Assembly: GCA_965219535.1 (NCBI GenBank)
Contig: CBDCNV010000002.1
Location: 1,470,001-1,502,000 of the forward strand
Reading direction: 5' to 3'
Source of the DNA: Opitutales bacterium
GTDB taxonomy: Bacteria > Verrucomicrobiota > Verrucomicrobiia > Opitutales > PNEW01
Length of the DNA: 32,000 nucleotides
Part shown: one piece after another, positions 1 through 32,000 of the stretch
How positions within the stretch are numbered: the stretch's first letter is position 1
How the letters are laid out: the number at the start of each line of letters is the position of its first letter
Notes under the pieces: model-generated
What the model saw: only the letters and a program-made list of their open reading frames with translations
Told to the model about the DNA's origin: nothing
Databases searched by the model: none
Position numbers and translations under genes: made by a program

Positions 1-2
1 TC

Positions 3-167
3 GAATACGGTATTCATCCACGGATCGAGATTGGGAAACCCGAACAAGCCAAACGCTTTATCGATCTCGGCGTCCGCCATTTCTGTATCGGCTGGGATCG
101 GTTTTTATATGAGGAGCATTTGGTGAAAATCGGAGAGGGGCTGAGGAAGATTACGGATGCGCTTTGA
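3..167 (+). CDS. 3' end of a CDS entering from upstream (54 codons plus TGA); tentatively the C-terminus of an HpcH/HpaI-type aldolase
   Basis: Frame 3 is open from the window edge to TGA 165-167 and translates to EYGIHPRIEIGKPEQAKRFIDLGVRHFCIGWDRFLYEEHLVKIGEGLRKITDAL. The family guess rests only on general resemblance to aldolase C-termini. Confidence 0.45.
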   Translation, partial: EYGIHPRIEIGKPEQAKRFIDLGVRHFCIGWDRFLYEEHLVKIGEGLRKITDAL

Positions 168-188
168 GGCGCGATAGCGACTGCGCGC

Positions 189-216
189 GTCTAAAGTCGA
201 AGGTCCAAAGTCGAAA
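189..216 (+). repeat. GTCNAAR heptamer array (4 units), 22 nt after the stop of the upstream partial CDS
   Basis: GTCTAAA GTCGAAG GTCCAAA GTCGAAA. Confidence 0.85.
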
Positions 217-311
217 GCCGAAGAAGAGGGATAGCCACAAAAGGCACAAAAGGCGCAAAGAAGAGTTTTGAACCGCGGATATCGCAGATATGCGCGGATG
301 TTGATTTAGAT

Positions 312-480
312 CAGGTGAAACACGGTTCTTGATCTCAATGTCATCCCTCCTGCATTTGCAGGATGGATTGACTACGGCTATTCCCTAGCGCTTTTTTAAA
401 ATGTAATTTTAAAAAACGCGTAGGAAAAATCCGACACTCAGCTAGCTGAGTTATTGCGATCATGCACCGAGTTTCACCTG
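312..480 (+). repeat. Core element copy A (forward): 28-bp terminal inverted repeats enclosing three hairpins
   Basis: CAGGTGAAACACGGTTCTTGATCTCAAT at 312-339 pairs with ATTGCGATCATGCACCGAGTTTCACCTG at 453-480. Internal hairpins: GTCATCCCTCCTGCA-TTT-GCAGGATGGATTGAC, the AT-rich CTAGCGCTTTTTTAAAA-TGTAA-TTTTAAAAAACGCGTAG, and ACTCAGC-TA-GCTGAGT. Confidence 0.9.
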
Positions 481-733
481 AGCTTTCTCCCCGTTCTTCC
501 CGAACTTCCTGTAAAAAATCTCTTTTCTTTTTATGTGTCTCTTGTGCCTCTTGCCTGCCGGCCATAGCCTTGGCGACGGCTGGTGGCCAACAATCTTAAC
601 TTTTTTTTTATCGGCGTTCATCCGCGTTATCAGCGATTAATTCTTTTCGTTCTTCCTGTGTTTCCTGTTAAAGTTTTTTATTTTTGTTTTTTATCTTTCT
701 CTAATATCCTTCGCTAATTAGTTTAGAGATCAG

Positions 734-1480
734 ATGAATCAGATCGAATTACCTCAAAGTGAAAAATTTCATTTATTTCTCCTTGCTGGCCAGTCAAACA
801 TGGCGGGCAGGGGCTTGCTTGAGGAAGAGGATACTAATCCTCACCCGCGGGTCCTGACAATAACGAGAGATGGAGATTGGGTTCCGGCAGTGGATCCTAT
901 CCACTTCGATAAGCCGAATAAGGGAGTTTGCCTTGGCAGAACATTCGGCATTGAGGTTGCAGAACAGGATCCGGATATCGTGGTCGGCCTCATCCCCGCT
1001 GCCTGTGGCGGCTCTCCCATTTCTACCTGGCAGCCCGGTATGTATTTTAAGGCGACGGAAAGTCACCCCTACGACGACGCCATCCAAAGAACGAAAAGAG
1101 CGATGGAGGATGGCGAGTTAAAAGCCATTCTCTGGCATCAGGGAGAGACCGATGCACGGGAGCCAGATCTCTCCACAATTTATGAAAAAAAACTGCGCCG
1201 ATTAATTGTGCGATTCAGAGACGACCTCAACAGCCCGAATCTGCCCTTCATCATCGGTCAAATGGGCCAATTTCTGGGTAGCGAGTTTGATCGCGACGGA
1301 CTCGTCAATGAAGCCCACGTTAAGATAGCAAAAGAAGATGACAACTCCACCTTCGTCCCCTCCGATGGTCTGGGCTGCCTAAGCGACAACGTCCATTTCG
1401 ACGCCAAAGCATTACGCGAGTTCGGACATCGGTACGCGGAGGTGTATTTGCGTATACGCAAATACGTGTCTAAAGTCTAA
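734..1480 (+). CDS. SASA/DUF303-type carbohydrate esterase (sialate O-acetylesterase-like, SGNH-related)
   Basis: 248-aa ORF. The N-terminal LAGQSNMAGRG motif is characteristic of the sialic-acid 9-O-acetylesterase (SASA) family, with WHQGE downstream. The TAA stop lies inside a GTCNAAR heptamer array. Confidence 0.8.
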   Translation: MNQIELPQSEKFHLFLLAGQSNMAGRGLLEEEDTNPHPRVLTITRDGDWVPAVDPIHFDKPNKGVCLGRTFGIEVAEQDPDIVVGLIPAACGGSPISTWQPGMYFKATESHPYDDAIQRTKRAMEDGELKAILWHQGETDAREPDLSTIYEKKLRRLIVRFRDDLNSPNLPFIIGQMGQFLGSEFDRDGLVNEAHVKIAKEDDNSTFVPSDGLGCLSDNVHFDAKALREFGHRYAEVYLRIRKYVSKV

Positions 1481-1495
1481 GGTCCAAAGTCGAAA
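1468..1495 (+). repeat. GTCNAAR heptamer array (4 units) containing the esterase stop codon
   Basis: GTCTAAA GTCTAAG GTCCAAA GTCGAAA. The TAA at 1478-1480 lies inside unit 2. Confidence 0.85.
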
Positions 1496-1720
1496 GCGAA
1501 GAGCGCTCTCGCGCGGGGAGAAAGAGGGAATAGCCACAGCATTAAATGAAGATTTATGAATGATGAATGCAGAATGGAGAGGGATAGCCACCAGCCGTCG
1601 CCAAGGCTATGGCCGGCAAGCAAGAGGCACAGAAGGTACAAGAGGGATAAGAATAAATTTAACCACGAATGAACACGAATCGACACGAATAAAAGAGAGA
1701 AGAAATAGTAGTAACAAAGT

Positions 1721-1889
1721 CAGGTGAAACACGGTGCTTGATCTCAATTACATCTCACCCGTATCTACGGGAGCGATGTTACGGCTATTCCCTAGCGCTT
1801 TTTTAAAATGTAATTTTAAAAAAGCGCGTAGGAAACATCCGACACTCAGCTGTGCTGAGTTATTGCGATCAAGCACCGTGTTTCACCTG
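1721..1889 (+). repeat. Core element copy B (forward, class II first hairpin)
   Basis: Same TIRs. The first hairpin is replaced by the compensated variant TTACATCTCACCCGTA-TCT-ACGGGAGCGATGTTA. The left flank 1651-1717 is 67/67 identical to the left flank of the inverted copy E. Confidence 0.9.
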
Positions 1890-2131
1890 AGCTTAGTCCT
1901 ATTTCATTTATTTTTTGCCTAGCAGCCATAGCATTGGTGACGGTTGGTGTCCTACAACCTTAATTATTCATTTTATCGGCGTTCATTCGCGCTATCCGCG
2001 GTTCAGTCTTCCCGATCTTCTCGGTCTTCCTGTAAAAAATCTTTTTTGTGCTTCTTGTGCCTCTTGTGGCCAACTCTTCTATTCCTGCTTGTGCCGGTTA
2101 TCGGTTAAACTAGAGTGAGGGTTCTATTAAA

Positions 2132-2764
2132 ATGAAACTTTTGATTACGGGTGCGGATAATGTGTTGGGGAAGTGTGCTTTCAGGCATTTTTCTAAAGAG
2201 CACGATGTGACGGCAGTCGGGCGTGGATCCGATCTCCGTGATCCTACCGCCACTGCTTCGCTGGTCGAAGGGGTGGATGCTATACTTCATCTCGATGGCT
2301 ATCACGCTGATGACACGCAGTCGGAGTTTGATTTGCTCGATATATCGGCGCGGGGTACTTATGTGCTGATGCATGCGGCCCGCAATGCGGGTGTCGAGCG
2401 GGTCGTGGTGGGGAGCACGCTGGATTTTTTTGAGGATTATCCCGAGGACTACATAATAAATGAGGACTGGCAGCCGTTGCCGAAGCCGGATGCTGCCTCC
2501 CTTGCACCGCTCATGGTCGAGTTGACGGCGCGGGAGTTTGCGCGCGAGGGGGGTATTGAAGCGGTCTGTCTGAGGTTCGGAGCGCTGGACGCTACAGGTA
2601 CGCCGGAAGCGGATGCGATGAAGGCAATTGATGAAGCACTCAAACTTGAGTTCAACCAGCCTGGCTACCGGTGGGGGTTGTTTCACGTTCACTCGGATGG
2701 GAATCGGTTCGCGTCGACGATGCTGACCAACCCTTTACGGATGCAGGAGCAACAGGCAAGCTGA
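2132..2764 (+). CDS. NAD(P)-binding Rossmann-fold protein, epimerase/dehydratase-like (atypical SDR)
   Basis: 210-aa ORF. N-terminal KLLITGADNVLG glycine-rich turn, and an ARNAGVERVVVGST segment typical of extended SDRs. A GAGGG sequence lies about 14 nt upstream of the ATG. Confidence 0.6.
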   Translation: MKLLITGADNVLGKCAFRHFSKEHDVTAVGRGSDLRDPTATASLVEGVDAILHLDGYHADDTQSEFDLLDISARGTYVLMHAARNAGVERVVVGSTLDFFEDYPEDYIINEDWQPLPKPDAASLAPLMVELTAREFAREGGIEAVCLRFGALDATGTPEADAMKAIDEALKLEFNQPGYRWGLFHVHSDGNRFASTMLTNPLRMQEQQAS

Positions 2765-2838
2765 TGGCGAGCTCAGGACAGGCCCTTCGACTAGGCTCAG
2801 GACAGGCCCTTCGACTGCGCTCAGGACAGGCAAGCTGA
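2764..2838 (+). other. 24-codon mini-ORF (MASSGQALRLGSGQALRLRSGQAS) built from a 24-nt tandem repeat, bridging the two SDR genes with TGATG overlaps at both ends
   Basis: GCTCAGGACAGGCCCTTCGACT occurs at 2771-2792 and 2795-2816, with a partial copy at 2819-2830. ACAGGCAAGCTGATGGC is duplicated at 2752-2768 and 2826-2842, 74 nt apart. Confidence 0.4.
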
Positions 2839-3641
2839 TGGCTAGTGTTAACTCAGGACGCGTATGCATCTACGGCGCCGGGGGACCGGTTGCCGCTTCT
2901 GCTGTGCAGTCGCTCAAGAATGATTACGAGTTGCGACTGACCGACCTGAAGGATGTGAAGGATATTATTAAGGGTGAGCCGCAGTCCAAGGGCGCTCCGA
3001 TGCCCGAAGTTCCCGAACCGCCGCACGAGTGGCGCTGTGTTGATGTGACGGATTATGACCAGGTCCGGTCGGCCGCCGAAGGGATGGACGCGCTGATCAA
3101 TACAACCGTATTGAGACCCGACCCCGTTCTGGCTTTTCATGTAAATTTAATCGGCGCATACAATGTGATGAAAGCTGCGGTGGACTGCGGGATCACGCGG
3201 ATCATCCACACCGGGCCGCGTCACATCCGACTCAACCACGAGGGTGATTACTGGTACGATTTTGATATCCCGGATGAAGCACCCCTGCACCCGGGATCGG
3301 ATCTCTATGCCCTGACGAAATACTTAGGGGGGAACGTCGTGCGCGTATTCGCGGAAGCTCACAATCTCGAGGTGGTGACTTTTCTTTATTGCGGATTCCA
3401 TCCCGGTGACGCAGGTGACCTGGCGGACGGCAGCGGGATAGGACCCTTTTTTACTTCCTGGGAGGACACGGGAGAGGCATTCCGCTATGGACTGCGCGCG
3501 ACGAAGCTGACGCAGCCCTATGAAGTATTTGATATTGCCGCCAACTTGCCGCACGGGAAATTCAGTTCCGCGAAAGCGGAACGGTTACTGGGATGGACTC
3601 CTAAACATAATTTCGAGAGGCTGTATAGGTCAAAAAAATAA
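2838..3641 (+). CDS. NAD(P)-dependent epimerase/dehydratase-like SDR
   Basis: 267-aa ORF. VCIYGAGGPVA Rossmann turn, NLIGAYNVMKAA, and a YxxxK catalytic motif (DLYALTKYLG). Confidence 0.65.
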   Translation: MASVNSGRVCIYGAGGPVAASAVQSLKNDYELRLTDLKDVKDIIKGEPQSKGAPMPEVPEPPHEWRCVDVTDYDQVRSAAEGMDALINTTVLRPDPVLAFHVNLIGAYNVMKAAVDCGITRIIHTGPRHIRLNHEGDYWYDFDIPDEAPLHPGSDLYALTKYLGGNVVRVFAEAHNLEVVTFLYCGFHPGDAGDLADGSGIGPFFTSWEDTGEAFRYGLRATKLTQPYEVFDIAANLPHGKFSSAKAERLLGWTPKHNFERLYRSKK

Positions 3642-3756
3642 AGAGGGATAGCCACAAAAGGCACAAGAGGCACAAAAAAAGAAATTTTGAACTTAGGAAA
3701 TATAGAGTTTTTCAACCGCGGATAACACGGATGTACGCGGATGTGGTTTTTGAGGA

Positions 3757-3784
3757 GTCTAAAGTCGCAGGTCGAAAGTCGAAA
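3757..3784 (+). repeat. GTCNAAR heptamer array in the left flank of core C
   Basis: GTCTAAA GTCGCAG GTCGAAA GTCGAAA. Equivalent arrays lie at 26004-26031 and 31435-31462 in the left flanks of cores H and I. Confidence 0.85.
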
Positions 3785-3807
3785 GCGGGAAAATGCAAAA
3801 TCTTATT

Positions 3808-3979
3808 CAGGTGAAACACGGTGCTTTATCTCAATGTCATCTCTCCTGCATCTGCAGGAGTGATTGACTACGGCTATTCCCCAGCGCTTTTTTAAAATTG
3901 TGATTTTAAAAAACGCGTAGGAAACATCCGACATCCCGCTGTGGCGGGATTATTGCGATCAAGCACCGTGTTTCAACTG
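3808..3979 (+). repeat. Core element copy C (forward)
   Basis: Same architecture. The third hairpin carries the compensated variant ATCCCGC-TGT-GGCGGGAT instead of ACTCAGC...GCTGAGT. Confidence 0.9.
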
Positions 3980-4042
3980 GGCTTACTTCCCTTACGTCCC
4001 GTAGAAATCTTTCATGTGCTTCTTGTGCCTCTTGTGGCTATC

Positions 4043-4135
4043 CTATTCTTCCCCATCCTCTTTAACAAAAGTAGCATCGACGGTCTGTGTCGGTTGGGGG
4101 GTGTTGTCGGACTTGAAGTTATTCTGGGTGACCCC
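4043..4135 (-). pseudogene. Orphan 3' fragment (30 codons plus TAG) of the tandem secreted-protein family found at 23.5-31.2 kb
   Basis: The minus strand translates to GVTQNNFKSDNTPQPTQTVDATFVKEDGEE*. The paralog C-termini read LITQNNFKSDNTPQPT(R/Q/L)SI(N/D)ATF.NEDG... At the nucleotide level, GGGGTGTTGTCGGACTTGAAGTT matches 29085-29107. The fragment starts immediately after, and in frame with, the TAA of the PhyH gene. Confidence 0.8.
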
Positions 4136-4966
4136 TTATGGCGCAACAGCGAAGGGGGAAGGGCCTTTAATCAAGGCTAACTGGGTGGCGTTAGCCCGCT
4201 CTTCGAAGCCGTACGCGGTGTCGACTAACTTTCCCCAGGGCGACTGGAATGCGGGCGCGTAGGAAATAAACAGGGTGCGTCGCGTTTTATTACTTTTGTT
4301 CATCATTGCCCCGTGCGTAAGATCTTCGGAGAAAATTACCGCGTCTCCGGCCTTACAGGGACAGACTTGAATTAACGGGTTTTTTTCATCGGGTGTCGCG
4401 CCGGCAAACGGGTTATTGAAATTACTTTTATGACTTCCCGGCATGACAACGAATGCGCCTTCCTCGACAGAGACATCGGTCAAGGCATAAGCGATTTTCA
4501 AACTGATACATTTGAACTGTCCATTCTCTATGGCGAATTCACTATAAGGTAAAAGCTCCGCATAACCATGATGTAAGGGGGAGCGCTGTCCTCGATCCCT
4601 TGACATAAAAGCATAACTATCAAGACGGACGGGGTCGCTAATCATTGCTTCGATGTATGGGAGGGTCGCCGGACAGTCGATGAGTTCCTCAAACGGTCCC
4701 CCTAATCTAAGGGCGTTACAGTCATAATCTCGCGAACGAGAAGGACCGCTCTCTTCAAGCTCCGTCTTTTGAGCAAAATCACTCCCATCAGGCACCTTTT
4801 TTTTATGGTAGGCGCGCATAATTCCCATTGATGCCGCTTCTTTATCGTCAAGCGTTTCAAGCCTGTCGATTTCGGCATTTATCTGCTCTACCAGGTCACT
4901 CGACATGACTTGCCTGAGAACCAGGTATCCCTGCAAGTCAAATAAGTATCTCTCTTCCGGGGTCAT
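4136..4966 (-). CDS. Phytanoyl-CoA dioxygenase (PhyH) family Fe(II)/2-oxoglutarate oxygenase
   Basis: 276-aa ORF. The N-terminus has YLFDLQGYLVLRQV, typical of PhyH. Also present: HHGY..., VMPGSHK, and a distal His in LTHGA. Confidence 0.8.
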   Translation of the reverse strand: MTPEERYLFDLQGYLVLRQVMSSDLVEQINAEIDRLETLDDKEAASMGIMRAYHKKKVPDGSDFAQKTELEESGPSRSRDYDCNALRLGGPFEELIDCPATLPYIEAMISDPVRLDSYAFMSRDRGQRSPLHHGYAELLPYSEFAIENGQFKCISLKIAYALTDVSVEEGAFVVMPGSHKSNFNNPFAGATPDEKNPLIQVCPCKAGDAVIFSEDLTHGAMMNKSNKTRRTLFISYAPAFQSPWGKLVDTAYGFEERANATQLALIKGPSPFAVAP

Positions 4967-5239
4967 ATTATTTTATATCAACAAGTATATGCGACTGATC
5001 TCATTTTATCGCTTTTAAAGTAATTAACGAGTCAAAAGTTCATTTCAATTTTCGATTTTCGATTGCCGATTGTCGATTGAAGAGAGATTGCCGATTGTAG
5101 ATTTGAGAAAAATTTAACCGCGGATAATACGGATAGGCGCGGATGGGAAATAAAGGAGTCGAAAGTCAAATGAGGGAATAGCCACAAAAAGCACAAAAGG
5201 CACAAAAAAATTAAAAAGATAAGAAATAAAAAGAGCTAT

Positions 5240-5410
5240 CAGTTGAAACACGATGCTTGATCGCGATGTCATCCCACCCGCATTTGCGGGAGGGATTGAC
5301 TACGGGTGATCCCTAGCGCTTTTTTTAAATCATCATTTAAAAAAACGCGTAGGAAACATCCGACACTCAGCTGTGCTGAGTTATTGAGATCAAGCACCGT
5401 GATTCACCTG
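5240..5410 (+). repeat. Core element copy D (forward)
   Basis: CAGTTGAAACACGATGCTTGATCGCGAT ... ATTGAGATCAAGCACCGTGATTCACCTG. The first hairpin apex is CCCGCA/TGCGGG. Confidence 0.9.
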
Positions 5411-5678
5411 ATCTTTTTTTCCGAACTTTCTGTCCTTCCTATATAAAATCTTTCTTTTCTTTTTGGAAGATGTCGCTTCGCTCGGTAGTGCCTCTTGTGG
5501 CTAATTAATCTTTGCTTTAAATTATATCCGCGTTCATTGGTTGATGTCGTCCCGCTGCTGCGCGACTCGGTAGTGTTATCCGCGGTCAGCCGTCACCCGT
5601 TGGGCTATGGCTGACAGGTACTGCGCGTCCCTCCAGAAAACGCACCGCTTATACACTTTTCCCATTATCGCATTTCCC

Positions 5679-5706
5679 TTTGGACTTTCGACCTTCGACT
5701 TTTGAC
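5679..5706 (-). repeat. GTCNAAR array in the sense orientation of the minus-strand ABC fusion gene, 17 nt past its stop
   Basis: The reverse complement reads GTCAAAA GTCGAAG GTCGAAA GTCCAAA. Confidence 0.85.
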
Positions 5707-5723
5707 GAAGGGGGTTGTTCGGA

Positions 5724-8700
5724 TTACCGAACTCCACCTTCAAAACGTATTCTTGGATCGAGCCACATGAGGAGGAGGTCGCTGAGAAGGGTGCCGAGGA
5801 CTCCGAGGAGGCTGAGGACCATGAGCATCGATCCGGCCAGGTACATGTCTTGGGTCATGAGGGCTTCGAGCATCATGGGGCCGACGGTGGGCAGACTTAA
5901 AACCATGGCGACAATCGCGCCGCCCGATACCAATTGGGGGAAGAGGGTGCCGATCCCGGAGATAAAGGGATTGAGGGCGATTCGCACGGGATATTTTAAT
6001 AGAAGTCTAAAGGGTCTTACCCCTTTAGCCAATGCGGTGATGACGTAGGGTTTCTTCAATTCATCGAGGAGGTTGCCTCGCATGACCCGAATCATGCTCG
6101 CGGTACCGGTTACCCCGAGAACAACCACCGGGACCCAGATATGTTTCATGAGGTCGGCCACTTTTCCCCAGGTCCATTCGGGCTGACCCGCGTACTCAGG
6201 AGAAAACAAACCGCTCATGCGTATCCCGAAATATACATTGCTCCAGTACATAAGCAGGAGGGCGAGAAGAAAGCTGGGGATGCACATCCCGATAAAGCCG
6301 AGGAGAGAAAAAAAGTAATCGCCGATCGAGTACTGACGGACAGCCGAGTAAACACCGATAGGCAGGGCGACCGCCCAGGTAAAAAGGATAGACCCGAGAG
6401 AGATTAAAAAGGTGAGGAGGATGCGGTCACCGACGACGTCGTTCACCGGCGTTCGGCTCTGCATGGAAAAGCCGAGGTGACCCTGGAGCAAACCCTGGTC
6501 CTCGGACTTGAAGGAAAGAAACCAGGGCAGACCGAGCCATTGAAGATACTGAGTGATTGCCGGTTCATCGAGGGGAAAGATCTGACGCAATTGTTCGGCT
6601 TCAATTTTCGCCTGGTTATCGTTCGCCAACTCCGCTTGTAATATTTTCAAATCGATAAAATCGGCGGGCGGCAGCTGAATGATGGTAAAGGAAATGATCG
6701 AGATGATAAGTAAAGTGGGCACCATAATAAGGAATCGCCTTCCCACATAGGGATGTTTAAATCCTACGAGTATCAATCCCGCGGCAACGATACCCAATAT
6801 AAGATGGCGAATGATGTGCCTGAGAGAACTTCCACTTTTCTTATCAATGGTGACATCCAGTGCGCTGGGCTGTGGCGTAATCTCAATCACTTCACGTTTT
6901 ATTTGAGCGATCGCTCCCGGTGAATTGTACGGATCCTCAAGATAATAAGCTTCAGAACCACCCGCAGCGGTATTCTTAGCGAGATTTCCGTAAAGTGAAT
7001 TGCGCGGCACATTTTTAAAATCCTTCTTCACGATAACGATGGAGGGTTGACCCTGCGTGATGTTAATGTTCCAGAGATTATCTACGGCGATATCCTGAAT
7101 TTTCTGGTAGATATCTGTCTGTTCTATGAGGGTAAGCGCACTGGTCGCAGCGTCGAACAGTTCCATCGAACGCCGCAGGGGATGATCGACAGGGGGTTCA
7201 ATACTACCCGGTATATTTGCCGCTGGATTGCCGTATAAACCTCCGTTTTTATACCAGATGGTAAATCCGGCGGCTTCGACATGGCCGGGCACATAACGGT
7301 CCGGAGTGATCAGGGGGTGAAAATCGTCTACCGTTCCAGAGATGCTGAAATCTTGAACACGAGCGGCCATTTCGACTGTTCTGAGACCGCCGGAGCGAAA
7401 TCGCTCAATGGTGTTGAGCCCGACATTTTTCCAATCTTCTACGACAAAAGGTCCGGGACCTTCAGCAAAATTCGGGATGATGTCCAATAACCATACCATG
7501 CGGGTACCATCCTTAAAGGTGCGATAGCCCTCGCTATCGCGATGGGTAAGACCCAGTTCATCGAGCAGCTCGTTAGCGCGATCGGGATCGTACTCGACGT
7601 GGCTGTACCTGAGTTTTTCATGGTAAAATGCGGATTCCTTTCCCATCGAACTTTGGGCAGGTTCGCCCAATCCATAATAGATTGCATCGATGATTTGCTT
7701 TCGATTAATAGCGAGCGACAGTGCCTGGCGAAAGCGTTTGTCGTTGAGCAATCCCCACTTTTTTTTGGTCGTTGGGTTTTCGGGATCAATGTGCAGATTA
7801 AGATTCGGGTAGACTGCCCATTCGCTCAACCCTGAATCATACCAATGATAGACATCATACCCCCCGGCGTCGCGTTGAGACATAAATAGTGTATAATGTA
7901 AAAAATAGATGTTAAAGGTTTGCATCGTGATGGCTCCATTGGTGACGGCGATCGGGACCAGCTTTTCTGTCTTCACATCGATCATAATACGATCGACATA
8001 GGGAAGCTGGTTGCCCTCGGTATCAACAGCCCAGTAATAAGGATTGCGGACTGATACCTGGGGAGGATTGGACTTGTAGGTACGATAAATCCAGGGCCAG
8101 ATGCGAGGATGTTCCGGGTTGTTAGCAAGTTTCAGGGTAAGATAAAGCGCCTTTCTCGTGGGAGTTTTATAGGCTTTCATCGTGGCCTCGATAAGCGCAA
8201 CGTTGCCAAGCTCGGGGTGATATTTTTCCAGGTAGTGACGGGGTGAATAATACAGGGGTAGATAAGACAATCGTTCAAGGAGCATGCTATGAGGGTGTGG
8301 AAAAACAAACTTAACGGTATGAGGATCGATTTTTATAATCTCCCCTTCTTCCCCTTTAATTCTCATCCACAATGGGTATATGACTAATTCCTCTTTGACT
8401 TCGTATTGCCAGTAATAGAGTATATCGTCTGCGGTAAAAGGATGGCCGTCTGACCATTTCATGCCTTTGCGCAGGAAGAAGGTCCATTCTCTTTTATCGG
8501 GGGAAACTTCCCAACCCCTGGCAACGTGAGGGACGATGGGATTACCGAAAGGTGAAAAGCGTACGAGAGTATCGCCCGCTATCCATCCATTAACCGCCAC
8601 GGGAGCATTGGGGGAATTCCTAACCAGGTACCAGGTGCCGCCGTACTGGCCAATGCCGTCGACTCCTTCGATAACCACCGGCTCGGGTCCCACACGCTCA

Positions 8701-8999
8701 GCGACCGGCGGCAGTTTGCCCTCCGCTACCAGTTCGGCGAGAATCGGCGATTCCCCTTTCGGGTACCACCGACCGGATTCGCCCTCGCTATAATCGACAT
8801 CGTGCTGAACTTTGAAAAGGTCTTCTTTACTGAAACTGACATCTCTTAAATCCTCCGTGGTTTCGATCATTTCCGGACTGTATCGAATCGGTTCAAGCTC
8901 AAGCTCCGGCTTCAAGACATCGCTCCAGAAATACAAAAACCCGAAAAAGCAGAATCCCGTGAGGACTAGAAACCCCAGGAAATTAAAAGCACGTTTCAC
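5724..8999 (-). CDS. Fusion protein: N-terminal TM anchor, family-5 (peptide/nickel, DppA/OppA-like) ABC substrate-binding domain, and DppB/OppB-like permease domain
   Basis: 1091-aa ORF with a GTG start at 8997-8999. Hydrophobic N-terminus FLGFLVLTGFCFFGFLYF, followed by roughly 650 aa of SBP_bac_5-like sequence. After PYVGRRFLIMVPTLLIISIISFTIIQLPP comes a 6-TM permease with an EAA-like region (ITALAKGVRPFRLLLKYPVRIALNP). Confidence 0.8.
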   Translation of the reverse strand: MKRAFNFLGFLVLTGFCFFGFLYFWSDVLKPELELEPIRYSPEMIETTEDLRDVSFSKEDLFKVQHDVDYSEGESGRWYPKGESPILAELVAEGKLPPVAERVGPEPVVIEGVDGIGQYGGTWYLVRNSPNAPVAVNGWIAGDTLVRFSPFGNPIVPHVARGWEVSPDKREWTFFLRKGMKWSDGHPFTADDILYYWQYEVKEELVIYPLWMRIKGEEGEIIKIDPHTVKFVFPHPHSMLLERLSYLPLYYSPRHYLEKYHPELGNVALIEATMKAYKTPTRKALYLTLKLANNPEHPRIWPWIYRTYKSNPPQVSVRNPYYWAVDTEGNQLPYVDRIMIDVKTEKLVPIAVTNGAITMQTFNIYFLHYTLFMSQRDAGGYDVYHWYDSGLSEWAVYPNLNLHIDPENPTTKKKWGLLNDKRFRQALSLAINRKQIIDAIYYGLGEPAQSSMGKESAFYHEKLRYSHVEYDPDRANELLDELGLTHRDSEGYRTFKDGTRMVWLLDIIPNFAEGPGPFVVEDWKNVGLNTIERFRSGGLRTVEMAARVQDFSISGTVDDFHPLITPDRYVPGHVEAAGFTIWYKNGGLYGNPAANIPGSIEPPVDHPLRRSMELFDAATSALTLIEQTDIYQKIQDIAVDNLWNINITQGQPSIVIVKKDFKNVPRNSLYGNLAKNTAAGGSEAYYLEDPYNSPGAIAQIKREVIEITPQPSALDVTIDKKSGSSLRHIIRHLILGIVAAGLILVGFKHPYVGRRFLIMVPTLLIISIISFTIIQLPPADFIDLKILQAELANDNQAKIEAEQLRQIFPLDEPAITQYLQWLGLPWFLSFKSEDQGLLQGHLGFSMQSRTPVNDVVGDRILLTFLISLGSILFTWAVALPIGVYSAVRQYSIGDYFFSLLGFIGMCIPSFLLALLLMYWSNVYFGIRMSGLFSPEYAGQPEWTWGKVADLMKHIWVPVVVLGVTGTASMIRVMRGNLLDELKKPYVITALAKGVRPFRLLLKYPVRIALNPFISGIGTLFPQLVSGGAIVAMVLSLPTVGPMMLEALMTQDMYLAGSMLMVLSLLGVLGTLLSDLLLMWLDPRIRFEGGVR

Positions 9000-9007
9000 T
9001 GGGGTTA

Positions 9008-9039
9008 GTCAAAAGGTCAAAAGGTCGAAAAGTCAAAAG
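9008..9039 (+). repeat. GTCAAAAR octamer array (4 units)
   Basis: GTCAAAAG GTCAAAAG GTCGAAAA GTCAAAAG, preceded by TAG. No plus-strand gene ends here. Confidence 0.85.
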
Positions 9040-9185
9040 GTTGAAGACGTGGAGAAAGAATAGCCACCAGCCGTCGCCAAGGCTATGGCCGGCAGGCAAG
9101 AGGCACAAGAAAGAATTGCACCGCAGAGGCGTAGAAGGCGAGGGAGTAATCAGTGAACAGTGAACGGTGAACAGTGAACAGTTGG

Positions 9186-9224
9186 GGAGTTGCGGATTTA
9201 TTATAATAATGCTAACTATTCTTA
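9186..9224 (+). promoter_or_regulatory. Conserved ~40-nt AT-rich module GAGTTGCGGATTTATTATAATAATGCTAACTATTCTTACC containing TATAAT (9202-9207); candidate promoter for the HAD gene
   Basis: The same module occurs at 12843-12886 (upstream of the VOC gene at 12972) and at 10283-10322 (no downstream plus-strand gene). No convincing -35 lies at 16-18 nt spacing. Confidence 0.3.
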
Positions 9225-9329
9225 CCTGAACCCTGAACCCTGAACCCTGAACCCTGAACCCTGAACCCTGAACCCTGAACCCTGAACCCTGAACCCTGAA
9301 CCCTGAACCCTGAACCCTGAACCCTGAAC
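9225..9329 (+). repeat. Perfect heptanucleotide microsatellite (CCTGAAC)x15, ending 4 nt before the HAD start codon
   Basis: I counted 15 uninterrupted units from 9225 to 9329. Confidence 0.95.
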
Positions 9330-9333
9330 CCCA

Positions 9334-10029
9334 ATGGAAAAATTAGAAAACATCAAAGCCCTAACCTTTGACCTCTTCGGGACGGTGCTCGATCTGGGAG
9401 GGAGTTTGAAGCCATTCATTGAGGAGTTTCTGAAAGAGAAGGGGTCTTCCGCGGATGCGGGGAAATTCTGGCAGCAGTGGCGTTATCGTCAAAGGATTGA
9501 ACAGTACCAGGACTCGCTCGTGATGTTGGGCCATAGTGGTTACCTGGAAACCGCACGCCGGGCTTTTGTCTATGTGCTTGGACTAAACCTCGTCGAGGCG
9601 TCGAAGGAAGAGGTGGACAATTTTATGGAGGCATGGATGGAATTGAACCCGTTTCCCGACGTCCTACCTGCATTGAAACAGCTATCTTCCCATTACAAGT
9701 TGGTCGCGCTTTCGAACGGCAACGCCTGGTTCCTCGAACATCTCGTTGCCAATCGTATCAAGTACGACTTCGACGCGGTGATATCAGTCGATACTTTCGG
9801 CGCATTCAAACCTCATCCCTCGGTTTACCGAGGAGCCGCCCGCATTCTCGAATTGGGGTTAGAGGAGATAATGATGGTCTCAACGAACTCGTTCGACGTG
9901 ATGGGAGCGCGTATGTGCGGCAATCGCGGAGCATTCGTCAATCGCGAAGCGCTTCCCTACGAGGATACACCGTATCAAGCGGATGTAATAGCAAAAGATT
10001 TCTCCGAGCTTTCTGACGTGCTCTTATGA
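9334..10029 (+). CDS. Haloacid dehalogenase type II / HAD-superfamily hydrolase
   Basis: 231-aa ORF. Motif I LTFDLFGTVLD, motif II ALSNGN, FKPHPSVY, and a distal STNSFDVMGA. The ATG follows directly after 15 CCTGAAC heptamers. Confidence 0.85.
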   Translation: MEKLENIKALTFDLFGTVLDLGGSLKPFIEEFLKEKGSSADAGKFWQQWRYRQRIEQYQDSLVMLGHSGYLETARRAFVYVLGLNLVEASKEEVDNFMEAWMELNPFPDVLPALKQLSSHYKLVALSNGNAWFLEHLVANRIKYDFDAVISVDTFGAFKPHPSVYRGAARILELGLEEIMMVSTNSFDVMGARMCGNRGAFVNREALPYEDTPYQADVIAKDFSELSDVLL

Positions 10030-10057
10030 GTCAAAGGTCGAAGGTCTAAAGTCGAAG
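10030..10057 (+). repeat. GTCNAAR heptamer array starting 1 nt after the HAD stop codon
   Basis: GTCAAAG GTCGAAG GTCTAAA GTCGAAG. Confidence 0.85.
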
Positions 10058-10162
10058 GGGGGGAGGAGCGCTGATGCGCGTGTTAGGTTTTAAGTTTTAG
10101 GTGTTAGGTGAAGAGATAGCCTCACTATCATTTGGGGATTTGTAATATCGGTTATACTTTTT

Positions 10163-10197
10163 ATCGAAATCGAAATCGAAATCGAAATCGAAATCGA
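10163..10197 (+). repeat. Hexanucleotide repeat (ATCGAA)x5 plus a partial unit
   Basis: Direct reading of ATCGAAATCGAAATCGAAATCGAAATCGAAATCGA. Confidence 0.9.
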
Positions 10198-10322
10198 TTC
10201 AGTGAACAGCCGTCGTCGCTTCGCTTCAGCCTTCGCCGAGGCTATGGCCTGACAAGATGGAGTGACAAGGTGAACGGTGGGAGAGTTGCTGATTTATTAT
10301 AATGGTGCTAACTCATTCTACC

Positions 10323-10378
10323 TGATATCCGACGTTTGATATCCGACGTTTGATATCCGACGTTTGATATCCGATGTT
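10323..10378 (+). repeat. 14-nt tandem repeat (TGATATCCGACGTT)x4, last unit with one mismatch
   Basis: Direct reading. It follows the TATAAT-containing module at 10283-10322. Confidence 0.9.
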
Positions 10379-10584
10379 TGATGTGCGAGATGTTGAACCT
10401 ACATCGTATATCGCATATCGGATATCGTACCGAGGACGAAGTCCGACATCTTCCAAATCGTATATCTTTCTCCCTGAACCGTGAACCGTGAACCCTAATA
10501 AAATAGACCAAGACGAAGAGGCAGACGAAGACAAAGAGGGCTTGCGCAATTTAAAACCTAACACCTAACACTTAAAACTTAAAC

Positions 10585-10606
10585 CTGCACTGCTATCGCA
10601 GTGCAG
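10585..10606 (-). terminator. 9-bp hairpin containing the PhyH stop codon (CTGCACTGC-GATA-GCAGTGCAG on the minus strand), followed by GTTTAAGTTTT
   Basis: Arms at 10585-10593 and 10598-10606. The stop TAG is at 10593-10595 (reverse complement). The downstream T-tract is weak. Confidence 0.4.
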
Positions 10607-11441
10607 TTTTATCATCTTCGATCATTTGTTGCCAGGCGGTTTGCTGGCGTTGGTGGAAGCCTTCATCGATGCCGAAGAGGCGGAGGATGCGGCGGTCATT
10701 GCGTTTGCGGGCGTCGGCGACGATCTTTTCGATGACGGGCGTCTCGAAGGTGTCGCGGTGGGGTAAGCCGATGCGGCAAATATAGCCGCTGATAAAGTAA
10801 CGGATTGCGCCAACGGTGTTGACCGTCCCGGTATGATAAAGATCACAGTGAGTAAAGACCATGTCGCCGGCTTTCAGTTCGACGAGCTTCTCATTGGGGT
10901 GGGGGTCCTTCAGCTTCTCTTCGGGAATCATCGTGTAATCGAGGTGCGACCCCGGGATGACGCGTAGCGGGCCCGACTCGGCGGTCATGTCCTGTAAATA
11001 AGTCAGGTAGTTACAGGCCATGGGGGGAGTGTAGTGTCGGGGTTCTTGCTTGTAGGGAAATTTGTGGCCCGCCCACTGCTCAGACTGATTAAAGGCGTCG
11101 CGGTGCCAGCCTGCGACCTCGCCTTTCCTCTTAACGTCCTCCGTGGGGTAACCGGAAATTTCCATGCCGTCCAATTGCACGTAGGGGCCCATGACCGCTT
11201 CCGCGAAGTCTAGCATTGTTGGGTTCACGATATGTTCACCCATCAGGGGTCCATAAGTCTCATGTGAGAGAATACCATTAATTGTCGCGCGCCAGCGTTC
11301 CGGTTTTTCGGCATGGCGACTTGTGAAGTCGGGATCCAGGAGAGCGCGCAGCGTCTCTACCTTCTCAGGGGGATAAAAGTTCCTGAAGATAGTATAACCA
11401 TCGAGTTCGTATTCAGCAACGCGTTGCTCTAAAGTGATCAT
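10593..11441 (-). CDS. PhyH-family Fe(II)/2OG dioxygenase
   Basis: 282-aa ORF. YELDGYTIFRNFY N-terminus, WHRD, VIPGSHLD, and a distal His in LYHTG. Confidence 0.8.
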   Translation of the reverse strand: MITLEQRVAEYELDGYTIFRNFYPPEKVETLRALLDPDFTSRHAEKPERWRATINGILSHETYGPLMGEHIVNPTMLDFAEAVMGPYVQLDGMEISGYPTEDVKRKGEVAGWHRDAFNQSEQWAGHKFPYKQEPRHYTPPMACNYLTYLQDMTAESGPLRVIPGSHLDYTMIPEEKLKDPHPNEKLVELKAGDMVFTHCDLYHTGTVNTVGAIRYFISGYICRIGLPHRDTFETPVIEKIVADARKRNDRRILRLFGIDEGFHQRQQTAWQQMIEDDKTALR

Positions 11442-11553
11442 TTTTGGATAGCCACAAAAAGCACAAAAGGCACAAGAGGGACAAGAATAAATTTAACCAC
11501 GAATGAACACGAATCGACACGAATAAAAGAGAGAAGAAATAGTAGTAACAAAT

Positions 11554-11723
11554 CAGGTAAAACACGATGCGTTATCTCAATAGCTCAGCATAGCTGAGCG
11601 CCAGATGTTTCCTACGCGTTTTTTTAAATTGTGATTTAAAAAAAGCGCTAGGGATCACCCGTAGTCAATCCACCCGCAAATGCGGGATGGATGACATTGA
11701 GATAAAGCATCGTGTTTCACCTG
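11554..11723 (-). repeat. Core element copy E (interior inverted relative to A-D and G-I)
   Basis: Hairpin order is reversed: GCTCAGC-ATA-GCTGAGC first, then the AT-rich hairpin, then GTCAATCCACCCGCA-AAT-GCGGGATGGATGAC. The flanks are in the same orientation as those of forward copies. Confidence 0.9.
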
Positions 11724-11900
11724 ATATTTCTTCCCGATCTTCCCGACTTTCCTGTAAAATTCTTTCTTTTCTTTTTTGTGTCTTCTGTGCCTTATGTGGC
11801 CAACTCTTCTTCTCCTTGCCCTGAGTTTAGTCGAAGAATGCGGTTCAAAATTTTAACCTTGAACCGTGTACCTTGAACCCTGAACCTTGCCGAAGGCAAA

Positions 11901-12734
11901 ATGAATATTACAGTATGCAAAACGGAAATGGAGTTCCCGGGGGAGGTGGGGGAGTTGAGGGAATCGAATGATCTTTTGGAGGATATGGATGGGCTCCATA
12001 AGCGGATCGAGGAGGATGGCTGTTTGCTTTTGCGCGATTTTCTCAATCGTGAGGATGTGCTCGCGGCAAAAGAAACATTCCGCAGGAAAATTGAGACAAC
12101 GAATGCGGGTAGTATTGAATTGAATTCTGAGCTTGTTGCCCATGAAGCAGAATTTGTAAAAGTATTTGAATCTCCCAGGCTCTTTGACTTTTTTGAAAAG
12201 TTTTTTGGAGAACCGGCGTTAACTTTCGATTTTAAATGGCTGCGACAAGTTACGCCCGGTAAATTCTCGGGACTGCACTTTGACAATGTCTATATGGGAC
12301 GGGGATCGGATCGTCTGCATACGGTCTGGGTGCCGATTGGTGATCTTACACCTGACCTCGGCACGCTGGTTCTCAATGTCGGTTCCCATAGTGAACGGAA
12401 GAAAAAGCTGATTGATACTTACGGGATGATGGATGTCGACCGCGACAAAGTAGCGGGCTGGTTTTCCCATGACCCGCGTGAGTACACGGAAAAATATGGC
12501 GGCCAGTGGCAGACCTCCAGATTCAAGGCGGGAGACATCGTCATCTTTACGATGTTTACGATGCACTGTTCGACGCTTAATCTCACCGACGGCGATCGCT
12601 ACAGCGGTGATATCCGTTTTCAACCCGCCAGTAATCCCGTCGATAATCGCTGGTACGGAAAAGACGCGCCCGGACATACGGCCGATGAAAATCAAAAATC
12701 AATGGAGGAGTTTAGGAGGGAATACGGAATTTAG
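11901..12734 (+). CDS. PhyH-family Fe(II)/2OG dioxygenase (third paralog-like member in the window)
   Basis: 277-aa ORF. DGCLLLRDFL N-terminus, an HxD in GLHFDNVY, NVGSHS, and a distal His in FTMHCS. Confidence 0.75.
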   Translation: MNITVCKTEMEFPGEVGELRESNDLLEDMDGLHKRIEEDGCLLLRDFLNREDVLAAKETFRRKIETTNAGSIELNSELVAHEAEFVKVFESPRLFDFFEKFFGEPALTFDFKWLRQVTPGKFSGLHFDNVYMGRGSDRLHTVWVPIGDLTPDLGTLVLNVGSHSERKKKLIDTYGMMDVDRDKVAGWFSHDPREYTEKYGGQWQTSRFKAGDIVIFTMFTMHCSTLNLTDGDRYSGDIRFQPASNPVDNRWYGKDAPGHTADENQKSMEEFRREYGI

Positions 12735-12747
12735 CTTGCTAAATTCC
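12726..12747 (+). other. 8-bp hairpin GGAATTTA-GCTTGC-TAAATTCC embedding the PhyH stop codon (TAG 12732-12734)
   Basis: Direct reading. No U-tract follows. Confidence 0.5.
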
Positions 12748-12749
12748 GT

Positions 12750-12781
12750 GTCAAAAGGTCAAAAAGTCAAAAAGTCAAAAT
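12750..12781 (+). repeat. GTCAAAAR octamer array (4 units), 16 nt after the PhyH stop
   Basis: GTCAAAAG GTCAAAAA GTCAAAAA GTCAAAAT. Confidence 0.85.
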
Positions 12782-12842
12782 GTGGGGGGAACTAGTAAAC
12801 AGCCGTCGTCGCTCTGCTATGACGTGCCAAGGTGAACAGTGT

Positions 12843-12886
12843 GGAGTTGCGGATTTATTATAATAGTGCGAACAATTCTTACCTGA
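12843..12886 (+). promoter_or_regulatory. Second copy of the TATAAT module (TATAAT at 12859-12864), upstream of the VOC gene at 12972
   Basis: GAGTTGCGGATTTATTATAATAGTGCGAACAATTCTTACCTGA, followed by degenerate CCTGAAC-type heptamers up to the ATG. Confidence 0.3.
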
Positions 12887-12971
12887 ACCCTGTACCGAGA
12901 GCGTAGCTCGACATCTTCCACCCTGAACCCTGAACCTTGAACCGTGAACGCTGAACCCGTATGGTGAATAT

Positions 12972-13328
12972 ATGAGGGAGTGGTATTCCAGACCGGTTTT
13001 TTTTGTCACGGATATGAAAAAGGCGTGTGACTTTTATTGTGAGGTCATGGGTTTTAAGGAAGCGTGGAGCTATGAGGATGAGGGGAAAAAGATAGTCGTG
13101 CAGATGACGCGTGGGAGTTGTGAAATCATCCTTAACGTGAATGCGAAACGCGCCGGGAATTCAAGACTGTTCATCGCGCTTGAGGTTGAAGAATTGAAAG
13201 TTTTGCAGAAAGAGATTGTTGAAAAATCGATAGAAACGAAAAATTTATTCTGGGGCTATCCCGTGATTGAGATTAAGGACCCGGATGGAAATGAGTTGTT
13301 GTTTCCGATAGAGGATAGGGAGCGCTAG
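12972..13328 (+). CDS. VOC superfamily protein (glyoxalase / bleomycin-resistance / dioxygenase fold)
   Basis: 118-aa ORF. FYCEVMGFKE near the N-terminus and IEIKDPDGNELLF near the C-terminus are classic VOC signatures. Confidence 0.8.
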   Translation: MREWYSRPVFFVTDMKKACDFYCEVMGFKEAWSYEDEGKKIVVQMTRGSCEIILNVNAKRAGNSRLFIALEVEELKVLQKEIVEKSIETKNLFWGYPVIEIKDPDGNELLFPIEDRER

Positions 13329-13443
13329 CGCGCCTCAAAAAGTCAAAAGGGGGGGACCAGTAAACAGTGAACAGTGAACAGTAAACAGTGGGAGCGCTGG
13401 GGCGCGCGTTAAGTTTTAGGTTGGACGATTCAGGATTCGATGT

Positions 13444-14887
13444 TTGTATTTTTCCCAATCCCAAATCCGCATTCCGACATCCGCAATTGAAATAACCGTG
13501 AACCGTGAACCCCGAACCTTGAACCCCAATATTATAATCATCTTTGCTGATGATTTGGGTTATGGGGACTTGGGTTGTTATGGATCGAAGGTGAATGTTA
13601 CGCCGCGGTTTGATCGGATGGCGGCGGAGGGGATGCGCTTCACTGATTTCTATGTTGCTTCACCGGTCTGTTCGCCATCGCGGGCTGCGTTGATGACTGG
13701 CTGTTATCCCAAGCGTATGGGTCTTGATTCGGGAACGGACTACGTGGTGTTGATGCCCGGGGACCCGATCGGCCTGGATGCTGAGAAATATACCCTTTCA
13801 CGGATGCTGAAGAATGCCGGTTACGCGACCAAGATCATAGGGAAGTGGCACCTTGGAGATCAGCCGGAGTTTCTTCCCGCGCGCCATGGATTTGACAGTT
13901 ATTTCGGCCTGCCCTACAGCAACGACATGTTACCGGATCACCCGAACAATGATAGTTATCATTTTCCGCCACTGCCCCTGATGAAAGATGAAGAAGTAAT
14001 GGAGGTAGACCCCAACCAGGCGTCATTAACGGATCGTTACACGGCTGAGGCCATCCGCTTCATCGAAGAGAACGCCGGGAACAATACTCCTTTCTTTCTC
14101 TACCTGCCCCACATGTACGTGCATATCCCTATTCATACCCCGATGAAGTACGACATAGCTTCAAAAAACGGAGTCTACGGCGCGGCGGTGGAGCACATGG
14201 ACGACAGCACGGGCTGTATTCTCGACACCCTGGAACGGATGGGTATCGATGAGAACACCCTCGTTATCTTCACTTCAGACAATGGATCGAGCTGCAGGGA
14301 AGGGGGGAGTAACACGCCTCTTCGTGGCACCAAGGGCACAACCTGGGAAGGCGGCATGCGCGAACCGTGCCTTATACGTTGGCCGGGAAAGATACCGGCC
14401 GGGTCAAGCTGTAATGAAATCACCACGACAATGGACCTGCTGCCAACGCTGACAAAACTTGCGAACGGGTTTATCCCGGACGATCACGTTATGGACGGGA
14501 AGGACATCTCTCCACTCATGCTGGGGAAAGACAGACGCCCGTAGTCCACATGCAGCCTTCTTCTATTATGGGACAGGAGACCACACCCTTCACGCGGTGC
14601 GCAACGGTAAGTGGAAGTTGCATCTGCTGCTCAATGAGCTCTATGACCTCGAGCGTGATATCGGTGAAGAACGAAACGTGTTCGTTGATCACCCCGAAAT
14701 AGTAGCGAAGCTTACAGCCCTGGCCGACGGTTGTCGAAAAGAACTGGGTGACGCCCACACGAATTCAGAAGGCAGTGGCTGCCAACCAGTAGGACACGTA
14801 AAGGACCCACAGACGCTCACATCATTAGATACGATGGATCCGATTATTCGCGCGATGTATGATTTGGATGACGCGCCAGGGCGCTAG
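13444..14887 (+). pseudogene. Formylglycine-dependent sulfatase (arylsulfatase family) interrupted by a 1-nt frameshift near 14527-14530
   Basis: IIIIFADDLGYGDLGCYGS plus the CSPSRAALMTG (CxPxR) motif lie in the 13444-14544 frame. The canonical C-terminus SPHAAFFYYGTG..AVRNGKWKLHL..LYDLERDIGEERNV continues in the +1 frame (14459-14887 ORF). The junction is at GGGGAAAG. No signal peptide is present, and the first ~25 codons are made of GTGAACC/CCTGAAC-type repeats. Confidence 0.75.
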
Positions 14888-14907
14888 CGTTGACATGCGT
14901 CAACGCT
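14886..14907 (+). other. 9-bp hairpin AGCGTTGAC-ATGC-GTCAACGCT overlapping the sulfatase stop codon
   Basis: Direct reading. TAG is at 14885-14887. Confidence 0.5.
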
Positions 14908-15086
14908 CGTCAAAAAGTCACCAGCCGTCGCCAAGGCTGTGGGCGTCAGGCAAAAAAGAAATTTACACCGCGGAGGTGGAGATTGAGAGTAGATAGTCAC
15001 TTTATCAAAGGGGTATCAGTGAAAAAAACCACGAATGAACACGAATAGGCACGAATAAAAGAGAGAAGAAATAGTAGTAACAAGAT

Positions 15087-15256
15087 CAGGTGAAACACGA
15101 TGCTTTATCTCAATAGCTCAGCATAGCTGAGCGCCAGATGTTTCCTACGCGTTTTTTTAAATTGTGATTTAAAAAAAGCGCTAGGGATCACCCGTAGTCA
15201 ATCCACCCGCAAATGCGGGATGGATGACATTGAGATAAAGCATCGTGTTTCACCTG
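15087..15256 (-). repeat. Core element copy F (interior inverted)
   Basis: The last ~142 nt are identical to copy E. The right flank CTTTCTTTCCGAACTTCCCGGCCTTCCTGTAAAAG matches the right flank of forward copy H. Confidence 0.9.
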
Positions 15257-15473
15257 ATCTTTCTTTCCGAACTTCCCGGCCTTCCTGTAAAAGTCTTTTT
15301 TGTGCTTTTGGAAGATCTAGCTTTGCTCTGGTAGTGACCAATTTATTTTATTTTTAAAATTACATTCGTGTTCATTCGTGGTCAATTATTTCGTATTTCC
15401 TTTATGAACTATTGACGTTTTAACCTTTTCACTCATCCATAACATAAACATAAAATTCAATTAGGAGAACCCT

Positions 15474-15836
15474 ATGTTAAAAAAAATAATTCCCAACGTA
15501 TTTTATGAGGATATTGAGGTGGGGCTTAGGCTGTTTGTGAAAACGTTAGGGTTTTCGGTGACCCATGAGGACCGTGAGGCGGAACAACCTTTGATTGTGG
15601 TGGAGAGGGATTCGGTGAAAGTGCATTTAGTAGAAAATGCTGAATATGCGGTGAAGGATCGTCCAGAAATACGCATCGAGACGGACGATATTGAAGCGGT
15701 CTATAAAGAGGTCGTGGCGAATAACAAAGATTACCTTCATCCCAATTCAAGTGGTCCCACTCTCCGGCCCTGGGGCTGTACTGAATTTGCACTTCTTGAT
15801 GAAACGAAAGTGTGTGTTATTATTCAGGAGTGGTAG
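15474..15836 (+). CDS. VOC superfamily protein (glyoxalase/bleomycin-resistance-like)
   Basis: 120-aa ORF with an AGGAG Shine-Dalgarno 8 nt upstream of the ATG. VFYEDIEVGLRLFVKTLGF is VOC-like at the N-terminus. Length and pattern fit a single VOC domain pair. Confidence 0.7.
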   Translation: MLKKIIPNVFYEDIEVGLRLFVKTLGFSVTHEDREAEQPLIVVERDSVKVHLVENAEYAVKDRPEIRIETDDIEAVYKEVVANNKDYLHPNSSGPTLRPWGCTEFALLDETKVCVIIQEW

Positions 15837-15855
15837 CGCGCCAGCACTGGCGCGC
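15836..15855 (+). other. 9-bp GC hairpin GCGCGCCAG-CA-CTGGCGCGC overlapping the last base of the VOC stop codon
   Basis: Direct reading. TAG is at 15834-15836. Confidence 0.5.
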
Positions 15856-16177
15856 GTCAAAAAGTCACCAGCCGTCGCCAAGGCTATGGCCGGCAGGAAA
15901 GGTCAAAAAGTCAAAAAAGGGGGGGAACCGGAAGGCCTGAGGGCCGGAAAACCAGAAAACCGGATGATTGGAGGACTAATTCCGACTTCAGCGGTTGCAG
16001 ATCGGTCATTGCTTCGGTTAAGGTGTGACCATCCTTTGCCTACGTTGTCACTAGGCTACGGACGGCAGGCAAGTTGCAGATTTATCCTAACGGTGTAATC
16101 GGTTCTTTCCTGAACCCTGAACCCTGAACCCTGTACCGAGAGCGTAGCTCGACATCTTCCACCCTGAACCCAAACGC

Positions 16178-16205
16178 TTTCGACTTTGGACCTTAGACTT
16201 TCGAC
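16178..16205 (-). repeat. GTCNAAR array abutting the stop of the minus-strand membrane-protein gene, in that gene's sense orientation
   Basis: The reverse complement reads TAA GTCGAAA GTCTAAG GTCCAAA GTCGAAA. Confidence 0.85.
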
Positions 16206-16676
16206 TTATTTCCCCCTTCTGAGGAGGCGGATGAAGATCATGAAATGGGTGACGAGGAGTAAGGGGACAACGAATGTTGGAATGTACCAGGTTGCTCCTA
16301 AACTTGGGACGACGTCGGCGTGGCGGAGGGCATTTAAAAGGTCTACGGTACCTACGATATTGAAGATCCAGACTAAGGGGAACGTGATTCGCCATCGTCC
16401 TCGAAGCGCTAGCATACATATTATGGCAAGCAGGCCGCTGAGTAGATCCCCATAAGCCGCAGCGTTGGCAAAAAAGGTCGGCAACGGATGGGCATTTACG
16501 CCCGGGACAAGAAACATCAGCCCTAAATGACGGAAGGCATGAGGGATTAGCAGTAGGGTTAATGCCTGGTTGATGGGTTTATTTACCAGCCATGGCGCCA
16601 AGTACCACTTCGCAAGAAGAGAGTAGACAATAATACTCAGGACAAGCTGCAGAGCAAAAACTTCTAGAGCTTCCAT
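16206..16676 (-). CDS. Hypothetical integral membrane protein (about 4 TM helices)
   Basis: 156-aa ORF with a GGAGGT Shine-Dalgarno 6 nt upstream of the ATG. It contains four long hydrophobic stretches. No family recognised. Confidence 0.6.
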   Translation of the reverse strand: MEALEVFALQLVLSIIVYSLLAKWYLAPWLVNKPINQALTLLLIPHAFRHLGLMFLVPGVNAHPLPTFFANAAAYGDLLSGLLAIICMLALRGRWRITFPLVWIFNIVGTVDLLNALRHADVVPSLGATWYIPTFVVPLLLVTHFMIFIRLLRRGK

Positions 16677-16757
16677 CGGGTTACCTCCAAGTTGGAATTA
16701 ATAAATCAGGACCTTTGTCTAAATAATGCTAAGTATGGAGGGAAGGCAATGAATTAA

Positions 16758-16789
16758 GTCAAAAAGTCAAAAGGTCAAAAAGTCAAAAA
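16758..16789 (+). repeat. GTCAAAAR octamer array (4 units)
   Basis: Preceded by TAA. Followed by GGGGG, a GCGC hairpin word and TTAGGTKT octamers. Confidence 0.85.
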
Positions 16790-16852
16790 GGGGGATGCGC
16801 GGTAGCGCGTGTTAAGTTTTAAGTGTTAGGTTTTAGGTAATTGACTTAAAAC

Positions 16853-18227
16853 GGTACAACCAGGACATGGTTTACAGATTTAGATCAAGACATGGTTTAC
16901 ACTTTGTGAGGGATGCTGAACGGTAATCGGGTTATATAGTTAAGTTAATGTTATGCGGTTTTAGAGGTTTGGCTGGCATTGTTGGGGCCGCAAGCGGCCC
17001 CAATGAAAGCAGCCGTTGAAAGGTCAATCTGACCGATTCTGAGAGTGGCAAAGTAAACATCGAAGTGTACCGTGTCTAGTGGTTTTAGTCCAACGCTCCA
17101 ACCGGCGAGGGCGGTGGAGATAGGAATCTGGAAGCCATCGAGTTTGATAGACCCGCTTTTTGAGACCCGGCGAGTCATCAAATCATAGCTGATATCGGCA
17201 GGAGTGCCACCGTAAGGATGAGAGCTGTGCTGATAGATTTCAGAGGGCGTGCTCATGGCAAGAGCCGCATGGGGGCGTTCTTCATTGAAGGTCTTGCGCC
17301 ACAGATCGAAGGCCACCTGTTGGGTGCGAAGATCGTCCTGGGCATGTTTTTGCAACTCCTCTTTGATATCGCGATGGAGACGCTCATGGGCACCGTTATC
17401 CTGGGGTTTACCCGGACGTCCACGCTCGAGATTGATCCCTAAGGCCAGCCACCAGGCCGCCAGTTTGCTCAGGCCCAGGACCGCATTGGCACTGGCAAAG
17501 GGACTGCCGTTGTCGCTGCGGATGCAAGCGGGAAGTCCATAGCGTTCAAAGAGTTTTGTGAAGCATTCACGCACCGCTTCGCTACGGGCTGAACTGAGCA
17601 CCCGCACCTCTAATACATAGCGGCTCCATTCATCCCGTACCGTCAAAGGTTCACAACGGTTGCCATCAACGGTGTGCCACCACCCTTTGAAGTCTACGCT
17701 CCACACTTCGTTACAGCCACTGGCCTTGACGCTGCGGTAAAGGCGTCCGCTTTTTTGAGCGCTTCTGCGCCGACGCTTTTGCACCAGTCCCGCACGTTCC
17801 AAGACCCGTTTCACGCTCGAGTCTGAGGGGGCCTTCCCGTAACGCCTCTGGTAAAGCTCGCGGATCTTGTAGGGGCCCCACGTCGGGTGATGATGCTTGA
17901 GTTTGATCAGCGTACATACTACTGATTCGGATAGTTCCTGAACACTTCCATGCGGTCGGCGTGAGCGCTCGTGCAACCCCTCCATCCCTTCGCTCAGGAA
18001 GCGCTTCTTCCATTTATACCCTGTCGGTCGGCTGATCCCGTAGTCTTCACACAGCTCGTTCATCTTTACTCCCGGTTGCATCGATTCCAGGGCGAATTGG
18101 TATCTTTGGTCCATTTTATTTGTTTCCTTCCATGACATCATACCCCTTACTTAGCATCCTTCTTTCTTTGGCAATCTGTAAAGGATGTCCTGAACCTTTT
18201 GTGTAAAGAATGTCTTGAACCTATACC
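16853..18227 (-). mobile_element. IS481-family insertion sequence (about 1.37 kb) with terminal inverted repeats that each carry two tandem CARGACATNNTTTACA sites
   Basis: Left end: CAGGACATGGTTTACA at 16861-16876 and CAAGACATGGTTTACA at 16886-16901. Right end, reverse complement: CAGGACATCCTTTACA within 18175-18192 and CAAGACATTCTTTACA within 18200-18217. GGTACA/GGTATA lies at the outer tips. The exact ends and the target duplication are not resolved. Confidence 0.75.
16951..18141 (-). CDS. IS481-family DDE transposase (HTH plus rve integrase core)
   Basis: 396-aa intact ORF. It has an N-terminal HTH (ISRPTGYKWKKRF). The DDE region comprises WSVDFKGWW, IRSDNGSPFAS and PGKPQDNGAHERLHRDIKEE. 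Confidence 0.9.
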   Translation of the reverse strand: MMSWKETNKMDQRYQFALESMQPGVKMNELCEDYGISRPTGYKWKKRFLSEGMEGLHERSRRPHGSVQELSESVVCTLIKLKHHHPTWGPYKIRELYQRRYGKAPSDSSVKRVLERAGLVQKRRRRSAQKSGRLYRSVKASGCNEVWSVDFKGWWHTVDGNRCEPLTVRDEWSRYVLEVRVLSSARSEAVRECFTKLFERYGLPACIRSDNGSPFASANAVLGLSKLAAWWLALGINLERGRPGKPQDNGAHERLHRDIKEELQKHAQDDLRTQQVAFDLWRKTFNEERPHAALAMSTPSEIYQHSSHPYGGTPADISYDLMTRRVSKSGSIKLDGFQIPISTALAGWSVGLKPLDTVHFDVYFATLRIGQIDLSTAAFIGAACGPNNASQTSKTA

Positions 18228-18302
18228 ATACCTATAACATCTGACGAAGACGAAGAGGCAGACGAAGACGAAGAGGACTTGCGCTAAGTATATCCCAAAC
18301 GC

Positions 18303-18330
18303 ATTCGACTTTGGACCTTAGACTTTCGAC
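18303..18330 (-). repeat. GTCNAAR array just past the desaturase stop hairpin, in that gene's sense orientation
   Basis: The reverse complement reads GTCGAAA GTCTAAG GTCCAAA GTCGAAT. Confidence 0.85.
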
Positions 18331-18355
18331 GGTACTTTCCTTTCAGGAAAGTACC
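18331..18355 (-). other. 10-bp hairpin GGTACTTTCC-TGAAA-GGAAAGTACC with the desaturase stop codon TGA in its loop
   Basis: Arms at 18331-18340 and 18346-18355. The stop codon reverse complement is at 18343-18345. Confidence 0.5.
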
Positions 18356-19467
18356 TTTGGTGCCAGATCACCGATGGAGGCGCCTAGGGTATCCTGGTCT
18401 TCTGGTGGGAGGCGTCCGGCGGTTTCGGGAAGGGGGGTGTCGAACTGGTAGCTTGGGTCGGTCTGCTGTCGTTTATAGGTTTCGCGCATCTCGCGCCAGG
18501 CCCCGATCATCGTTCGTGGTTTCGGCATATCGTCGGCGATCTCGCGACTAAGCTTTTTCAGGTTGTAACAGGGAACGCCCGCGTACATGTGGTGCTCTGC
18601 ATGCCAGTTCATGTGCCAGTAGAGAAACTGTGAAAGCGGGTCCAGTTTAATGGAGCGAACACAGAGTCGAAAGTCGGGAATATTATCACGCAGACCGCAG
18701 TGCATGGGCGCGCCGCAAAGGTAGCGCCATATGCCCCCCATAAAAAACGAGAAGGTAAATAACAATGGCAGCAGCCAGAGTTTGAAAACGATCGCCACCA
18801 CGAGAACGGACAGATGGAAGAGGAGGATAACCCGCGCATTGTTCACGGCTTTCAAACGCTCCTCAGGGCAGTCCTCATAGACGGCTTCTATCCATTCATT
18901 GTCGCCCGGGAATTTACCGAAGGCGGTCCAGATGGTCCGCTTCATAACGGGAATAAGTCCGGAGGACTCAAACCCGCCAGTAAAATTGAAGGTGAGCAAC
19001 TGCAAGAGGTAAAGCGGATTAAAAGTAGGGATCTTGGGCAATAAAACCTCCCGATCGCCATCCGGGTGCAGAGTGTAGCGGTGATGATAGGTATGGCTCA
19101 TCGCGTAGTCACGATGGTTGTGGTAGCCGAGGACACAGTAAATCCAAAGAAAGAATCGGTTGAGCCACCTTGTTTTGAAGACCGTGCCATGCCCCAGTTC
19201 ATGGTTTGGAAAAGCGAAAAAGCTCGTGATCACACTATGCAGGTAAAGTGAAACGGCGAACAAAACCCAATGCTGTTGTAAGAACAGGAAGTAGGTCAGC
19301 GCACCGGTGCAGGTGAAAAGAAAGAGGTGCCCCAAAGACTGGAACCATCCCTTCAGGTCACTGCGTTGGCTCAATTCGAGCAGCCGATCTCTTGGAACCG
19401 GACATCGATACCATTCTACGTGCAGGTTCTTGCGGGCTTCTTCGAGGGGGGGATAGGTTGTATTCAT
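18343..19467 (-). CDS. Membrane fatty-acid desaturase family protein
   Basis: 374-aa ORF with three histidine boxes: HELGHG, HNHRDYAMSHTYHHRY and HAEHHMY. It also has hydrophobic helices. Confidence 0.85.
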   Translation of the reverse strand: MNTTYPPLEEARKNLHVEWYRCPVPRDRLLELSQRSDLKGWFQSLGHLFLFTCTGALTYFLFLQQHWVLFAVSLYLHSVITSFFAFPNHELGHGTVFKTRWLNRFFLWIYCVLGYHNHRDYAMSHTYHHRYTLHPDGDREVLLPKIPTFNPLYLLQLLTFNFTGGFESSGLIPVMKRTIWTAFGKFPGDNEWIEAVYEDCPEERLKAVNNARVILLFHLSVLVVAIVFKLWLLPLLFTFSFFMGGIWRYLCGAPMHCGLRDNIPDFRLCVRSIKLDPLSQFLYWHMNWHAEHHMYAGVPCYNLKKLSREIADDMPKPRTMIGAWREMRETYKRQQTDPSYQFDTPLPETAGRLPPEDQDTLGASIGDLAPKVLS

Positions 19468-19502
19468 TATTTAATTTTATAATCAGGACGATGATTCTAT
19501 AA

Positions 19503-19534
19503 GTCAAAAAGTCAAAATGTCAAAAGGTCAAAAA
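19503..19534 (+). repeat. GTCAAAAR octamer array, identical to 22011-22042
   Basis: GTCAAAAAGTCAAAATGTCAAAAGGTCAAAAA. Confidence 0.85.
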
Positions 19535-19808
19535 GTTAATCGATTGCGGATATCGGATTTTTGGGAGAAAGAGGGATAGCCACTACCGAGCGAAGCGAGA
19601 TCTTCCAAAGGCACAAGAAGCACAAGAGGCTCAAGAAAGAAATATGGAACTCAGGGACTCAGGAATCAAAGATTAAATAACCGTGGAGGCGCAGAGGTGG
19701 AGATTGAGAATAGATAGTCACTTTCTCAAAGGGGTATCAGTGAAAAAAACCACTAATGGACAAGAATTGGCACGAATAAAAGAGAGAGGAAATAGTAGTA
19801 ACAAAAGT

Positions 19809-19974
19809 CAGGTGAAACACGGTGCTTGATCTCAATTACATCTCACCCGTATTTACGGGAGTGATGTTACGGCTATTTCATAGCGCTTTTTTTAAATTGT
19901 GATTTAAAAAAACGCGTAGGAAACATCCGACACTCAGCTATGCTGAGTTATTGAGATCAAGCACGATTCGACTG
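19809..19974 (+). repeat. Core element copy G (forward, class II, degenerate right arm)
   Basis: Near-identical to copy B over the left TIR and first hairpin. The right TIR carries a small deletion (GCACGATTCGACTG). Confidence 0.85.
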
Positions 19975-20327
19975 AGCTCGTCACAGGCCGTGGTTCACCT
20001 TACAATTGTTCCAGGTCTCTTTATAAGGCTCTTTGTATATACTCTTCATAAATCTAAAACCTAACACCTAAAACTTAACACGAGCGTTAGCGCTCAACCT
20101 TTCCGCTTGCCACGCCATAGCTCGACTGAGCGTCGGCGGGTTCTCCCCGCTCTTCCTGTAAAAATCTTTCTTTTCTTTTTTGTGTCTCTTGCCTGCCGGG
20201 CATAGTCCCGCGACTGCGGGACGACGGCTGTTGCTTTTTGTGGGTAATAAATCTACTCCTTATATTGTATTCGTGTTCATTGGTGGTTAATTTTCTTCAT
20301 ATTTGATTAAGCTCAATTCCGAAAAGT

Positions 20328-22010
20328 TTGGCGGAATTGCTTATCAAGGATTGTAATATGACTTATTCAGCAAGAAATGTGATGGTAATTTCTATACTCG
20401 TGGTGCAATCTATTAGTTTCGTGGTTGCACAAGAGGAAAGACCTGATTTTTGGAAAGCTGAAGGAGCGCTGGGGGTCGTCGCTACGGGTGACGAGTCATC
20501 GGCTGATGCTGGTATTGGGATACTAAAAGATGGAGGGAATGCTGTCGATGCCGCCGTCTCCAGCTTGCTCGTTCTGACGGTGACCGACACGGGAAATTTT
20601 TGCTTTGGCGGTGAAATTCCGATCATCGTTTATGATGCGAAACGCGGTGTCGTGGAAGTTCTGAGTGGTCAAGGAGCGGCTCCCCGGTTGGCAACTTTGA
20701 AATATTTTAAGAAGAAGGGTGAAGGTTCCGTTGATGGACCGGCTGTCCCGGGCGCCCTGGACGCCTGTTTGACGGCATTGGAAAGATATGGCACGCTAAC
20801 TTTTGCCGAGGTAGCAAATCCGGCTTTGAGCATCTTAGATCAGCATAAGGAGCCCTGGCATGCTAACATGGCTAAAACTATTCGCCGGCTCATTGAAGCT
20901 GAAAAAGGTTCACCGGATGATCGACAGCGTGGACTAAGGCTTGTTGCCGATTATTTCTACCGTGGCCCTATCGCCCGAGAGTTAGATACTTGGAGTCGAG
21001 AGCATGATGAACTATTGCGCTATTCCGATTTAGCGACCCATGTGACCCGCATTGAGGATCCCGTCTTAGTAAAGTACCGTGGATACACCGTTTACAAATG
21101 CGGTCCATGGACCCAGGGACCCTGCCTTTTGCAGGGGTTGCGTCTACTGGAAGGTTTCGACCTAAAGGCCTTGGGGCATAACAGTCCGGATTACATTCAT
21201 GTTGTTATCGAGGCGATGAAGTTGGCATTAGCTGATCGGGATACTTATTACGCCGACCCTCTATTTGAAGACGTTCCGTTGAAAGCGTTGTTATCCGAGA
21301 ACTATGCCAATATTCGCCAATCGCTAATCGATATAAAGCGTGCCTCATTGGTTCATCGTCCCGGGGATCCTCAGGCGGGCAAAGCTTTGTTGAAAAAAAA
21401 CCAAACCCTACGCGGTAAAAGTGGTCAGGTCAAAGATACCACAACCTGTCTTGCCGCAGATCGATGGGGTAATGTCGTAGCGGCCACCCCTAGCGGTTGG
21501 GGTGGAAGGCTTGCCGGTGACACTGGTATCGTGCTCGGCACGCGACTCAAAAGTTTCAATGTATGGAAAAATCATCCGAATGTCATTGAGCCGGGTAAAC
21601 GCCCGCGAATCACCTTAACGCCGACATTAGTAATGAAGGATGATAAACCAGTGCTTGCTGTGAGTGTCGCTGGGGGTGACAAACAGGACCTGGCGACGAT
21701 GAATTTACTCTTGAATTATATCGAGTTTGGATTAACGCCTGCCGAGTCCATGATCACTCCACGTTTTGGGACCGACCACCTCGTTGGTTCTTTTCAGCAA
21801 CCCCCACCAAAACTAGGAAGTTTATACCTTTATTCTGCTGTAGACGAACAAACCATGGATGCATTGAAGACCCGCGGTCACCTTATCGAGATCGTGGATC
21901 CTGAGGTCTTACCGTATGGCCGGTCTTGTGTTTTGAGTTTCGAACCAAAGTCAGGGCTTATGCAGGCGGCGGGCGATCCCACCGCGGATCACCATGCGAG
22001 GGGGTTTTAA
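20328..22010 (+). CDS. ggt: Gamma-glutamyltransferase (Ntn-hydrolase, GGT family), secreted
   Basis: 560-aa ORF from TTG 20328. The in-frame ATG at 20358 gives a cleaner signal peptide (MTYSARNVMVISILVVQSISFVVAQ). GGNAVDAAV N-terminal motif; autoprocessing/nucleophile region KDTTTCLAADRWGNVVAATPSGW. Confidence 0.85.
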   Translation: MAELLIKDCNMTYSARNVMVISILVVQSISFVVAQEERPDFWKAEGALGVVATGDESSADAGIGILKDGGNAVDAAVSSLLVLTVTDTGNFCFGGEIPIIVYDAKRGVVEVLSGQGAAPRLATLKYFKKKGEGSVDGPAVPGALDACLTALERYGTLTFAEVANPALSILDQHKEPWHANMAKTIRRLIEAEKGSPDDRQRGLRLVADYFYRGPIARELDTWSREHDELLRYSDLATHVTRIEDPVLVKYRGYTVYKCGPWTQGPCLLQGLRLLEGFDLKALGHNSPDYIHVVIEAMKLALADRDTYYADPLFEDVPLKALLSENYANIRQSLIDIKRASLVHRPGDPQAGKALLKKNQTLRGKSGQVKDTTTCLAADRWGNVVAATPSGWGGRLAGDTGIVLGTRLKSFNVWKNHPNVIEPGKRPRITLTPTLVMKDDKPVLAVSVAGGDKQDLATMNLLLNYIEFGLTPAESMITPRFGTDHLVGSFQQPPPKLGSLYLYSAVDEQTMDALKTRGHLIEIVDPEVLPYGRSCVLSFEPKSGLMQAAGDPTADHHARGF

Positions 22011-22042
22011 GTCAAAAAGTCAAAATGTCAAAAGGTCAAAAA
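22011..22042 (+). repeat. GTCAAAAR octamer array starting 1 nt after the GGT stop codon
   Basis: TAA followed by GTCAAAAAGTCAAAATGTCAAAAGGTCAAAAA. Confidence 0.85.
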
Positions 22043-22179
22043 GTGGAAATCCTGAAAGCCAGAAGTCATGAAAGCCAGAAAGCCGGATTGATGCACGATC
22101 CAGGATGCAAGATAATCCTACGGTATCCGCTTTTTCGCTTTCACGCATTATAGGATGTCGGGCTACACCCTCGGTACGC

Positions 22180-23328
22180 TTATTCGCGAATGCCAAAGAG
22201 CTTGGCGGTGTTGAGGCCGAGGATGAGATCTTTTTCGTGCGGGGTGAGGAAATCGCAGTGGAGTTGTATGAACTCCAGGGACTGTCGATAGGTGCACCAG
22301 GCACTCATGCTGTGAGGGCTGTCCGTTCCCCAGATGAGTTTCTCCGCGCCGACCGCATCGCGCAGATCCTTGAGTTGCTTCTGTCCCTCGGGGTAGGGAT
22401 AGACCGGCCACTTTGCTGGAAAAAGAATCTCGGCAAGACTGTTCGGTCGTTTTAGTACCTCGATGAGTTCGTCGGGGATACCGATGTCGTGAATAATCGC
22501 GGCGGGGACAAGACCGTGAGTGATGATTGACGGAATATTGGGATGCTTTTGCGTCCATTCGTCCAACTCGGTAACCCTTCGCAAGAACATCTCGATCCGA
22601 TTATGGGTGCGATCATCGAGGAACCAGAATACCGGTATTTCCAGCTGCTGGACGAGATTCCAAAGAGGATCAAACTTCGGATCGTTGAGCGAGACATCCA
22701 ACTGCATCACCGAGAGGGGCTCGACACTGAAATAAATCCCCTTGTTTCCGTATTCGCTTATTCCCCGCTCCAGTAATTTTAAGCGTTCGGTGCTGTCGGC
22801 TTCCGGTTCCCAGATTTGTGCCAGTCCGATGAAGCGACCGGGGAACTTTTTTCTCGCATCGGCAAAGTATTCATTGAGGTCGCCGTAGACATGATCGCAT
22901 TGCAGGACACCCATGTCTACACCGACCATGTTCATCTCCGCGACCATGCGTTCCGGTGGCGCGTCATTGTCTGCTTGCGTGGGCGGGAAGAGTTGCATGG
23001 TGTAATCTACACCATCGACCGTGATGTCCACCTGACCGAATTGTGTAAGACGGAAATTTACGTCGGGCATGTCGTCGAGATTATTGGAATCAAAGCGCAG
23101 GAATTGTTCATCGGTGTGTGAGCCATCGTCCTTGCGCCAGAAATTATTGCATTCGCGTGCATGGTACTGCCAGAGTTTTGCACGCAAGGCGGGATCGATT
23201 CCCTCTTGCTGCGAACCGGGGGGCGGAAAGATATGGTAGTGCGCGTCGATGATCGGGCAGCGCTTGCGGTCTTTCGAGTCACTGTCGATCACCCAGCCGC
23301 CGCCGATGAAGGTCATTTTTTTATTCAT
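22180..23328 (-). CDS. Metal-dependent amidohydrolase (TIM-barrel, amidohydrolase_2-like)
   Basis: 382-aa ORF. IIDAHYHIF (HxH metal site) near the N-terminus, a distal IWGTDSPH aspartate motif, and an ITHG histidine. Confidence 0.75.
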   Translation of the reverse strand: MNKKMTFIGGGWVIDSDSKDRKRCPIIDAHYHIFPPPGSQQEGIDPALRAKLWQYHARECNNFWRKDDGSHTDEQFLRFDSNNLDDMPDVNFRLTQFGQVDITVDGVDYTMQLFPPTQADNDAPPERMVAEMNMVGVDMGVLQCDHVYGDLNEYFADARKKFPGRFIGLAQIWEPEADSTERLKLLERGISEYGNKGIYFSVEPLSVMQLDVSLNDPKFDPLWNLVQQLEIPVFWFLDDRTHNRIEMFLRRVTELDEWTQKHPNIPSIITHGLVPAAIIHDIGIPDELIEVLKRPNSLAEILFPAKWPVYPYPEGQKQLKDLRDAVGAEKLIWGTDSPHSMSAWCTYRQSLEFIQLHCDFLTPHEKDLILGLNTAKLFGIRE

Positions 23329-23358
23329 CTTCTCGATAGTTATCGAGAAGATGAATAA
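23321..23358. promoter_or_regulatory. Perfect 18-bp inverted repeat (2-nt spacer) enclosing the amidohydrolase start codon
   Basis: TTATTCATCTTCTCGATA at 23321-23338 and TATCGAGAAGATGAATAA at 23341-23358. The ATG (reverse complement CAT, 23326-23328) lies in the left arm. Confidence 0.6.
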
Positions 23359-23361
23359 AAA

Positions 23362-23385
23362 GTCAAAAGGTCAAAAAGTCAAAAG
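23362..23385 (+). repeat. GTCAAAAR octamer array (3 units)
   Basis: GTCAAAAG GTCAAAAA GTCAAAAG, then a G-run. Confidence 0.85.
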
Positions 23386-23465
23386 GGGGGGGAGCGGAAA
23401 TCAGTGAACAGTAAACAGTGAACGGTGAGGGGAATGTGATTGCTTATTAATACACTGATTAAGCT

Positions 23466-23542
23466 AGGTGGAACGGGCTGTCCCTAGCGCGTTTGGATAT
23501 GTTTGTAAGTAAGAAGCGTGCTAGGGATAGCCCGCTCCACCT
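23466..23542. repeat. 26-bp imperfect inverted repeat (23/26 matching) with a 25-nt loop; shares the CCCTAGCGC word with the core element
   Basis: AGGTGGAACGGGCTGTCCCTAGCGCG at 23466-23491 versus CGTGCTAGGGATAGCCCGCTCCACCT at 23517-23542. It lies between the amidohydrolase 5' end and the paralog 1 3' end. Confidence 0.6.
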
Positions 23543-23573
23543 TAACACCTAAAACTTAACACTGATCGATAGA

Positions 23574-25799
23574 TCATTCGATCGTTATCTCATCTACTTC
23601 GACGGTTAGGTCATCGCCATCTTCGTTAGTGAAGGTGGCATTTATACTTCGCGTGGGCTGAGGGGTGTTGTCGGACTTAAAATTGTTCTGGGTGATCAAT
23701 CGATCGAAGCCACGGGTTGTCGATCCGCTCTCGGCAACGACGATTGAAGCTCCATTTGTCTGAACGAGGTCACCTCCGGTTATACGTAATCCGGGGTTGC
23801 CGGCGGCGACGGTGAAGGACCCTTCTCCAAATAAGAGGTGAGGAACTGCATCGCCATCGGCATCGATGTCGCCGACGGTTAAGCGTACCGCGATCGGTAC
23901 TCCGCGCGCATCGATACCAACTTTGCCCGTGCTACCACTGAAAACTGTATTCGATAACTGCATGCCTCCCATTCCCGTTGAATTGATCACTTCGACGAGG
24001 GTGACGTCCGCTTGTGCATCATAGACTTGTCCCTCGGGGAAGAGTGCCTGGTTAACGGCATTGATTCTACCGACGGTGAAAATACTGAAGAAGGTATTGG
24101 AGTCTGCTCCATCGATAACTACACTGGGTCTTCCGGTGACATACTCGACTGCCTGGTTGTAGCGCGGGGGTATTGCCGGGGGCAGGAAAGTGGTCGGGTC
24201 GAGGGTTACAGTAAAGTTGCCTGCGCCTGAGAACTCTACCTGCACAATGTCCTCGGTTTCGTCCATGAAGGAGACGCGAGTGATCTGATTGGGTCTTGCC
24301 AGGAGCCGGATACTTTCCCCGGTGAGTAAAATCTGATCGAATACATTACCGTTAGGATGCTGAATATTTTCCCCGGCGATATCACCCGTTCCTTCAAGGA
24401 CCAGAGGCACGGAGGGAGCCGCAACTGTGATGACCGCGGTATCACTATCAGCTGTACCTTCGGCGTTAGTTATCTGTACCCAGAAGTTTGTATCCGCATT
24501 GAGTGCACCTGTGTCTAAGACATTGCTCGTAGCGCCGGTGACAGGACTGGCGGTGTCACCACTGTTACCGGTAAACCACTGGTAAGTTAAATCTTCACCG
24601 CTGGCGGCAACGGACAAACTCGCGGATGCACCTGATGCAACTTCCTGGCTCGTGGGTTGCGTAGTGATAGCTGGAGCATCTGCTGGAGGCGGTGCCTCAG
24701 ATCCAGTTCCGGGAGCACCAATGGGTGTAAATCCAAAATCGTCAATGGCGGTACGGCTTCTTTCAGGATTAATATTAGGATCATCCTTCATCACTATCCT
24801 GCTAATGCCACCCGGGGCTCCCAGTTCCACTGCATTAATCGTTACAAAGCCAGGTTTGAACTCAGGTGTTATATCCCCTTCTAAATTTGTAAGGGTGGCG
24901 ATTAAGTTATCGTTTGTATCATAGACATCAACTGACCCATCGACATCTGAGCTACCTGATAAGACCACGGTAGCCCCGAAAAAATCAATTTCATATGCAG
25001 GGGTTTCAAAGGTAACAGTCGCTTCTTCACCATTAAATATCGCATAAGTATGAGGAATTGATCGCACACGTCCACCAGCAGCAGGTTCACCAAAAAATTG
25101 GATGAGACCTCCTTCAAAAGAAGCAGTAGTGGGTGGCGTTCCAATGACTAACGGTTCTGACTGACCTGCGCCCGCGCCAAATTCACTAAACATTGTGTAA
25201 AAAGTGTTGTTAGAGGGAAAATCCGTCAGGGTGAATCCCAGGTCATCGAGTGATAATTTTCCGGTTACATTCGAAAGCTTTACTTCAATAATGCCGCCGA
25301 GAAAGTTAAAATCATCTTCATCAAAAAAATTACCACTCTCTGCGACAAAGCTATATAATGTGGGGTTGGTATCGGGGCTGATATTAGTCGGCAGCCCTTC
25401 GATTACGCCGTCCTCGCCGATAAGGACGATCGCCTGACTATCTGCTCCGAACGCCGATTCATTGAGCACTCCCCTGATCTCCATCCTGCCAGCACCCGTG
25501 TTCTCAGCCGCATAAAATTCAATAAATTGAAGGCCTCTTGAGGATGAAATTCTCCCCTCCTGTCCAGGTGCCAGGGTTATCGCTTTTGTACCTGAATGTA
25601 AGAGCGCAGGATCCTCTAAAGTCTCCACAGTAAAACCGGATAGCGTAACCGTGTTTGGCTCCTGACCTATGATGATATTGCCTTCACCGCTGATGTCCTC
25701 GAAATCGGTGAACACCTCCAGGTCTTGAGGCAGGGCAATGAGAAGCAGCGGGGATAAAGTTGAGAAAATTATGAGCGCGAGAGAATTTTTGAAGAACAT
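23574..25799 (-). CDS. Secreted 741-aa protein, tandem paralog 1. Domains: signal peptide, two divergent beta-sandwich-like modules ending in (I/L)DD(L/F)GFT, an Ig-like domain, a ~255-aa invariant C-terminal domain and an acidic tail. No family recognised.
   Basis: Signal peptide MFFKNSLALIIFSTLSPLLLIALP. Ig-like block ITTQPTSQEVASGASASLSVAASGEDLTYQWF...VQITNAEGTADSDTAVITV. The C-terminal 281 aa are nearly identical to paralog 2. Confidence 0.9.
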   Translation of the reverse strand: MFFKNSLALIIFSTLSPLLLIALPQDLEVFTDFEDISGEGNIIIGQEPNTVTLSGFTVETLEDPALLHSGTKAITLAPGQEGRISSSRGLQFIEFYAAENTGAGRMEIRGVLNESAFGADSQAIVLIGEDGVIEGLPTNISPDTNPTLYSFVAESGNFFDEDDFNFLGGIIEVKLSNVTGKLSLDDLGFTLTDFPSNNTFYTMFSEFGAGAGQSEPLVIGTPPTTASFEGGLIQFFGEPAAGGRVRSIPHTYAIFNGEEATVTFETPAYEIDFFGATVVLSGSSDVDGSVDVYDTNDNLIATLTNLEGDITPEFKPGFVTINAVELGAPGGISRIVMKDDPNINPERSRTAIDDFGFTPIGAPGTGSEAPPPADAPAITTQPTSQEVASGASASLSVAASGEDLTYQWFTGNSGDTASPVTGATSNVLDTGALNADTNFWVQITNAEGTADSDTAVITVAAPSVPLVLEGTGDIAGENIQHPNGNVFDQILLTGESIRLLARPNQITRVSFMDETEDIVQVEFSGAGNFTVTLDPTTFLPPAIPPRYNQAVEYVTGRPSVVIDGADSNTFFSIFTVGRINAVNQALFPEGQVYDAQADVTLVEVINSTGMGGMQLSNTVFSGSTGKVGIDARGVPIAVRLTVGDIDADGDAVPHLLFGEGSFTVAAGNPGLRITGGDLVQTNGASIVVAESGSTTRGFDRLITQNNFKSDNTPQPTRSINATFTNEDGDDLTVEVDEITIE

Positions 25800-25840
25800 G
25801 GCGATCCCATTTGTCCGGTTAATATTAAAACGTATGAATT

Positions 25841-25869
25841 TAATTAATGGCTAACGGCTGCCCCGTCAA
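25841..25869 (-). promoter_or_regulatory. Sigma70-like promoter of paralog 1: TTGACG, 17-nt spacer, TAATTA
   Basis: Minus strand: -35 at 25869-25864 and -10 at 25846-25841, about 42 nt upstream of the ATG. The same architecture is conserved upstream of all three paralogs. Confidence 0.5.
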
Positions 25870-26054
25870 ATTTTAACCGCGGATAACACGGATGAACGCC
25901 GATAAAATAAATAGTGAAGATTGTTAGCCACAAAAGGCACAAGAGGCACAAGAAAGAAATTTGCACCGCAGAGGCTCAGAGGCGCAGAGGTGGAATTGGA
26001 GGAGTCTAAAGTCGGAGGTCGAAAGTCGAAAGTTGGAAAAAGCAAAATATTGTT

Positions 26055-26225
26055 CAGTTGAAACACGGTGCTTGATCGTCAATGTCATCCTTCCCGCAGA
26101 TGCGGGAGGATTGACTACGGCTGATCCCTAGCGCTTTTTTTAAATAATGATTTAAAAAAACGCGTAGGAAACATCCGACACTCAGCGATGCTGAGTTATT
26201 GAGATCAAGCACCGTGTTTCAACTG
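26055..26225 (+). repeat. Core element copy H (forward), 256 nt upstream of the paralog 1 start codon
   Basis: CAGTTGAAACACGGTGCTTGATCGTCAAT ... ATTGAGATCAAGCACCGTGTTTCAACTG. First hairpin: GTCATCCTTCCCGCA-GA-TGCGGGAGGATTGAC. Confidence 0.9.
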
Positions 26226-26361
26226 AGCTCTCTTTCCGAACTTCCCGTTCTTCCTGTAAAATCTTTTTTGTGCTTCTTGTGCCTCTTGTGGCCAACTCTA
26301 CTTTTACCCTGCGTCTCTGCGGTGAACTTTCTTAATCTAAAACCTTACACTGATCGATAAA

Positions 26362-28557
26362 TCACTCGATCGTTATTTCATCCACCTCGACGGTTATCTC
26401 TTCATCGTCCTCATTGATAAAGGTTGCATTAATGATCTGTGTGGGCTGAGGAGTGTTGTCGGACTTAAAATTGTTCTGGGTGATCAATCGATCGAAACCG
26501 CGGGTTGTCGATCCGCTCTCGGCGACAACGATTGAAGCTCCATTTGTCTGAACGAGGTCTCCCCCGGTGATGCGTAAACCGGGGTTGCCAGCGGCGACGG
26601 TGAAGGACCCTTCACCGAACAAGAGGTGAGGCACTGCATCGCCATCGGCATCGATGTCACCGACGGTTAAGCGTACCGCGATGGGTACTCCGCGCGCATC
26701 GATACCAACTTTACCCGTGCTACCACTGAAAACTGTATTCGATAACTGCATGCCTCCCATTCCCGTTGAGTTGATCACTTCGACGAGGGTCACGTCCGCT
26801 TGTGCATCGTAGACCTGTCCCTCGGGGAAGAGTGCCTGGTTAACGGCATTGATTCTACCAACGGTGAAAATACTGAAGAAGGTATTGGAGTTTGCTCCAT
26901 CGATGACAACGCTGGGTCTGCCCGTGACATACTCGACTGCCTGGTTGTAGCGTGGGGGTATTGCCGGGGGCAGGAAAGTGGTCGGGTCGAGGGTCACAGT
27001 AAAGTTGCCTGCCCCTGAAAACTCTACCTGTACTATGTCCTCGGTTTCGTCCATGAAGGAGACGCGAGTAATCTGGTTGGGTCTTGCCAGGAGCCGGATG
27101 CTTTCCCCGGTGAGTAAAATCTGGTCGAAGACATTACCGTTCGGGTGTTGAATGTTTTCCCCGGCGATATCCCCCGTTCCTTCCAGGACCAATGGTACGG
27201 AGGGAGCTATAACTGTGATGACTGCGGTGTCGCTATCCACACTCGTTCCCGATACCTGGCTTACCCGCACCCAGCAACTCGAATTCTCGTTTACTTCCCC
27301 TTTGTCTAAGGTGCTACTAGTGGCTCCGGCTATTGGATTAGAGGTGTCGCCACTGTTGCCAAGATACCATTGGTAGGAGAGGCCATCGCCACTGGCGGTG
27401 ACTGATACGAGAACTGAGGTGCTGATCGACACTTCCTGGCTCGCGGGTTGAGTGGTGATGGTTGGTGCATCAGCAGGGGGCGGAGATGATGTGTCAGTGC
27501 CGGGAGCGCCGATGGGAGTAAATCCTAAGTCATCAATTCTAGTTCGACTGAACAGTGGGTTTACATTGGGATCGTCTATTAAGACCAACCTGCTAATGCC
27601 GCCCGGTGCTCCCAATTCAACCGCATTGATCGTTATAAAATCAGGTTTAAAATCGGGACTGAGATCAGCTTCAAAATCCGAAAAAGTTGCGAGCAGGTTA
27701 TCCTCTGTATCGTATACTTCAACCGAACTATCAGGATCGGTACTGCTCGAAGTTACAATCGTTCCCCCGAAAAAATCCACCTCGAAGACTGGAGTTTCAA
27801 AAGTGATGGTCGCGGTTTCGCCGTTTTGTATGTTGTAAGCAAAAATGGTGCGCCCACCGTCAAAAATAAACCCACCTGTTAAGGTGGCACTAAACGGCGA
27901 TTCCCCAACGATAATCGGAGCTGATATACCGTCACCCCCACTCAGTTCATCAAAGGTAGTAAAGACGGTGTTGTTGACGGGTCTATCAGTCAGGGTGATT
28001 CCCAAATCATCAAGGGAAAATTTTCCTGAAACATTGAATACCTTCATTTCTTCAATGCCGTTAAGAAAATCAAAATCAGTGGTATCGAGGAAACTATTAC
28101 TGTCGGAGACAAAACTATATAAGGGGGGATCGGAGCCAGGGCTGATATCACTCGACAGATTTTCGACAATGCCATTATAGACGACCGAGGTTAATATCAG
28201 ATCATCCAGGTCTATATAGATTTTACCTCTGAACTCGATCTTGCCAGCGCCCGCCGATTCAGCCGCATAGAATTGAATCAGTTGAATCCCTCCTCTTTCC
28301 GCTACTATTTTCCCCTCCTGACCGGGCCCGAGGGTTATCGCTTTTGTTCCAGAGTGTAGTAGCGATGGATCCTCTAAAGTCTCTACGGTGAAGCCCACTA
28401 ACTTGACCCTGTTTGGCACTTCCCCGATGAAAAATTCACCTTCACCACTGATGTCCTCGAAATCCGTGAATATCTCCAAGTCCTGAGGCAGAGCTGAAAG
28501 GAGAAGTGGGGATAGAATGGAAAAAATTATGAGCGTTAGAGAATTTTTAAATGACAT
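26362..28557 (-). CDS. Secreted protein, tandem paralog 2 (731 aa from ATG 28557; the ORF track extends it to 28587)
   Basis: The MSFKNSLTLIIFSILSPLLLSALP signal peptide aligns with the starts of paralogs 1 and 3 (CATGGC(G/T)ATCC context). The architecture is the same. The 3' ~790 nt are about 94% identical to paralog 1. Confidence 0.9.
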   Translation of the reverse strand: MSFKNSLTLIIFSILSPLLLSALPQDLEIFTDFEDISGEGEFFIGEVPNRVKLVGFTVETLEDPSLLHSGTKAITLGPGQEGKIVAERGGIQLIQFYAAESAGAGKIEFRGKIYIDLDDLILTSVVYNGIVENLSSDISPGSDPPLYSFVSDSNSFLDTTDFDFLNGIEEMKVFNVSGKFSLDDLGITLTDRPVNNTVFTTFDELSGGDGISAPIIVGESPFSATLTGGFIFDGGRTIFAYNIQNGETATITFETPVFEVDFFGGTIVTSSSTDPDSSVEVYDTEDNLLATFSDFEADLSPDFKPDFITINAVELGAPGGISRLVLIDDPNVNPLFSRTRIDDLGFTPIGAPGTDTSSPPPADAPTITTQPASQEVSISTSVLVSVTASGDGLSYQWYLGNSGDTSNPIAGATSSTLDKGEVNENSSCWVRVSQVSGTSVDSDTAVITVIAPSVPLVLEGTGDIAGENIQHPNGNVFDQILLTGESIRLLARPNQITRVSFMDETEDIVQVEFSGAGNFTVTLDPTTFLPPAIPPRYNQAVEYVTGRPSVVIDGANSNTFFSIFTVGRINAVNQALFPEGQVYDAQADVTLVEVINSTGMGGMQLSNTVFSGSTGKVGIDARGVPIAVRLTVGDIDADGDAVPHLLFGEGSFTVAAGNPGLRITGGDLVQTNGASIVVAESGSTTRGFDRLITQNNFKSDNTPQPTQIINATFINEDDEEITVEVDEITIE

Positions 28558-28598
28558 GGCTATCCCTGTTGTCCGGTTAATATTCAAGCGATTGAATT

Positions 28599-28627
28599 TA
28601 ATTAATAGCTATGAGTCCCCCCGTCAA
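28599..28627 (-). promoter_or_regulatory. Sigma70-like promoter of paralog 2: TTGACG, 17-nt spacer, TAATTA
   Basis: Minus strand: -35 at 28627-28622 and -10 at 28604-28599. The leader ...AATATTAACCGGACAA..GGGAT.GCCATG is homologous to that of paralog 1. Confidence 0.5.
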
Positions 28628-28634
28628 ACTATAG

Positions 28635-28666
28635 GTCAAAAAGTCAAAAGGTCAAAAAGTCAAAAA
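28635..28666 (+). repeat. GTCAAAAR octamer array (4 units), 7 nt from the paralog 2 -35 box
   Basis: GTCAAAAA GTCAAAAG GTCAAAAA GTCAAAAA. On the minus strand this reads as TTGAC every 8 nt. Confidence 0.85.
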
Positions 28667-28842
28667 GGGAAGAGCGGTGCAATGTCGGATTGCAGATGTC
28701 GGAATGTAAGATGTCGAGCTTAGCTTTCGGTAGCGGATTGATCTGGAATGGCAGGTTATCAAACTTCTCTCTTGATAACAGATTGGTAATGGATTGCCGC
28801 GCTGCGCTCGCAATGACAAAAAGGGGGGGAATTCAGTGGGAA

Positions 28843-28926
28843 CAGTGAACAGTGAACAGTGAACAGTGAACAGTGAACAGTGAACAGTGAACAGTGAACA
28901 GTGAACAGTGAACAGTGAACAGTGAA
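28843..28926 (+). repeat. Perfect heptanucleotide microsatellite (CAGTGAA)x12 between paralog 3 and the paralog 2 promoter
   Basis: I counted 12 uninterrupted units. Shorter CAGTGAA/GGTGAAC runs occur at 9142-9181, 13360-13388 and 23402-23427. Confidence 0.95.
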
Positions 28927-28970
28927 AGAGCAGTGACACCTAACACATAATAGGCATTAGGTCTCCTACA

Positions 28971-28994
28971 TTTTGACTTTTTGACCTTTTTGAC
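28971..28994 (-). repeat. GTCAAAAR array immediately after the paralog 3 stop codon, in that gene's sense orientation
   Basis: The reverse complement reads TAG G GTCAAAAAG GTCAAAAA GTCAAAA. Confidence 0.85.
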
Positions 28995-28995
28995 C

Positions 28996-31230
28996 CTACT
29001 CAATCGTCAACTCCTCGACGGCAACTTCGATCGCATCGCCATCCTCGTTCGCGAAGGTGGCATCAATACTCAGTGTCGGCTGAGGGGTGTTGTCGGACTT
29101 GAAGTTGTTCTGTGTGATCAGGGTGTCAAACCCGGTCGTTGTCGAACCACTCTCGGCGACGACAACAGCGGCACCGTTTGTCTGCAAGAGGTCTCCACCC
29201 GTGATCCGTAACCCGGGGTTGCCGGCTGGAACGGTGAAGGAGCCTGAGCCAAACAGAATGTGCGGTACCGCATCGCCACTGGCATCGATATCGCCAATCG
29301 TTAAGCGTACCCCGATAGGTACTCCACGCGCGTCGATACCGGTCTTGCCCGTACTTCCACTAAACGCGGTGTTCGACAGTTGTATGCCGCCCATTCCCGT
29401 GGAATTAACAATCTCAACAAGGGTAACGTCAGCCTGCGCATCATAAACCTGTCCCTCGGGGAAGAGGGCCTGGTTAAAGGCGTTTATCCTACCCACGGTG
29501 AAGATACTGAAGAAGGTATTGGCGTCCGCTCCTTCGATCACGACGCTCGGTTTGCCCGTCACGTACTCAACGGCCTGGTTGTAGCGTGGTGGGATGGCCG
29601 GGGGAAGGAAGGTGGCCGGATCCAGGGTTACAGTAAAGGTCCCATTACCTGAGAATTCCACCTGTACGATGTCCTCGGTTTCATCCATAAAGGAGACGCG
29701 AGTAATCTGATTCGGTCTCGCCTGTAACCGGATGGTTTCTCCAGTGAGTAAAATCTGGTCGAAGACATTACCGTTGGCATGCTGGATATTTTCACCTGCA
29801 ATGTCACCCGTACCGTCGAGGACGAGAGGAACGGCGGGAGCCGCTACGGTTACGACCGCGGTATCGCTGTTCGCGGTACCCCCGGCGTTAGTAATCTGAA
29901 CCCAGAAGCTGGTGCTCGCGGAAAGCGCACCCGTGTCTAAGGTTCCAGCGATCGCGCCGGCGACGGGACTGGCGGTGTCACCGCTGTTACCGGTATACCA
30001 CTGGTAGGTTAAATCGTCACCGCTGGCAGCAACGGACAAACTCGCGGATGCACCGGATGCAATTTCCTGGCTTGCAGGTTGGGTCGTGATCGCAGGAGCA
30101 GCAGCGGGTGGGGGACCCTCTGATCCGCTACCCGGGAATCCAACCGGGGTATATCCAAAATCGTCGATGCAAGTAGTACCGTCTTCATTATTAGTAGGGT
30201 GATCTCTCAATACAATTCTACTTATACCATCTGGTATCCCTAAGTCACCTGCATTAATATTTACAGAACCGGGTTTAAAGAGGGGGTCAACAGAAGATTC
30301 TAAATTATCAATCGTAACGACTAAGTTGTCGTTTGTATCATATACGTCGATAAATCCATCTGGTAAAATCCCTTCTTTTGGTGGTGTACCCTGAGTTGCG
30401 AACACATCAATTTTATAGGCCGGTGTTTCAAAAGTGATCGTTGCTTCCACACCATTCGTTACTCCATATGCATAAGCTGCAGATCGGACATTGCACCCGA
30501 AACGAGCGAATTCAGAATGAACAGCTCCTCCCTCAATAGTAGCAATATAAGGCGGCATCCCAAGGATTATCGGTTCAAACTCCCCATCACCTGCACCATA
30601 TGTATCAAACTCTTCGTAAACAGTGTTGTTTGAGGGGAAGTCGGTCAGGGTGAATCCGAGGTCATCGATCACCAGTTTTCCCGTAACATTTAAAAACTTA
30701 ACGTTATTTATCCCGTTATGGAAATCAAGATCGGTGTTATCAAAAAAACTGCCGCTGTCTCCGACCCAGCTATATAAAGTCGGATTGGCACCGGGGCTTA
30801 TATTTGCCGGTAGTCCTGTGATAACAGCACCAGCTTCAATACCACCGAGGACGAGTTCAGTGTGCCTATCAGCGCCTCCGGAAGCACCGACATTTTTAAT
30901 CCCTCTTACTTCTATTTTGCCCGCCCCTGTCGATTCACCCGCGTATAATTGAAGAAATTGTAGCCCTCTGCTGGAGATTATTTGCCCCTCCTGTCCGGGG
31001 CCCAGGGTGAGCGCCTTGGTTCCCGAATGTAATTGCGCCGGATCTTCTAAAGTTTCCACCGTGAAACCGACCAAGGTAATCACGTTTGGCTCCTCGCCGA
31101 TGAAGATCGTCCCTTCTCCACTGACATTTTCAAAATCGGTGAATATTTCCAGATCTTGAGGGAGGGCGATGAGAAGAAGAGGTGAAAAAACTGAGAAAAT
31201 AATGAGTGTTAGAGTATTTTTGAATGACAT
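28996..31230 (-). CDS. Secreted 744-aa protein, tandem paralog 3 (most divergent of the three)
   Basis: MSFKNTLTLIIFSVFSPLLLIALP signal peptide and the same domain order. The C-terminal domain is about 85-90% identical at the protein level to paralogs 1 and 2. Confidence 0.9.
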   Translation of the reverse strand: MSFKNTLTLIIFSVFSPLLLIALPQDLEIFTDFENVSGEGTIFIGEEPNVITLVGFTVETLEDPAQLHSGTKALTLGPGQEGQIISSRGLQFLQLYAGESTGAGKIEVRGIKNVGASGGADRHTELVLGGIEAGAVITGLPANISPGANPTLYSWVGDSGSFFDNTDLDFHNGINNVKFLNVTGKLVIDDLGFTLTDFPSNNTVYEEFDTYGAGDGEFEPIILGMPPYIATIEGGAVHSEFARFGCNVRSAAYAYGVTNGVEATITFETPAYKIDVFATQGTPPKEGILPDGFIDVYDTNDNLVVTIDNLESSVDPLFKPGSVNINAGDLGIPDGISRIVLRDHPTNNEDGTTCIDDFGYTPVGFPGSGSEGPPPAAAPAITTQPASQEIASGASASLSVAASGDDLTYQWYTGNSGDTASPVAGAIAGTLDTGALSASTSFWVQITNAGGTANSDTAVVTVAAPAVPLVLDGTGDIAGENIQHANGNVFDQILLTGETIRLQARPNQITRVSFMDETEDIVQVEFSGNGTFTVTLDPATFLPPAIPPRYNQAVEYVTGKPSVVIEGADANTFFSIFTVGRINAFNQALFPEGQVYDAQADVTLVEIVNSTGMGGIQLSNTAFSGSTGKTGIDARGVPIGVRLTIGDIDASGDAVPHILFGSGSFTVPAGNPGLRITGGDLLQTNGAAVVVAESGSTTTGFDTLITQNNFKSDNTPQPTLSIDATFANEDGDAIEVAVEELTIE

Positions 31231-31271
31231 GGCGATCCCTGATAAAGCGTTAAAATATAAGTGATTGAAAT

Positions 31272-31299
31272 TTATTAAGAGGTGTTATCCGGGTGTCAA
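31272..31299 (-). promoter_or_regulatory. Sigma70-like promoter of paralog 3: TTGACA, 16-nt spacer, TAATAA
   Basis: Minus strand: -35 at 31299-31294 and -10 at 31277-31272. The 14-bp perfect palindrome TTATCCGCGGATAA (31303-31316) abuts the -35. Confidence 0.45.
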
Positions 31300-31485
31300 A
31301 TTTTATCCGCGGATAACGCGGATGGGAAATAGAGGAGTCGAAAGTCGAAGATCGATCAGGGAATAGCCACAAAAAGCACAAAAGGCACAAAACCGAAATT
31401 TGCACCGCAGAGGCGCAGAGGTGGAATTGGAGGAGTCTAAAGTCTAAGGTCGAAAGTCGAAAGTGGGAAAAAGCAAAATGTTGTT

Positions 31486-31655
31486 CAGGTGAAACACGGT
31501 GCATGATCTCAATGTCATCCATCCCGCAGATGCGGGAGGATTGACAATGGCTATTCCTAACGCGTTTTTTAAAATCATGATTTTTAAAAACGCGTAGGAA
31601 ACAGCCGACACTCAGCTGTGCTGAGTTATTGCGATCAAGCACCGTGTTTCACCTG
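31486..31655 (+). repeat. Core element copy I (forward), 256 nt upstream of the paralog 3 start codon
   Basis: Same architecture, embedded in an upstream region homologous to 25800-26054. Confidence 0.9.
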
Positions 31656-31887
31656 ATAGTTGTTCTCTGTCATACTATAAAATCCATAGTAATGTCTTTT
31701 CTCCAACTTAATTCCTAATCCGTGCTATCTGCGTCACCCGCGGTTCACTCTCCCCGATCTTCCCGGCTTTCCTGTAAAATCTTTATAATTTATTTCATCT
31801 GTGTTATCTGCGGTTCAATTTCTTAACCTAAAACCTAACACTTAAAACTTAACACGCGCTTTAGCGCTTCTCTGCGGTGAATGGGAT

Positions 31888-32000
31888 CTATCTTAAGTTC
31901 GAGAGATCATAGTCGGGGTGGTTTTCGGTGATTGCCTGGAGTTGGATCTGCGTAAAGTTGGGATCGTTGAGGGCTAGCTTGTCAAAATACACGAGCACTT
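31888..32000 (-). CDS. 3' end of a minus-strand CDS continuing beyond the window; product unknown
   Basis: The reverse frame is open from 31998 to TAG (31888-31890) and translates to VLVYFDKLALNDPNFTQIQLQAITENHPDYDLSNLR*. Confidence 0.4.
   Translation of the reverse strand, partial: VLVYFDKLALNDPNFTQIQLQAITENHPDYDLSNLR

What the first reader, a model, noticed from the sequence alone, without database searches (positions are those of the whole stretch)
312..31655. Nine copies of a ~170-nt element with 28-bp terminal inverted repeats and three internal hairpins that covary between copies
Copies lie at 312, 1721, 3808, 5240, 11554, 15087, 19809, 26055 and 31486, and all are intergenic. Each folds as a four-way junction. 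The closing stem is CAGGTGAAACACGGTGCTTGATCTCAAT paired with ATTGAGATCAAGCACCGTGTTTCACCTG, and it encloses three hairpins. The hairpins keep their pairing through compensatory changes. Hairpin 1 apex is CCTGCA/TGCAGG in A and C, CCCGCA/TGCGGG in D, E, F, H and I, and CCCGTA/TACGGG in B and G. Its base switches from GTCA..TGAC to TTACA..TGTTA. Hairpin 3 is ACTCAGC/GCTGAGT in most copies, ATCCCGC/GCGGGAT in C, and GCTCAGC/GCTGAGC in E and F. Double substitutions that preserve pairing mean the secondary structure itself is under selection, either in RNA or in single-stranded DNA. That goes beyond what a decaying repeat would show. I do not recognise this as any named RNA family or MITE. Nine copies in 32 kb implies hundreds per genome.
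Basis: seen in the sequence. Interest (0 to 1): 0.82.

Follow-up and report, generated by a model that had tools for sequence, protein, structure and literature searches.

The report
Structured palindromic intergenic repeat in Opitutales
Nine copies of a real ~170-base non-coding repeat sit between genes of a marine verrucomicrobial (Opitutales) genome island; its self-pairing fold is kept by matched mutations, but it is a low-copy, MITE-like mobile repeat of a known general kind, not a proven RNA gene.

Summary
Nine copies lie at the stated coordinates and all are intergenic. Two corrections: E and F have their interior inverted, and G is complete, with a 24-nt mini-insert interrupting its right inverted end.

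I collected 29 copies from the window, a related Opitutales genome (OY829953.1) and metagenome contigs. The predicted four-way-junction fold is 92% paired. Twenty-five of 71 pairs carry changes on both sides, against 13.5±2.3 in shuffles (0/500). One divergent copy keeps pairing through 16 double changes with 3 breaks.

The extrapolation to hundreds of copies per genome fails. About 17 copies were found in the blocks fetched from the 4.5-Mb relative (a lower bound), 10 of them in the syntenic 40 kb. None lie in the 9 kb on either side of the window.

No Rfam, plasmid or phage match was found. There is no autonomous partner, no clean target-site duplication, no G·U excess and no orientation bias relative to genes. 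Orthologous sites are filled, empty or flipped in place.

Best reading: a lineage-restricted, MITE/REPIN-like palindromic mobile repeat whose hairpins matter at the DNA level. It sits in mosaic intergenic regions full of short tandem repeats and nested mini-inserts. I rate it a new variant of a known kind.

The parts
312..480 (+). Copy A, complete
   Evidence: CM 172 bits
1721..1889 (+). Copy B, complete. Hairpin-1 variant TTACATC...CCCGTA
3808..3979 (+). Copy C, complete. Hairpin-3 variant TCCCGC/GCGGGA
5240..5410 (+). Copy D, used as the reference copy for the fold
5240..5267 (+). Left inverted end of copy D (28 nt). It pairs with 5383-5410
   Evidence: helix 1: 27 pairs, 93.5% paired, 9 with double changes
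5268..5299 (+). Hairpin 1 of copy D (GTCATCC..CCCGCA-loop-TGCGGG..GGATTGAC)
   Evidence: helix 2: 6 of 13 pairs with double changes
5303..5362 (+). Central hairpin of copy D, with an invariant A/T-tract stem TTTTTTTAAAT/ATTTAAAAAAA
   Evidence: helices 3 and 4
5365..5381 (+). Hairpin 3 of copy D (ACTCAGC-loop-GCTGAGT)
   Evidence: helix 5: 5 of 7 pairs with double changes, 97.9% paired
5383..5410 (+). Right inverted end of copy D
11554..11723 (-). Copy E. Its interior is inverted relative to A-D. It shares its 55-nt left flank with copy B, and its ortholog in the relative is in the opposite orientation
15087..15256 (-). Copy F, interior inverted, 95% identical to E including flanks
   Evidence: (D18)
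19809..20001 (+). Copy G, complete but with its right end interrupted. The whole 376-nt block that contains it is absent at the orthologous site of the relative
19965..19988 (+). 24-nt nested mini-insert GATTCGACTGAGCTCGTCACAGGC inside the right inverted end of G
   Evidence: The same insert sits at the same position in 4 copies of the relative. One search shows a clean presence/absence between window copy H and its ortholog
26055..26225 (+). Copy H, complete. It lies in the spacer of a tandem gene triplication
31486..31655 (+). Copy I, complete. Its left flank is homologous to those of H and C
   Evidence: (D19)

Best explanation
The element is a lineage-restricted, non-coding, roughly 170-bp palindromic mobile repeat of marine Opitutales. 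It is MITE-like or REPIN-like and has no transposase of its own. Its 28-30-bp inverted ends and three internal palindromes stay self-complementary because the element is handled as folded single-stranded or hairpin DNA. Pairing would be maintained by requirement (recognition or processing by a trans-acting enzyme that reads structure), by intra-strand templated repair or gene conversion between the arms, or by both. The same inverted ends occasionally recombine and flip the interior in place.

Shown here:
- a discrete repeat family with sharp ends
- the fold prediction
- covariation in every helix
- dispersal to unrelated loci
- filled, empty and flipped states at orthologous sites
- use of the element as a target by a smaller 24-nt insert
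- low copy number and clustering

Inferred:
- that the relevant folded molecule is DNA rather than RNA
- that movement needs an enzyme supplied in trans, which has not been identified
- that part of the spread is by segmental duplication and recombination among mosaic spacers rather than by transposition
For: Family and ends. A total of 29 copies were found in the window, in OY829953.1, in L049 and in L078, with more at one site in L081-L083.

Structure: z about -10 for both DNA and RNA folding. In the 27-copy alignment, 92.4% of cells are paired against 36-42% when partners are slid. Twenty-five pairs have double changes against 13.5±2.3 in shuffles (0/500) and 7-11 when slid. The divergent copy L012:435-600 keeps 16 double-changed pairs with only 3 broken, and scores 96.7 bits with the structure model against 46 with a sequence-only HMM. 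Paired columns average 91% identity and unpaired columns 76%.

DNA-level leaning: G·U cells number 34 and A·C cells 25. Element orientation is unrelated to the direction of flanking genes. The terminal dinucleotides themselves covary, for example TAGG..CCTA and ACGG..CCGT. There is no promoter or terminator excess and no Rfam family.

Mobility and turnover: dispersed copies lie between housekeeping genes, for example gltX-rluA. At that site the element is absent in L079, present in L003, flipped in L078 and L083, and present as another subfamily in L081/L082. Orthologous spacers of the window and the relative differ in presence (G; L011_139; L011_1330) and in orientation (E).

Precedent: compensatory change in hairpin-forming mobile repeats is documented for REPINs and bcr1, and Opitutus terrae is rich in REPs.
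Against: No target-site duplication was found. The flanks are only T...A or AT...AT, which is itself palindromic and so ambiguous.

No longer element with these ends, and no transposase next to any copy, was found in 596 Gb of genomes, the JGI metagenomes or the viral contigs. The two insertion sequences present, an IS481-family and an IS1595-family element, have unrelated ends.

The filled-versus-empty differences are larger than the element: 15 nt + element + 22 nt at one site and 376 nt at another. Movement of the 170-nt unit alone is therefore not demonstrated. Immediate flank modules recur with the element, and H and I lie in a tandem duplication. Near-identical strains show no change in any copy.

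The lack of a G·U excess does not exclude RNA if elements flip often. No transcript or DNA-structure data exist.
Confidence: 0.5

Rival explanations
1. It is a cis-acting RNA structure. Copies are co-transcribed in the UTRs or spacers of the island's genes. The 28-bp stem and hairpins would act as RNase III/E processing sites, transcript insulators or 3' stabilisers, as reported for Correia, ERIC and bcr1 elements. Selection on RNA folding would then produce the covariation.
For: There is strong covariation with variable loops. All copies are intergenic and next to gene ends. bcr1 is transcribed and shows RNA-level compensatory change. Frequent flipping could erase any G·U bias.
Against: There is no orientation preference relative to genes: A and B are sense, D, F and H antisense, and C lies between convergent genes. 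G·U cells number 34 and A·C cells 25. No Rfam match was found and no terminator or promoter signal. The terminal bases that would lie at the foot of the stem also covary along with the flanking AT, which fits a DNA palindrome better.
Confidence: 0.2
2. It is not independently mobile. The 170-nt unit would be one motif of BIME-like mosaic spacers that spread and are reshuffled only by segmental duplication, homologous recombination and gene conversion. Palindromy would be maintained purely by hairpin-templated mutation (quasi-palindrome correction).
For: Flank modules co-occur with the element. The filled-versus-empty differences are composite blocks. H and I lie in a tandem duplication, and E and F share flanks. 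Hairpin alleles are chimeric between subfamilies. Orthologous spacers are rewritten while genes stay about 90% identical.
Against: Copies occur at five or more distant loci of the 4.49-Mb relative, including between housekeeping genes. The ends are sharp and common to all copies whatever lies next to them. The same element appears in different subfamily, flank and orientation combinations at one site.
Confidence: 0.17
3. The copies are a family of invertons. Each would be a segment flipped by a shared site-specific recombinase acting on the 28-bp inverted ends, switching the neighbouring catabolic or surface genes.
For: The interior is flipped in place at orthologous sites. Identical flanks carry opposite orientations (B versus E). 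There is no target duplication, the copies cluster in one gene island, and the size and end length are typical of invertons (own knowledge: Bacteroides invertible promoters).
Against: No promoter-like site lies inside the element. Copy C sits between convergent gene ends. No recombinase gene is in the window or next to other copies. Seven copies have the same orientation in three near-identical assemblies. Covariation of the internal hairpins is not explained.
Confidence: 0.08
4. The copies are integron-like attC recombination sites that separate gene cassettes.
For: The repeats are imperfect palindromes lying between single genes. The ends contain AAC...GTT, and the folded single strand is the presumed active form.
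Against: Genes on either side face both ways and are large, up to 1091 aa. Gene order is conserved with the relative rather than shuffled. No integrase is in the window. GTGAAAC/GTTTCAC fits the R''/R' consensus at only 5 of 7 positions each. At 170 nt the element exceeds known attC sizes. Copies also sit between housekeeping genes.
Confidence: 0.02

Closest known systems
bcr1 repeat of the Bacillus cereus group (about 155 bp; Okstad 2004, Klevan 2007, as reviewed in PMC3184786)
   Same: A small non-coding intergenic repeat whose distribution is not conserved between close strains. It has a cruciform-like fold with independent stem-loops that is kept by compensatory base changes.
   Different: bcr1 is flanked by 5-bp direct repeats and is known to be transcribed. 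Here no duplication is seen and transcription is unknown. The sequences are unrelated, the host phylum is different, and this element has a long 28-bp closing stem plus three hairpins.
Correia/NEMIS elements of Neisseria and ERIC/IRU of enterobacteria (MITEs)
   Same: Length of 100-170 bp, inverted ends of about 26-28 bp, intergenic location, a long hairpin fold, and no coding capacity (and own knowledge).
   Different: Those elements duplicate a TA target and occur in hundreds of copies. Here there is no clean duplication and only about 20 copies per genome, clustered, with three internal hairpins and documented flipping in place.
REPINs / REP sequences mobilised by RAYT (HUH Y1) transposases; TIR families of TIRYT genes (PMC3116915, PMC3733652)
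   Same: A hairpin-forming palindromic unit with no target duplication, frequent compensatory changes on both sides of the hairpin, mosaic and clustered arrangements, and precedent in Opitutales (Opitutus terrae is REP-rich).
   Different: This element is not a doublet of one short REP. GTAG-like tags are not conserved among copies. No RAYT or TIRYT gene could be looked for in the full genome. The unit is longer and branched.
Cyanobacterial minitransposons with nested small dispersed repeats (SDRs; Elhai et al. 2008, Genome Res 18:1484, cited from own knowledge and the reference list seen) and heptamer STRRs
   Same: The genome context is the same kind. Spacers are packed with tandem 6-8-mers. 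Mini-inserts of 22-30 nt are nested in the tandem repeats and in the MITE-like element itself, with clean presence/absence between relatives.
   Different: The host is a verrucomicrobium, not a cyanobacterium, and the sequences are unrelated. The paper could not be read here, so the comparison is from memory.
BIMEs (bacterial interspersed mosaic elements) of E. coli
   Same: Spacers are built as mosaics of a limited set of short motifs in variable combinations, with a palindromic unit as the core.
   Different: The core here is 170 nt with its own 28-bp inverted ends. The motifs are octamer and heptamer word arrays.

Membership tests
MITE (non-autonomous DDE transposon) | Small (<~500 bp), non-coding, multi-copy | tested here: met
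   Length 169-173 bp with no credible ORF. Nine copies in the window and 29 in all.
MITE (non-autonomous DDE transposon) | Terminal inverted repeats | tested here: met
   The ends are 28-30 bp and 93.5% paired across copies.
MITE (non-autonomous DDE transposon) | Target-site duplication flanking each copy | tested here: not met
   No direct repeat is present beyond a palindromic AT in about half of the copies. The empty-site comparison gives no clean duplication.
MITE (non-autonomous DDE transposon) | Ends shared with an autonomous insertion sequence | tested here: not met
   No pair of ends further apart than about 190 bp was found in the genome, metagenome or viral scans. The ends of the IS481-family and IS1595-family elements are unrelated. 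The scans need an exact 19-nt degenerate match, so a diverged partner could be missed.
MITE (non-autonomous DDE transposon) | Insertion polymorphism between related genomes | tested here: inconclusive
   Filled, empty and flipped states exist. However, the differing blocks are larger than the element and the direction of change (insertion or deletion) is unresolved.
REPIN / RAYT system | Hairpin-forming palindromic unit with compensatory changes and no duplication | tested here: met
REPIN / RAYT system | Made of two inverted copies of one short REP carrying a conserved GTAG/CGTC tag | tested here: not met
   Hairpins 1 and 3 differ in sequence in most copies. The GTAG next to the central hairpin varies (GTTG, TTTG, GTGG, GGAG).
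REPIN / RAYT system | A cognate RAYT/TIRYT (HUH Y1) gene flanked by the repeat | not testable with these tools
   Only 8-kb blocks of the relative's genome were available. None of the genes next to the copies is a Y1 transposase.
Curated structured RNA family (Rfam 15) | Match at or above a family's gathering score | tested here: not met
   No match at gathering thresholds. In E-value mode only miRNA-type hairpin hits appear, at 12-20 bits against gathering scores of 40-90.
Structured RNA gene or element in general | Strand-specific signal: G·U tolerated over A·C, and fixed orientation relative to transcription | tested here: not met
   G·U cells number 34 and A·C cells 25. Orientation relative to genes is mixed.
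Inverton (invertible promoter) | Segment between inverted repeats found in both orientations at the same site | tested here: met
   Window E against L011_2670. L003 against L078 and L083. This holds only between genomes, not within a population.
Inverton (invertible promoter) | Outward promoter inside the segment and a recombinase acting on the repeats | tested here: inconclusive
   No sigma-70-like site lies inside the element and no recombinase is nearby. Verrucomicrobial promoters may not fit the scan, and the full genome could not be searched.
Integron attC site | R''/R' core sites (RYYYAAC / GTTRRRY), cassettes facing one way, IntI nearby | tested here: not met
   The core sites match at 5 of 7 positions each by eye. 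Genes face both ways. No integrase is in the window. No attC covariance model was available.

The most novel reading that the evidence does not exclude
The element could be the largest member of a Nostoc-like system of nested, structure-dependent mobile DNA in Verrucomicrobia. That system would also include the tandem 6-8-mer arrays and the 22-30-nt mini-inserts that target defined positions, including this element's own inverted end. Everything would be moved by an unknown machinery that reads single-stranded DNA folds rather than sequence ends. The four-way-junction unit would be both a substrate and an in-place flip-flop at gene boundaries of a catabolic island.
Probability: 0.15. Interest if true: 0.8.

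Novelty: new variant of a known kind. Interest (0 to 1): 0.5.

Why it matters
Structured palindromic repeats such as REP/REPIN, Correia, ERIC and bcr1 are known mainly from Proteobacteria, Firmicutes and cyanobacteria. This is a clean, statistically supported case in marine Opitutales. It has an unusually rich fold, with four helices that all covary, and no target duplication. It also shows recurrent flipping in place and a 24-nt mini-insert that hits one fixed position of its inverted end.

Several complete HiFi genomes of the clade exist. That makes it a tractable system for asking how hairpin-dependent small mobile DNA is moved and kept palindromic, and whether such units affect expression of the polysaccharide-catabolic genes they separate.

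It does not at present open a new class of RNA, and its copy number is modest.

Tried and rejected
- **Rfam:** no family matched at gathering thresholds or in E-value mode.
- **Annotated plasmids and phages:** BLAST found no match. The viral contig scan gave a single chance hit.
- **Autonomous partner:** the genome and metagenome scans showed only element-sized pairs of ends.
- **Local insertion sequences:** the IS481-family element (16797-18230) and the IS1595-family element in the upstream flank have unrelated ends. The latter has a normal 8-bp duplication, which shows that ordinary transposons do leave duplications in this genome.
- **'Truncated' copies:** rejected. The right ends are interrupted by a 24-nt insert, not truncated.
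- **Target-site duplication:** searched by eye over 27 copies and at an empty site. None was convincing.
- **Promoters and terminators:** at background level.
- **GTAG-tagged REP doublet idea:** the tags are not conserved.
- **attC idea:** rejected on gene orientation, gene size, conserved synteny and lack of an integrase.
- **Cyanobacterial origin:** the heptamer repeats suggested it, but it is rejected. The relative is labelled Opitutales, and the homologs that carry a name are from Cerasicoccus, Ruficoccus and Coraliomargarita.
- **Weak model hit at 23466-23542:** a different palindrome, not a copy.
- **Elhai 2008 paper:** could not be retrieved.

Full report
**1. Observation**

Reading out the sequence, a MAFFT alignment, nhmmer and a covariance model all agree on nine copies, at 312, 1721, 3808, 5240, 11554, 15087, 19809, 26055 and 31486. 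All nine lie between genes that have Pfam support: SASA esterase, epimerases, three PhyH dioxygenases, an ABC transporter fusion, HAD, glyoxalase, sulfatase, desaturase, GGT, amidohydrolase and three tandem Ig_7 proteins.

Copy D folds into the proposed four-way junction both as RNA (-81.4 kcal/mol, z = -10.4) and as DNA (-48.9 kcal/mol, z = -10.6).

Two details were missed:
- E and F carry the interior in the opposite orientation.
- G is not shorter. Its right inverted end is split by a 24-nt insertion (19965-19988) and then resumes, so G spans 19809-20001.

**2. Where it occurs**

I scanned one genome for each of 185,579 species for the degenerate end pattern. Genuine hits came from a single genome, OY829953.1, a 4.49-Mb 'MAG: Opitutales bacterium'. 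The other 26 hits are single chance matches. Homologs of a neighbouring housekeeping protein that carry a name come from Cerasicoccus, Ruficoccus and Coraliomargarita. This supports the verrucomicrobial assignment.

Four of the nine blocks fetched from that genome (2.040-2.080 Mb) are syntenic with the window at 85-94% nucleotide identity. They hold 10 of its roughly 17 detected copies. The rest are at 0.03, 1.98, 2.67, 3.99 and 4.28 Mb.

The JGI metagenome scan added one contig with two copies (L049). The window itself matches two long-read ENA contigs at 99.7-99.97% identity. The 9.3 kb upstream and 9.2 kb downstream of the window contain no copy. The nine copies are therefore a local cluster, and 'hundreds per genome' is not supported. 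The count in the relative is a lower bound, because only blocks with an exact pattern match were fetched.

**3. Covariation**

I scored a 27-copy alignment (A7) against the four-way-junction structure.

| Measure | Observed | Shuffled | Partners slid 1-3 columns |
|---|---|---|---|
| Cells paired | 92.4% | 87.9±0.3% | 36-42% |
| Pairs (of 71) with changes on both sides | 25 | 13.5±2.3 (0 of 500 shuffles reach it) | 7-11 |
| Cells with changes on both sides | 82 | 27.5 | 7-18 |

Double changes occur in every helix, including the inverted ends. One subfamily has GTGACTCGCGGTG...CACCGCGAGTCAC in place of GTGAAACACGGTG...CACCGTGTTTCAC.

A divergent copy found by nhmmer (L012:435-600) scores 46 bits with a sequence-only HMM and 96.7 bits with the structure model. 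Of its 65 scorable pairs, 44 are unchanged, 16 are changed on both sides and still paired, 2 are changed on one side, and 3 are broken. Paired columns are more conserved than loops and junctions (91% against 76% mean identity).

**4. RNA or DNA**

Several results lean towards DNA.
- Non-Watson-Crick cells show no wobble excess: G·U 34, A·C 25, other mismatches 113.
- Copies lie in sense, antisense, divergent and convergent positions relative to their neighbours.
- Promoter-like and terminator-like sites are at background level, and none recurs inside the element.
- No Rfam family matches, even at permissive thresholds.
- Even the outermost nucleotides covary (TAGG...CCTA in L015, ACGG...CCGT in L049). 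The palindrome often continues into the flanking AT. This is not what a sequence-specific DDE transposon end or an RNA stem foot would predict.

The caveat is that frequent flipping would expose both strands to transcription over time and could hide a G·U bias. RNA is therefore not excluded.

**5. Mobility, flipping and context**

Dispersed copies of the relative sit between ordinary genes, such as gltX-rluA, cytochrome c genes and an amidohydrolase. I followed the rluA-gltX spacer through relatives whose RluA proteins are close to that of L003 (81-98% identical).

| Locus | State at the rluA-gltX spacer |
|---|---|
| L079 | element absent |
| L003 | present |
| L078, L083 | present with the interior flipped |
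| L081/L082 | present as another subfamily with other flanks |

Between the window and the relative:
- Copy E is flipped.
- Copy G, together with 376 nt, is missing in the relative.
- The relative has copies where the window has none.
- Copies B and E share an identical 55-nt left flank but have opposite orientations.

The filled-versus-empty differences are composite (15 nt + element + 22 nt). No target-site duplication is visible. The immediate flank modules recur with the element. Three near-identical assemblies show no change in any copy. They differ only in tandem-repeat copy number and in one insertion of the IS481-family element. The element clearly turns over on the scale of species divergence. 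Independent transposition of the 170-nt unit is not proven. Recombination among mosaic spacers, and inversion across the 28-bp ends, both contribute.

**6. No mobiliser found**

No longer element bounded by these ends exists in the collections I scanned. No transposase or recombinase gene lies next to any copy, apart from the unrelated IS481-family element beside L030 and a lone integrase-core fragment about 850 nt from the L012 copy. The IS481-family element in the window and the IS1595-family element upstream have unrelated ends. The IS1595-family element has a textbook 8-bp duplication. The complete genomes could not be searched for HUH/RAYT-type genes.

**7. Comparison with known systems**

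The literature already describes bacterial intergenic repeats of this size whose fold is kept by compensatory change.
- bcr1 of Bacillus is about 155 bp, cruciform-like, transcribed and flanked by 5-bp direct repeats.
- Opitutus terrae, also in Opitutales, is reported as highly enriched in REPs, and inverted-repeat families associated with tyrosine transposases are described.

The present element meets the size, inverted-end and multi-copy criteria of a MITE. It fails the target-duplication and parent-IS criteria. It behaves like a REPIN, being a hairpin with no duplication and with compensation. It is not a doublet of one tagged REP.

The surrounding spacers resemble what Elhai et al. (2008) described in Nostoc, which I cite from memory. 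They contain arrays of tandem heptamers and octamers and 22-30-nt mini-inserts nested in them and in the minitransposon itself. One example is a clean 24-nt presence/absence inside the inverted end of copy H's ortholog.

**8. Verdict**

The finding is real and its structural claim is statistically sound. The copy-number extrapolation is wrong.

The most likely explanation (about 0.5) is a lineage-restricted, MITE/REPIN-like palindromic mobile repeat whose hairpins are maintained at the DNA level. In this reading it occasionally flips in place and is part of a mosaic repeat system.

| Rival | Confidence |
|---|---|
| cis-acting RNA structure | 0.2 |
| non-mobile mosaic motif kept palindromic by templated mutation | 0.17 |
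| inverton family | 0.08 |
| attC-like site | 0.02 |

I rate it a new variant of a known kind, of moderate interest.

Noticed in passing
window 19965-19988; also L010:7353, L022:5153, L022:7931, L035:7274: A 24-nt near-palindromic mini-insert (GATTCGACTGAGCTCGTC[A/G]CAGGC) sits at one fixed position of the element's inverted end, between ..AAGCAC and CGTGTTTCACCTG. Window copy H lacks it, while its otherwise near-identical ortholog has it.
   Followed up: yes
window 19583-19604: A 22-nt insert (CTACCGAGCGAAGCGAGATCTT) lies inside the TAGCCA|CAAAAGGCACAAG octamer module and is absent at the orthologous position of the relative. Related TACCGAG...ATCTTCC inserts are nested in CCTGAAC heptamer arrays (for example about 12880-12915 and 16130-16165) and elsewhere.
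   Followed up: partly
window 553-584, 9063-9110, 1590-1625, 14920-14950, 15868-15900 and many loci: A 30-nt hairpin-forming unit (CCAGCCGTCGCCAAGGCTATGGCCGGCAGG) is nested inside the GGCACAAGA/TCTTGTGCC octamer modules. It occurs about 20 times in the fetched Opitutales sequence.
   Followed up: partly
window 9225-9331, 28840-28931, 10165-10200, 10330-10390, and all spacers: The spacers are packed with tandem 6-8-mers (CCTGAAC about 16 times, CAGTGAA about 13 times, GTCAAAAG, ATCGAA, GGCACAAGA, CGCGGATA, CACGAAT) and a 14-mer. Copy number differs between near-identical strains (3 heptamers, 2 hexamers). This looks cyanobacterium-like but is in a verrucomicrobium.
   Followed up: partly
120 nt on each side of every copy (window and loci): In 28 of 28 copies the left flank is purine-rich (mean 0.66) and the right flank pyrimidine-rich (0.36), whatever the orientation of the element or the genes. 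This is equivalent to saying that regions downstream of genes are purine-rich, and regions upstream pyrimidine-rich, on the sense strand. The element sits at the switch point of a larger quasi-palindromic spacer.
   Followed up: partly
window 16797-18230 (transposase 16951-18141, minus strand); end fragment near 31811-31870: An IS481-family insertion sequence is present in several copies in both genomes. It is inserted in one of two near-identical strains (1378 bp, L040 against L039), within TTAGGT-type repeats.
   Followed up: partly
L037 6784-7518 (2.5 kb upstream of the window): A 735-bp IS1595-family element with 19-bp inverted ends and an 8-bp duplication TTAATAGT.
   Followed up: yes
window 23574-31230: Three tandem paralogs (741-744 aa, Ig_7 domain, minus strand) with a period of about 2.7 kb at 65-88% identity. 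Two of the three spacers carry the element.
   Followed up: no
window 13444-14887 and 2132-3641: A sulfatase and an epimerase each appear split into two overlapping or adjacent ORFs. These may be frameshifts or pseudogenes.
   Followed up: no
window 23466-23542: A separate 77-nt palindrome (GGTGGAACGGGCTGTCCCTAGCGCG...CGTGCTAGGGATAGCCCGCTCCACC) scores weakly with the element's model (25 bits). It shares only the CCCTAGCGC motif and is not a copy.
   Followed up: partly

What the first reader, a model, noticed from the sequence alone, without database searches (positions are those of the whole stretch)
11485..11765. The core interior occurs in both orientations inside identical asymmetric flanks, as expected of an invertible segment
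Copy B (forward) and copy E (inverted) share a left flank that is 67/67 identical: 1651-1717 equals 11485-11551 (GAATAAATTTAACCACGAATGAACACGAATCGACACGAATAAAAGAGAGAAGAAATAGTAGTAACAA). They also share homologous right-flank words (CTTCCCGATCTTC..CTTCCTGTAAAA at 2008 and 11730). Between the 28-bp inverted repeats, however, the ~115-nt interior is flipped. Likewise, inverted copy F shares its right flank (TTTCCGAACTTCCCG..CTTCCTGTAAAA) with forward copies A, D and H. The left and right flanks are unrelated to each other, so the context is asymmetric and only the interior changes direction. Two mechanisms would give this pattern. One is DNA inversion by recombination across the inverted repeats, as in phase-variable invertons. 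The other is orientation-independent insertion of a MITE into a highly specific target within a pre-existing repeat. Copies H and I each sit exactly 256 nt upstream of a tandem secreted-protein gene, so an orientation-dependent regulatory effect is conceivable. No invertase gene is present in this window.
Basis: partly seen in the sequence, partly recalled or inferred. Interest (0 to 1): 0.8.

Follow-up and report, generated by a model that had tools for sequence, protein, structure and literature searches.

The report
Fixed-orientation palindromic repeat in mosaic spacers
A 172-base hairpin-forming repeat in the gene spacers of an Opitutales bacterium does lie in both directions next to identical flanking sequence, but each copy's direction is a fixed, inherited state produced by rare old inversions and copying between repeats, not a working genetic switch.

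Summary
Positions 1651-1717 and 11485-11551 are 67/67 identical. The 172-nt core next to them has a real polarity and is flipped in copies E and F.

The "invertible segment" reading does not hold:
- All 14 locus comparisons with two other strains of the same species show the window's orientation.
- In five related lineages, no cassette appears in two orientations at the same orthologous site.
- Copy F has the same flanks and a 96% identical core, still inverted, in a lineage whose adjacent PhyH protein is only 91% identical.
- A second, older cassette type is inverted in all six full copies, spread over five lineages.
- Copy E became inverted by acquiring the already-inverted F cassette. Its right arm is still orthologous to that of a forward copy in a relative.

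A clean MITE insertion is not supported either. There is no target duplication, no empty site for the core alone and no parent transposase.

The core is a constrained four-way palindrome, nested in a mosaic of short repeat modules that exchange patches. The family is low-copy and concentrated in one roughly 45-kb neighbourhood. It is an undescribed but ordinary kind of intergenic repeat.

The parts
11553..11724 (-). Core copy E, interior inverted. Terminal inverted repeats at 11553-11581 and 11696-11724, hairpin 2 at 11583-11599, central AT-rich palindrome at 11611-11653, hairpin 1 at 11670-11690.
   Evidence: Folds as ssDNA at -53.7 kcal/mol against -17.8 +/- 2.7 for shuffles, z = -13.
11485..11552 (+). 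Left proximal module 'X' of copy E: three CACGAAT-type units plus AAAAGAGAGAAGAAATAGTAGTAACAA. The 67-mer is identical to 1651-1717.
11725..11759 (+). Right proximal module 'R' of copy E (TATTTCTTCCCGATCTTCCCGACTTTCCTGTAAAA). It is orthologous (90%) to the right arm of the forward E-locus copy in lineage R.
11449..11484 (+). Outer octamer module on the left end of the composite at E (TAGCCACAAAAAGCACAAAAGGCACAAGAGGGACAA). It is identical in L006 at the orthologous site.
11774..11801 (-). Outer octamer module on the right end of the composite at E, the inverted repeat of the left one.
15086..15257 (-). Core copy F, interior inverted, 99% identical to E. The same cassette, also inverted, is at the orthologous site in lineage R (L018:3831-4002, core 96%).
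15021..15085 (+). Module X of copy F. A 'type 2' far-left arm precedes it (about 14961-15020).
   Evidence: (D14).
15258..15292 (+). Module R of copy F.
   Evidence: (D12, D17, D18).
1720..1890 (+). Core copy B, forward, beta-type hairpin 1. Module X lies at 1651-1719 and its R module is displaced to 2007-2036.
311..481 (+). Core copy A, forward.
3807..3980 (+). Core copy C, forward.
5238..5411 (+). Core copy D, forward.
19808..20003 (+). Core copy G, forward. Its right terminal repeat is interrupted by a 24-nt insertion (19965-19988). Module X is at 19743-19807. The whole block 19658-20045 is absent at the orthologous site in the MAG.
26053..26226 (+). Core copy H, forward. Its orthologue in the MAG is 98% identical and in the same orientation.
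31485..31656 (+). Core copy I, forward. It is a paralogue of H through the tandem duplication of the 741-aa genes.
16861..18192 (-). IS481-family insertion sequence (transposase at 16951-18141). It is the only recombinase-like gene in the window, and its ends are unrelated to the core's terminal repeats.

Best explanation
**What it is.** The 172-nt core is a non-coding, hairpin-forming palindromic repeat. It has a 28-bp terminal stem, two side hairpins and a long AT-rich central palindrome. It sits inside a larger composite repeat of about 350 nt. That composite is built from short modules: octamer arrays at both ends, a slot of three tandem 7-10-mers, and proximal linkers.

**How orientation behaves.** Each copy's orientation is a fixed, vertically inherited property of its cassette (left module, core, right module). 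It is not a switchable state.

**How inverted cassettes arose.** They arose at least three times in the family's history. The likely route is recombination or replication template-switching across the core's own symmetric 28-bp ends, or replacement from an inversely aligned donor. Once formed, they were inherited and copied.

**How the finding's pattern arose.** Ectopic gene conversion among the dispersed copies reshuffles modules. This is how an identical left module comes to sit beside unrelated cores of either direction. In the window lineage specifically:
- Locus F carries an old inverted cassette.
- Locus E acquired that already-inverted core from F, 3.5 kb away, while keeping its resident right arm.
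- The left modules of B and E were homogenised very recently.

**Shown versus inferred.** Fixity, heritability, cassette replacement and mosaicism are shown. The molecular route of the original inversions, and gene conversion as the copying mechanism, are inferred.
For: **Fixity within the species.**
- Two other strain assemblies carry A-F and A-E, G-I unchanged in sequence and orientation, 14 of 14 comparisons. The same strains do differ in tandem-repeat copy number, in a 3.2-kb deletion and in IS content.

**Fixity across lineages.**
- F in lineage R (the adjacent PhyH protein is 91% identical) has the same far-left arm, X, inverted core and R module. Identities are left 85%, core 96% on the same strand against 71% flipped, right 85%.
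- A, B, C, D, H, the HAD-rhamnosidase site and the rhamnosidase-ABC site are concordant wherever two or more lineages have a core.

**Heritable orientation.**
- The four type-V cores clustered form their own group (84-94% within, at most 84% to others). These four, and two further type-V copies found by BLAST at 91-98% identity to L016's type-V core, are all inverted.
- Two remnants are also known: the 38-nt E-locus remnant is the end of an inverted core, and a 30-nt remnant matches on the opposite strand.
- The same left-arm end (...CCATAGGTTATA) is joined to forward cores of other subfamilies.

**History of locus E.**
- Lineages R, M and N have forward cores at E. R's right arm is 90% identical to the window's, but its left arm and core differ.
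- Window E's core is 99% identical to F's. Its X module is 97-100% identical to B's but 89% to F's.

**Mosaicism.**
- Far-left arm, X, core and right arm give conflicting groupings among B, E, F, G and N_C.
- Inside the cores, hairpin-1 alleles and centre alleles occur in all four combinations (5, 5, 3, 2), and 41% of 465 informative site pairs are incompatible.
- Cores at orthologous sites are sometimes only 78-85% identical.

**Structure.**
- 95% of cells are paired, against 37-41% when partners are slid. 16 pairs show double changes against 5.7 +/- 1.5 in shuffles, 0 of 500 reaching 16.
- Folding z-score is -13.
- G.T (13) and A.C (10) mismatches are balanced, so the constraint has no strand bias.
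Against: - Consensus assemblies cannot exclude a minority orientation within populations. No reads were available.
- The route of the original inversions is not resolved. The terminal repeats are too symmetric to tell an in-place flip from an inverse insertion or an inverse conversion.
- Conversion tracts are inferred from identity patterns, not observed.
- F is inverted in four lineages although two different cassette types occupy the site. This could hint at orientation-dependent selection there.
- No enzyme that could move or copy the element was identified.
Confidence: 0.72

Rival explanations
1. Programmed phase variation. Each core is an inverton flipped by a site-specific recombinase encoded elsewhere, acting on the shared 28-bp inverted repeats, as in the Mpi-controlled promoters of Bacteroides fragilis.
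For: - The geometry fits: 28-nt inverted repeats around a roughly 115-nt interior, many loci sharing one repeat consensus, and both orientations present.
- H and I lie upstream of paralogous genes with Ig-like domains.
Against: - 14 of 14 same-species comparisons are concordant.
- All orthologous same-cassette pairs across lineages are concordant, including F at 96% identity.
- Orientation is clade-specific: all six full type-V copies are inverted.
- Opposite-orientation copies with the same flank carry different core subfamilies.
- There is no sigma-70-like promoter or terminator in the core.
- There is no serine or tyrosine recombinase in the window, and none among the Pfam-annotated genes called in the 9 kb upstream.
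- Orientation does not correlate with the direction of neighbouring genes.
Confidence: 0.04
2. Classical MITE. A trans-acting transposase inserts the 172-nt core, in either orientation, into a preferred target inside the pre-existing outer repeat.
For: - The core has terminal inverted repeats, is small and non-coding, and is multi-copy.
- Outer composites without a core exist (L005 at the G site, L004:287-745).
- Junctions with the flanks are sharp, always at TCAGGTG / CACCTGA.
- Some loci have cores in only some lineages.
Against: - No target-site duplication at any copy.
- No orthologous comparison shows presence or absence of the core alone. The differences seen are whole composites, a 387-nt block, or whole cassettes.
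- Orientation is strongly biased and clade-specific, not random.
- The family is low-copy and concentrated in one neighbourhood, not dispersed.
- The IS481 ends are unrelated, and blastn with core queries found no core-like sequence at the IS1595 copies in L007 and L011.
Confidence: 0.15
3. REPIN-like element, moved as single-stranded DNA by a RAYT or other HUH (Y1) transposase. The hairpins would be the recognition structures.
For: - Symmetric doublet architecture, a hairpin or 'clover' fold, frequent compensatory changes, and no target duplication.
- Copies lie within or next to other repeats, and the family is clustered. These are features described for REPINs (PMC3116915).
Against: - No RAYT or HUH gene among the window ORFs tested or among the Pfam-annotated genes called in the fetched flanks. 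The 156-aa ORF without a Pfam hit is a hydrophobic membrane protein.
- The core is longer and more elaborate than described REPINs.
- The two halves are only about 60% related to each other.
Confidence: 0.07

Closest known systems
Invertons: phase-variable invertible promoters, such as fimS and the Mpi-controlled polysaccharide promoters of Bacteroides fragilis (from my own knowledge)
   Same: Short inverted repeats bracket a segment of 100-200 nt. Several loci share one repeat consensus. Both orientations occur relative to the flanks.
   Different: Orientation is fixed within the species and conserved between species. There is no promoter consensus inside, no recombinase nearby, and no link to gene direction. 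Copies in opposite orientations belong to different sequence lineages.
MITEs, such as Correia elements of Neisseria and ERIC/IRU of enterobacteria (from my own knowledge)
   Same: Size near 150-170 nt, terminal inverted repeats of about 26-28 nt, intergenic, non-coding, found in either orientation, able to fold into a long hairpin.
   Different: No target-site duplication, no clean empty sites, no identifiable parent IS, low copy number, and confinement to one genomic neighbourhood.
REPINs and their RAYT transposases (PMC3116915)
   Same: Palindromic doublet organisation with hairpin and clover folds. Compensatory changes are common. Copies lie into or beside existing repeats, and clusters occur.
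   Different: No RAYT was found in the DNA available. The element is larger, with two dissimilar side hairpins and a long AT-rich central palindrome.
BIMEs of E. coli and BOX elements of Streptococcus pneumoniae: modular, mosaic intergenic repeats (from my own knowledge)
   Same: Intergenic mosaics are assembled from a small vocabulary of short modules in variable combinations. A palindromic unit occurs in either orientation between specific linker motifs.
   Different: The modules differ in sequence and phylum (Verrucomicrobiota). Many modules are triplets of 7-10-mers whose unit sequence changes in concert (CGCGGAT, CACGAAT, GCAGAGG). All composites in the region point the same way.

Membership tests
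Inverton (programmed invertible segment) | Inverted repeats flank the segment | tested here: met
   28-nt terminal inverted repeats at all nine copies.
Inverton (programmed invertible segment) | Both orientations of the same segment occur at one locus, within or between closely related populations | tested here: not met
   14 of 14 same-species locus comparisons are concordant. Orthologous same-cassette pairs across lineages are all concordant. This is assembly-level evidence only; no reads were available.
Inverton (programmed invertible segment) | A dedicated serine or tyrosine recombinase, usually nearby | tested here: not met
   Pfam scans of the window's ORFs find only an IS481 DDE transposase. 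The genes called in the flanking loci include none. A distant master invertase cannot be excluded.
Inverton (programmed invertible segment) | The segment carries a promoter or other direction-dependent signal | tested here: not met
   No sigma-70-like promoter or intrinsic terminator falls inside the core at E or H. The scan uses a consensus that may not fit Verrucomicrobiota.
MITE | Short non-coding element with terminal inverted repeats, in multiple copies | tested here: met
MITE | Target-site duplication flanks the copies | tested here: not met
   The junctions of more than 25 copies show no direct repeat.
MITE | Empty sites in relatives that differ by exactly the element | tested here: not met
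   The differences seen are a whole composite (B), a 387-nt block (G) or a whole cassette (E), never the 172-nt core alone.
MITE | A parent IS with matching terminal repeats | tested here: inconclusive
   The IS481 ends are unrelated, and blastn with core queries found no core-like sequence at the IS1595 copies in L007 and L011. Whole genomes could not be searched.
REPIN | Inverted doublet that forms a hairpin, with compensatory changes | tested here: met
   95% of cells paired, 16 covarying pairs, 0 of 500 shuffles reach that number, z = -13.
REPIN | A cognate RAYT (Y1/HUH) gene, typically next to a cluster | tested here: inconclusive
   None in the window, and none among the Pfam-annotated genes called in the fetched flanking loci. 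Complete genomes are not searchable with these tools.
Integron attC array (considered because structured repeats point the same way between genes of variable content) | R''/R' core sites (RYYYAAC ... GTTRRRY) and an integrase, or an array in uniform orientation | tested here: not met
   The ends read GTGAAAC ... GTTTCAC, which violates both consensus sites (checked by eye). The terminal stem is 28 bp, not 7 bp boxes with extrahelical bases. Two of the nine cores are inverted. No tyrosine recombinase was found.

The most novel reading that the evidence does not exclude
The co-oriented composites with their structured cores could be more than passive repeats. They could be the recombination sites of a regional cassette-exchange system that shapes the gene content of this roughly 45-kb neighbourhood of sulfatase, esterase, dioxygenase and transporter genes. 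Supporting hints: gene-level gains, losses and inversions between lineages often end at composites; the family is almost confined to this region in at least six lineages; and F stays inverted although different cassette types occupy it. A weaker variant is rare, recombinase-driven switching that consensus assemblies cannot see.
Probability: 0.06. Interest if true: 0.75.

Novelty: new member of a known kind. Interest (0 to 1): 0.3.

Why it matters
This case shows that "same flanks, flipped interior" is not enough to call an inverton from one genome. Symmetric terminal repeats combined with gene conversion among dispersed copies give the same picture.

The locus is also a clear natural example of intergenic repeats evolving as exchangeable cassettes. 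Orientation behaves as a heritable marker, in a phylum (Verrucomicrobiota) where, as far as I know, such repeats have not been described.

The regional confinement, the uniform direction of the composites and the nested 24-40-nt hairpin mini-elements are worth a specialist's look. None of them overturns current understanding.

Tried and rejected
- **Cyanobacterial origin.** I first guessed this from the heptamer repeats. It is wrong. The only representative genome with exact matches is an Opitutales MAG, OY829953.1.
- **Rfam at gathering thresholds.** No family matched anywhere in the window.
- **Scans for the left module X.** Zero hits in the GTDB representative genomes and zero in the JGI metagenomes. 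It turned up only in syntenic loci of lineages N and R.
- **Core 20-mer in JGI metagenomes.** One contig, and it is also syntenic.
- **IS481 as parent.** Rejected, because its ends are unrelated.
- **The 156-aa ORF as a RAYT.** Rejected. It is a hydrophobic membrane protein with no Pfam hit.
- **RNA gene on one strand.** No support. G.T and A.C mismatches are balanced, and there are no promoter or terminator signals.
- **Integron-like attC array.** Rejected on end motifs, stem geometry, the inverted members and the lack of an integrase.
- **Large inversion between E and F as the cause of their orientation.** Rejected, because both copies keep their left and right modules in normal orientation.
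- **Using terminal-repeat asymmetries to tell an in-place flip from an inverse insertion.** Uninformative, because the two ends of a copy are homogenised.
- **L007 and L008.** These hold a 92% identical ABC protein in another genomic context. They contain no cores and almost no outer modules.

Full report
**1.

The sequence 1651-1717 equals 11485-11551 exactly, 67 of 67 bases, and the identity extends to 70 nt. The window holds nine copies of a roughly 172-nt core bounded by 28-nt inverted repeats. The terminal-repeat pattern matches 14 times at up to three mismatches, with none expected by chance.

| Copy | Coordinates | Interior |
|---|---|---|
| A | 311-481 | forward |
| B | 1720-1890 | forward |
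| C | 3807-3980 | forward |
| D | 5238-5411 | forward |
| E | 11553-11724 | inverted |
| F | 15086-15257 | inverted |
| G | 19808-20003 | forward |
| H | 26053-26226 | forward |
| I | 31485-31656 | forward |

The interior has a true polarity. It is about 60% identical to its own reverse complement. Flipped E is 75-89% identical to the other interiors, while unflipped whole copy E scores 66-69% against the other copies. So E and F are inverted relative to the rest.

- The distal flank modules (TAGCCACAAAAGGCACAAGAGG... and ...CTTGTGCCTCTTGTGGCC) are inverted repeats of each other. Only the proximal modules are asymmetric.
- B and E are not flips of each other. Their left flank is 100% identical, but their cores are 81% identical overall and 78% in the interior. 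E's interior is nearest to D and H, at 87-89%.

**2. Anatomy**

An alignment of 18 copies folds into a four-way structure: a 28-bp terminal stem, hairpin 1, a long AT-rich central palindrome and hairpin 2.
- 95% of cells are paired, against 37-41% when the partners are slid.
- 16 pairs show changes on both sides, against 5.7 +/- 1.5 in shuffles. None of 500 shuffles reaches 16.
- Copy E folds as single-stranded DNA at -53.7 kcal/mol, against -17.8 +/- 2.7 for shuffles, z = -13.
- G.T mismatches (13) and A.C mismatches (10) are balanced, so the constraint does not favour one strand.
- No sigma-70-like promoter or intrinsic terminator lies in the core. Rfam has no match.

The core sits inside a composite of about 350 nt made of short modules: octamer arrays at both ends, a slot of three tandem 7-10-mers (CGCGGAT, CACGAAT or GCAGAGG flavours), linkers, and a right module ending in CTTCCTGTAAAA. 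Every right module (CTTCCTGTAAAA) found in the window lies on the + strand, whatever the direction of the neighbouring genes, so the composites are co-oriented.

**3. Who carries it**

The only GTDB representative genome with exact matches is an Opitutales MAG, OY829953.1. Through protein anchors I obtained:
- two other strains of the window's species (L001, L002, L010, L011, L013);
- five related lineages whose orthologous proteins are 89-93% identical: M (L003-L005, L014, L015), N (L006), Q (L016, L017), R (L018, L019) and S (L009, L020-L025).

Three of the four hits from unbiased scans are syntenic with this window. The 9.3 kb upstream of the window has no core. A paralogous region elsewhere (L007, L008) has none. 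The family is therefore low-copy and concentrated in one neighbourhood of about 45 kb. This is an inference from a probe of partial sensitivity.

**4. Test of the inverton reading**

Within the species, strain 1 covers loci A-F and strain 2 covers A-E, G, H and I. All 14 comparisons match the window in sequence and orientation. The same strains differ in heptamer, hexamer and 14-mer copy number, in a 3.2-kb deletion between direct repeats, and in IS content.

Across lineages, wherever the same cassette is present at an orthologous site, its orientation is the same: A, B, C, D, H, and the sites between HAD and rhamnosidase and between rhamnosidase and the ABC gene.

The most telling case is F. 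Lineage R has the same far-left arm, X module, inverted core and right module at the orthologous site. The left flank is 85% identical, the core is 96% identical on the same strand against 71% flipped, and the right flank is 85%.

A second cassette type, which I call type V, has three shared parts: a left arm ending in ...AGAATACCATAGGTTATAT, an inverted core, and a right arm starting GTTTTGGTATTTATTAAAACC.
- All six full copies are inverted: N_x20241 (lineage N), the F-locus copies of M and Q, the copies in the PhyH-HAD spacer of M and R, and the copy at S's B locus.
- The 38-nt remnant at Q's E locus is the end of an inverted core, and a 30-nt remnant in lineage S matches on the opposite strand.
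- Four of the six cores were clustered and group together at 84-94%, with at most 84% to any other core. The other two match L016's type-V core at 91% and 98% by BLAST.
- The same left-arm end is joined to forward cores of other subfamilies.

Orientation is therefore a character inherited by clade. At least three independent inversion events explain all the data: the type-V ancestor, the E/F type, and L004's copy. There is no serine or tyrosine recombinase in the window or among the genes called in the flanks.

**5. How E came to be inverted**

Lineages M, N and R all have forward cores at the E locus. R's right arm is 90% identical to the window's right arm over 50 nt, so that arm is orthologous. 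R's left arm is of the CGCGGAT type and its core is a forward B-like copy.

Window E's core is 99% identical to window F's. Its X module is 97-100% identical to B's but only 89% to F's.

The simplest history is this. F carried an old inverted cassette. Its core was copied into E, 3.5 kb away, with the tract ending near the core's right end. Later, the X modules of B and E were homogenised. With typical divergence between copies near 10%, a run of 70 matches has a probability of about 0.9^70, or 6e-4. The 67-mer identity therefore marks a recent copying event, not shared descent of a whole composite.

**6. Test of the MITE reading**

- No copy has a target-site duplication.
- No comparison shows presence or absence of the 172-nt core alone. 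Lineage N lacks the whole composite at B. The MAG lacks a 387-nt block at G that carries a far-left arm, X, the core and a tail, and the junction shows only 2-4 nt of microhomology. At E, whole cassettes are exchanged between conserved outer modules.
- The IS481 ends (TGTAAACCATGTCCTG) do not resemble the core's terminal repeats.
- Orientation is biased and clade-specific, not random.

Coreless composites do exist. An early insertion of cores into an older repeat therefore remains possible.

**7. Evidence for exchange between copies**

- Far-left arm, X module, core and right arm give conflicting groupings among B, E, F, G and N's locus-C copy.
- Inside the cores, two hairpin-1 alleles that differ at ten or more positions combine with two centre alleles in all four ways (5, 5, 3, 2). 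Of 465 informative site pairs, 41% fail the four-gamete test. L003:5152 is a visible chimera inside hairpin 1.
- Cores at orthologous sites are sometimes 92-98% identical (H, B, and A between window and N). Elsewhere they are only 78-85% identical while the site is conserved (C, D, E, and A between window and M).

**8. Mechanism**

Shown:
- orientation is fixed and inherited;
- cassettes are replaced at conserved sites;
- modules and cores are mosaics.

Inferred:
- The mosaics arise by ectopic gene conversion, with shared modules as homology.
- The rare inversions arose at the core's own symmetric 28-bp ends, by recombination, by replication template-switching across a close inverted repeat, or by conversion from an inversely aligned donor.

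From general knowledge, template switching in quasi-palindromes would also produce the paired changes seen in the two terminal repeats of one copy. The symmetric ends also explain why identity between B and E stops at the core boundary. Beyond it, the two loci are no longer colinear.

**9. Comparison with known systems**

It looks like an inverton but fails the defining tests for one. It looks like a MITE but lacks a target duplication, empty sites and a parent IS. It shares the palindromic doublet, the clover fold, the compensatory changes and the nesting of REPINs (PMC3116915), but no RAYT was found in the DNA available. Its modular mosaic recalls BIMEs and BOX elements. I file it as an undescribed family of structured palindromic intergenic repeats within a mosaic array, a new member of a known kind.

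**10. Limits**

- No sequencing reads were available, so a low-frequency minority orientation cannot be excluded.
- Complete genomes could not be searched, so copy number, the mobilising enzyme and the relation to the replication arms remain open.

Noticed in passing
window 5465(-), 10428(+), 12893(+), 16134(+), 19584(+), 28706(-); also L003, L004, L006, L007, L009, L016: A family of hairpin mini-elements of 27-40 nt. The ends are conserved (TACCGAG ... GACATCTTCCA) and the stem-loop between them is variable and compensated. They are inserted inside heptamer arrays and octamer modules. The copy at 19584 is absent from the orthologous site in L005 (22-23 nt gained, one A lost). They resemble cyanobacterial 'small dispersed repeats'.
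   Followed up: partly
window 19965-19988; L003:7353, L005:5153, L005:7931: A 24-nt insertion, GATTCGACTGAGCTCGTCRCAGGC, sits inside the right terminal repeat of some cores. It is present in L005:7772 but absent from its orthologue, window copy H. It partly resembles the adjacent repeat end, so it may be a diverged local duplication.
   Followed up: partly
window 1660-1690 compared with L003:5100-5140: At orthologous locus B, the three tandem units of the left module differ in concert between lineages (CGCGGAT in the MAG, CACGAAT in the window). Almost every difference is G to A. Other unit flavours (GCAGAGG, CTCAGGGA) fill the same structural slot elsewhere.
   Followed up: no
window 230-31800: Every right module (CTTCCTGTAAAA) found in the 32-kb window lies on the + strand, whatever the direction of the neighbouring genes. 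This suggests a bias relative to the strand or to replication, or spread by local copying.
   Followed up: no
window 534-1640 (gene 734-1480): The SASA esterase gene is flanked by inverted copies of a 63-nt module (534-596 and 1578-1640, 86% complementary). The gene is inverted in the MAG (L003:4265-4984) relative to the window and L006. This is a true evolutionary inversion between inverted repeat modules.
   Followed up: partly
window 9218-9240, 10162-10168, 10336-10349, 15362, 16108: Strains of the same species differ almost only in the copy number of short tandem repeats: 7-mers (CCTGAAC), a 6-mer (TTCGAT), a 14-mer and a 10-mer. All of these lie in intergenic spacers.
   Followed up: no
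window 12930-16123: Strain 2 (L002) lacks this 3.2-kb block, which holds the glyoxalase gene, the sulfatase gene, core F and the 120-aa gene. The junction lies in direct repeats at about 12845-12930 and 16072-16171. The MAG lacks the sulfatase block as well.
   Followed up: partly
window 16839-17723 and 16861-18192: The IS481 element is intact in the window. In strain 1 (L001), about 200 nt stand in place of 885 nt of it. In lineages S and M a core occupies the spacer between the 156-aa gene and the desaturase gene, where the window carries the IS.
   Followed up: no
window 13444-14887: The sulfatase gene is split into two overlapping ORFs of 366 and 142 aa. Orthologues in other lineages are single genes of 448-457 aa. 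This is a frameshift or a homopolymer sequencing error. L001 has an extra A at 13584.
   Followed up: no
window 23450-23530: A different palindrome of about 75 nt (GGTGGAACGGGCTGTCCCTAGCGCG ... CGTGCTAGGGATAGCCCGCTCCACC) shares the CCCTAGCGC motif with the core's central palindrome. It lies where the MAG has a full composite with a core (L005:4994).
   Followed up: no
window 23574-31230: Three tandem paralogues of 741-744 aa carry an Ig-like (Ig_7) domain. The identical 256-nt spacing of H and I from two of their start codons comes from duplication of each gene together with its upstream composite. The middle paralogue has a (CAGTGAA)n array upstream instead.
   Followed up: partly
L006:6581-9334, L014:9625-12378, L016:9219-11981, L018:10607-13369: Lineages M, N, Q and R have a 917-920-aa rhamnosidase gene between the HAD and ABC genes, bracketed by two forward cores in M and N. 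The window lacks both the gene and the cores at 9000-9334.
   Followed up: no

What the first reader, a model, noticed from the sequence alone, without database searches (positions are those of the whole stretch)
19468..20327. Intergenic regions are assembled from a shared vocabulary of short-period words arranged around the cores
The 860-bp spacer between the desaturase and GGT genes is an example, and it contains essentially nothing but recurring words. The left part carries, in order: GTCAAAAR x4; CGATTGCGGATATCGG; GGGATAGCCAC..GGCACAAGA nonamers with an inserted TACCGAGCGAAGCGAGATCTTCCA word; GCAGAGG words; and CACGAAT-type words. Core G follows. The right part then carries the reverse complements of TTAGGTKT octamers, a GCGC-hairpin word, CTTCCTGTAAAA, GGCACAAGA, CAGCCGTCG..hairpin..GGCAGG and CACGAAT. 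The same words, in varying order and copy number, fill 168-733, 1481-2131, 3642-4042, 4967-5723, 9000-9333, 10030-10592, 11442-11900, 12735-12971, 14888-15473, 15837-16205, 16677-16850, 23329-23573, 25800-26361, 28588-28995 and 31231-31887. Words left of a core are mostly forward and words right of it mostly reverse-complemented, which gives long imperfect palindromes. About 27% of the window is non-coding, and most genes look monocistronic and insulated by these blocks. I know of no described system with this grammar.
Basis: seen in the sequence. Interest (0 to 1): 0.7.

Follow-up and report, generated by a model that had tools for sequence, protein, structure and literature searches.

The report
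Mirrored repeat mosaics between bacterial genes
The gaps between genes in this uncultured Opitutales (Verrucomicrobiota) lineage are filled with a shared set of short tandem repeats, tiny hairpin insertions and a 172-bp inverted-repeat element stacked as mirror images; comparable mosaics are known in E. coli, Neisseria and cyanobacteria, but I found no description of this set, which is unusually strict and dense.

Summary
27.7% of the window is non-coding. 52% of non-coding positions lie in exact 10-mers shared by at least 3 regions, against 2-3% in shuffles. Word orientation is mirrored: GTCAAAAR-type words are 126+/5- in left halves of spacers and 3+/57- in right halves, whatever the strand of the neighbouring gene.

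The window belongs to a genus-level Opitutales clade with at least 8 independent long-read assemblies, so it is not an artefact.

Sister contigs differ almost only by whole-unit changes in tandem arrays. Orthologous spacers differ by presence or absence of 24-30-nt mini-elements inserted inside other repeats, and spacers are swapped at word boundaries.

The words also occur about 2.2 Mb from the orthologous region in relatives. The 172-bp "core" is clustered: about 13 copies in 40 kb, and few elsewhere in a 4.49-Mb genome. Cores therefore do not organise the grammar.

The core's stems are kept by compensatory changes: 20 of 51 pairs, against 9.1 in shuffles.

My best reading is a nested community of foldback-like, non-autonomous repeats, partly co-opted as gene punctuation. 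The closest analogues are BIME/REP, NIME, cyanobacterial STRR/SDR, BrickBuilt and foldback transposons. I rate it a new variant of a known kind. Any function remains untested.

The parts
19501..19536 (+). Outermost left word: tandem 8-mer array GTCAAAAR x4.5. Read on the desaturase strand it is (YTTTTGAC)n, ending 34 nt upstream of the start codon.
   Evidence: TRF. Family D2 has 8 loci in the window. It supplies a TTGACA-18-TAGAAT promoter-like site on the - strand.
19541..19556 (+). CGATTGCGGATATCGG word (GCGGATRT family).
   Evidence: Sequence; word map. Conserved in orthologous spacers.
19575..19637 (+). GATAGCCAC + (GGCACAAGA)n 9-mer array. Its mirror partner lies at 20164-20191.
   Evidence: TRF; family D13; inverted pairs I2/I4.
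19584..19607 (+). Mini-element S1 (TACCGAG + mini-hairpin + GAGATCTTCCA, 24 nt), inserted at GCCAC^AAAAGG.
   Evidence: Absent from the orthologous spacer in L198, L199 and L200. 26 distinct contexts elsewhere. Variable stems are longer than in shuffles.
19662..20045 (.). Central 384-nt block (E, G and P words plus the core). It is present in the window strains and absent from the orthologous spacer of L198, L199, L200 and L204. It is flanked by TCA on both sides.
   Evidence: Alignment A3. Polarity is ambiguous, because the left junction also exists in a paralogous copy. Folds with z = -7.4.
19808..20003 (+). Core: a 172-bp MITE-like element with 29-bp terminal inverted repeats (TCAGGTGAAACACGGTGCTTGATCTCAAT) and three internal hairpins. 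In this copy the right TIR is split by S2.
   Evidence: Alignments A1, A5 and A8. TIR pattern statistics. Covariation.
19965..19988 (+). Mini-element S2 (GATTCGACTGAGCTCGTCACAGGC, 24 nt) inserted in the core's right TIR.
   Evidence: Absent from 8 other window cores. The same site is occupied in 4 other distinct cores. It is polymorphic at an orthologous core: present in L198 and L204, absent in the window and L197.
20050..20096 (-). Reverse-complemented TTAGGTKT words plus a GCGC hairpin. On the - strand this forms a terminator-like module: hairpin, then T-rich words.
   Evidence: TRF; terminator-like hit at 20096-20081; recurs at 16795-16835.
20140..20191 (-). Right-arm words: CCCCGCTCTTCCTGTAAAA plus a T-rich degenerate mirror of the 9-mer array.
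   Evidence: Family D17, 7 copies; inverted pairs with 19614-19642.
20192..20232 (-). Mini-element S3 (long form): CAGCCGTCG + GTCCCGCAGTCGCGGGAC palindrome + TATGCCCGGCAGG, reverse-complemented.
   Evidence: 18 distinct contexts. The short form is inserted inside a GTCAAAAR array in L197 and at GGCT^CAAG in L199. Folds at -11.2 kcal/mol, z = -2.6.
20046..20400 (+). Right part of the spacer plus the first codons of GGT. Nearly invariant across 5 genomes: 2 differences in about 350 nt.
   Evidence: The GGT body differs by about 10% at all sites and 21.8% at third codon positions.
311..481 (+). Core copy.
1720..1890 (+). Core copy; about 90% identical to the 19748-19978 copy.
3807..3980 (+). Core copy.
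5239..5411 (+). Core copy.
11553..11724 (-). Core copy whose interior is inverted relative to the same left-flank word (TAGTAGTAAC).
15086..15257 (-). Core copy with interior inverted. The orthologous copy is present in L197.
26054..26226 (+). Core copy at the centre of a 376-nt foldback (25921-26296).
31485..31656 (+). Core copy.
9225..9331 (+). CCTGAAC x15 heptamer array ending 2 nt before the HAD-hydrolase ATG. Copy number differs among three 99.9%-identical strains.
   Evidence: TRF; indels.
28840..28926 (+). GAACAGT x12 heptamer array; copy number differs between strains.
   Evidence: TRF; indels.
22011..22044 (+). GTCAAAAR array starting immediately after the GGT stop codon. It is 100% identical to 19503-19536.

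Best explanation
The spacer is a layered, imperfectly palindromic stack of lineage-specific non-coding repeats. The host is an uncultured Opitutales (Verrucomicrobiota) genus.

**The three kinds of repeat**
1. Short-period tandem arrays (6-14 nt) that grow and shrink by replication slippage. The outermost are GTCAAAAR on the left and YTTTTGAC on the right, and they abut the coding sequences.
2. Very small elements (24-39 nt: S1, S2, S3 and an 18-nt GTCCCGCnnnnGCGGGAC palindrome). Each has conserved flanks around a variable mini-hairpin and lies precisely inside other repeats.
3. A 172-bp MITE-like core with 29-bp terminal inverted repeats and three hairpins, concentrated in this genomic region.

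**How the stack arises and changes**
- The mirror symmetry exists because each spacer is, or descends from, a foldback-type unit whose two arms are inverted copies.
- Later events nest inside it or resize the arms.
- Copies recombine with one another. This gives deletions, inversion of core interiors, spacer replacement and gene-order changes.

**What is shown**
- Repetition and mirroring.
- Unit-wise array polymorphism.
- Presence/absence of the mini-elements at orthologous sites.
- Compensatory maintenance of stems.
- Regional clustering of cores.

**What is inferred**
- The mini-elements and cores are, or were, mobilised in trans by an enzyme acting on folded single strands or on the TIRs.
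- The host has co-opted parts of the stack as promoter -35 boxes, U-rich leaders and hairpins that punctuate monocistronic genes.
For: **Repetition and mirroring**
- 10-mer sharing in non-coding sequence.
- Recurring word order.
- Orientation rule: A words are 126+/5- in left halves and 3+/57- in right halves, regardless of the strand of the adjacent gene.
- Of 53 genes, 21 carry the array upstream and 24 downstream in the expected orientation, against 1 and 2 in the opposite orientation. Arrays start 0-30 nt after stop codons.

**Foldback potential**
- z = -13.2 and z = -7.4 for two composites.

**Slippage**
- Nearly all differences among three 99.9%-identical contigs are whole-unit indels in arrays.
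- Further unit changes appear at orthologous spacers.

**Mini-elements**
- Orthologous presence/absence of S1, S3 and a 112-nt insert at the same GCCAC^AAAAGG site.
- S2 is present or absent at the same position in orthologous cores.
- 26, 5 and 18 distinct contexts for S1, S2 and S3, including inside tandem arrays.
- S1 stems vary but stay complementary.
- The 18-nt palindrome is nested in S1, in S3 and in the loop of core hairpin 3.

**Core**
- 36 distinct sequences in about 200 kb sampled.
- 20 of 51 pairs show double changes, against 9.1 +/- 1.9 in shuffles and 4-9 in slid controls.
- The interior is found in both orientations next to the same flanks.

**Recombination at repeats**
- A 3.2-kb deletion between the repeats at 12845-12910 and 16072-16137.
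- Synteny breaks exactly at words.

**Not an artefact**
- The same architecture appears in at least 8 independent long-read assemblies, one of them a circular 4.98-Mb genome.
Against: - No empty site and no target-site duplication could be found for the core.
- No transposase with matching ends was found. The only IS in the window (IS481 family) has unrelated ends.
- The 384-nt central block could be a deletion in the relatives rather than an insertion here.
- Orthologous presence/absence of mini-elements could also come from gene conversion between paralogous repeats.
- Repeated non-coding positions diverge 4-4.5% between genomes. Third codon positions diverge 17-19% and non-repeated non-coding positions 5-14%. 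Purely selfish, neutral DNA should not be that conserved. This points to selection or homogenisation, although recombination mosaicism confounds the comparison.
- S1 and S2 fold only weakly by nearest-neighbour energies.
Confidence: 0.55

Rival explanations
1. A selected gene-boundary code. The mirrored arrays would be functional cis-elements maintained by selection. In the sense strand every gene reads 5'-(YTTTTGAC)n..ATG..stop..(GTCAAAAR)n-3'. The arrays would then act as -35 boxes or U-rich ribosome-loading leaders upstream, and as complementary partners or insulators downstream. Spacer hairpins, or 5'-3' UTR pairing, would set mRNA processing and stability, and array slippage would tune expression.
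For: - Orientation is tied to gene ends and arrays abut the CDS: 0-30 nt after stops, 3-106 nt before starts.
- A TTGACA-18-TAGAAT site is formed by the array upstream of the desaturase.
- TGAACA-17/18-TATTAT sites formed by the GAACAGT array plus the TATAAT block lie upstream of two + genes.
- Repeated words diverge about 4-fold more slowly than third codon positions, and more slowly than unique non-coding DNA.
- The 350 nt upstream of GGT are nearly invariant across 5 genomes.
- Precedent: the H. influenzae hmw heptamer repeat lies in a 5'-UTR hairpin processed by RNase III and tunes expression (PMC12721329).
- BrickBuilt carries bidirectional promoters (PMC4596501).
Against: - Promoter-like and terminator-like sites are not more frequent than in shuffles.
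- Only about 40-45% of genes carry the arrays at a given end.
- Orthologous spacers can be wholly replaced by different word sets with the genes intact.
- The low divergence coincides in part with recombination tracts that include coding sequence.
- The two arms are not exactly complementary at the variable eighth base.
- No expression data are available.
Confidence: 0.25
2. One long foldback MITE family. Each core-containing spacer would be a decayed copy of a single ancestral 400-800-bp palindromic transposon, with the words as its subterminal repeats, rather than a community of independent elements.
For: - The order of words is conserved around cores.
- Paralogous composites share 82-95% identity over 225-340 bp.
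- The 384-nt block behaves as a single indel.
- The whole composite folds as one hairpin.
Against: - Mirrored arrays occur genome-wide in spacers that never had a core.
- Cores are about 100-fold enriched in one region while the words are not.
- Mini-elements and arrays vary independently of the core.
- No composite-level target duplication or empty site was found.
Confidence: 0.15
3. Artefact, or a purely local duplication. The repeats would be assembly errors or a one-off tandem duplication confined to this contig.
For: - The window's closest contigs are low-coverage assemblies, labelled 5x and 8x.
- Cores are locally clustered.
Against: - The same spacers are reproduced base for base in three contigs.
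- The architecture appears in at least 8 assemblies from different samples, at up to 36x and including a circular genome.
- The words are present at a locus orthologous to a site 2.2 Mb away.
Confidence: 0.01
4. A CRISPR-like or other defence array, or a known structured RNA family.
For: There are short direct repeats in intergenic DNA, and there are hairpins.
Against: - Units are contiguous, with no unique spacers between them.
- There are no cas or defence genes among 19 window genes or in the flanks.
- Rfam gives no hit at gathering score for the window, nor at E <= 1 for the spacer.
Confidence: 0.01

Closest known systems
REP / BIME (bacterial interspersed mosaic elements) of Enterobacteria and pseudomonads, and REPINs mobilised by RAYT transposases
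   Same: - Extragenic, with short palindromic units whose stems vary by compensatory changes.
- Combined with other short motifs into mosaics.
- Inverted pairs form larger hairpins (REPINs).
- Long vertical persistence.
- Proposed roles in mRNA stability, attenuation and recombination (PMC3733652, PMC3116915, PMC3184786).
- Opitutus terrae, another member of Opitutales, is reported as rich in GTAG REPs (PMC3733652).
   Different: - Here most of the material is unstructured tandem 7-9-mers, not GC-rich palindromes.
- Orientation is mirrored about the spacer centre rather than alternating.
- The mini-hairpins do not meet the published GTAG/CGTC family definitions.
- No RAYT was seen in the DNA sampled.
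Cyanobacterial STRR heptamer arrays with small dispersed repeats (SDR; Elhai et al. 2008, Genome Res 18:1484) and Nezha-type MITEs
   Same: - Heptameric tandem arrays in intergenic DNA.
- 21-27-nt elements found inserted in arrays, in MITEs and in one another.
- Co-resident MITEs of about 130-170 bp.
- The STRR/SDR details are from my own knowledge of the paper, which is not held. Its existence and Nostocaceae restriction are cited in PMC5861425, and Nezha in PMC3184786.
   Different: - A different phylum.
- SDR-like repeats are reported only from Nostocaceae (PMC5861425).
- As far as I know, strict mirror symmetry and arrays hugging gene ends are not described there.
- No sequence comparison with SDR families could be made.
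Neisseria intergenic mosaic elements (NIME) and Correia elements
   Same: - Large mosaic intergenic regions in which several repeat families are interleaved.
- The MITE has TIRs and carries promoters and an IHF site.
- Associated with recombination (PMC3733652, PMC3184786).
   Different: - NIME units are 50-150-bp blocks bounded by 20-bp inverted repeats, not short-period tandem arrays.
- There is no mirrored layering.
BrickBuilt, a MITE containing a minisatellite, in Porphyromonas gingivalis (PMC4596501)
   Same: - A tandem short repeat embedded in a MITE-like unit with inverted ends.
- Always intergenic.
- Variable unit number.
- Bidirectional promoter activity.
   Different: - A single 23-nt repeat and 19 copies per genome.
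- It does not fill most spacers, and there are no nested mini-elements.
Foldback (FB) transposons of Drosophila and other eukaryotes (my own knowledge)
   Same: - Long inverted arms built from short tandem repeats of variable number around a central segment.
- Very variable length.
- Promote rearrangements.
   Different: - Eukaryotic.
- Transposition is documented there but not here.
Intergenic simple-sequence contingency repeats, e.g. (ATCTTTC)n upstream of H. influenzae hmw1A (PMC12721329)
   Same: - A heptamer array between promoter and start codon.
- Copy number changes between close strains.
- The array pairs with a complementary arm in a long hairpin.
   Different: - There it is a single locus with a demonstrated effect on expression.
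- Here there are dozens of arrays and no expression data.

Membership tests
MITE (for the 172-bp core) | Terminal inverted repeats | tested here: met
   29-bp TIRs; 17 pattern hits against 0.02 expected. The TIR stem is paired in 94% of cells across 30 copies.
MITE (for the 172-bp core) | Small, non-coding, many dispersed copies | tested here: met
   166-184 bp. 9 copies in the window and 36 distinct sequences in the loci sampled. Copies are clustered regionally.
MITE (for the 172-bp core) | Target-site duplication | tested here: not met
   No consistent direct repeat flanks 24 oriented copies.
MITE (for the 172-bp core) | Filled versus empty orthologous sites | tested here: not met
   A junction search for all full-length cores found no empty site. 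Spacers lacking a core differ wholesale.
MITE (for the 172-bp core) | Parent IS or transposase with the same ends | tested here: inconclusive
   The IS481 element in the window has unrelated ends. Whole genomes could not be scanned.
REP / BIME / REPIN | 20-40-nt imperfect palindrome tagged by a terminal GTAG or CGTC | tested here: inconclusive
   S3 has CGTC directly 5' of its stem. Its stems are 7 bp starting G-C and it has no CCA tail. The published CGTC families have 8-9-bp stems starting A/T-A/T and CCA tails (PMC3733652).
REP / BIME / REPIN | Mosaic clusters of units with other short motifs in extragenic DNA | tested here: met
   Word maps.
REP / BIME / REPIN | Cognate RAYT (Y1/HUH transposase) in the genome | not testable with these tools
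   No PF01797-type gene appears in the gene tables of about 200 kb sampled.
STRR / SDR of Nostocaceae | Heptameric tandem arrays in intergenic regions | tested here: met
   CCTGAAC x15, GAACAGT x12 and others.
STRR / SDR of Nostocaceae | Elements of about 21-27 nt inserted in arrays, in MITEs and in each other | tested here: met
   S1 in CCTGAAC arrays; S3 in GTCAAAAR arrays; S2 in the core TIR; the 18-nt palindrome in S1, S3 and core hairpin 3.
STRR / SDR of Nostocaceae | Host lineage and sequence identity with the SDR1-8 families | tested here: not met
   The host is Opitutales. SDR is reported only from Nostocaceae (PMC5861425).
Foldback transposon | Long inverted arms composed of short tandem repeats around a central segment | tested here: met
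Foldback transposon | Evidence of transposition of the whole unit | tested here: not met
   The ends of the 384-nt indel are not element termini. No empty sites were found.
CRISPR array | Repeats separated by unique spacers, with cas genes nearby | tested here: not met
   Units are contiguous. No cas domains were found.
Rfam RNA families | Match to a curated covariance model | tested here: not met
   0 hits at gathering score for the whole window. 0 hits at E <= 1 for 19400-20400.
Phase-variable intergenic SSR (contingency locus) | Array between promoter and start codon that changes unit number among close strains | tested here: met
   The CCTGAAC array at 9225-9331 varies in whole heptamer units among the three strains: about one unit gained in L001 and two lost in L002. 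Six other arrays also vary.
Phase-variable intergenic SSR (contingency locus) | Unit number changes expression | not testable with these tools
   No transcript or reporter data are available.

The most novel reading that the evidence does not exclude
The mirrored arrays could be a selected, genome-wide gene-boundary code in an SD-poor lineage. Each monocistronic mRNA would carry (YUUUUGAC)n in its leader and (GUCAAAAR)n in its trailer. These would pair with each other, or with the other arm of the same spacer, to form long stems. Such stems would be RNase III-type substrates, as in the hmw 5'-UTR. They would set translation and mRNA half-life gene by gene. Slippage of the arrays would act as a per-gene rheostat, and the shared arrays would let single genes be shuffled as cassettes.
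Probability: 0.15. Interest if true: 0.8.

Novelty: new variant of a known kind. Interest (0 to 1): 0.58.

Why it matters
Bacterial intergenic DNA is usually short and unique. Here about a quarter of the sampled DNA is non-coding, and about two thirds of the window's non-coding DNA is built from roughly twenty recurring words with a strict mirror rule.

If this is only selfish DNA, it is one of the densest repeat communities seen in a bacterium. It would also extend 'very small mobile elements', so far reported from Nostocaceae, to the PVC superphylum. In addition it shows directly how such repeats drive deletions, gene-order changes and gene turnover in a glycan-degradation region.

If the words are functional, as their slow divergence and their position at gene ends hint, this would be a natural system of modular, tunable gene punctuation.

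There is also a practical consequence. These spacers break short-read assemblies, which fits the absence of any paired core match in 241 million metagenome records. Lineages like this one therefore become visible only with long reads.

Tried and rejected
- **Rfam.** Gathering scores on the whole window and E <= 1 on the spacer gave nothing.
- **Metagenome scan with the core TIR.** All 111 hits were single and consistent with chance. No paired TIRs were found.
- **Plasmid collection, distant BLAST of the spacer.** No match.
- **Promoter and terminator consensus scans.** Counts did not exceed shuffles. I used only the individual recurrent sites, and only as hints.
- **Search for empty sites of the core** by joining its flanks: none found. 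An attempted filled/empty comparison of L007 against L209 was not alignable.
- **Search for a target-site duplication** around 24 oriented cores: none.
- **The 384-nt block as a transposed unit.** Rejected as proof, because its left junction recurs in a paralogue.
- **The near-identity of the 25800-26361 spacer between genomes as evidence of selection.** Weakened, because the adjoining 700 nt of coding sequence is equally undiverged, which suggests a recombination tract.
- **IS481 as parent of the core.** Its ends are unrelated.
- **Looking up a protein from a distant MAG locus directly.** I went round this through a homologue search.
- **One look-up was redundant.** P0122 returned the window's own contigs.
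- **Elhai et al. 2008** could not be read because it is not held.
Full report
**What is there**

The annotated GGT start is a TTG at 20328. Sister contigs call the start at 20358 or 20382.

Tandem Repeats Finder lists 84 short-period arrays in the window, nearly all in spacers. The repeat finder groups them into families that recur in 5-24 places.

Quantitatively:
- 27.7% of the window is non-coding.
- 52% of non-coding positions lie in exact 10-mers found in at least three different regions. Shuffled spacers give 2-3% and coding sequence 8%.
- With 9-mers the repeated share of non-coding DNA is 68%.
- About 65% of the 860-bp spacer itself matches other spacers. 'Essentially nothing but words' is therefore somewhat overstated.

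**The core**

Nine copies of a 172-bp element lie in the window. Each is bounded by 29-bp terminal inverted repeats (TCAGGTGAAACACGGTGCTTGATCTCAAT) and encloses three hairpins.

Two copies (11553, 15086) have the interior inverted relative to the same left-flank word.

On 30 distinct copies from several genomes:
- 95.9% of pair cells are standard pairs.
- 20 of 51 pairs carry compensatory double changes. Column shuffles give 9.1 +/- 1.9 (0 of 500 reach the observed value), and slid controls give 4-9.

The folded or symmetric architecture is therefore actively kept. The data do not say whether this happens at the level of single-stranded DNA, RNA, a symmetric protein site or palindrome repair.

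No target duplication, empty site or parent IS was found. I therefore call it MITE-like, not a proven MITE.

**The mirror rule**

Data come from eight loci, some of them orthologous.
- GTCRAAAR words are 126 forward and 5 reverse in the left halves of spacers, and 3 forward and 57 reverse in the right halves (Fisher p about 1e-38).
- The 9-mer, GCCAC, CACGAAT, GCAGAGG, CTTCCTGTAA and CAGCCGTCG words behave the same way.
- The rule does not depend on the strand of the neighbouring gene.
- The CCTGAAC and GAACAGT heptamer arrays are directional instead, and the small S1 element has no bias.

Composites fold as single long hairpins. 25921-26296 gives -106.7 kcal/mol, z = -13.2; the central block of the target spacer gives z = -7.4.

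An equivalent description is that each gene, read in sense, is bracketed 5'-(YTTTTGAC)n ... (GTCAAAAR)n-3'. Among 53 genes:
- 21 carry at least 2 units upstream and 24 downstream in that orientation, against 1 and 2 in the opposite orientation.
- The downstream array starts 0-30 nt after the stop codon. It starts directly after the GGT stop at 22011.
- The upstream array ends 3-106 nt before the start codon.

**Where it comes from**

The window is part of long-read metagenome contigs (ERZ25067264, 117 kb; ERZ25072670, 722 kb) that are 99.3-99.9% identical to it.

The core TIR finds only one genome with multiple hits among 185,579 species representatives: OY829953.1, 'MAG: Opitutales bacterium', 4.49 Mb.

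The GGT protein belongs to a 90%-identity cluster of 14 sequences on contigs of up to 5.05 Mb. These include that MAG and a circular 4.98-Mb genome. The host is thus a genus-level clade of Opitutales (Verrucomicrobiota). The same architecture in at least 8 independent assemblies excludes an assembly artefact.

**Genome-wide or local?**

The answer differs for cores and for words.
- **Cores are local.** In OY829953.1 the TIR hits fall in blocks at 1.976 Mb, 2.040-2.080 Mb (the orthologue of this window), 2.672-2.688 Mb and 4.264 Mb. With roughly 35% of TIRs matching the exact pattern, that means about 13 cores in 40 kb and only a handful in the remaining 4.4 Mb.
- **Words are not local.** They continue beyond both ends of the window, where cores stop.
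- In L209, a locus from yet another assembly and orthologous to the MAG's 4.26-Mb region, every native spacer carries mirrored arrays. 29-64% of each such spacer is covered by 10-mers from the window's non-coding DNA; 8 of the 9 give 42-64%. Coding sequence, which is the chance level, gives 12%. This includes spacers next to pyruvate kinase and an aminotransferase.

'Arranged around the cores' describes this region only. I sampled about 200 kb, not whole genomes.

**How it changes**

1. *Slippage.* The three near-identical contigs differ by a handful of substitutions and by whole-unit indels in seven arrays: CCTGAAC, ATCGAA, TGATATCCGACGTT, CATTCGTGTT, GAACAGT and one 7-mer. The 860-bp spacer is identical in all three.
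2. *Small elements*.
   - The orthologous desaturase-GGT spacer in the MAG lacks the 24-nt S1 element (TACCGAG..ATCTTCCA) that splits GCCAC^AAAAGG in the window.
   - Two other genomes carry a 112-nt insert at that same site, and a 30-nt S3 element (CCAGCCGTCG..GGCAGG) at GGCT^CAAG.
   - S3 also sits inside a GTCAAAAR array in L197.
   - S2 (24 nt) occupies the same position of the right TIR in five distinct cores. At an orthologous core it is present in L198 and L204 and absent in the window and L197.
   - S1 has conserved flanks around a variable mini-hairpin with GAA/GTA-type loops. Its stems (GGAC/GTCC, GAGC/GCTC, GGGT/ACCC, GCC/GGC) are longer than in shuffles, although predicted energies are weak.
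   - An 18-nt GTCCCGCnnnnGCGGGAC palindrome is nested in S1, in S3 and in the loop of core hairpin 3.
3. *Recombination.*
   - One strain lacks 3.2 kb between two copies of a 66-nt repeat.
   - Gene order differs between genomes: glyoxalase and sulfatase are swapped, and genes are gained or lost. Homology breaks at words.
   - Orthologous spacers can be replaced wholesale.
   - The 384-nt central block of the target spacer is absent from four relatives. Its left junction recurs in a paralogue, so it may equally be a deletion.

**Conservation**

Between the window and four relatives, divergence is:
- Third codon positions: 17-27%.
- Non-repeated non-coding positions: 5-24%.
- Repeated non-coding positions: 4-13%.

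The 350 nt upstream of GGT show 2 differences, while the gene body differs by 10%.

This is more conserved than neutral DNA should be. Three caveats apply:
- Divergence along the genes is itself mosaic.
- One low-divergence spacer sits in a tract that includes coding sequence.
- Only alignable sequence is counted.

Selection, biased conversion and recombination cannot be separated here.

**Interpretation**

I favour (0.55) a nested community of non-autonomous, foldback-like repeats. It would be shaped by slippage, by insertion of tiny hairpin elements and by recombination, and partly co-opted by the host.

Signs of co-option:
- The array supplies a TTGACA-18-TAGAAT site 27 nt upstream of the desaturase start.
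- GAACAGT plus the TATAAT block give -35/-10-like pairs upstream of two genes.
- A GCGC hairpin followed by T-rich words looks like a terminator.

The main rival (0.25) is that the arrays are a selected gene-boundary code. The precedent is the H. influenzae hmw heptamer repeat, whose 5'-UTR hairpin is cut by RNase III and tunes expression (PMC12721329).

A single decayed foldback MITE family (0.15) does not explain the core-less mirrored spacers. Artefact, CRISPR and known RNA families are excluded.

**Comparison with known systems**

Mosaic intergenic repeats are a known kind:
- BIME/REP/REPIN (PMC3733652, PMC3116915, PMC3184786).
- Neisseria NIME and Correia elements (PMC3184786).
- Cyanobacterial STRR arrays with SDR mini-elements. 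Elhai et al. 2008 is cited from memory and via PMC5861425, which states that SDR-like repeats are known only from Nostocaceae.
- The BrickBuilt MITE-minisatellite (PMC4596501).
- Eukaryotic foldback transposons.

This case shares features with each but fails or cannot complete the membership tests of all (see the table). My literature searches found no description of such repeats in Verrucomicrobia beyond GTAG REPs in Opitutus terrae.

I therefore rate it a new variant of a known kind, of moderate to good interest. The grammar is real and unusually strict, but its function is unknown and the 'cores' are a local feature.

Noticed in passing
window 12845-12910 and 16072-16137; L002: One sister contig (L002, 722 kb) lacks window 12930-16123. 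That 3.2 kb holds the glyoxalase, sulfatase and a 120-aa gene. The breakpoints lie in two copies of a 66-nt repeat (AGTTGCGGATTTATTATAAT..CCTGAAC), so this looks like a repeat-mediated deletion segregating among 99.9%-identical strains.
   Followed up: partly
window 16843-18230 (IS481-family transposase ORF 16951-18141): An IS481-family element is intact here. It is partly deleted in L001 (16838-17724 missing), frameshifted in L002, absent from this site in L197, and sits at other sites in L198, L204 and L208. It is an active or recently active IS whose ends are unrelated to the core.
   Followed up: partly
window 13444-14887: The sulfatase is split into two overlapping ORFs (366 aa and 142 aa) here and in L001. 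It is intact (423-448 aa) in L197, L199 and L200. This is probably a frameshifted pseudogene in the window lineage, or a sequencing error in a low-coverage assembly.
   Followed up: no
window 23574-31230: There are three tandem paralogues (741-744 aa, Ig_7 domain). Divergence between genomes is strongly mosaic, with third-position differences of 0-54% per 150 nt. This suggests gene conversion among paralogues or recombination between lineages. Relatives carry two or three copies.
   Followed up: partly
window 12735-14887 versus L197 138-2379 and L199 4524-6733: The order of the glyoxalase and sulfatase genes is swapped between genomes, and several genes (GH88, FG-GAP, amidohydrolase, the 156-aa ORF) are present or absent. 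Single genes behave like cassettes separated by repeat-filled spacers.
   Followed up: partly
window 19503-19536 and 22011-22044: Two GTCAAAAR arrays are 100% identical over 34 nt, including an unusual ATGTCAAAAG unit. They lie in direct orientation and bracket the spacer plus the GGT gene. This is compatible with insertion or exchange of GGT as a unit by recombination at the array.
   Followed up: no
window 20046-20400: The 350 nt upstream of, and just into, GGT are almost invariant across five genomes whose GGT bodies differ by about 10%. The switch at about 20400 is abrupt. This is either a recombination breakpoint or a strongly constrained regulatory and leader region.
   Followed up: partly
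window 2771-2831: The 73-nt spacer between two epimerase-family genes holds a 24-nt tandem repeat (GCTCAGGACAGGCCCTTCGACTAC x2.5) that is unrelated to the common vocabulary.
   Followed up: no
window 28790-28830; L070 about 2510; L209 about 1290 and 2365: A further recurrent word, GTCATTGCGAGCG(A/C)AGCG(C/T)GGC, often lies directly next to S1.
   Followed up: no
L206 5102-8636; L209 14331-22160: Stretches next to an HNH gene and an IS1595 transposase, and next to a phage-type integrase, have spacers without any of the words. Word-free spacers may mark recently acquired foreign DNA.
   Followed up: no
whole window: (YTTTTGAC)n contains TGA once per 8-nt unit. Three or more units therefore place a stop codon in all three frames on that strand. 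GC skew is positive throughout the window, and the directional CCTGAAC and GAACAGT arrays share one orientation here but the opposite one in L209. This is a possible link to replication direction.
   Followed up: no

What the first reader, a model, noticed from the sequence alone, without database searches (positions are those of the whole stretch)
22008..22042. GTCAAAAR / GTCNAAR arrays sit at or within about 25 nt of stop codons in the sense orientation of the gene they follow
By my count, 12 of about 19 gene 3' ends in the window are followed by one of these arrays in the orientation of the terminating gene. These are the plus-strand genes ending at 167, 1480 (stop inside the array), 10029, 12734, 13328, 14887, 15836 and 22010, and the minus-strand genes ending at 5724, 16206, 18343 and 28996. 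Strand-consistent placement on both strands argues for a function or an insertion preference tied to transcript 3' ends, such as termination, 3'-end processing, mRNA stability or a protein landing pad. Random repeat spread would not produce it. Five further arrays (9008, 16758, 19503, 23362, 28635) follow no current gene, yet each is immediately preceded by TAA or TAG, so they may mark ghost 3' ends. On the opposite strand the octamer array reads TTGAC every 8 nt, and one array lies 7 nt from the -35 box of paralog 2.
Basis: seen in the sequence. Interest (0 to 1): 0.6.

Follow-up and report, generated by a model that had tools for sequence, protein, structure and literature searches.

The report
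Polar octamer repeats at gene edges
Short GTCAAAAR repeat arrays in this uncultured Opitutales bacterium sit hard against both ends of genes, always with the GTC end facing the gene, so they mark coding-sequence edges rather than transcript 3' ends; their function is still unproven.

Summary
The window has 19 arrays of at least 2 units, against 0.02 in shuffles. Twelve gene 3' ends are followed by an array in sense orientation (9 solid, 3 vestigial).

The five "orphan" arrays lie 8-81 nt from START codons of minus-strand genes. In 17 blocks of two related Opitutales MAGs, 26 arrays follow stops (mostly 0-25 nt) and 25 precede true starts (cluster at 7-12 nt). Over all Opitutales loci, 61 arrays have the GTC end toward the coding sequence and 0-1 the reverse (p ~3e-17). 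Stop edges (23/80) and start edges (19/80) carry them equally.

The focal array (22008-22044, including the GGT stop TAA) is an exact 37-nt copy of 19500-19536. It is absent from seven sister genomes, which have other modules starting inside the stop codon.

Similar arrays follow stops of real genes in Phycisphaerae and precede starts in Planctomycetaceae and Bacteroidales MAGs.

Best reading (about 0.35): a copy-and-paste module at coding-sequence edges, acting on the transcript as an unstructured A-rich trailer or U-rich leader, and as a 20-27 bp closing stem when both arms are co-transcribed. A functionless repeat terminus is nearly as likely. A 3'-end-only or Rho role is poorly supported.

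The parts
22008..22044 (+). Focal array: TAA (the GGT stop codon) followed by GTCAAAAA GTCAAAAT GTCAAAAG GTCAAAAA GT.
   Evidence: It is an exact 37-nt copy of 19500-19536. It is present only in the window and L139; seven sister genomes have other modules here.
19500..19536 (+). Four-unit array 35 nt from the START of the minus-strand fatty-acid desaturase. It is the source or twin of the focal array.
   Evidence: It is conserved in all 8 sister loci although the 35-nt spacer has diverged. It supplies the TTGACA of the best promoter-like hit in the scanned 20 kb.
189..223 (+). Five-unit heptamer array (GTCTAAA GTCGAAG GTCCAAA GTCGAAA GCCGAAG), 21 nt after the stop of the ORF that ends at 167.
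1468..1496 (+). Heptamer array that contains the stop codon (TAA, 1478-1480) of the SASA esterase gene.
   Evidence: Pfam hit.
5678..5706 (-). Mixed 7/8-nt array 17 nt after the stop of the minus-strand SBP5-permease gene.
9008..9045 (+). Four-unit octamer array 8 nt from the GTG start of the minus-strand SBP5-permease gene, in a divergent intergenic region.
10030..10058 (+). Heptamer array starting 0 nt after the HAD hydrolase stop. It is followed by a G-run, a GC hairpin and a U-rich GTKTTAR array.
   Evidence: fold.
12750..12781 (+). Four-unit octamer array 15 nt after the PhyH stop.
   Evidence: The orthologous array in L116 has 6 units.
13334..13349 (+). Vestigial array (CTCAAAAA GTCAAAAG) after the glyoxalase stop.
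14909..14920 (+). A 1.5-unit array after the sulfatase stop, cut after GTCA by the hairpin module at 14921-14950.
15856..15918 (+). Array after the Glyox7 stop, split by the hairpin module at 15868-15897. It has 1.5 units before the insert and 2 after it.
16177..16205 (-). Heptamer array starting 0 nt after the stop of minus-strand hyp156.
   Evidence: It is conserved in L116, L134 and L139, and replaced by a hairpin plus U-rich module in L135 and L136.
16758..16789 (+). Four-unit octamer array 81 nt from the START of minus-strand hyp156. It is followed by GGGGG, a GC hairpin and a GTKTTAR array.
18303..18330 (-). Heptamer array 12 nt after the stop of the minus-strand fatty-acid desaturase. 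It is near-identical to the array at 16177-16205.
23362..23385 (+). Three-unit octamer array 33 nt from the START of the minus-strand amidohydrolase, directly after a 21-bp palindrome.
28635..28666 (+). Four-unit octamer array 47 nt from the START of minus-strand Ig7b and 7 nt from its TTGACG -35 box.
28970..28995 (-). Octamer array 0-10 nt after the stop of minus-strand Ig7c.
3756..3785 (+). Internal heptamer array (AGTCGAA type) in the left arm of a large palindromic element, not at a gene edge. Similar arrays lie at 26003-26033, 31337-31350 and 31434-31464.
   Evidence: classed as 'far'.

Best explanation
The arrays are a dispersed, copy-and-paste repeat module. Each unit is GTC plus 4-5 mostly A bases, the period is 7 or 8 nt, and an array is usually 2-4 units long. 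They form the outermost layer of the repeat-mosaic intergenic regions of an uncultured Opitutales (Verrucomicrobiota) lineage.

The rule is geometric: the GTC end faces the nearest coding sequence, whichever end of the gene that is. After a stop codon (0-25 nt) the mRNA strand reads (GUCAAAAR)n. Before a start codon the mRNA strand reads the complement (YUUUUGAC)n. That distance is 7-12 nt in the sister MAGs and 8-81 nt in the window.

I think they most likely act on the transcript. They would give a structure-free A-rich trailer and U-rich leader exactly at the ORF boundaries, in a genome that rarely uses Shine-Dalgarno sequences and whose intergenic regions are full of strong palindromes. 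When both arms lie on one read-through transcript, they pair into a 20-27 bp stem that closes off the intergenic region. That stem could insulate neighbouring genes, be cut by an RNase III-type enzyme, or stop read-through.

Shown: placement, polarity, copy behaviour, conservation and pairing potential. Inferred: that the arrays are transcribed, and any effect on translation, termination or decay.
For: - Polarity is absolute: 61 arrays point inward and 0-1 outward, p ~3e-17.
- Registration with codons is tight. Stop distances are mostly 0-17 nt, and start distances cluster at 7-12 nt (16 of 32).
- The starts are genuine. MutS_I profile position 1 aligns at residue 7, PhyH position 1 at residues 10 and 18, and Peptidase_M19 position 7 at residue 10.
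- SD-like motifs are rare in these genomes: 14 of 99 genes without an upstream array and 1 of 18 with one.
- As RNA the arrays are predicted to be unpaired, with z-scores of 0.5-1.75 in four of six sense-strand folds.
- Paired arrays close the whole intergenic region with 20-27 bp stems, z -4.6 to -8.4.
- Units of 7 and 8 nt are mixed within one array. This argues against recognition on rigid double-stranded DNA.
- Arrays are retained at orthologous edges while their neighbours turn over. The desaturase-start array is identical in L135 and L136 although the adjacent 35-nt spacer differs at about a third of positions. Three gene ends carry 8-mer arrays in one genome and 7-mer arrays in another.
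- The same design occurs in another phylum. Arrays lie 2-13 nt after the stops of 8 of 8 Pfam-confirmed Phycisphaerae genes. They lie 9-35 nt before real starts in Planctomycetaceae and Bacteroidales MAGs.
- Start-adjacent arrays are more uniform: 14 of 21 have 4 units, and 52% have a TA flank.
Against: - There are no expression data, so transcription of the arrays is assumed.
- The model needs two different roles for the two orientations, which is less economical than a single DNA-level cause.
- Equal frequency at starts and stops and independence of the two edges of an intergenic region (p = 0.16) or of a gene (p = 0.36) look more like geometry than function.
- Only 8 of 34 array-bearing intergenic regions have both arms, so the closing stem cannot be the general role.
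- An A-rich leader should also be unstructured, so 'lack of structure' alone does not explain the absolute polarity.
- The arrays behave like mobile DNA. There is an exact 37-nt copy that carries its own TAA. Breakpoints of homology between genomes fall at or inside arrays. TA flanks are enriched, 27% against 6.6%. In the window the arrays also show a strand bias toward the G-rich strand, regardless of gene strand.
Confidence: 0.35

Rival explanations
1. Selfish or neutral repeat terminus. The arrays are the terminal (TIR-like) ends of small mobile or recombining modules that fill the intergenic regions. They point inward simply because they are element ends. They abut coding sequences because everything up to the coding sequence is replaceable. 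They have no host function.
For: - Window 22008-22044 is an exact 37-nt copy of 19500-19536, and it is a lineage-specific gain.
- Near-identical 22-41-nt heptamer arrays sit at four gene ends.
- Homology between genomes of about 91% identity ends at the first base of the stop codon or inside arrays.
- The TA flank is enriched, and paired arrays form TAGTC...GACTA inverted repeats.
- Starts and stops are used equally, and the two edges are independent.
- A hairpin module inserts repeatedly at the same position inside arrays.
- An oriented intergenic unit sits 'backwards' between two minus-strand genes in L116.
- The window shows a strand bias toward the G-rich strand.
Against: - Random insertion cannot explain the narrow 7-12 nt distance to true start codons, or the 0-17 nt distance to stops.
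- The interiors between paired arrays are mostly unrelated, unlike a MITE family.
- No clean empty site with a target duplication was found.
- The same unit and geometry occur in Planctomycetota and Bacteroidota, with lineage-specific eighth bases. That suggests long persistence rather than a recent parasite.
- Arrays are conserved while adjacent spacers diverge.
- No associated transposase was identified.
Confidence: 0.3
2. One reading: a signal specific to transcript 3' ends, such as a Rho loading site, a termination or processing signal, or an mRNA stability element.
For: - Every stop-adjacent array is in sense orientation.
- In Phycisphaerae, arrays of 3-7 units (up to 13 units in a Planctomycetaceae MAG) begin 2-13 nt after the stops of ffh, hslV, nadK, rmuC and other genes, and there they are C>G.
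- At the same gene ends, sister genomes alternate between an array and a GC hairpin followed by a U-rich GTKTTAR array. This suggests the two are interchangeable 3' modules.
- One array-hairpin-U-rich composite scores as terminator-like, at 16795-16810.
Against: - About 45% of arrays in the related Opitutales MAG blocks, and 5-6 of about 19 in the window, abut start codons in antisense orientation.
- The UC spacing of 8 nt leaves a 6-nt linker. This is outside the (YC)N9-13 spacing taken as compatible with Rho's primary binding sites (PMC6144790).
- The window's units have G >= C.
- An array alone has no hairpin and no U-tract.
- Terminator-like sites in the region are no more frequent than in shuffles, 21 against 21.9.
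Confidence: 0.12
3. Double-stranded DNA landing pad. Tandem 7-8 bp iterons are bound cooperatively by a small DNA-binding protein, as MetJ binds metboxes or omega binds heptads, or by a nucleoid protein. The bound arrays mark or insulate gene boundaries.
For: - Tandem 7-8 bp units in direct and inverted arrangement are the known binding format of ribbon-helix-helix repressors (my own knowledge, not tested here).
- One factor would explain both gene ends.
- The mirror symmetry about genes or intergenic regions is natural for a DNA-level mark.
Against: - Units of 7 and 8 nt are mixed within single arrays, which changes the helical phase.
- Strict polarity relative to the coding sequence is not needed for a double-stranded DNA mark.
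- The arrays are dispersed at about a quarter of all gene edges rather than at particular operators.
- No candidate protein is known.
Confidence: 0.1
4. Outward-facing promoter parts. Read toward the gene, each unit contains TTGAC, so the arrays would donate -35 boxes (or upstream elements) to promoters firing into the adjacent DNA.
For: - The two best sigma-70-like hits in 20 kb use array TTGAC boxes. They are TTGACA-18-TAGAAT upstream of the desaturase (19523..19494) and TTGACC-16-TATAGT upstream of Ig7b (28655..28628).
- A -10-like hexamer directly outside the desaturase array is kept in sister genomes even where the spacer has diverged.
Against: - With 7-12 nt between array and ATG there is no room for a -10 box and a transcription start.
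- The hexamer after the array keeps TA but rarely has T at position 6.
- At stop codons such promoters would fire antisense into the gene.
- Promoter-like hits overall are not enriched, 26 against 20.9 +/- 4.9.
Confidence: 0.08

Closest known systems
REP / BIME elements of enterobacteria (repetitive extragenic palindromes and their mosaics)
   Same: Both are short, high-copy, strictly intergenic modules combined in mosaics with other motifs. Both often lie just after stop codons and inside transcripts, are species-specific, and are targets for other insertions.
   Different: A REP unit is itself an imperfect palindrome with a GTAG/CGTC tag (PMC3733652, abstract). These arrays are head-to-tail, non-palindromic and predicted to be unpaired. 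They also abut start codons, where REPs are rare.
TAACTGA heptamer direct repeats of Beggiatoaceae, Cyanobacteria and Bacteroidetes (MacGregor 2015, PMC4679880) and cyanobacterial STRR heptamers
   Same: Both are head-to-tail 7-nt-class repeats of 2 to many copies in intergenic regions, placed within a few nucleotides upstream of start codons. Both have a patchy cross-phylum distribution and no known mechanism. S1, Csp and CsrA-type binders were proposed for TAACTGA (abstract).
   Different: The unit here is different (GTC plus an A-run, 7 or 8 nt). It is placed at both gene ends with mirror polarity. The host phyla differ (Verrucomicrobiota and Planctomycetota, plus Bacteroidota). In this lineage the arrays are usually only 2-4 units long and are copied as fixed 22-37-nt blocks.
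MITEs with TA target duplication (Correia, RUP and IS630-mobilised elements)
   Same: Both can form inverted terminal copies that bracket a short intergenic insert. TA flanks are enriched here, and both are dispersed in many copies.
   Different: The interiors are mostly unrelated between copies, most arrays are solo, and no empty-site/filled-site pair with a duplication was found. The termini are tandem repeats.
A-tract / hairpin / U-tract bidirectional intrinsic terminators
   Same: A subset of arrays has the order A-rich array, G-run, short GC hairpin, U-rich GTKTTAR array. At the same gene end, sister genomes carry either the array or the hairpin plus U-rich part.
   Different: Most arrays lack the hairpin. 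The composite folds are not better than shuffles (z 0.5 to -1.4). Arrays 7-12 nt upstream of start codons cannot be ordinary terminators.
RNase III processing stems (phage T7 intercistronic sites, rRNA flanking stems)
   Same: Long-range complementary flanks form stems of 20 bp or more that enclose a whole segment of a transcript.
   Different: Only about a quarter of array-bearing intergenic regions have both arms. Cleavage was not tested.

Membership tests
REP/BIME | Dispersed, high-copy and strictly extragenic. | tested here: met
   The window has 19 arrays, none inside a Pfam-supported gene. There are many more in related MAG blocks.
REP/BIME | Each unit is an imperfect palindrome that forms its own stem-loop. 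| tested here: not met
   The units are head-to-tail direct repeats. The arrays are left unpaired in minimum-free-energy folds.
REP/BIME | A GTAG or CGTC tag at one end, and an associated RAYT transposase. | tested here: not met
   The units begin with GTC followed by A, G, T or C, and no GTAG/CGTC tag is present. Presence of a RAYT gene could not be checked, because only fragments of the genomes are held.
STRR / TAACTGA-type short tandem intergenic repeats | Head-to-tail repeats of a roughly 7-nt unit in intergenic DNA. | tested here: met
   Tandem Repeats Finder gives periods of 7 and 8 with 75-100% matches. All arrays are intergenic.
STRR / TAACTGA-type short tandem intergenic repeats | Placed within a few nt upstream of start codons (the BOGUAY genome, abstract of PMC4679880). 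| tested here: met
   Sixteen of 32 start-adjacent arrays end 7-12 nt before a true ATG or GTG. An equal number follow stop codons, which is not reported for TAACTGA.
MITE | Terminal inverted repeats at both ends of one insert. | tested here: inconclusive
   Eight of 34 array-bearing intergenic regions have an inverted pair. The pairing is not significant (p = 0.16).
MITE | Target-site duplication. | tested here: inconclusive
   TA lies directly outside 23 of 85 arrays, against 6.6% expected. TA is self-complementary, and no empty site is available to show a duplication.
MITE | A conserved internal sequence among copies. | tested here: not met
   The interiors of paired-array regions are mostly unrelated; only short shared sub-modules occur.
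Rho-dependent terminator (rut site) | Unstructured RNA with C>G. | tested here: inconclusive
   The arrays are unstructured. GTCAAAAG has 2 G and 1 C, and GTCAAAAA has 1 of each, so C>G is not met in the window. It is met for GTCAAAAC in Phycisphaerae.
Rho-dependent terminator (rut site) | YC dimers separated by linkers of 9-13 nt. | tested here: not met
   There is one UC per 7-8 nt, which leaves a linker of 5-6 nt, or 12-14 nt if every second unit is used. The criterion is from PMC6144790.
Rho-dependent terminator (rut site) | Termination depends on Rho. | not testable with these tools
   This needs in vitro transcription or bicyclomycin treatment.
Intrinsic terminator | A GC-rich hairpin directly followed by a U-tract. 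| tested here: not met
   The array alone has neither. Only a subset is followed by a GC hairpin plus a U-rich array, for example 16795-16810. Terminator-like sites are not enriched, 21 against 21.9.
CRISPR array | Repeats separated by unique spacers of similar length. | tested here: not met
   The units are contiguous, 7-8 nt long and without spacers.
Operator or iteron arrays of ribbon-helix-helix type (MetJ metboxes, omega heptads) | Tandem units of one fixed length in register. | tested here: not met
   Units of 7 and 8 nt are mixed within arrays, for example 5678-5706 and L042 5680-5701.
Operator or iteron arrays of ribbon-helix-helix type (MetJ metboxes, omega heptads) | A cognate binding protein and a defined regulon or partition locus. 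| not testable with these tools
   No candidate protein is known. The arrays lie at about 25% of all gene edges.

The most novel reading that the evidence does not exclude
The arrays are an old cis-element shared by Verrucomicrobiota and Planctomycetota, and partly by Bacteroidota, that marks ORF boundaries on mRNA. In this reading (YUUUUGAC)n is a Shine-Dalgarno-independent leader 7-12 nt before AUG. With three or more units it also places UGA in all three frames. (GUCAAAAR)n is a trailer that starts at the stop codon. Both would be read by the ribosome (protein S1) or by a dedicated single-strand RNA-binding factor, and the two would pair to insulate neighbouring cistrons.
Probability: 0.2. 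Interest if true: 0.8.

Novelty: new variant of a known kind. Interest (0 to 1): 0.55.

Why it matters
Gene expression signals in Verrucomicrobiota and Planctomycetota are almost unstudied, and these genomes use few Shine-Dalgarno sequences.

A repeat that registers to within a few nucleotides with both start and stop codons, with absolute polarity, and recurs in three phyla is one of two things. It may be a new class of UTR signal. Or it may be an unusually clear case of repeat DNA remodelling intergenic regions right up to, and even supplying, stop codons.

Either way it gives concrete, testable sequences for work on termination, translation initiation and gene insulation in these phyla. It also explains gene-order shuffling and indels between closely related strains.

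Tried and rejected
- **tRNA, tmRNA and Rfam families:** none found in the window.
- **CRISPR:** the units have no spacers.
- **Obligatory inverted pairs:** rejected. Pairing within an intergenic region is not significant (p = 0.16), and neither is pairing across a gene (p = 0.36).
- **'Ghost 3' ends':** rejected. The TAA is not conserved, and it is part of the copied unit.
- **Shine-Dalgarno replacement as a test:** uninformative, because the genome rarely uses SD anyway (14/99).
- **Rho rut spacing:** does not fit.
- **Promoter reading:** works for two or three window arrays, but is impossible for linkers of 7-12 nt.
- **Slippage as the origin of each array:** unlikely. Adjacent units usually differ in the eighth base (AGA and AGAA patterns), and identical 32-37-mers recur at different loci. 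None of the indels between the 99.9% identical strains is in these arrays.
- **Phage origin:** only 17 hits in the viral collection.
- **Literature:** no paper holds these array sequences, apart from an unrelated mammalian reporter construct.
- **Replication-strand bias:** clear in the window, but only a weak trend in independent OY829953.1 blocks.
- **Correction:** the seventh query (the MutS N-terminus) contained residues I had added from memory. That row is disregarded and was replaced, which used the real DNA.
Full report
**Source of the window.** The window is about 49% G+C and has no tRNA gene and no Rfam match. It encodes a SASA esterase, PhyH dioxygenases, a sulfatase, glyoxalases, a HAD hydrolase, a gamma-glutamyltranspeptidase (GGT), an amidohydrolase, a fatty-acid desaturase, an IS481-type transposase and three Ig_7 paralogs. 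Exact-protein look-ups place it in ENA metagenome assemblies. L001 and L140 are a 722-kb contig that is 99.9% identical to the window. The GGT cluster has members on multi-megabase contigs, one of them the 4.49-Mb chromosome OY829953.1, which is labelled 'MAG: Opitutales bacterium'. The host is therefore an uncultured Opitutales (Verrucomicrobiota) lineage.

**Check of the observation.** GTCAAAAR occurs 34 times against 3.5 expected. Arrays of two or more GTCNAAR/GTCAAAAN units number 19, against 0.02 in shuffles. Nine are solid. Three (13328, 14887, 15836) are one- to two-unit remnants, and two of those are cut after GTCA by a 30-34-nt hairpin module. The focal array begins directly after the GGT stop codon. 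The five 'orphan' arrays exist and are preceded by TAA or TAG. Each of them, however, lies 8-81 nt from the START codon of a minus-strand gene.

**The general rule.** A scan of species-representative genomes for three octamer units found many blocks of OY829953.1, a second Opitutales MAG, and many Phycisphaerae, Planctomycetaceae and Bacteroidales MAGs.
- In the 17 blocks from the two Opitutales MAGs, 26 arrays follow a same-strand stop and 25 lie next to an opposite-strand start. Over those blocks plus the window and L116, most stop distances are 0-17 nt (a few reach 25-65 nt), and 16 of 32 start distances fall at 7-12 nt.
- The starts are genuine. The MutS_I profile begins at residue 7 of the ORF whose ATG is 7 nt from an array, and PhyH, GCV_T and Peptidase_M19 profiles begin within the first 10-18 residues.
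- Over all Opitutales loci, 61 arrays have their GTC end toward the closer coding sequence. One has the reverse, and that case is an artefact of a spurious ORF.
- Stop edges (23/80) and start edges (19/80) carry arrays equally.
- The two edges of an intergenic region, and the two edges of a gene, carry arrays independently (p = 0.16 and p = 0.36).

The arrays are therefore coding-sequence-edge elements with mirror polarity, not 3'-end elements.

**Behaviour as DNA.**
- The focal site 22008-22044, including the TAA that serves as the GGT stop, is an exact 37-nt copy of 19500-19536, the array next to the desaturase start.
- At the GGT stop, only the window and L139 have the array. L116, L137 and L138 have TAG|CGCTGATGTGCG... 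. L134, L135 and L136 have TGA|GCGCTTGCGCGCGTGTTAG... . L141 has TGA|GCGCTGACGCGCG followed by a GTKTTAR array.
- In every case homology ends at the first base of the stop codon.
- Elsewhere, blocks of about 91% homology between the window and L116 begin or end at stop or start codons, or inside or just after arrays. Gene order is shuffled between the two.
- Orthologous arrays are kept at six gene edges with different unit numbers (4 against 6, and 4 against 3). At three other gene ends an 8-mer array in one genome corresponds to a 7-mer array in the other.
- The desaturase-start array is identical in L135 and L136 although the adjacent 35-nt spacer differs at about a third of positions.
- Between the 99.9% identical strains, the only indels in the aligned 4 kb (window 8904-12930) are unit changes in other, longer tandem repeats.
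- Adjacent units usually differ in the eighth base, and identical 32-37-mers recur. The arrays therefore spread as blocks rather than growing locally by slippage.
- TA lies directly outside 27% of arrays, against 6.6% expected, and outside 52% of start-adjacent arrays.

**Behaviour as RNA (predicted).** Sense-strand arrays are left unpaired, and the surrounding 86-106-nt segments fold no better than shuffles. Where both arms are present they form 20-27-bp stems that close the intergenic region, with z-scores of -4.6 to -8.4. A subset of arrays is followed by a G-run, a short GC hairpin and a U-rich GTKTTAR array. One of these scores as terminator-like, but terminator-like and promoter-like sites are not enriched overall. 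The two best promoter-like hits in the scanned 20 kb do use array TTGAC boxes, upstream of the desaturase and of Ig7b. A linker of 7-12 nt leaves no room for a promoter in the sister-genome cases. Shine-Dalgarno-like motifs are rare in these genomes.

**Other phyla.** In Phycisphaerae MAGs (54-66% G+C), arrays of 3-7 GTCRAAAN units start 2-13 nt after the stops of genes confirmed by Pfam: DUF58, NAD kinase, a Mu-like protein, ABC-2, RmuC, HslV, the SRP54 C-terminal domain and TetR. In Planctomycetaceae and Bacteroidales MAGs, arrays lie 9-35 nt upstream of real starts, including NuoL-type, FolD, a dTDP-glucose-dehydratase-type protein and an E2 acyltransferase. The eighth base is lineage-specific: C in Phycisphaerae, A or G in Opitutales, and often T in Bacteroidales. 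The viral collection has only 17 hits. No paper in the library holds these sequences.

**Interpretation.** Only translation, or selection on coding sequence, 'knows' both starts and stops.

I favour, at about 0.35, a transcript-level role. In this view the arrays are an A-rich trailer and a U-rich leader at the ORF boundaries of an SD-poor genome packed with palindromic repeats, with an insulating closing stem when both arms are co-transcribed.

A functionless repeat terminus is nearly as likely, at about 0.3. It explains the mirror polarity, the equal use of starts and stops, the copy behaviour and the breakpoints. It does not explain the tight distances or the persistence across phyla.

A purely 3'-end or Rho role (0.12) conflicts with the start-adjacent half of the arrays and with the YC spacing criterion of PMC6144790. 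A double-stranded DNA iteron role (0.1) conflicts with the mixing of 7- and 8-nt units in one array. A promoter role (0.08) fits only a few cases.

The nearest described things are REP/BIME mosaics and the TAACTGA/STRR heptamer repeats (PMC4679880). This is a new variant of that poorly understood kind.

Noticed in passing
window 312-480, 1721-1889, 3808-3979, 5240-5410, 11554-11723, 15087-15256, 19809-~19970, 26055-26225, 31486-31655: There are nine copies of a ~170-nt palindromic element, with arms CAGGTGAAACACGGTGCTTGATC and its reverse complement. They are flanked by inverted short-repeat arms (CACAARAGG x3 on one side, TGTGCCTCT on the other). The asymmetric interior is inverted in two copies (11554 and 15087) relative to the same left-hand flank. 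This could be an invertible segment or two insertion orientations. There is no Rfam match.
   Followed up: partly
window 9225-9331: (CCTGAAC)15 ends 2 nt before the ATG of the HAD hydrolase. The 99.9% identical strain L001 has 13 copies. ATCGAA (10163) and a 14-mer (10323) also differ by one unit. These repeats are hypervariable and could act as a phase-variation-like switch next to a start codon.
   Followed up: partly
window 12930-16123 compared with L001; window compared with L116: A 3.2-kb segment (glyoxalase, sulfatase, Glyox7) is absent from L001. Its ends lie in two copies of CCTGTACCGAGAGCGTAGCTCGACATCTTCCACCCTGAACCC. In L116 the glyoxalase and sulfatase genes are in swapped order. The intergenic repeats appear to mediate cassette-like gene shuffling.
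   Followed up: partly
window 14921-14950, 15868-15897, 9067-9096, 1591-1620, 554-583(-), 1918-1947(-); L116 ~4209: A 30-34-nt imperfect-palindrome module, CCAGCCGTCGCCAAGGCTATGGCCGGCAGG, always follows ...CA. It splits GTCAAAAR arrays at the same point (GTCA|CCAGCC) at three or more sites. This looks like a REP-like element with a target preference.
   Followed up: partly
window ~23318-23361: A perfect 21-bp palindrome spans the amidohydrolase start and mirrors ATGAATAAAAA. L141 has a different sequence at this position with the same palindromic design, which suggests a conserved hairpin at the start of this mRNA.
   Followed up: partly
window 13444-14887: The sulfatase is frameshifted: Pfam splits it into ORFs 13444-14544 and 14459-14887. 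Its ATG, present in L116, is replaced by AACCGTG-type heptamer repeats that run into the conserved NIIIIFADDLG motif. It is probably a pseudogene.
   Followed up: partly
window 16951-18141: The IS481-family transposase gene is present here and in L001/L140 (frameshifted there), L139 (fragment) and L134 (at another position). It is absent from L116, L135 and L136. It sits inside an intergenic repeat unit.
   Followed up: no
whole window: All CAGTRAA and CCTGAAC arrays, and 15 of 19 GTC-type arrays, are on the plus strand. That is the G-rich strand, and the GC skew is positive throughout, yet about 70% of coding bases are on the minus strand. Independent OY829953.1 blocks show only a weak trend in the same direction.
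   Followed up: partly
window 2771-2831: A 24-nt tandem repeat (GCTCAGGACAGGCCCTTCGACTAC x2.5) separates two epimerase-family ORFs (2132-2764 and 2838-3641). These may be halves of one disrupted gene.
   Followed up: no
window 28667-28830; L116 16380-16545 and 5640-5760: A conserved ~150-nt module follows some arrays. It reads ...GATGTCGAGCTTAGCTYTCGGTAGCGGATTG..GGCAGGTTRTCAAACTTCTCTCTTGATAAC..GCGCTGCGCTCGCAATGACAAAAG. Its nature is unknown.
   Followed up: no

What the first reader, a model, noticed from the sequence alone, without database searches (positions are those of the whole stretch)
23574..31230. Three tandem paralogs with a divergent N-terminal half and a C-terminal domain frozen at the protein level despite many synonymous changes
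All three genes encode the same domain order. A signal peptide is followed by two modules ending in the strand motif (I/L)DD(L/F)GFT, a PPPA(D/A)AP linker, an Ig-like domain, a ~255-aa C-terminal domain containing GDIDADGDAVPHLLFGEG, and an acidic tail (..EVDEITIE). Paralogs 1 and 2 differ at roughly 50 nucleotide positions across the ~790-nt 3' block (about 23650-24440 against 26440-27230; hand count, approximate). Only one of those changes alters an amino acid (GADSN against GANSN). That is very strong purifying selection, not simply recent gene conversion. The N-terminal ~360 aa are only about 50-60% identical, while the first ~80 codons are again conserved. A variable head on an invariant C-terminal module suggests a family in which the constant part docks to a shared partner (cell envelope, secretion or anchoring apparatus, or a multimeric scaffold). 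The variable part would then carry diversified binding specificity. There is no PEP-CTERM, LPXTG or lipobox, and no obvious T9SS CTD. I cannot place the C-terminal domain in a known family.
Basis: partly seen in the sequence, partly recalled or inferred. Interest (0 to 1): 0.7.

Follow-up and report, generated by a model that had tools for sequence, protein, structure and literature searches.

The report
Variable-head, constant-base secreted protein family
Three neighbouring genes in a marine Opitutales (Verrucomicrobiota) bacterium belong to a family of dozens of secreted proteins per genome that join fast-diverging binding modules to an almost unchanging ~280-residue domain that no database describes.

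Summary
P1 (23574-25799), P2 (26362-28557) and P3 (28996-31230) share one architecture: signal peptide, two jelly-roll modules, PPPA linker, Ig domain, ~280-aa C-terminal (CT) domain. Over the 256-codon CT core, P1 and P2 differ at 50 nucleotides and one amino acid (omega 0.006).

Two things are new. First, CT-core dS for P1/P2 is 0.30, against 1-2 in the rest of the gene. So the block was exchanged by recombination or gene conversion some time ago, and has since been held by very strong purifying selection. Both forces acted.

Second, the trio is a small sample of a large family. Two related Opitutales genomes hold at least 62 and at least 33 CT copies, often in tandem arrays. Across 34 members, CT identity averages 90% and head identity 49%. 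The CT domain forms 722 clusters at 50% identity and is fused to 51 different Pfam families.

It has no Pfam, NCBIfam or PHROG model and no name. Its confident AlphaFold model (pLDDT 94) matches nothing in PDB or BFVD by Foldseek.

Most likely the CT domain is a shared docking or assembly base for diversified ligand-binding heads. That function is inferred, not shown.

The parts
23574..25799 (-). P1, 741-aa family member (signal peptide, two jelly-roll modules, linker, Ig, CT domain)
   Evidence: ORF; alignment; the exact protein is on record in two ENA assemblies; part coordinates
26362..28557 (-). P2, 731-aa family member. The real start is most likely ATG 28557, not the upstream TTG 28587
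   Evidence: called as 731 aa in L072 and L073
28996..31230 (-). P3, 744-aa family member
23652..24419 (-). P1 CT-domain core (aa 461-716). This is the high-identity tract shared with P2
   Evidence: 50 nt and 1 aa differences from P2; omega 0.006, dS 0.30; AF2 pLDDT 94.1, all-beta; no Pfam, NCBIfam or PDB match
26440..27207 (-). P2 CT-domain core (aa 451-706), partner of the P1 tract; carries the single Asp-to-Asn change
   Evidence: All 32 other family sequences have the P1 state (G, giving GAC/Asp) at that position
29074..29841 (-). P3 CT-domain core (aa 464-719), 89% identical in protein to P1 and P2
   Evidence: 28-29 aa differences; dS 1.33-1.37; omega 0.047
23574..23651 (-). P1 last 25 codons plus stop (…EVDEITIE). 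These are the final strands of the CT fold and lie outside the P1/P2 tract. The equivalents are 26362-26439 in P2 and 28996-29073 in P3
   Evidence: 7 of 25 aa differ between P1 and P2, with saturated dS; strands at CT residues 262-264 and 273-276; the TIE end is conserved in nearly all relatives
24420..24668 (-). P1 Ig-like domain (PF19081 Ig_7). Equivalents: P2 27208-27459, P3 29842-30090
   Evidence: Pfam E=5.5e-9 for P1 and 1.1e-9 for P3; P2 is below the cut-off at 20 bits; the Ig domain matches phage tail and decoration Ig domains
24669..24719 (-). P1 Pro-rich linker (GAPGTGSEAPPPADAPA). Equivalents: P2 27460-27510, P3 30091-30141
   Evidence: Alignment; pLDDT dips below 50 at residues 368-370
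24720..25733 (-). P1 variable head: two jelly-roll beta-sandwich modules (aa 23-193 and 194-360). Equivalents: P2 27511-28491, P3 30142-31164
   Evidence: AF2 pLDDT 88.9; Foldseek hits to multidomain chains that contain Eph ligand-binding, MAM, reelin or CBM-bearing glycosidase domains together with Ig/Fn3 domains, E ~1e-7; 56% identity P1/P2 and omega 0.13-0.20; the most variable segments are indel-rich loops
25734..25799 (-). P1 predicted Sec signal peptide (MFFKNSLALIIFSTLSPLLLIA), no Cys or lipobox. Equivalents: P2 28492-28557, P3 31165-31230
   Evidence: Read from the sequence; N-terminal helix 2-19 in the model; not tested with a signal-peptide predictor
28628..28655 (-). Promoter-like site upstream of P2 (TTGACC-16-TATAGT). 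A similar TTGAC(G/A) box and an AT-rich leader lie upstream of all three ATGs
   Evidence: Consensus scan, 10/12 match; the number of sites is not above the shuffles; the conserved ~80 nt before each ATG were read directly. Candidate only

Best explanation
The three genes are tandem members of a very large family of Sec-exported, probably cell-surface or extracellular, modular proteins. The family belongs to a clade of marine Opitutales and has dozens of copies per genome. Each protein has a ligand-binding head made of two jelly-roll modules of the MAM / Eph-LBD / CBM kind. The loops of these modules diverge quickly. The head sits on an Ig spacer, followed by a ~280-aa all-beta 'base' domain.

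This base domain is an undescribed module that is widespread and appears to extend beyond Verrucomicrobiota. Elsewhere it carries many unrelated passengers, including proteases, glycosidases, propellers and Ig arrays.

Shown: the base is kept nearly invariant by purifying selection (family omega ~0.05; 0.006 for P1/P2). Because it is the only part similar enough between paralogs to recombine, it is occasionally exchanged by gene conversion. One such event made the CT cores of P1 and P2 younger (dS 0.30) than the rest of the genes (dS 1-2).

Inferred: the base does the same job in every paralog. It most likely docks the protein non-covalently to one shared envelope component or to other copies of itself. 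The heads provide different binding specificities, plausibly for marine glycans, given the neighbouring sulfatase-, dioxygenase- and transporter-rich gene content.
For: - Architecture and exact counts.
- ML codon model: CT omega 0.006 (P1/P2) and 0.047 (against P3); heads 0.13-0.20.
- Family-wide: 34 full-length members have CT 90% identical (minimum 82%), head 49%, and CT omega ~0.06. CT pS ~0.55 both within and between genomes, so the paralogs are old and selection, not homogenisation, is the main force.
- Mosaicism: each region has a different nearest neighbour. L005 and L025 have identical heads but CT dS 0.49. The nearest synonymous CT neighbour is in the same genome for 27 of 34 sequences, against ~15 expected from the genome sizes in the sample (my calculation).
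- Copy number: at least 62 and at least 33 CT copies in two genomes, with tandem arrays at 2.5-2.9 kb spacing. More than 100 distinct ~740-aa clusters across at least 15 large contigs.
- Promiscuity: 722 clusters at 50% identity. The domain is C-terminal in 100 of 130. 51 Pfam families are fused to it, including Peptidase_S8, GH26, Beta-lactamase, CARDB, RCC1 and Ig arrays.
- Head fold.
- CT fold: confident and unmatched.
Against: - No experiment or localisation data exist. No name or annotation exists anywhere.
- No partner or secretion gene recurs near family members.
- A conserved stand-alone form (P0106, signal peptide plus domain), N-terminal placements, and proteins with two copies show that the domain has a function of its own. 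That function could be catalytic or ligand-binding rather than anchoring.
- Invariant polar residues (Gln, Arg, two Asp, Glu and two Tyr, with a nearly invariant His) cluster in its first ~100 residues. This fits an active or binding site as well as it fits a docking surface.
Confidence: 0.5

Rival explanations
1. The CT domain is the functional, catalytic or ligand-processing part, for example an undescribed carbohydrate-active enzyme. The two jelly-roll modules are CBM-type targeting modules, giving the classic layout of signal peptide, CBM, CBM, Ig spacer and catalytic domain.
For: - The stand-alone secreted form is conserved at >=90% identity on contigs from at least eight assemblies.
- A cluster of invariant polar residues is kept even between branches only 40-45% identical.
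- The genes sit among sulfatases, PhyH dioxygenases and transporters.
- The head resembles CBM-bearing glycosidases.
Against: - The domain is appended to proteins that already have catalytic domains of unrelated chemistry: subtilase, GH26 and beta-lactamase fold.
- 30-60 paralogs per genome with a ~90% identical 'catalytic' domain would be unusual for enzymes that diversify in specificity.
- There is no similarity to any solved enzyme.
Confidence: 0.2
2. The CT domain is a secretion or sorting domain recognised by an outer-membrane export machine, functionally like the T9SS CTD or an autotransporter translocator, and perhaps removed afterwards.
For: - The domain is at the extreme C-terminus in 77% of representatives and takes many kinds of cargo.
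- All full-length members have N-terminal signal peptides.
- The adjacent Ig domain is of the 'CHU_C-associated' type.
Against: - No hit to T9SS CTD, PEP-CTERM, LPXTG or autotransporter models.
- No match to outer-membrane barrels or CTD folds.
- It also occurs alone, N-terminally and in duplicate.
- It is 3-4 times larger and far more conserved than known sorting domains (general knowledge).
- No machinery gene is nearby.
Confidence: 0.12
3. The CT domains of all paralogs co-assemble into one lattice or fibre (S-layer-like), with each subunit displaying a different head. The need to fit every other paralog freezes the whole surface of the domain.
For: - Conservation covers essentially the entire domain, not one patch (90% family-wide, 99.6% for P1/P2).
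- The stand-alone head-less form could be a filler subunit.
- The family takes up roughly 3% of a ~4.4-Mb genome (my arithmetic: about 62 copies x 2.2 kb).
- Proteins with a planctomycete-style N-terminus put the domain at the start of ~900-aa repeat-rich, fibre-like proteins.
Against: - There is no oligomer prediction or experimental evidence.
- Enzyme passengers and two-copy proteins are not typical of S-layer subunits.
Confidence: 0.13
4. The 49:1 synonymous to non-synonymous pattern is only a by-product of recent gene conversion or chance and says nothing about selection.
For: - The P1/P2 CT block is indeed younger than the rest of the genes.
- The lowest other family pair has an 8.5% non-synonymous fraction. 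Against that value, 1 of 50 gives only P=0.07.
Against: - Conversion erases synonymous as well as non-synonymous differences, yet 49 synonymous changes (dS 0.30) accumulated afterwards.
- Omega=0.05 is rejected (2dlnL 9.2; about p=0.002, chi-square with 1 df, my calculation).
- Binomial P=2.6e-4 against the family mean.
- Family-wide pN is 0.05 at pS 0.55.
Confidence: 0.03

Closest known systems
Clostridioides difficile cell-wall proteins (three CWB2 repeats, PF04122) and SLH-domain surface proteins of Firmicutes (from general knowledge)
   Same: These are many paralogs per genome in which a constant, non-covalent envelope-anchoring module of ~170-270 aa is joined to unrelated variable functional domains. 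This is the closest analogy for how the family may work.
   Different: They are from Gram-positive bacteria. Their anchoring modules are repeats with known glycan ligands. There is no sequence hit and no fold match. The ligand and location of the CT domain here are unknown.
T9SS cargo with C-terminal domains (type A TIGR04183, type B/CHU_C TIGR04131) in Bacteroidota
   Same: A C-terminal beta-rich domain that accepts many kinds of cargo, on dozens of signal-peptide-bearing proteins. The Ig_7 domain here is the Pfam type named 'CHU_C associated'.
   Different: No HMM hit at E<=1. T9SS CTDs are ~70-100 aa and poorly conserved between paralogs (general knowledge). This domain is ~280 aa, ~90% conserved, and also found alone, N-terminally and in duplicate.
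Autotransporters (passenger plus ~270-aa C-terminal beta-barrel, PF03797)
   Same: Signal peptide, variable passenger, and a C-terminal all-beta domain of similar size.
   Different: No PF03797 hit. Foldseek finds no outer-membrane barrel. The strand lengths are irregular, and the protein ends in ...TIE rather than an aromatic residue.
Surface glycan-binding proteins and CBM-bearing proteins of marine polysaccharide degraders
   Same: Tandem jelly-roll binding modules on Ig-like spacers. The head model hits a multimodular xanthanase, a beta-1,2-glucanase and a GH85 enzyme, as well as MAM and Eph domains. The genes lie near sulfatases.
   Different: No CBM Pfam model is matched. There is no lipoprotein anchor and no SusC/D-like neighbours. 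No binding has been tested.
Hypervariable multigene families defined by a conserved C-terminal domain in parasites (Theileria Tpr, PMC10730637; T. cruzi MASP, PMC2691823; abstracts only)
   Same: Large, partly tandem families with a conserved terminal domain and variable remainder.
   Different: These are eukaryotic and linked to host-parasite interaction, with unrelated sequences. The analogy is only conceptual.

Membership tests
PF19081 Ig_7 (Ig-like domain, CHU_C associated) | Pfam HMM score above the gathering cut-off (27.3 bits) | tested here: met
   P1 36.6 bits and P3 38.9 bits. P2 scores only 20 bits, below the cut-off, but aligns to the same columns
T9SS C-terminal sorting domain (type A or type B) | Match to TIGR04183/TIGR04131 or the Pfam equivalents at the C-terminus | tested here: not met
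   No NCBIfam or Pfam hit in the CT region at E<=1; none in distant members either
PEP-CTERM / exosortase, LPXTG / sortase and related short sorting signals | Short C-terminal motif, then a transmembrane helix and a basic tail | tested here: not met
   The proteins end in an acidic beta-strand ...EVDEITIE with no hydrophobic helix; no HMM hit
Bacterial lipoprotein | Lipobox with an invariant Cys at the end of the signal peptide | tested here: not met
   No Cys in the first 30 residues of P1, P2 or P3
Autotransporter (type Va) | C-terminal 12-strand outer-membrane beta-barrel (PF03797) | tested here: not met
   No Pfam hit; the AF2 model has no Foldseek match to any barrel in PDB, best E=2.2
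Jelly-roll binding modules (MAM / Eph ligand-binding domain / CBM-like) | Beta-sandwich jelly-roll fold; for true membership, a family HMM hit and a ligand-binding site | tested here: inconclusive
   Fold-level resemblance only. Foldseek E ~1e-7 to multidomain chains containing such modules (EphA4, RPTPmu MAM-Ig, reelin, xanthanase), with low whole-chain TM-scores and rmsd above 18 A; the alignments also span the Ig domain, and I did not check which domain carries the score. No Pfam hit. No binding tested
Non-covalent envelope-anchor modules (SLH, CWB2) | Sequence or fold membership, and binding to a secondary cell-wall glycan | tested here: not met
   No Pfam hit and no fold match. Binding cannot be tested here. 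The resemblance is functional analogy only
Multigene family evolving by gene conversion (concerted evolution) | Tracts with lower synonymous divergence than their flanks, and incongruent nearest neighbours along the gene | tested here: met
   P1/P2 CT dS is 0.30 against 1.0-2.0 in the flanks. Nearest neighbours differ by region. L005 and L025 have identical heads but different CT domains. Homogenisation is weak overall: pS is 0.53-0.55 within the two related genomes (0.50 for the three window pairs) against 0.55-0.60 between genomes
Diversity-generating retroelement target | Adenine-specific variation in a C-terminal variable region, with a template repeat and reverse transcriptase nearby | tested here: not met
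   Variation is spread over the N-terminal head with indels. No reverse transcriptase among the ten larger window ORFs scanned, and no template-like repeat in the 9-kb region holding the three genes

The most novel reading that the evidence does not exclude
The ~280-aa CT domain is a new fold and the core of an undescribed surface-display or self-assembly system. Such a system would tether or co-assemble dozens of different passengers on the cell surface of Opitutales and related bacteria. In marine Opitutales it has expanded to 30-60 paralogs per genome, roughly 3% of the genome, forming a diversified array of ligand-binding heads on one constant base.
Probability: 0.3. Interest if true: 0.8.

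Novelty: new variant of a known kind. Interest (0 to 1): 0.56.

Why it matters
Verrucomicrobiota and Planctomycetota are important degraders of marine and soil polymers, but how they display proteins on their surface is poorly understood, and this clade shows none of the standard sorting signals on these proteins.

A single undescribed domain is present in more than 700 clusters at 50% identity. It is fused to proteases, glycosidases, propellers and binding modules, and it is amplified to dozens of copies per genome under near-absolute purifying selection. That makes it a strong candidate for a missing piece of that surface biology.

It is directly testable. The domain models with high confidence, is small enough to express, and offers a natural series of heads for ligand screening. 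The family is also a clear bacterial example of domain-wise mosaic evolution, in which recombination is confined to the only conserved segment.

Tried and rejected
1. Invertible promoter: a ~160-nt segment with 21-bp inverted repeats lies upstream of P1 and P3 and looked like an inverton. It occurs seven times in the 32-kb window, in both orientations, next to unrelated genes. It is a MITE/REP-like repeat, not specific to the family.

2. Synteny between the P1-amidohydrolase pair and the P0106-amidohydrolase pair: the two amidohydrolases are unrelated.

3. Phage link: only the Ig domain hits phage tail and decoration proteins. The CT domain has no BFVD match and no relative on viral contigs.

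4. Sequence and profile searches against PDB chains found nothing for the CT domain.

6. Strain polymorphism: the three assemblies of the locus are 99.8-99.95% identical, so no pN/pS could be drawn from them.

7. Partner-gene census around 60 related loci found only the clade's abundant catabolic, transport and IS families.

8. Literature searches found no description of the family.

9. Rfam over the region gave only one chance-level hit.

10. The strand-versus-loop difference in head conservation is not significant overall (0.52 vs 0.48, p=0.095). Only specific loops are hypervariable.

Full report
1. WHAT IS THERE

The region holds three same-strand (minus) ORFs: P1 23574-25799 (741 aa), P2 26362-28587 and P3 28996-31230 (744 aa). 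The homologous ATG of P2 is at 28557, giving 731 aa. That matches the paralogs and the public gene calls.

A three-way alignment shows one architecture:
- a signal peptide of about 22 aa, with no Cys;
- module 1, ending ...LDDLG(F/I)TLTD;
- module 2, ending ...IDD(F/L)G(F/Y)TP(I/V);
- a Pro-rich linker, PPPA(D/A)AP;
- an Ig-like domain;
- a 256-aa core and a 25-aa end (...E(I/L)TIE).

Pfam recognises only the Ig domain (PF19081: P1 and P3 above the cut-off, P2 below it). NCBIfam recognises nothing.

2. THE SUBSTITUTION PATTERN

Over the 256-codon C-terminal (CT) core, P1 and P2 differ at exactly 50 nucleotides. 48 are at third positions, one is a synonymous CTG/TTG change, and one is non-synonymous (GAC/AAC). 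There are 33 transitions and 17 transversions, evenly spaced.

- Nei-Gojobori: dS 0.315, dN 0.0017.
- My ML codon model (GY94-type, F3x4): omega 0.006, dS 0.30. It rejects omega=0.05 with 2dlnL=9.2.
- For P1/P3 and P2/P3 the same domain has dS 1.33-1.37 and omega 0.047.
- The heads have omega 0.13-0.20 and dS 1-4.

The edges fall at APSVPLVLEG on the 5' side and about 75 nt before the stop codon on the 3' side. The flanks, including the last 25 codons, are at or near saturation. So the P1/P2 CT cores share a more recent ancestor than the rest of the two genes. That means a past gene-conversion or recombination event, followed by about 0.3 synonymous substitutions per site with a single amino-acid change.

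The Ig region tells a different history: P1 is closer to P3 (dS 0.8) than to P2 (dS 2-3). So the genes are mosaics.

3. THE TRIO IS A SAMPLE OF A VERY LARGE FAMILY

The CT domain found 211 clusters at 90% identity in the word-indexed search. In the exhaustive HMMER scan it found 722 cluster representatives at 50% identity, 398 of them with E<1e-30. None has a name other than 'hypothetical protein'.

A genome scan returned 67 loci, almost all from two long-read Opitutales MAGs. In the DNA fetched from those two genomes alone I count at least 62 CT copies (about 55 near full length) in one MAG, whose contigs 4-7 total about 4.4 Mb, and at least 33 in the other, a 4.49-Mb chromosome. Same-strand tandem arrays of 2-4 copies at 2.5-2.9 kb spacing are common, exactly like the window's trio.

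Most copies are intact ORFs of about 740 aa with the same signal peptide (...ALPQDLEVFTDFE...) and the same ...TIE end. A profile search listed more than 100 further distinct ~740-aa clusters from at least 15 large contigs.

The window's own locus is on record in two ENA assemblies at 99.8-99.95% identity.

Across 34 full-length members, mean pairwise protein identity is:
- first ~90 residues: 57%;
- variable head: 49%;
- Ig: 74%;
- CT core: 90% (minimum 82%);
- last 25 residues: 72%.

Family-wide, CT omega is about 0.06. CT pS is about 0.55 and pN about 0.05, both within and between genomes. The paralogs are therefore mostly old, and purifying selection is the main reason the domain is constant.

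Conversion is occasional but real:
- many pairs have CT dS far below head dS;
- L005 and L025 have identical heads but CT dS 0.49;
- every region of each window gene has a different nearest relative;
- the nearest synonymous CT neighbour lies in the same genome for 27 of 34 sequences, against about 15 expected from the number of sequences per genome (my calculation).

The simplest mechanism, which is inferred, is that only the CT core keeps enough nucleotide identity between paralogs to support homologous recombination. Tracts would then end where homology ends.

Even within this family, P1/P2 is the most extreme pair. The binomial probability of at most 1 non-synonymous change in 50 is 2.6e-4 against the family mean, but only 0.07 against the next-lowest pair.

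4. WHAT THE PARTS LOOK LIKE

The CT domain models with very high confidence (pLDDT 94.1, pTM 0.92) as an all-beta domain of about 20 strands. HMMER alignments often split it near residue 125, which suggests two sub-domains.

The head models well (pLDDT 88.9) as two beta-sandwiches, a flexible linker and an Ig domain. Its best PDB matches are multidomain proteins built from jelly-roll binding modules plus Ig or Fn3 domains: the EphA4 ectodomain, RPTPmu MAM-Ig, reelin repeats, meprin, enteropeptidase, a multimodular xanthanase and a GH85 enzyme. The two modules are faintly similar to each other (E=0.003). The most variable, indel-rich head segments are loops at residues 114-122, 234-242 and 277-285.

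5. WHAT THE DOMAIN DOES ELSEWHERE

In 62 diverse representatives the CT domain is fused to 51 different Pfam families. These include Ig arrays, Peptidase_S8, CARDB, He_PIG, Beta-lactamase, beta-propellers, CAP and GH26.

It is within 15 residues of the C-terminus in 100 of 130 representatives that carry a complete domain. However, 27 have more than 60 residues after it, and 7 have it right after the N-terminal signal with long extensions. The latter include proteins with an ...LEQRQLLA... N-terminus that I recognise as planctomycete-like. Several proteins have two copies.

A stand-alone form (P0106, 302 aa, signal peptide plus domain) is conserved at >=90% identity on large contigs from at least eight assemblies.

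No secretion or anchoring gene recurs beside P0106 or beside 60 family loci. The neighbours are IS elements, PhyH dioxygenases, sulfatases, SBP-permease fusions and symporters. No viral contig encodes the domain.

6. INTERPRETATION

Shown:
- a secreted modular family with diversifying heads and a constant base;
- selection plus occasional homology-limited conversion as the evolutionary mechanism;
- a base domain that accepts many passengers and is undescribed.

Inferred: the base performs one common task for all paralogs. The most likely task is non-covalent docking to a shared envelope component or to other copies of itself. This would work like the CWB2 or SLH anchor modules of Gram-positive surface-protein families, with the heads supplying different ligand specificities.

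The stand-alone, N-terminal and duplicated occurrences argue against a pure export tag. They keep two alternatives open: an intrinsic catalytic or ligand-binding function, and a co-assembling lattice.

Membership tests for T9SS CTD, PEP-CTERM/LPXTG, lipoprotein and autotransporter all failed.

7. VERDICT

It belongs to a known kind, a constant-module and variable-head surface-protein multigene family, built on a new module. Interest is moderate to high.

Noticed in passing
window 317-475, 1726-1884, 3813-3974, 5245-5405, 15092-15251, 26060-26220, 31491-31650 (partial copies near 11701 and 19814): A ~160-nt interspersed element bracketed by ~21-bp terminal inverted repeats (GGTGAAACACGGTGCTTGATC...). 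It has several internal hairpins and occurs seven times in 32 kb, in both orientations. It folds at -99 kcal/mol (z = -13.7). It is nearly absent from the related Opitutales loci. It looks like a MITE/REP-like element and has no Rfam match in the part scanned.
   Followed up: yes
window 28826-28937 (between the P3 stop and the P2 start); degenerate copy at 23378-23433: Heptamer microsatellite, (GAACAGT)n on the plus strand. There are 12 perfect copies in the window and L073 but 15 in L072, and an adjacent poly-C run also differs in length. This length polymorphism lies about 270 nt upstream of P2. Any effect on P2 expression is unknown.
   Followed up: partly
window 28179 and 28181 (P2 codons 126-127): The only coding differences between the window and the two public assemblies of this locus are two nucleotide changes two bases apart. 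They change Val-Tyr to Ala-Asp in the variable part of head module 1. P1 and P3 are identical in all three assemblies.
   Followed up: partly
window 16951-18141 (-); L072 and L073: An IS481-family transposase. IS content differs between the otherwise 99.8-99.95% identical assemblies (an extra copy upstream in L073, truncated forms in L072), so transposition in this population is recent. IS3-type transposases are also the most frequent neighbours of family loci in the related genomes.
   Followed up: partly
window 5724-8999 (-): A 1091-aa ORF fuses an extracellular solute-binding domain (SBP_bac_5) to an ABC permease domain (BPD_transp_1). Homologous ORFs recur in 14 of the 60 related loci, so it is a clade-typical fused transporter component.
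   Followed up: no
L005 vs L025 (CBDANS01 contigs 5 and 4): Two family members have essentially identical heads (variable-head dS 0.01) but clearly different CT domains (dS 0.49). This is the mirror image of P1/P2 and shows that heads and bases are exchanged in both directions.
   Followed up: partly
P0106 (L068 10001-10909 and relatives): A 302-aa protein made only of a signal peptide and the CT domain (about 60% identical to P1's). It is conserved at >=90% identity on large contigs from at least eight assemblies. It may be the ancestral or partner form of the domain.
   Followed up: partly
P0216, P0244 (metagenomic proteins): Proteins of about 1150 aa with a planctomycete-style N-terminus (...LEQRQLLA...). 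The CT-type domain is at residues ~32-266, followed by ~900 aa of Thr/Gly/Ser/Ala/Asn-rich repeats ending in a hydrophobic ...IVVVIV tail. There are no Pfam or NCBIfam hits. They may be fibre-like surface proteins.
   Followed up: no
window 25800-25880, 28558-28660, 31231-31330 (minus strand, upstream of each ATG): About 80 nt before each start codon are conserved among the three genes: a TTGAC(G/A) box, an AT-rich TTAATTAAATTCA-like stretch, and ...GGGAT(C/A)GCC before the ATG. This suggests that each paralog has its own similar promoter and leader. The intergenic regions are also full of short tandem motifs (TTTTGAC, TTCGAC, TTGTGCC).
   Followed up: no
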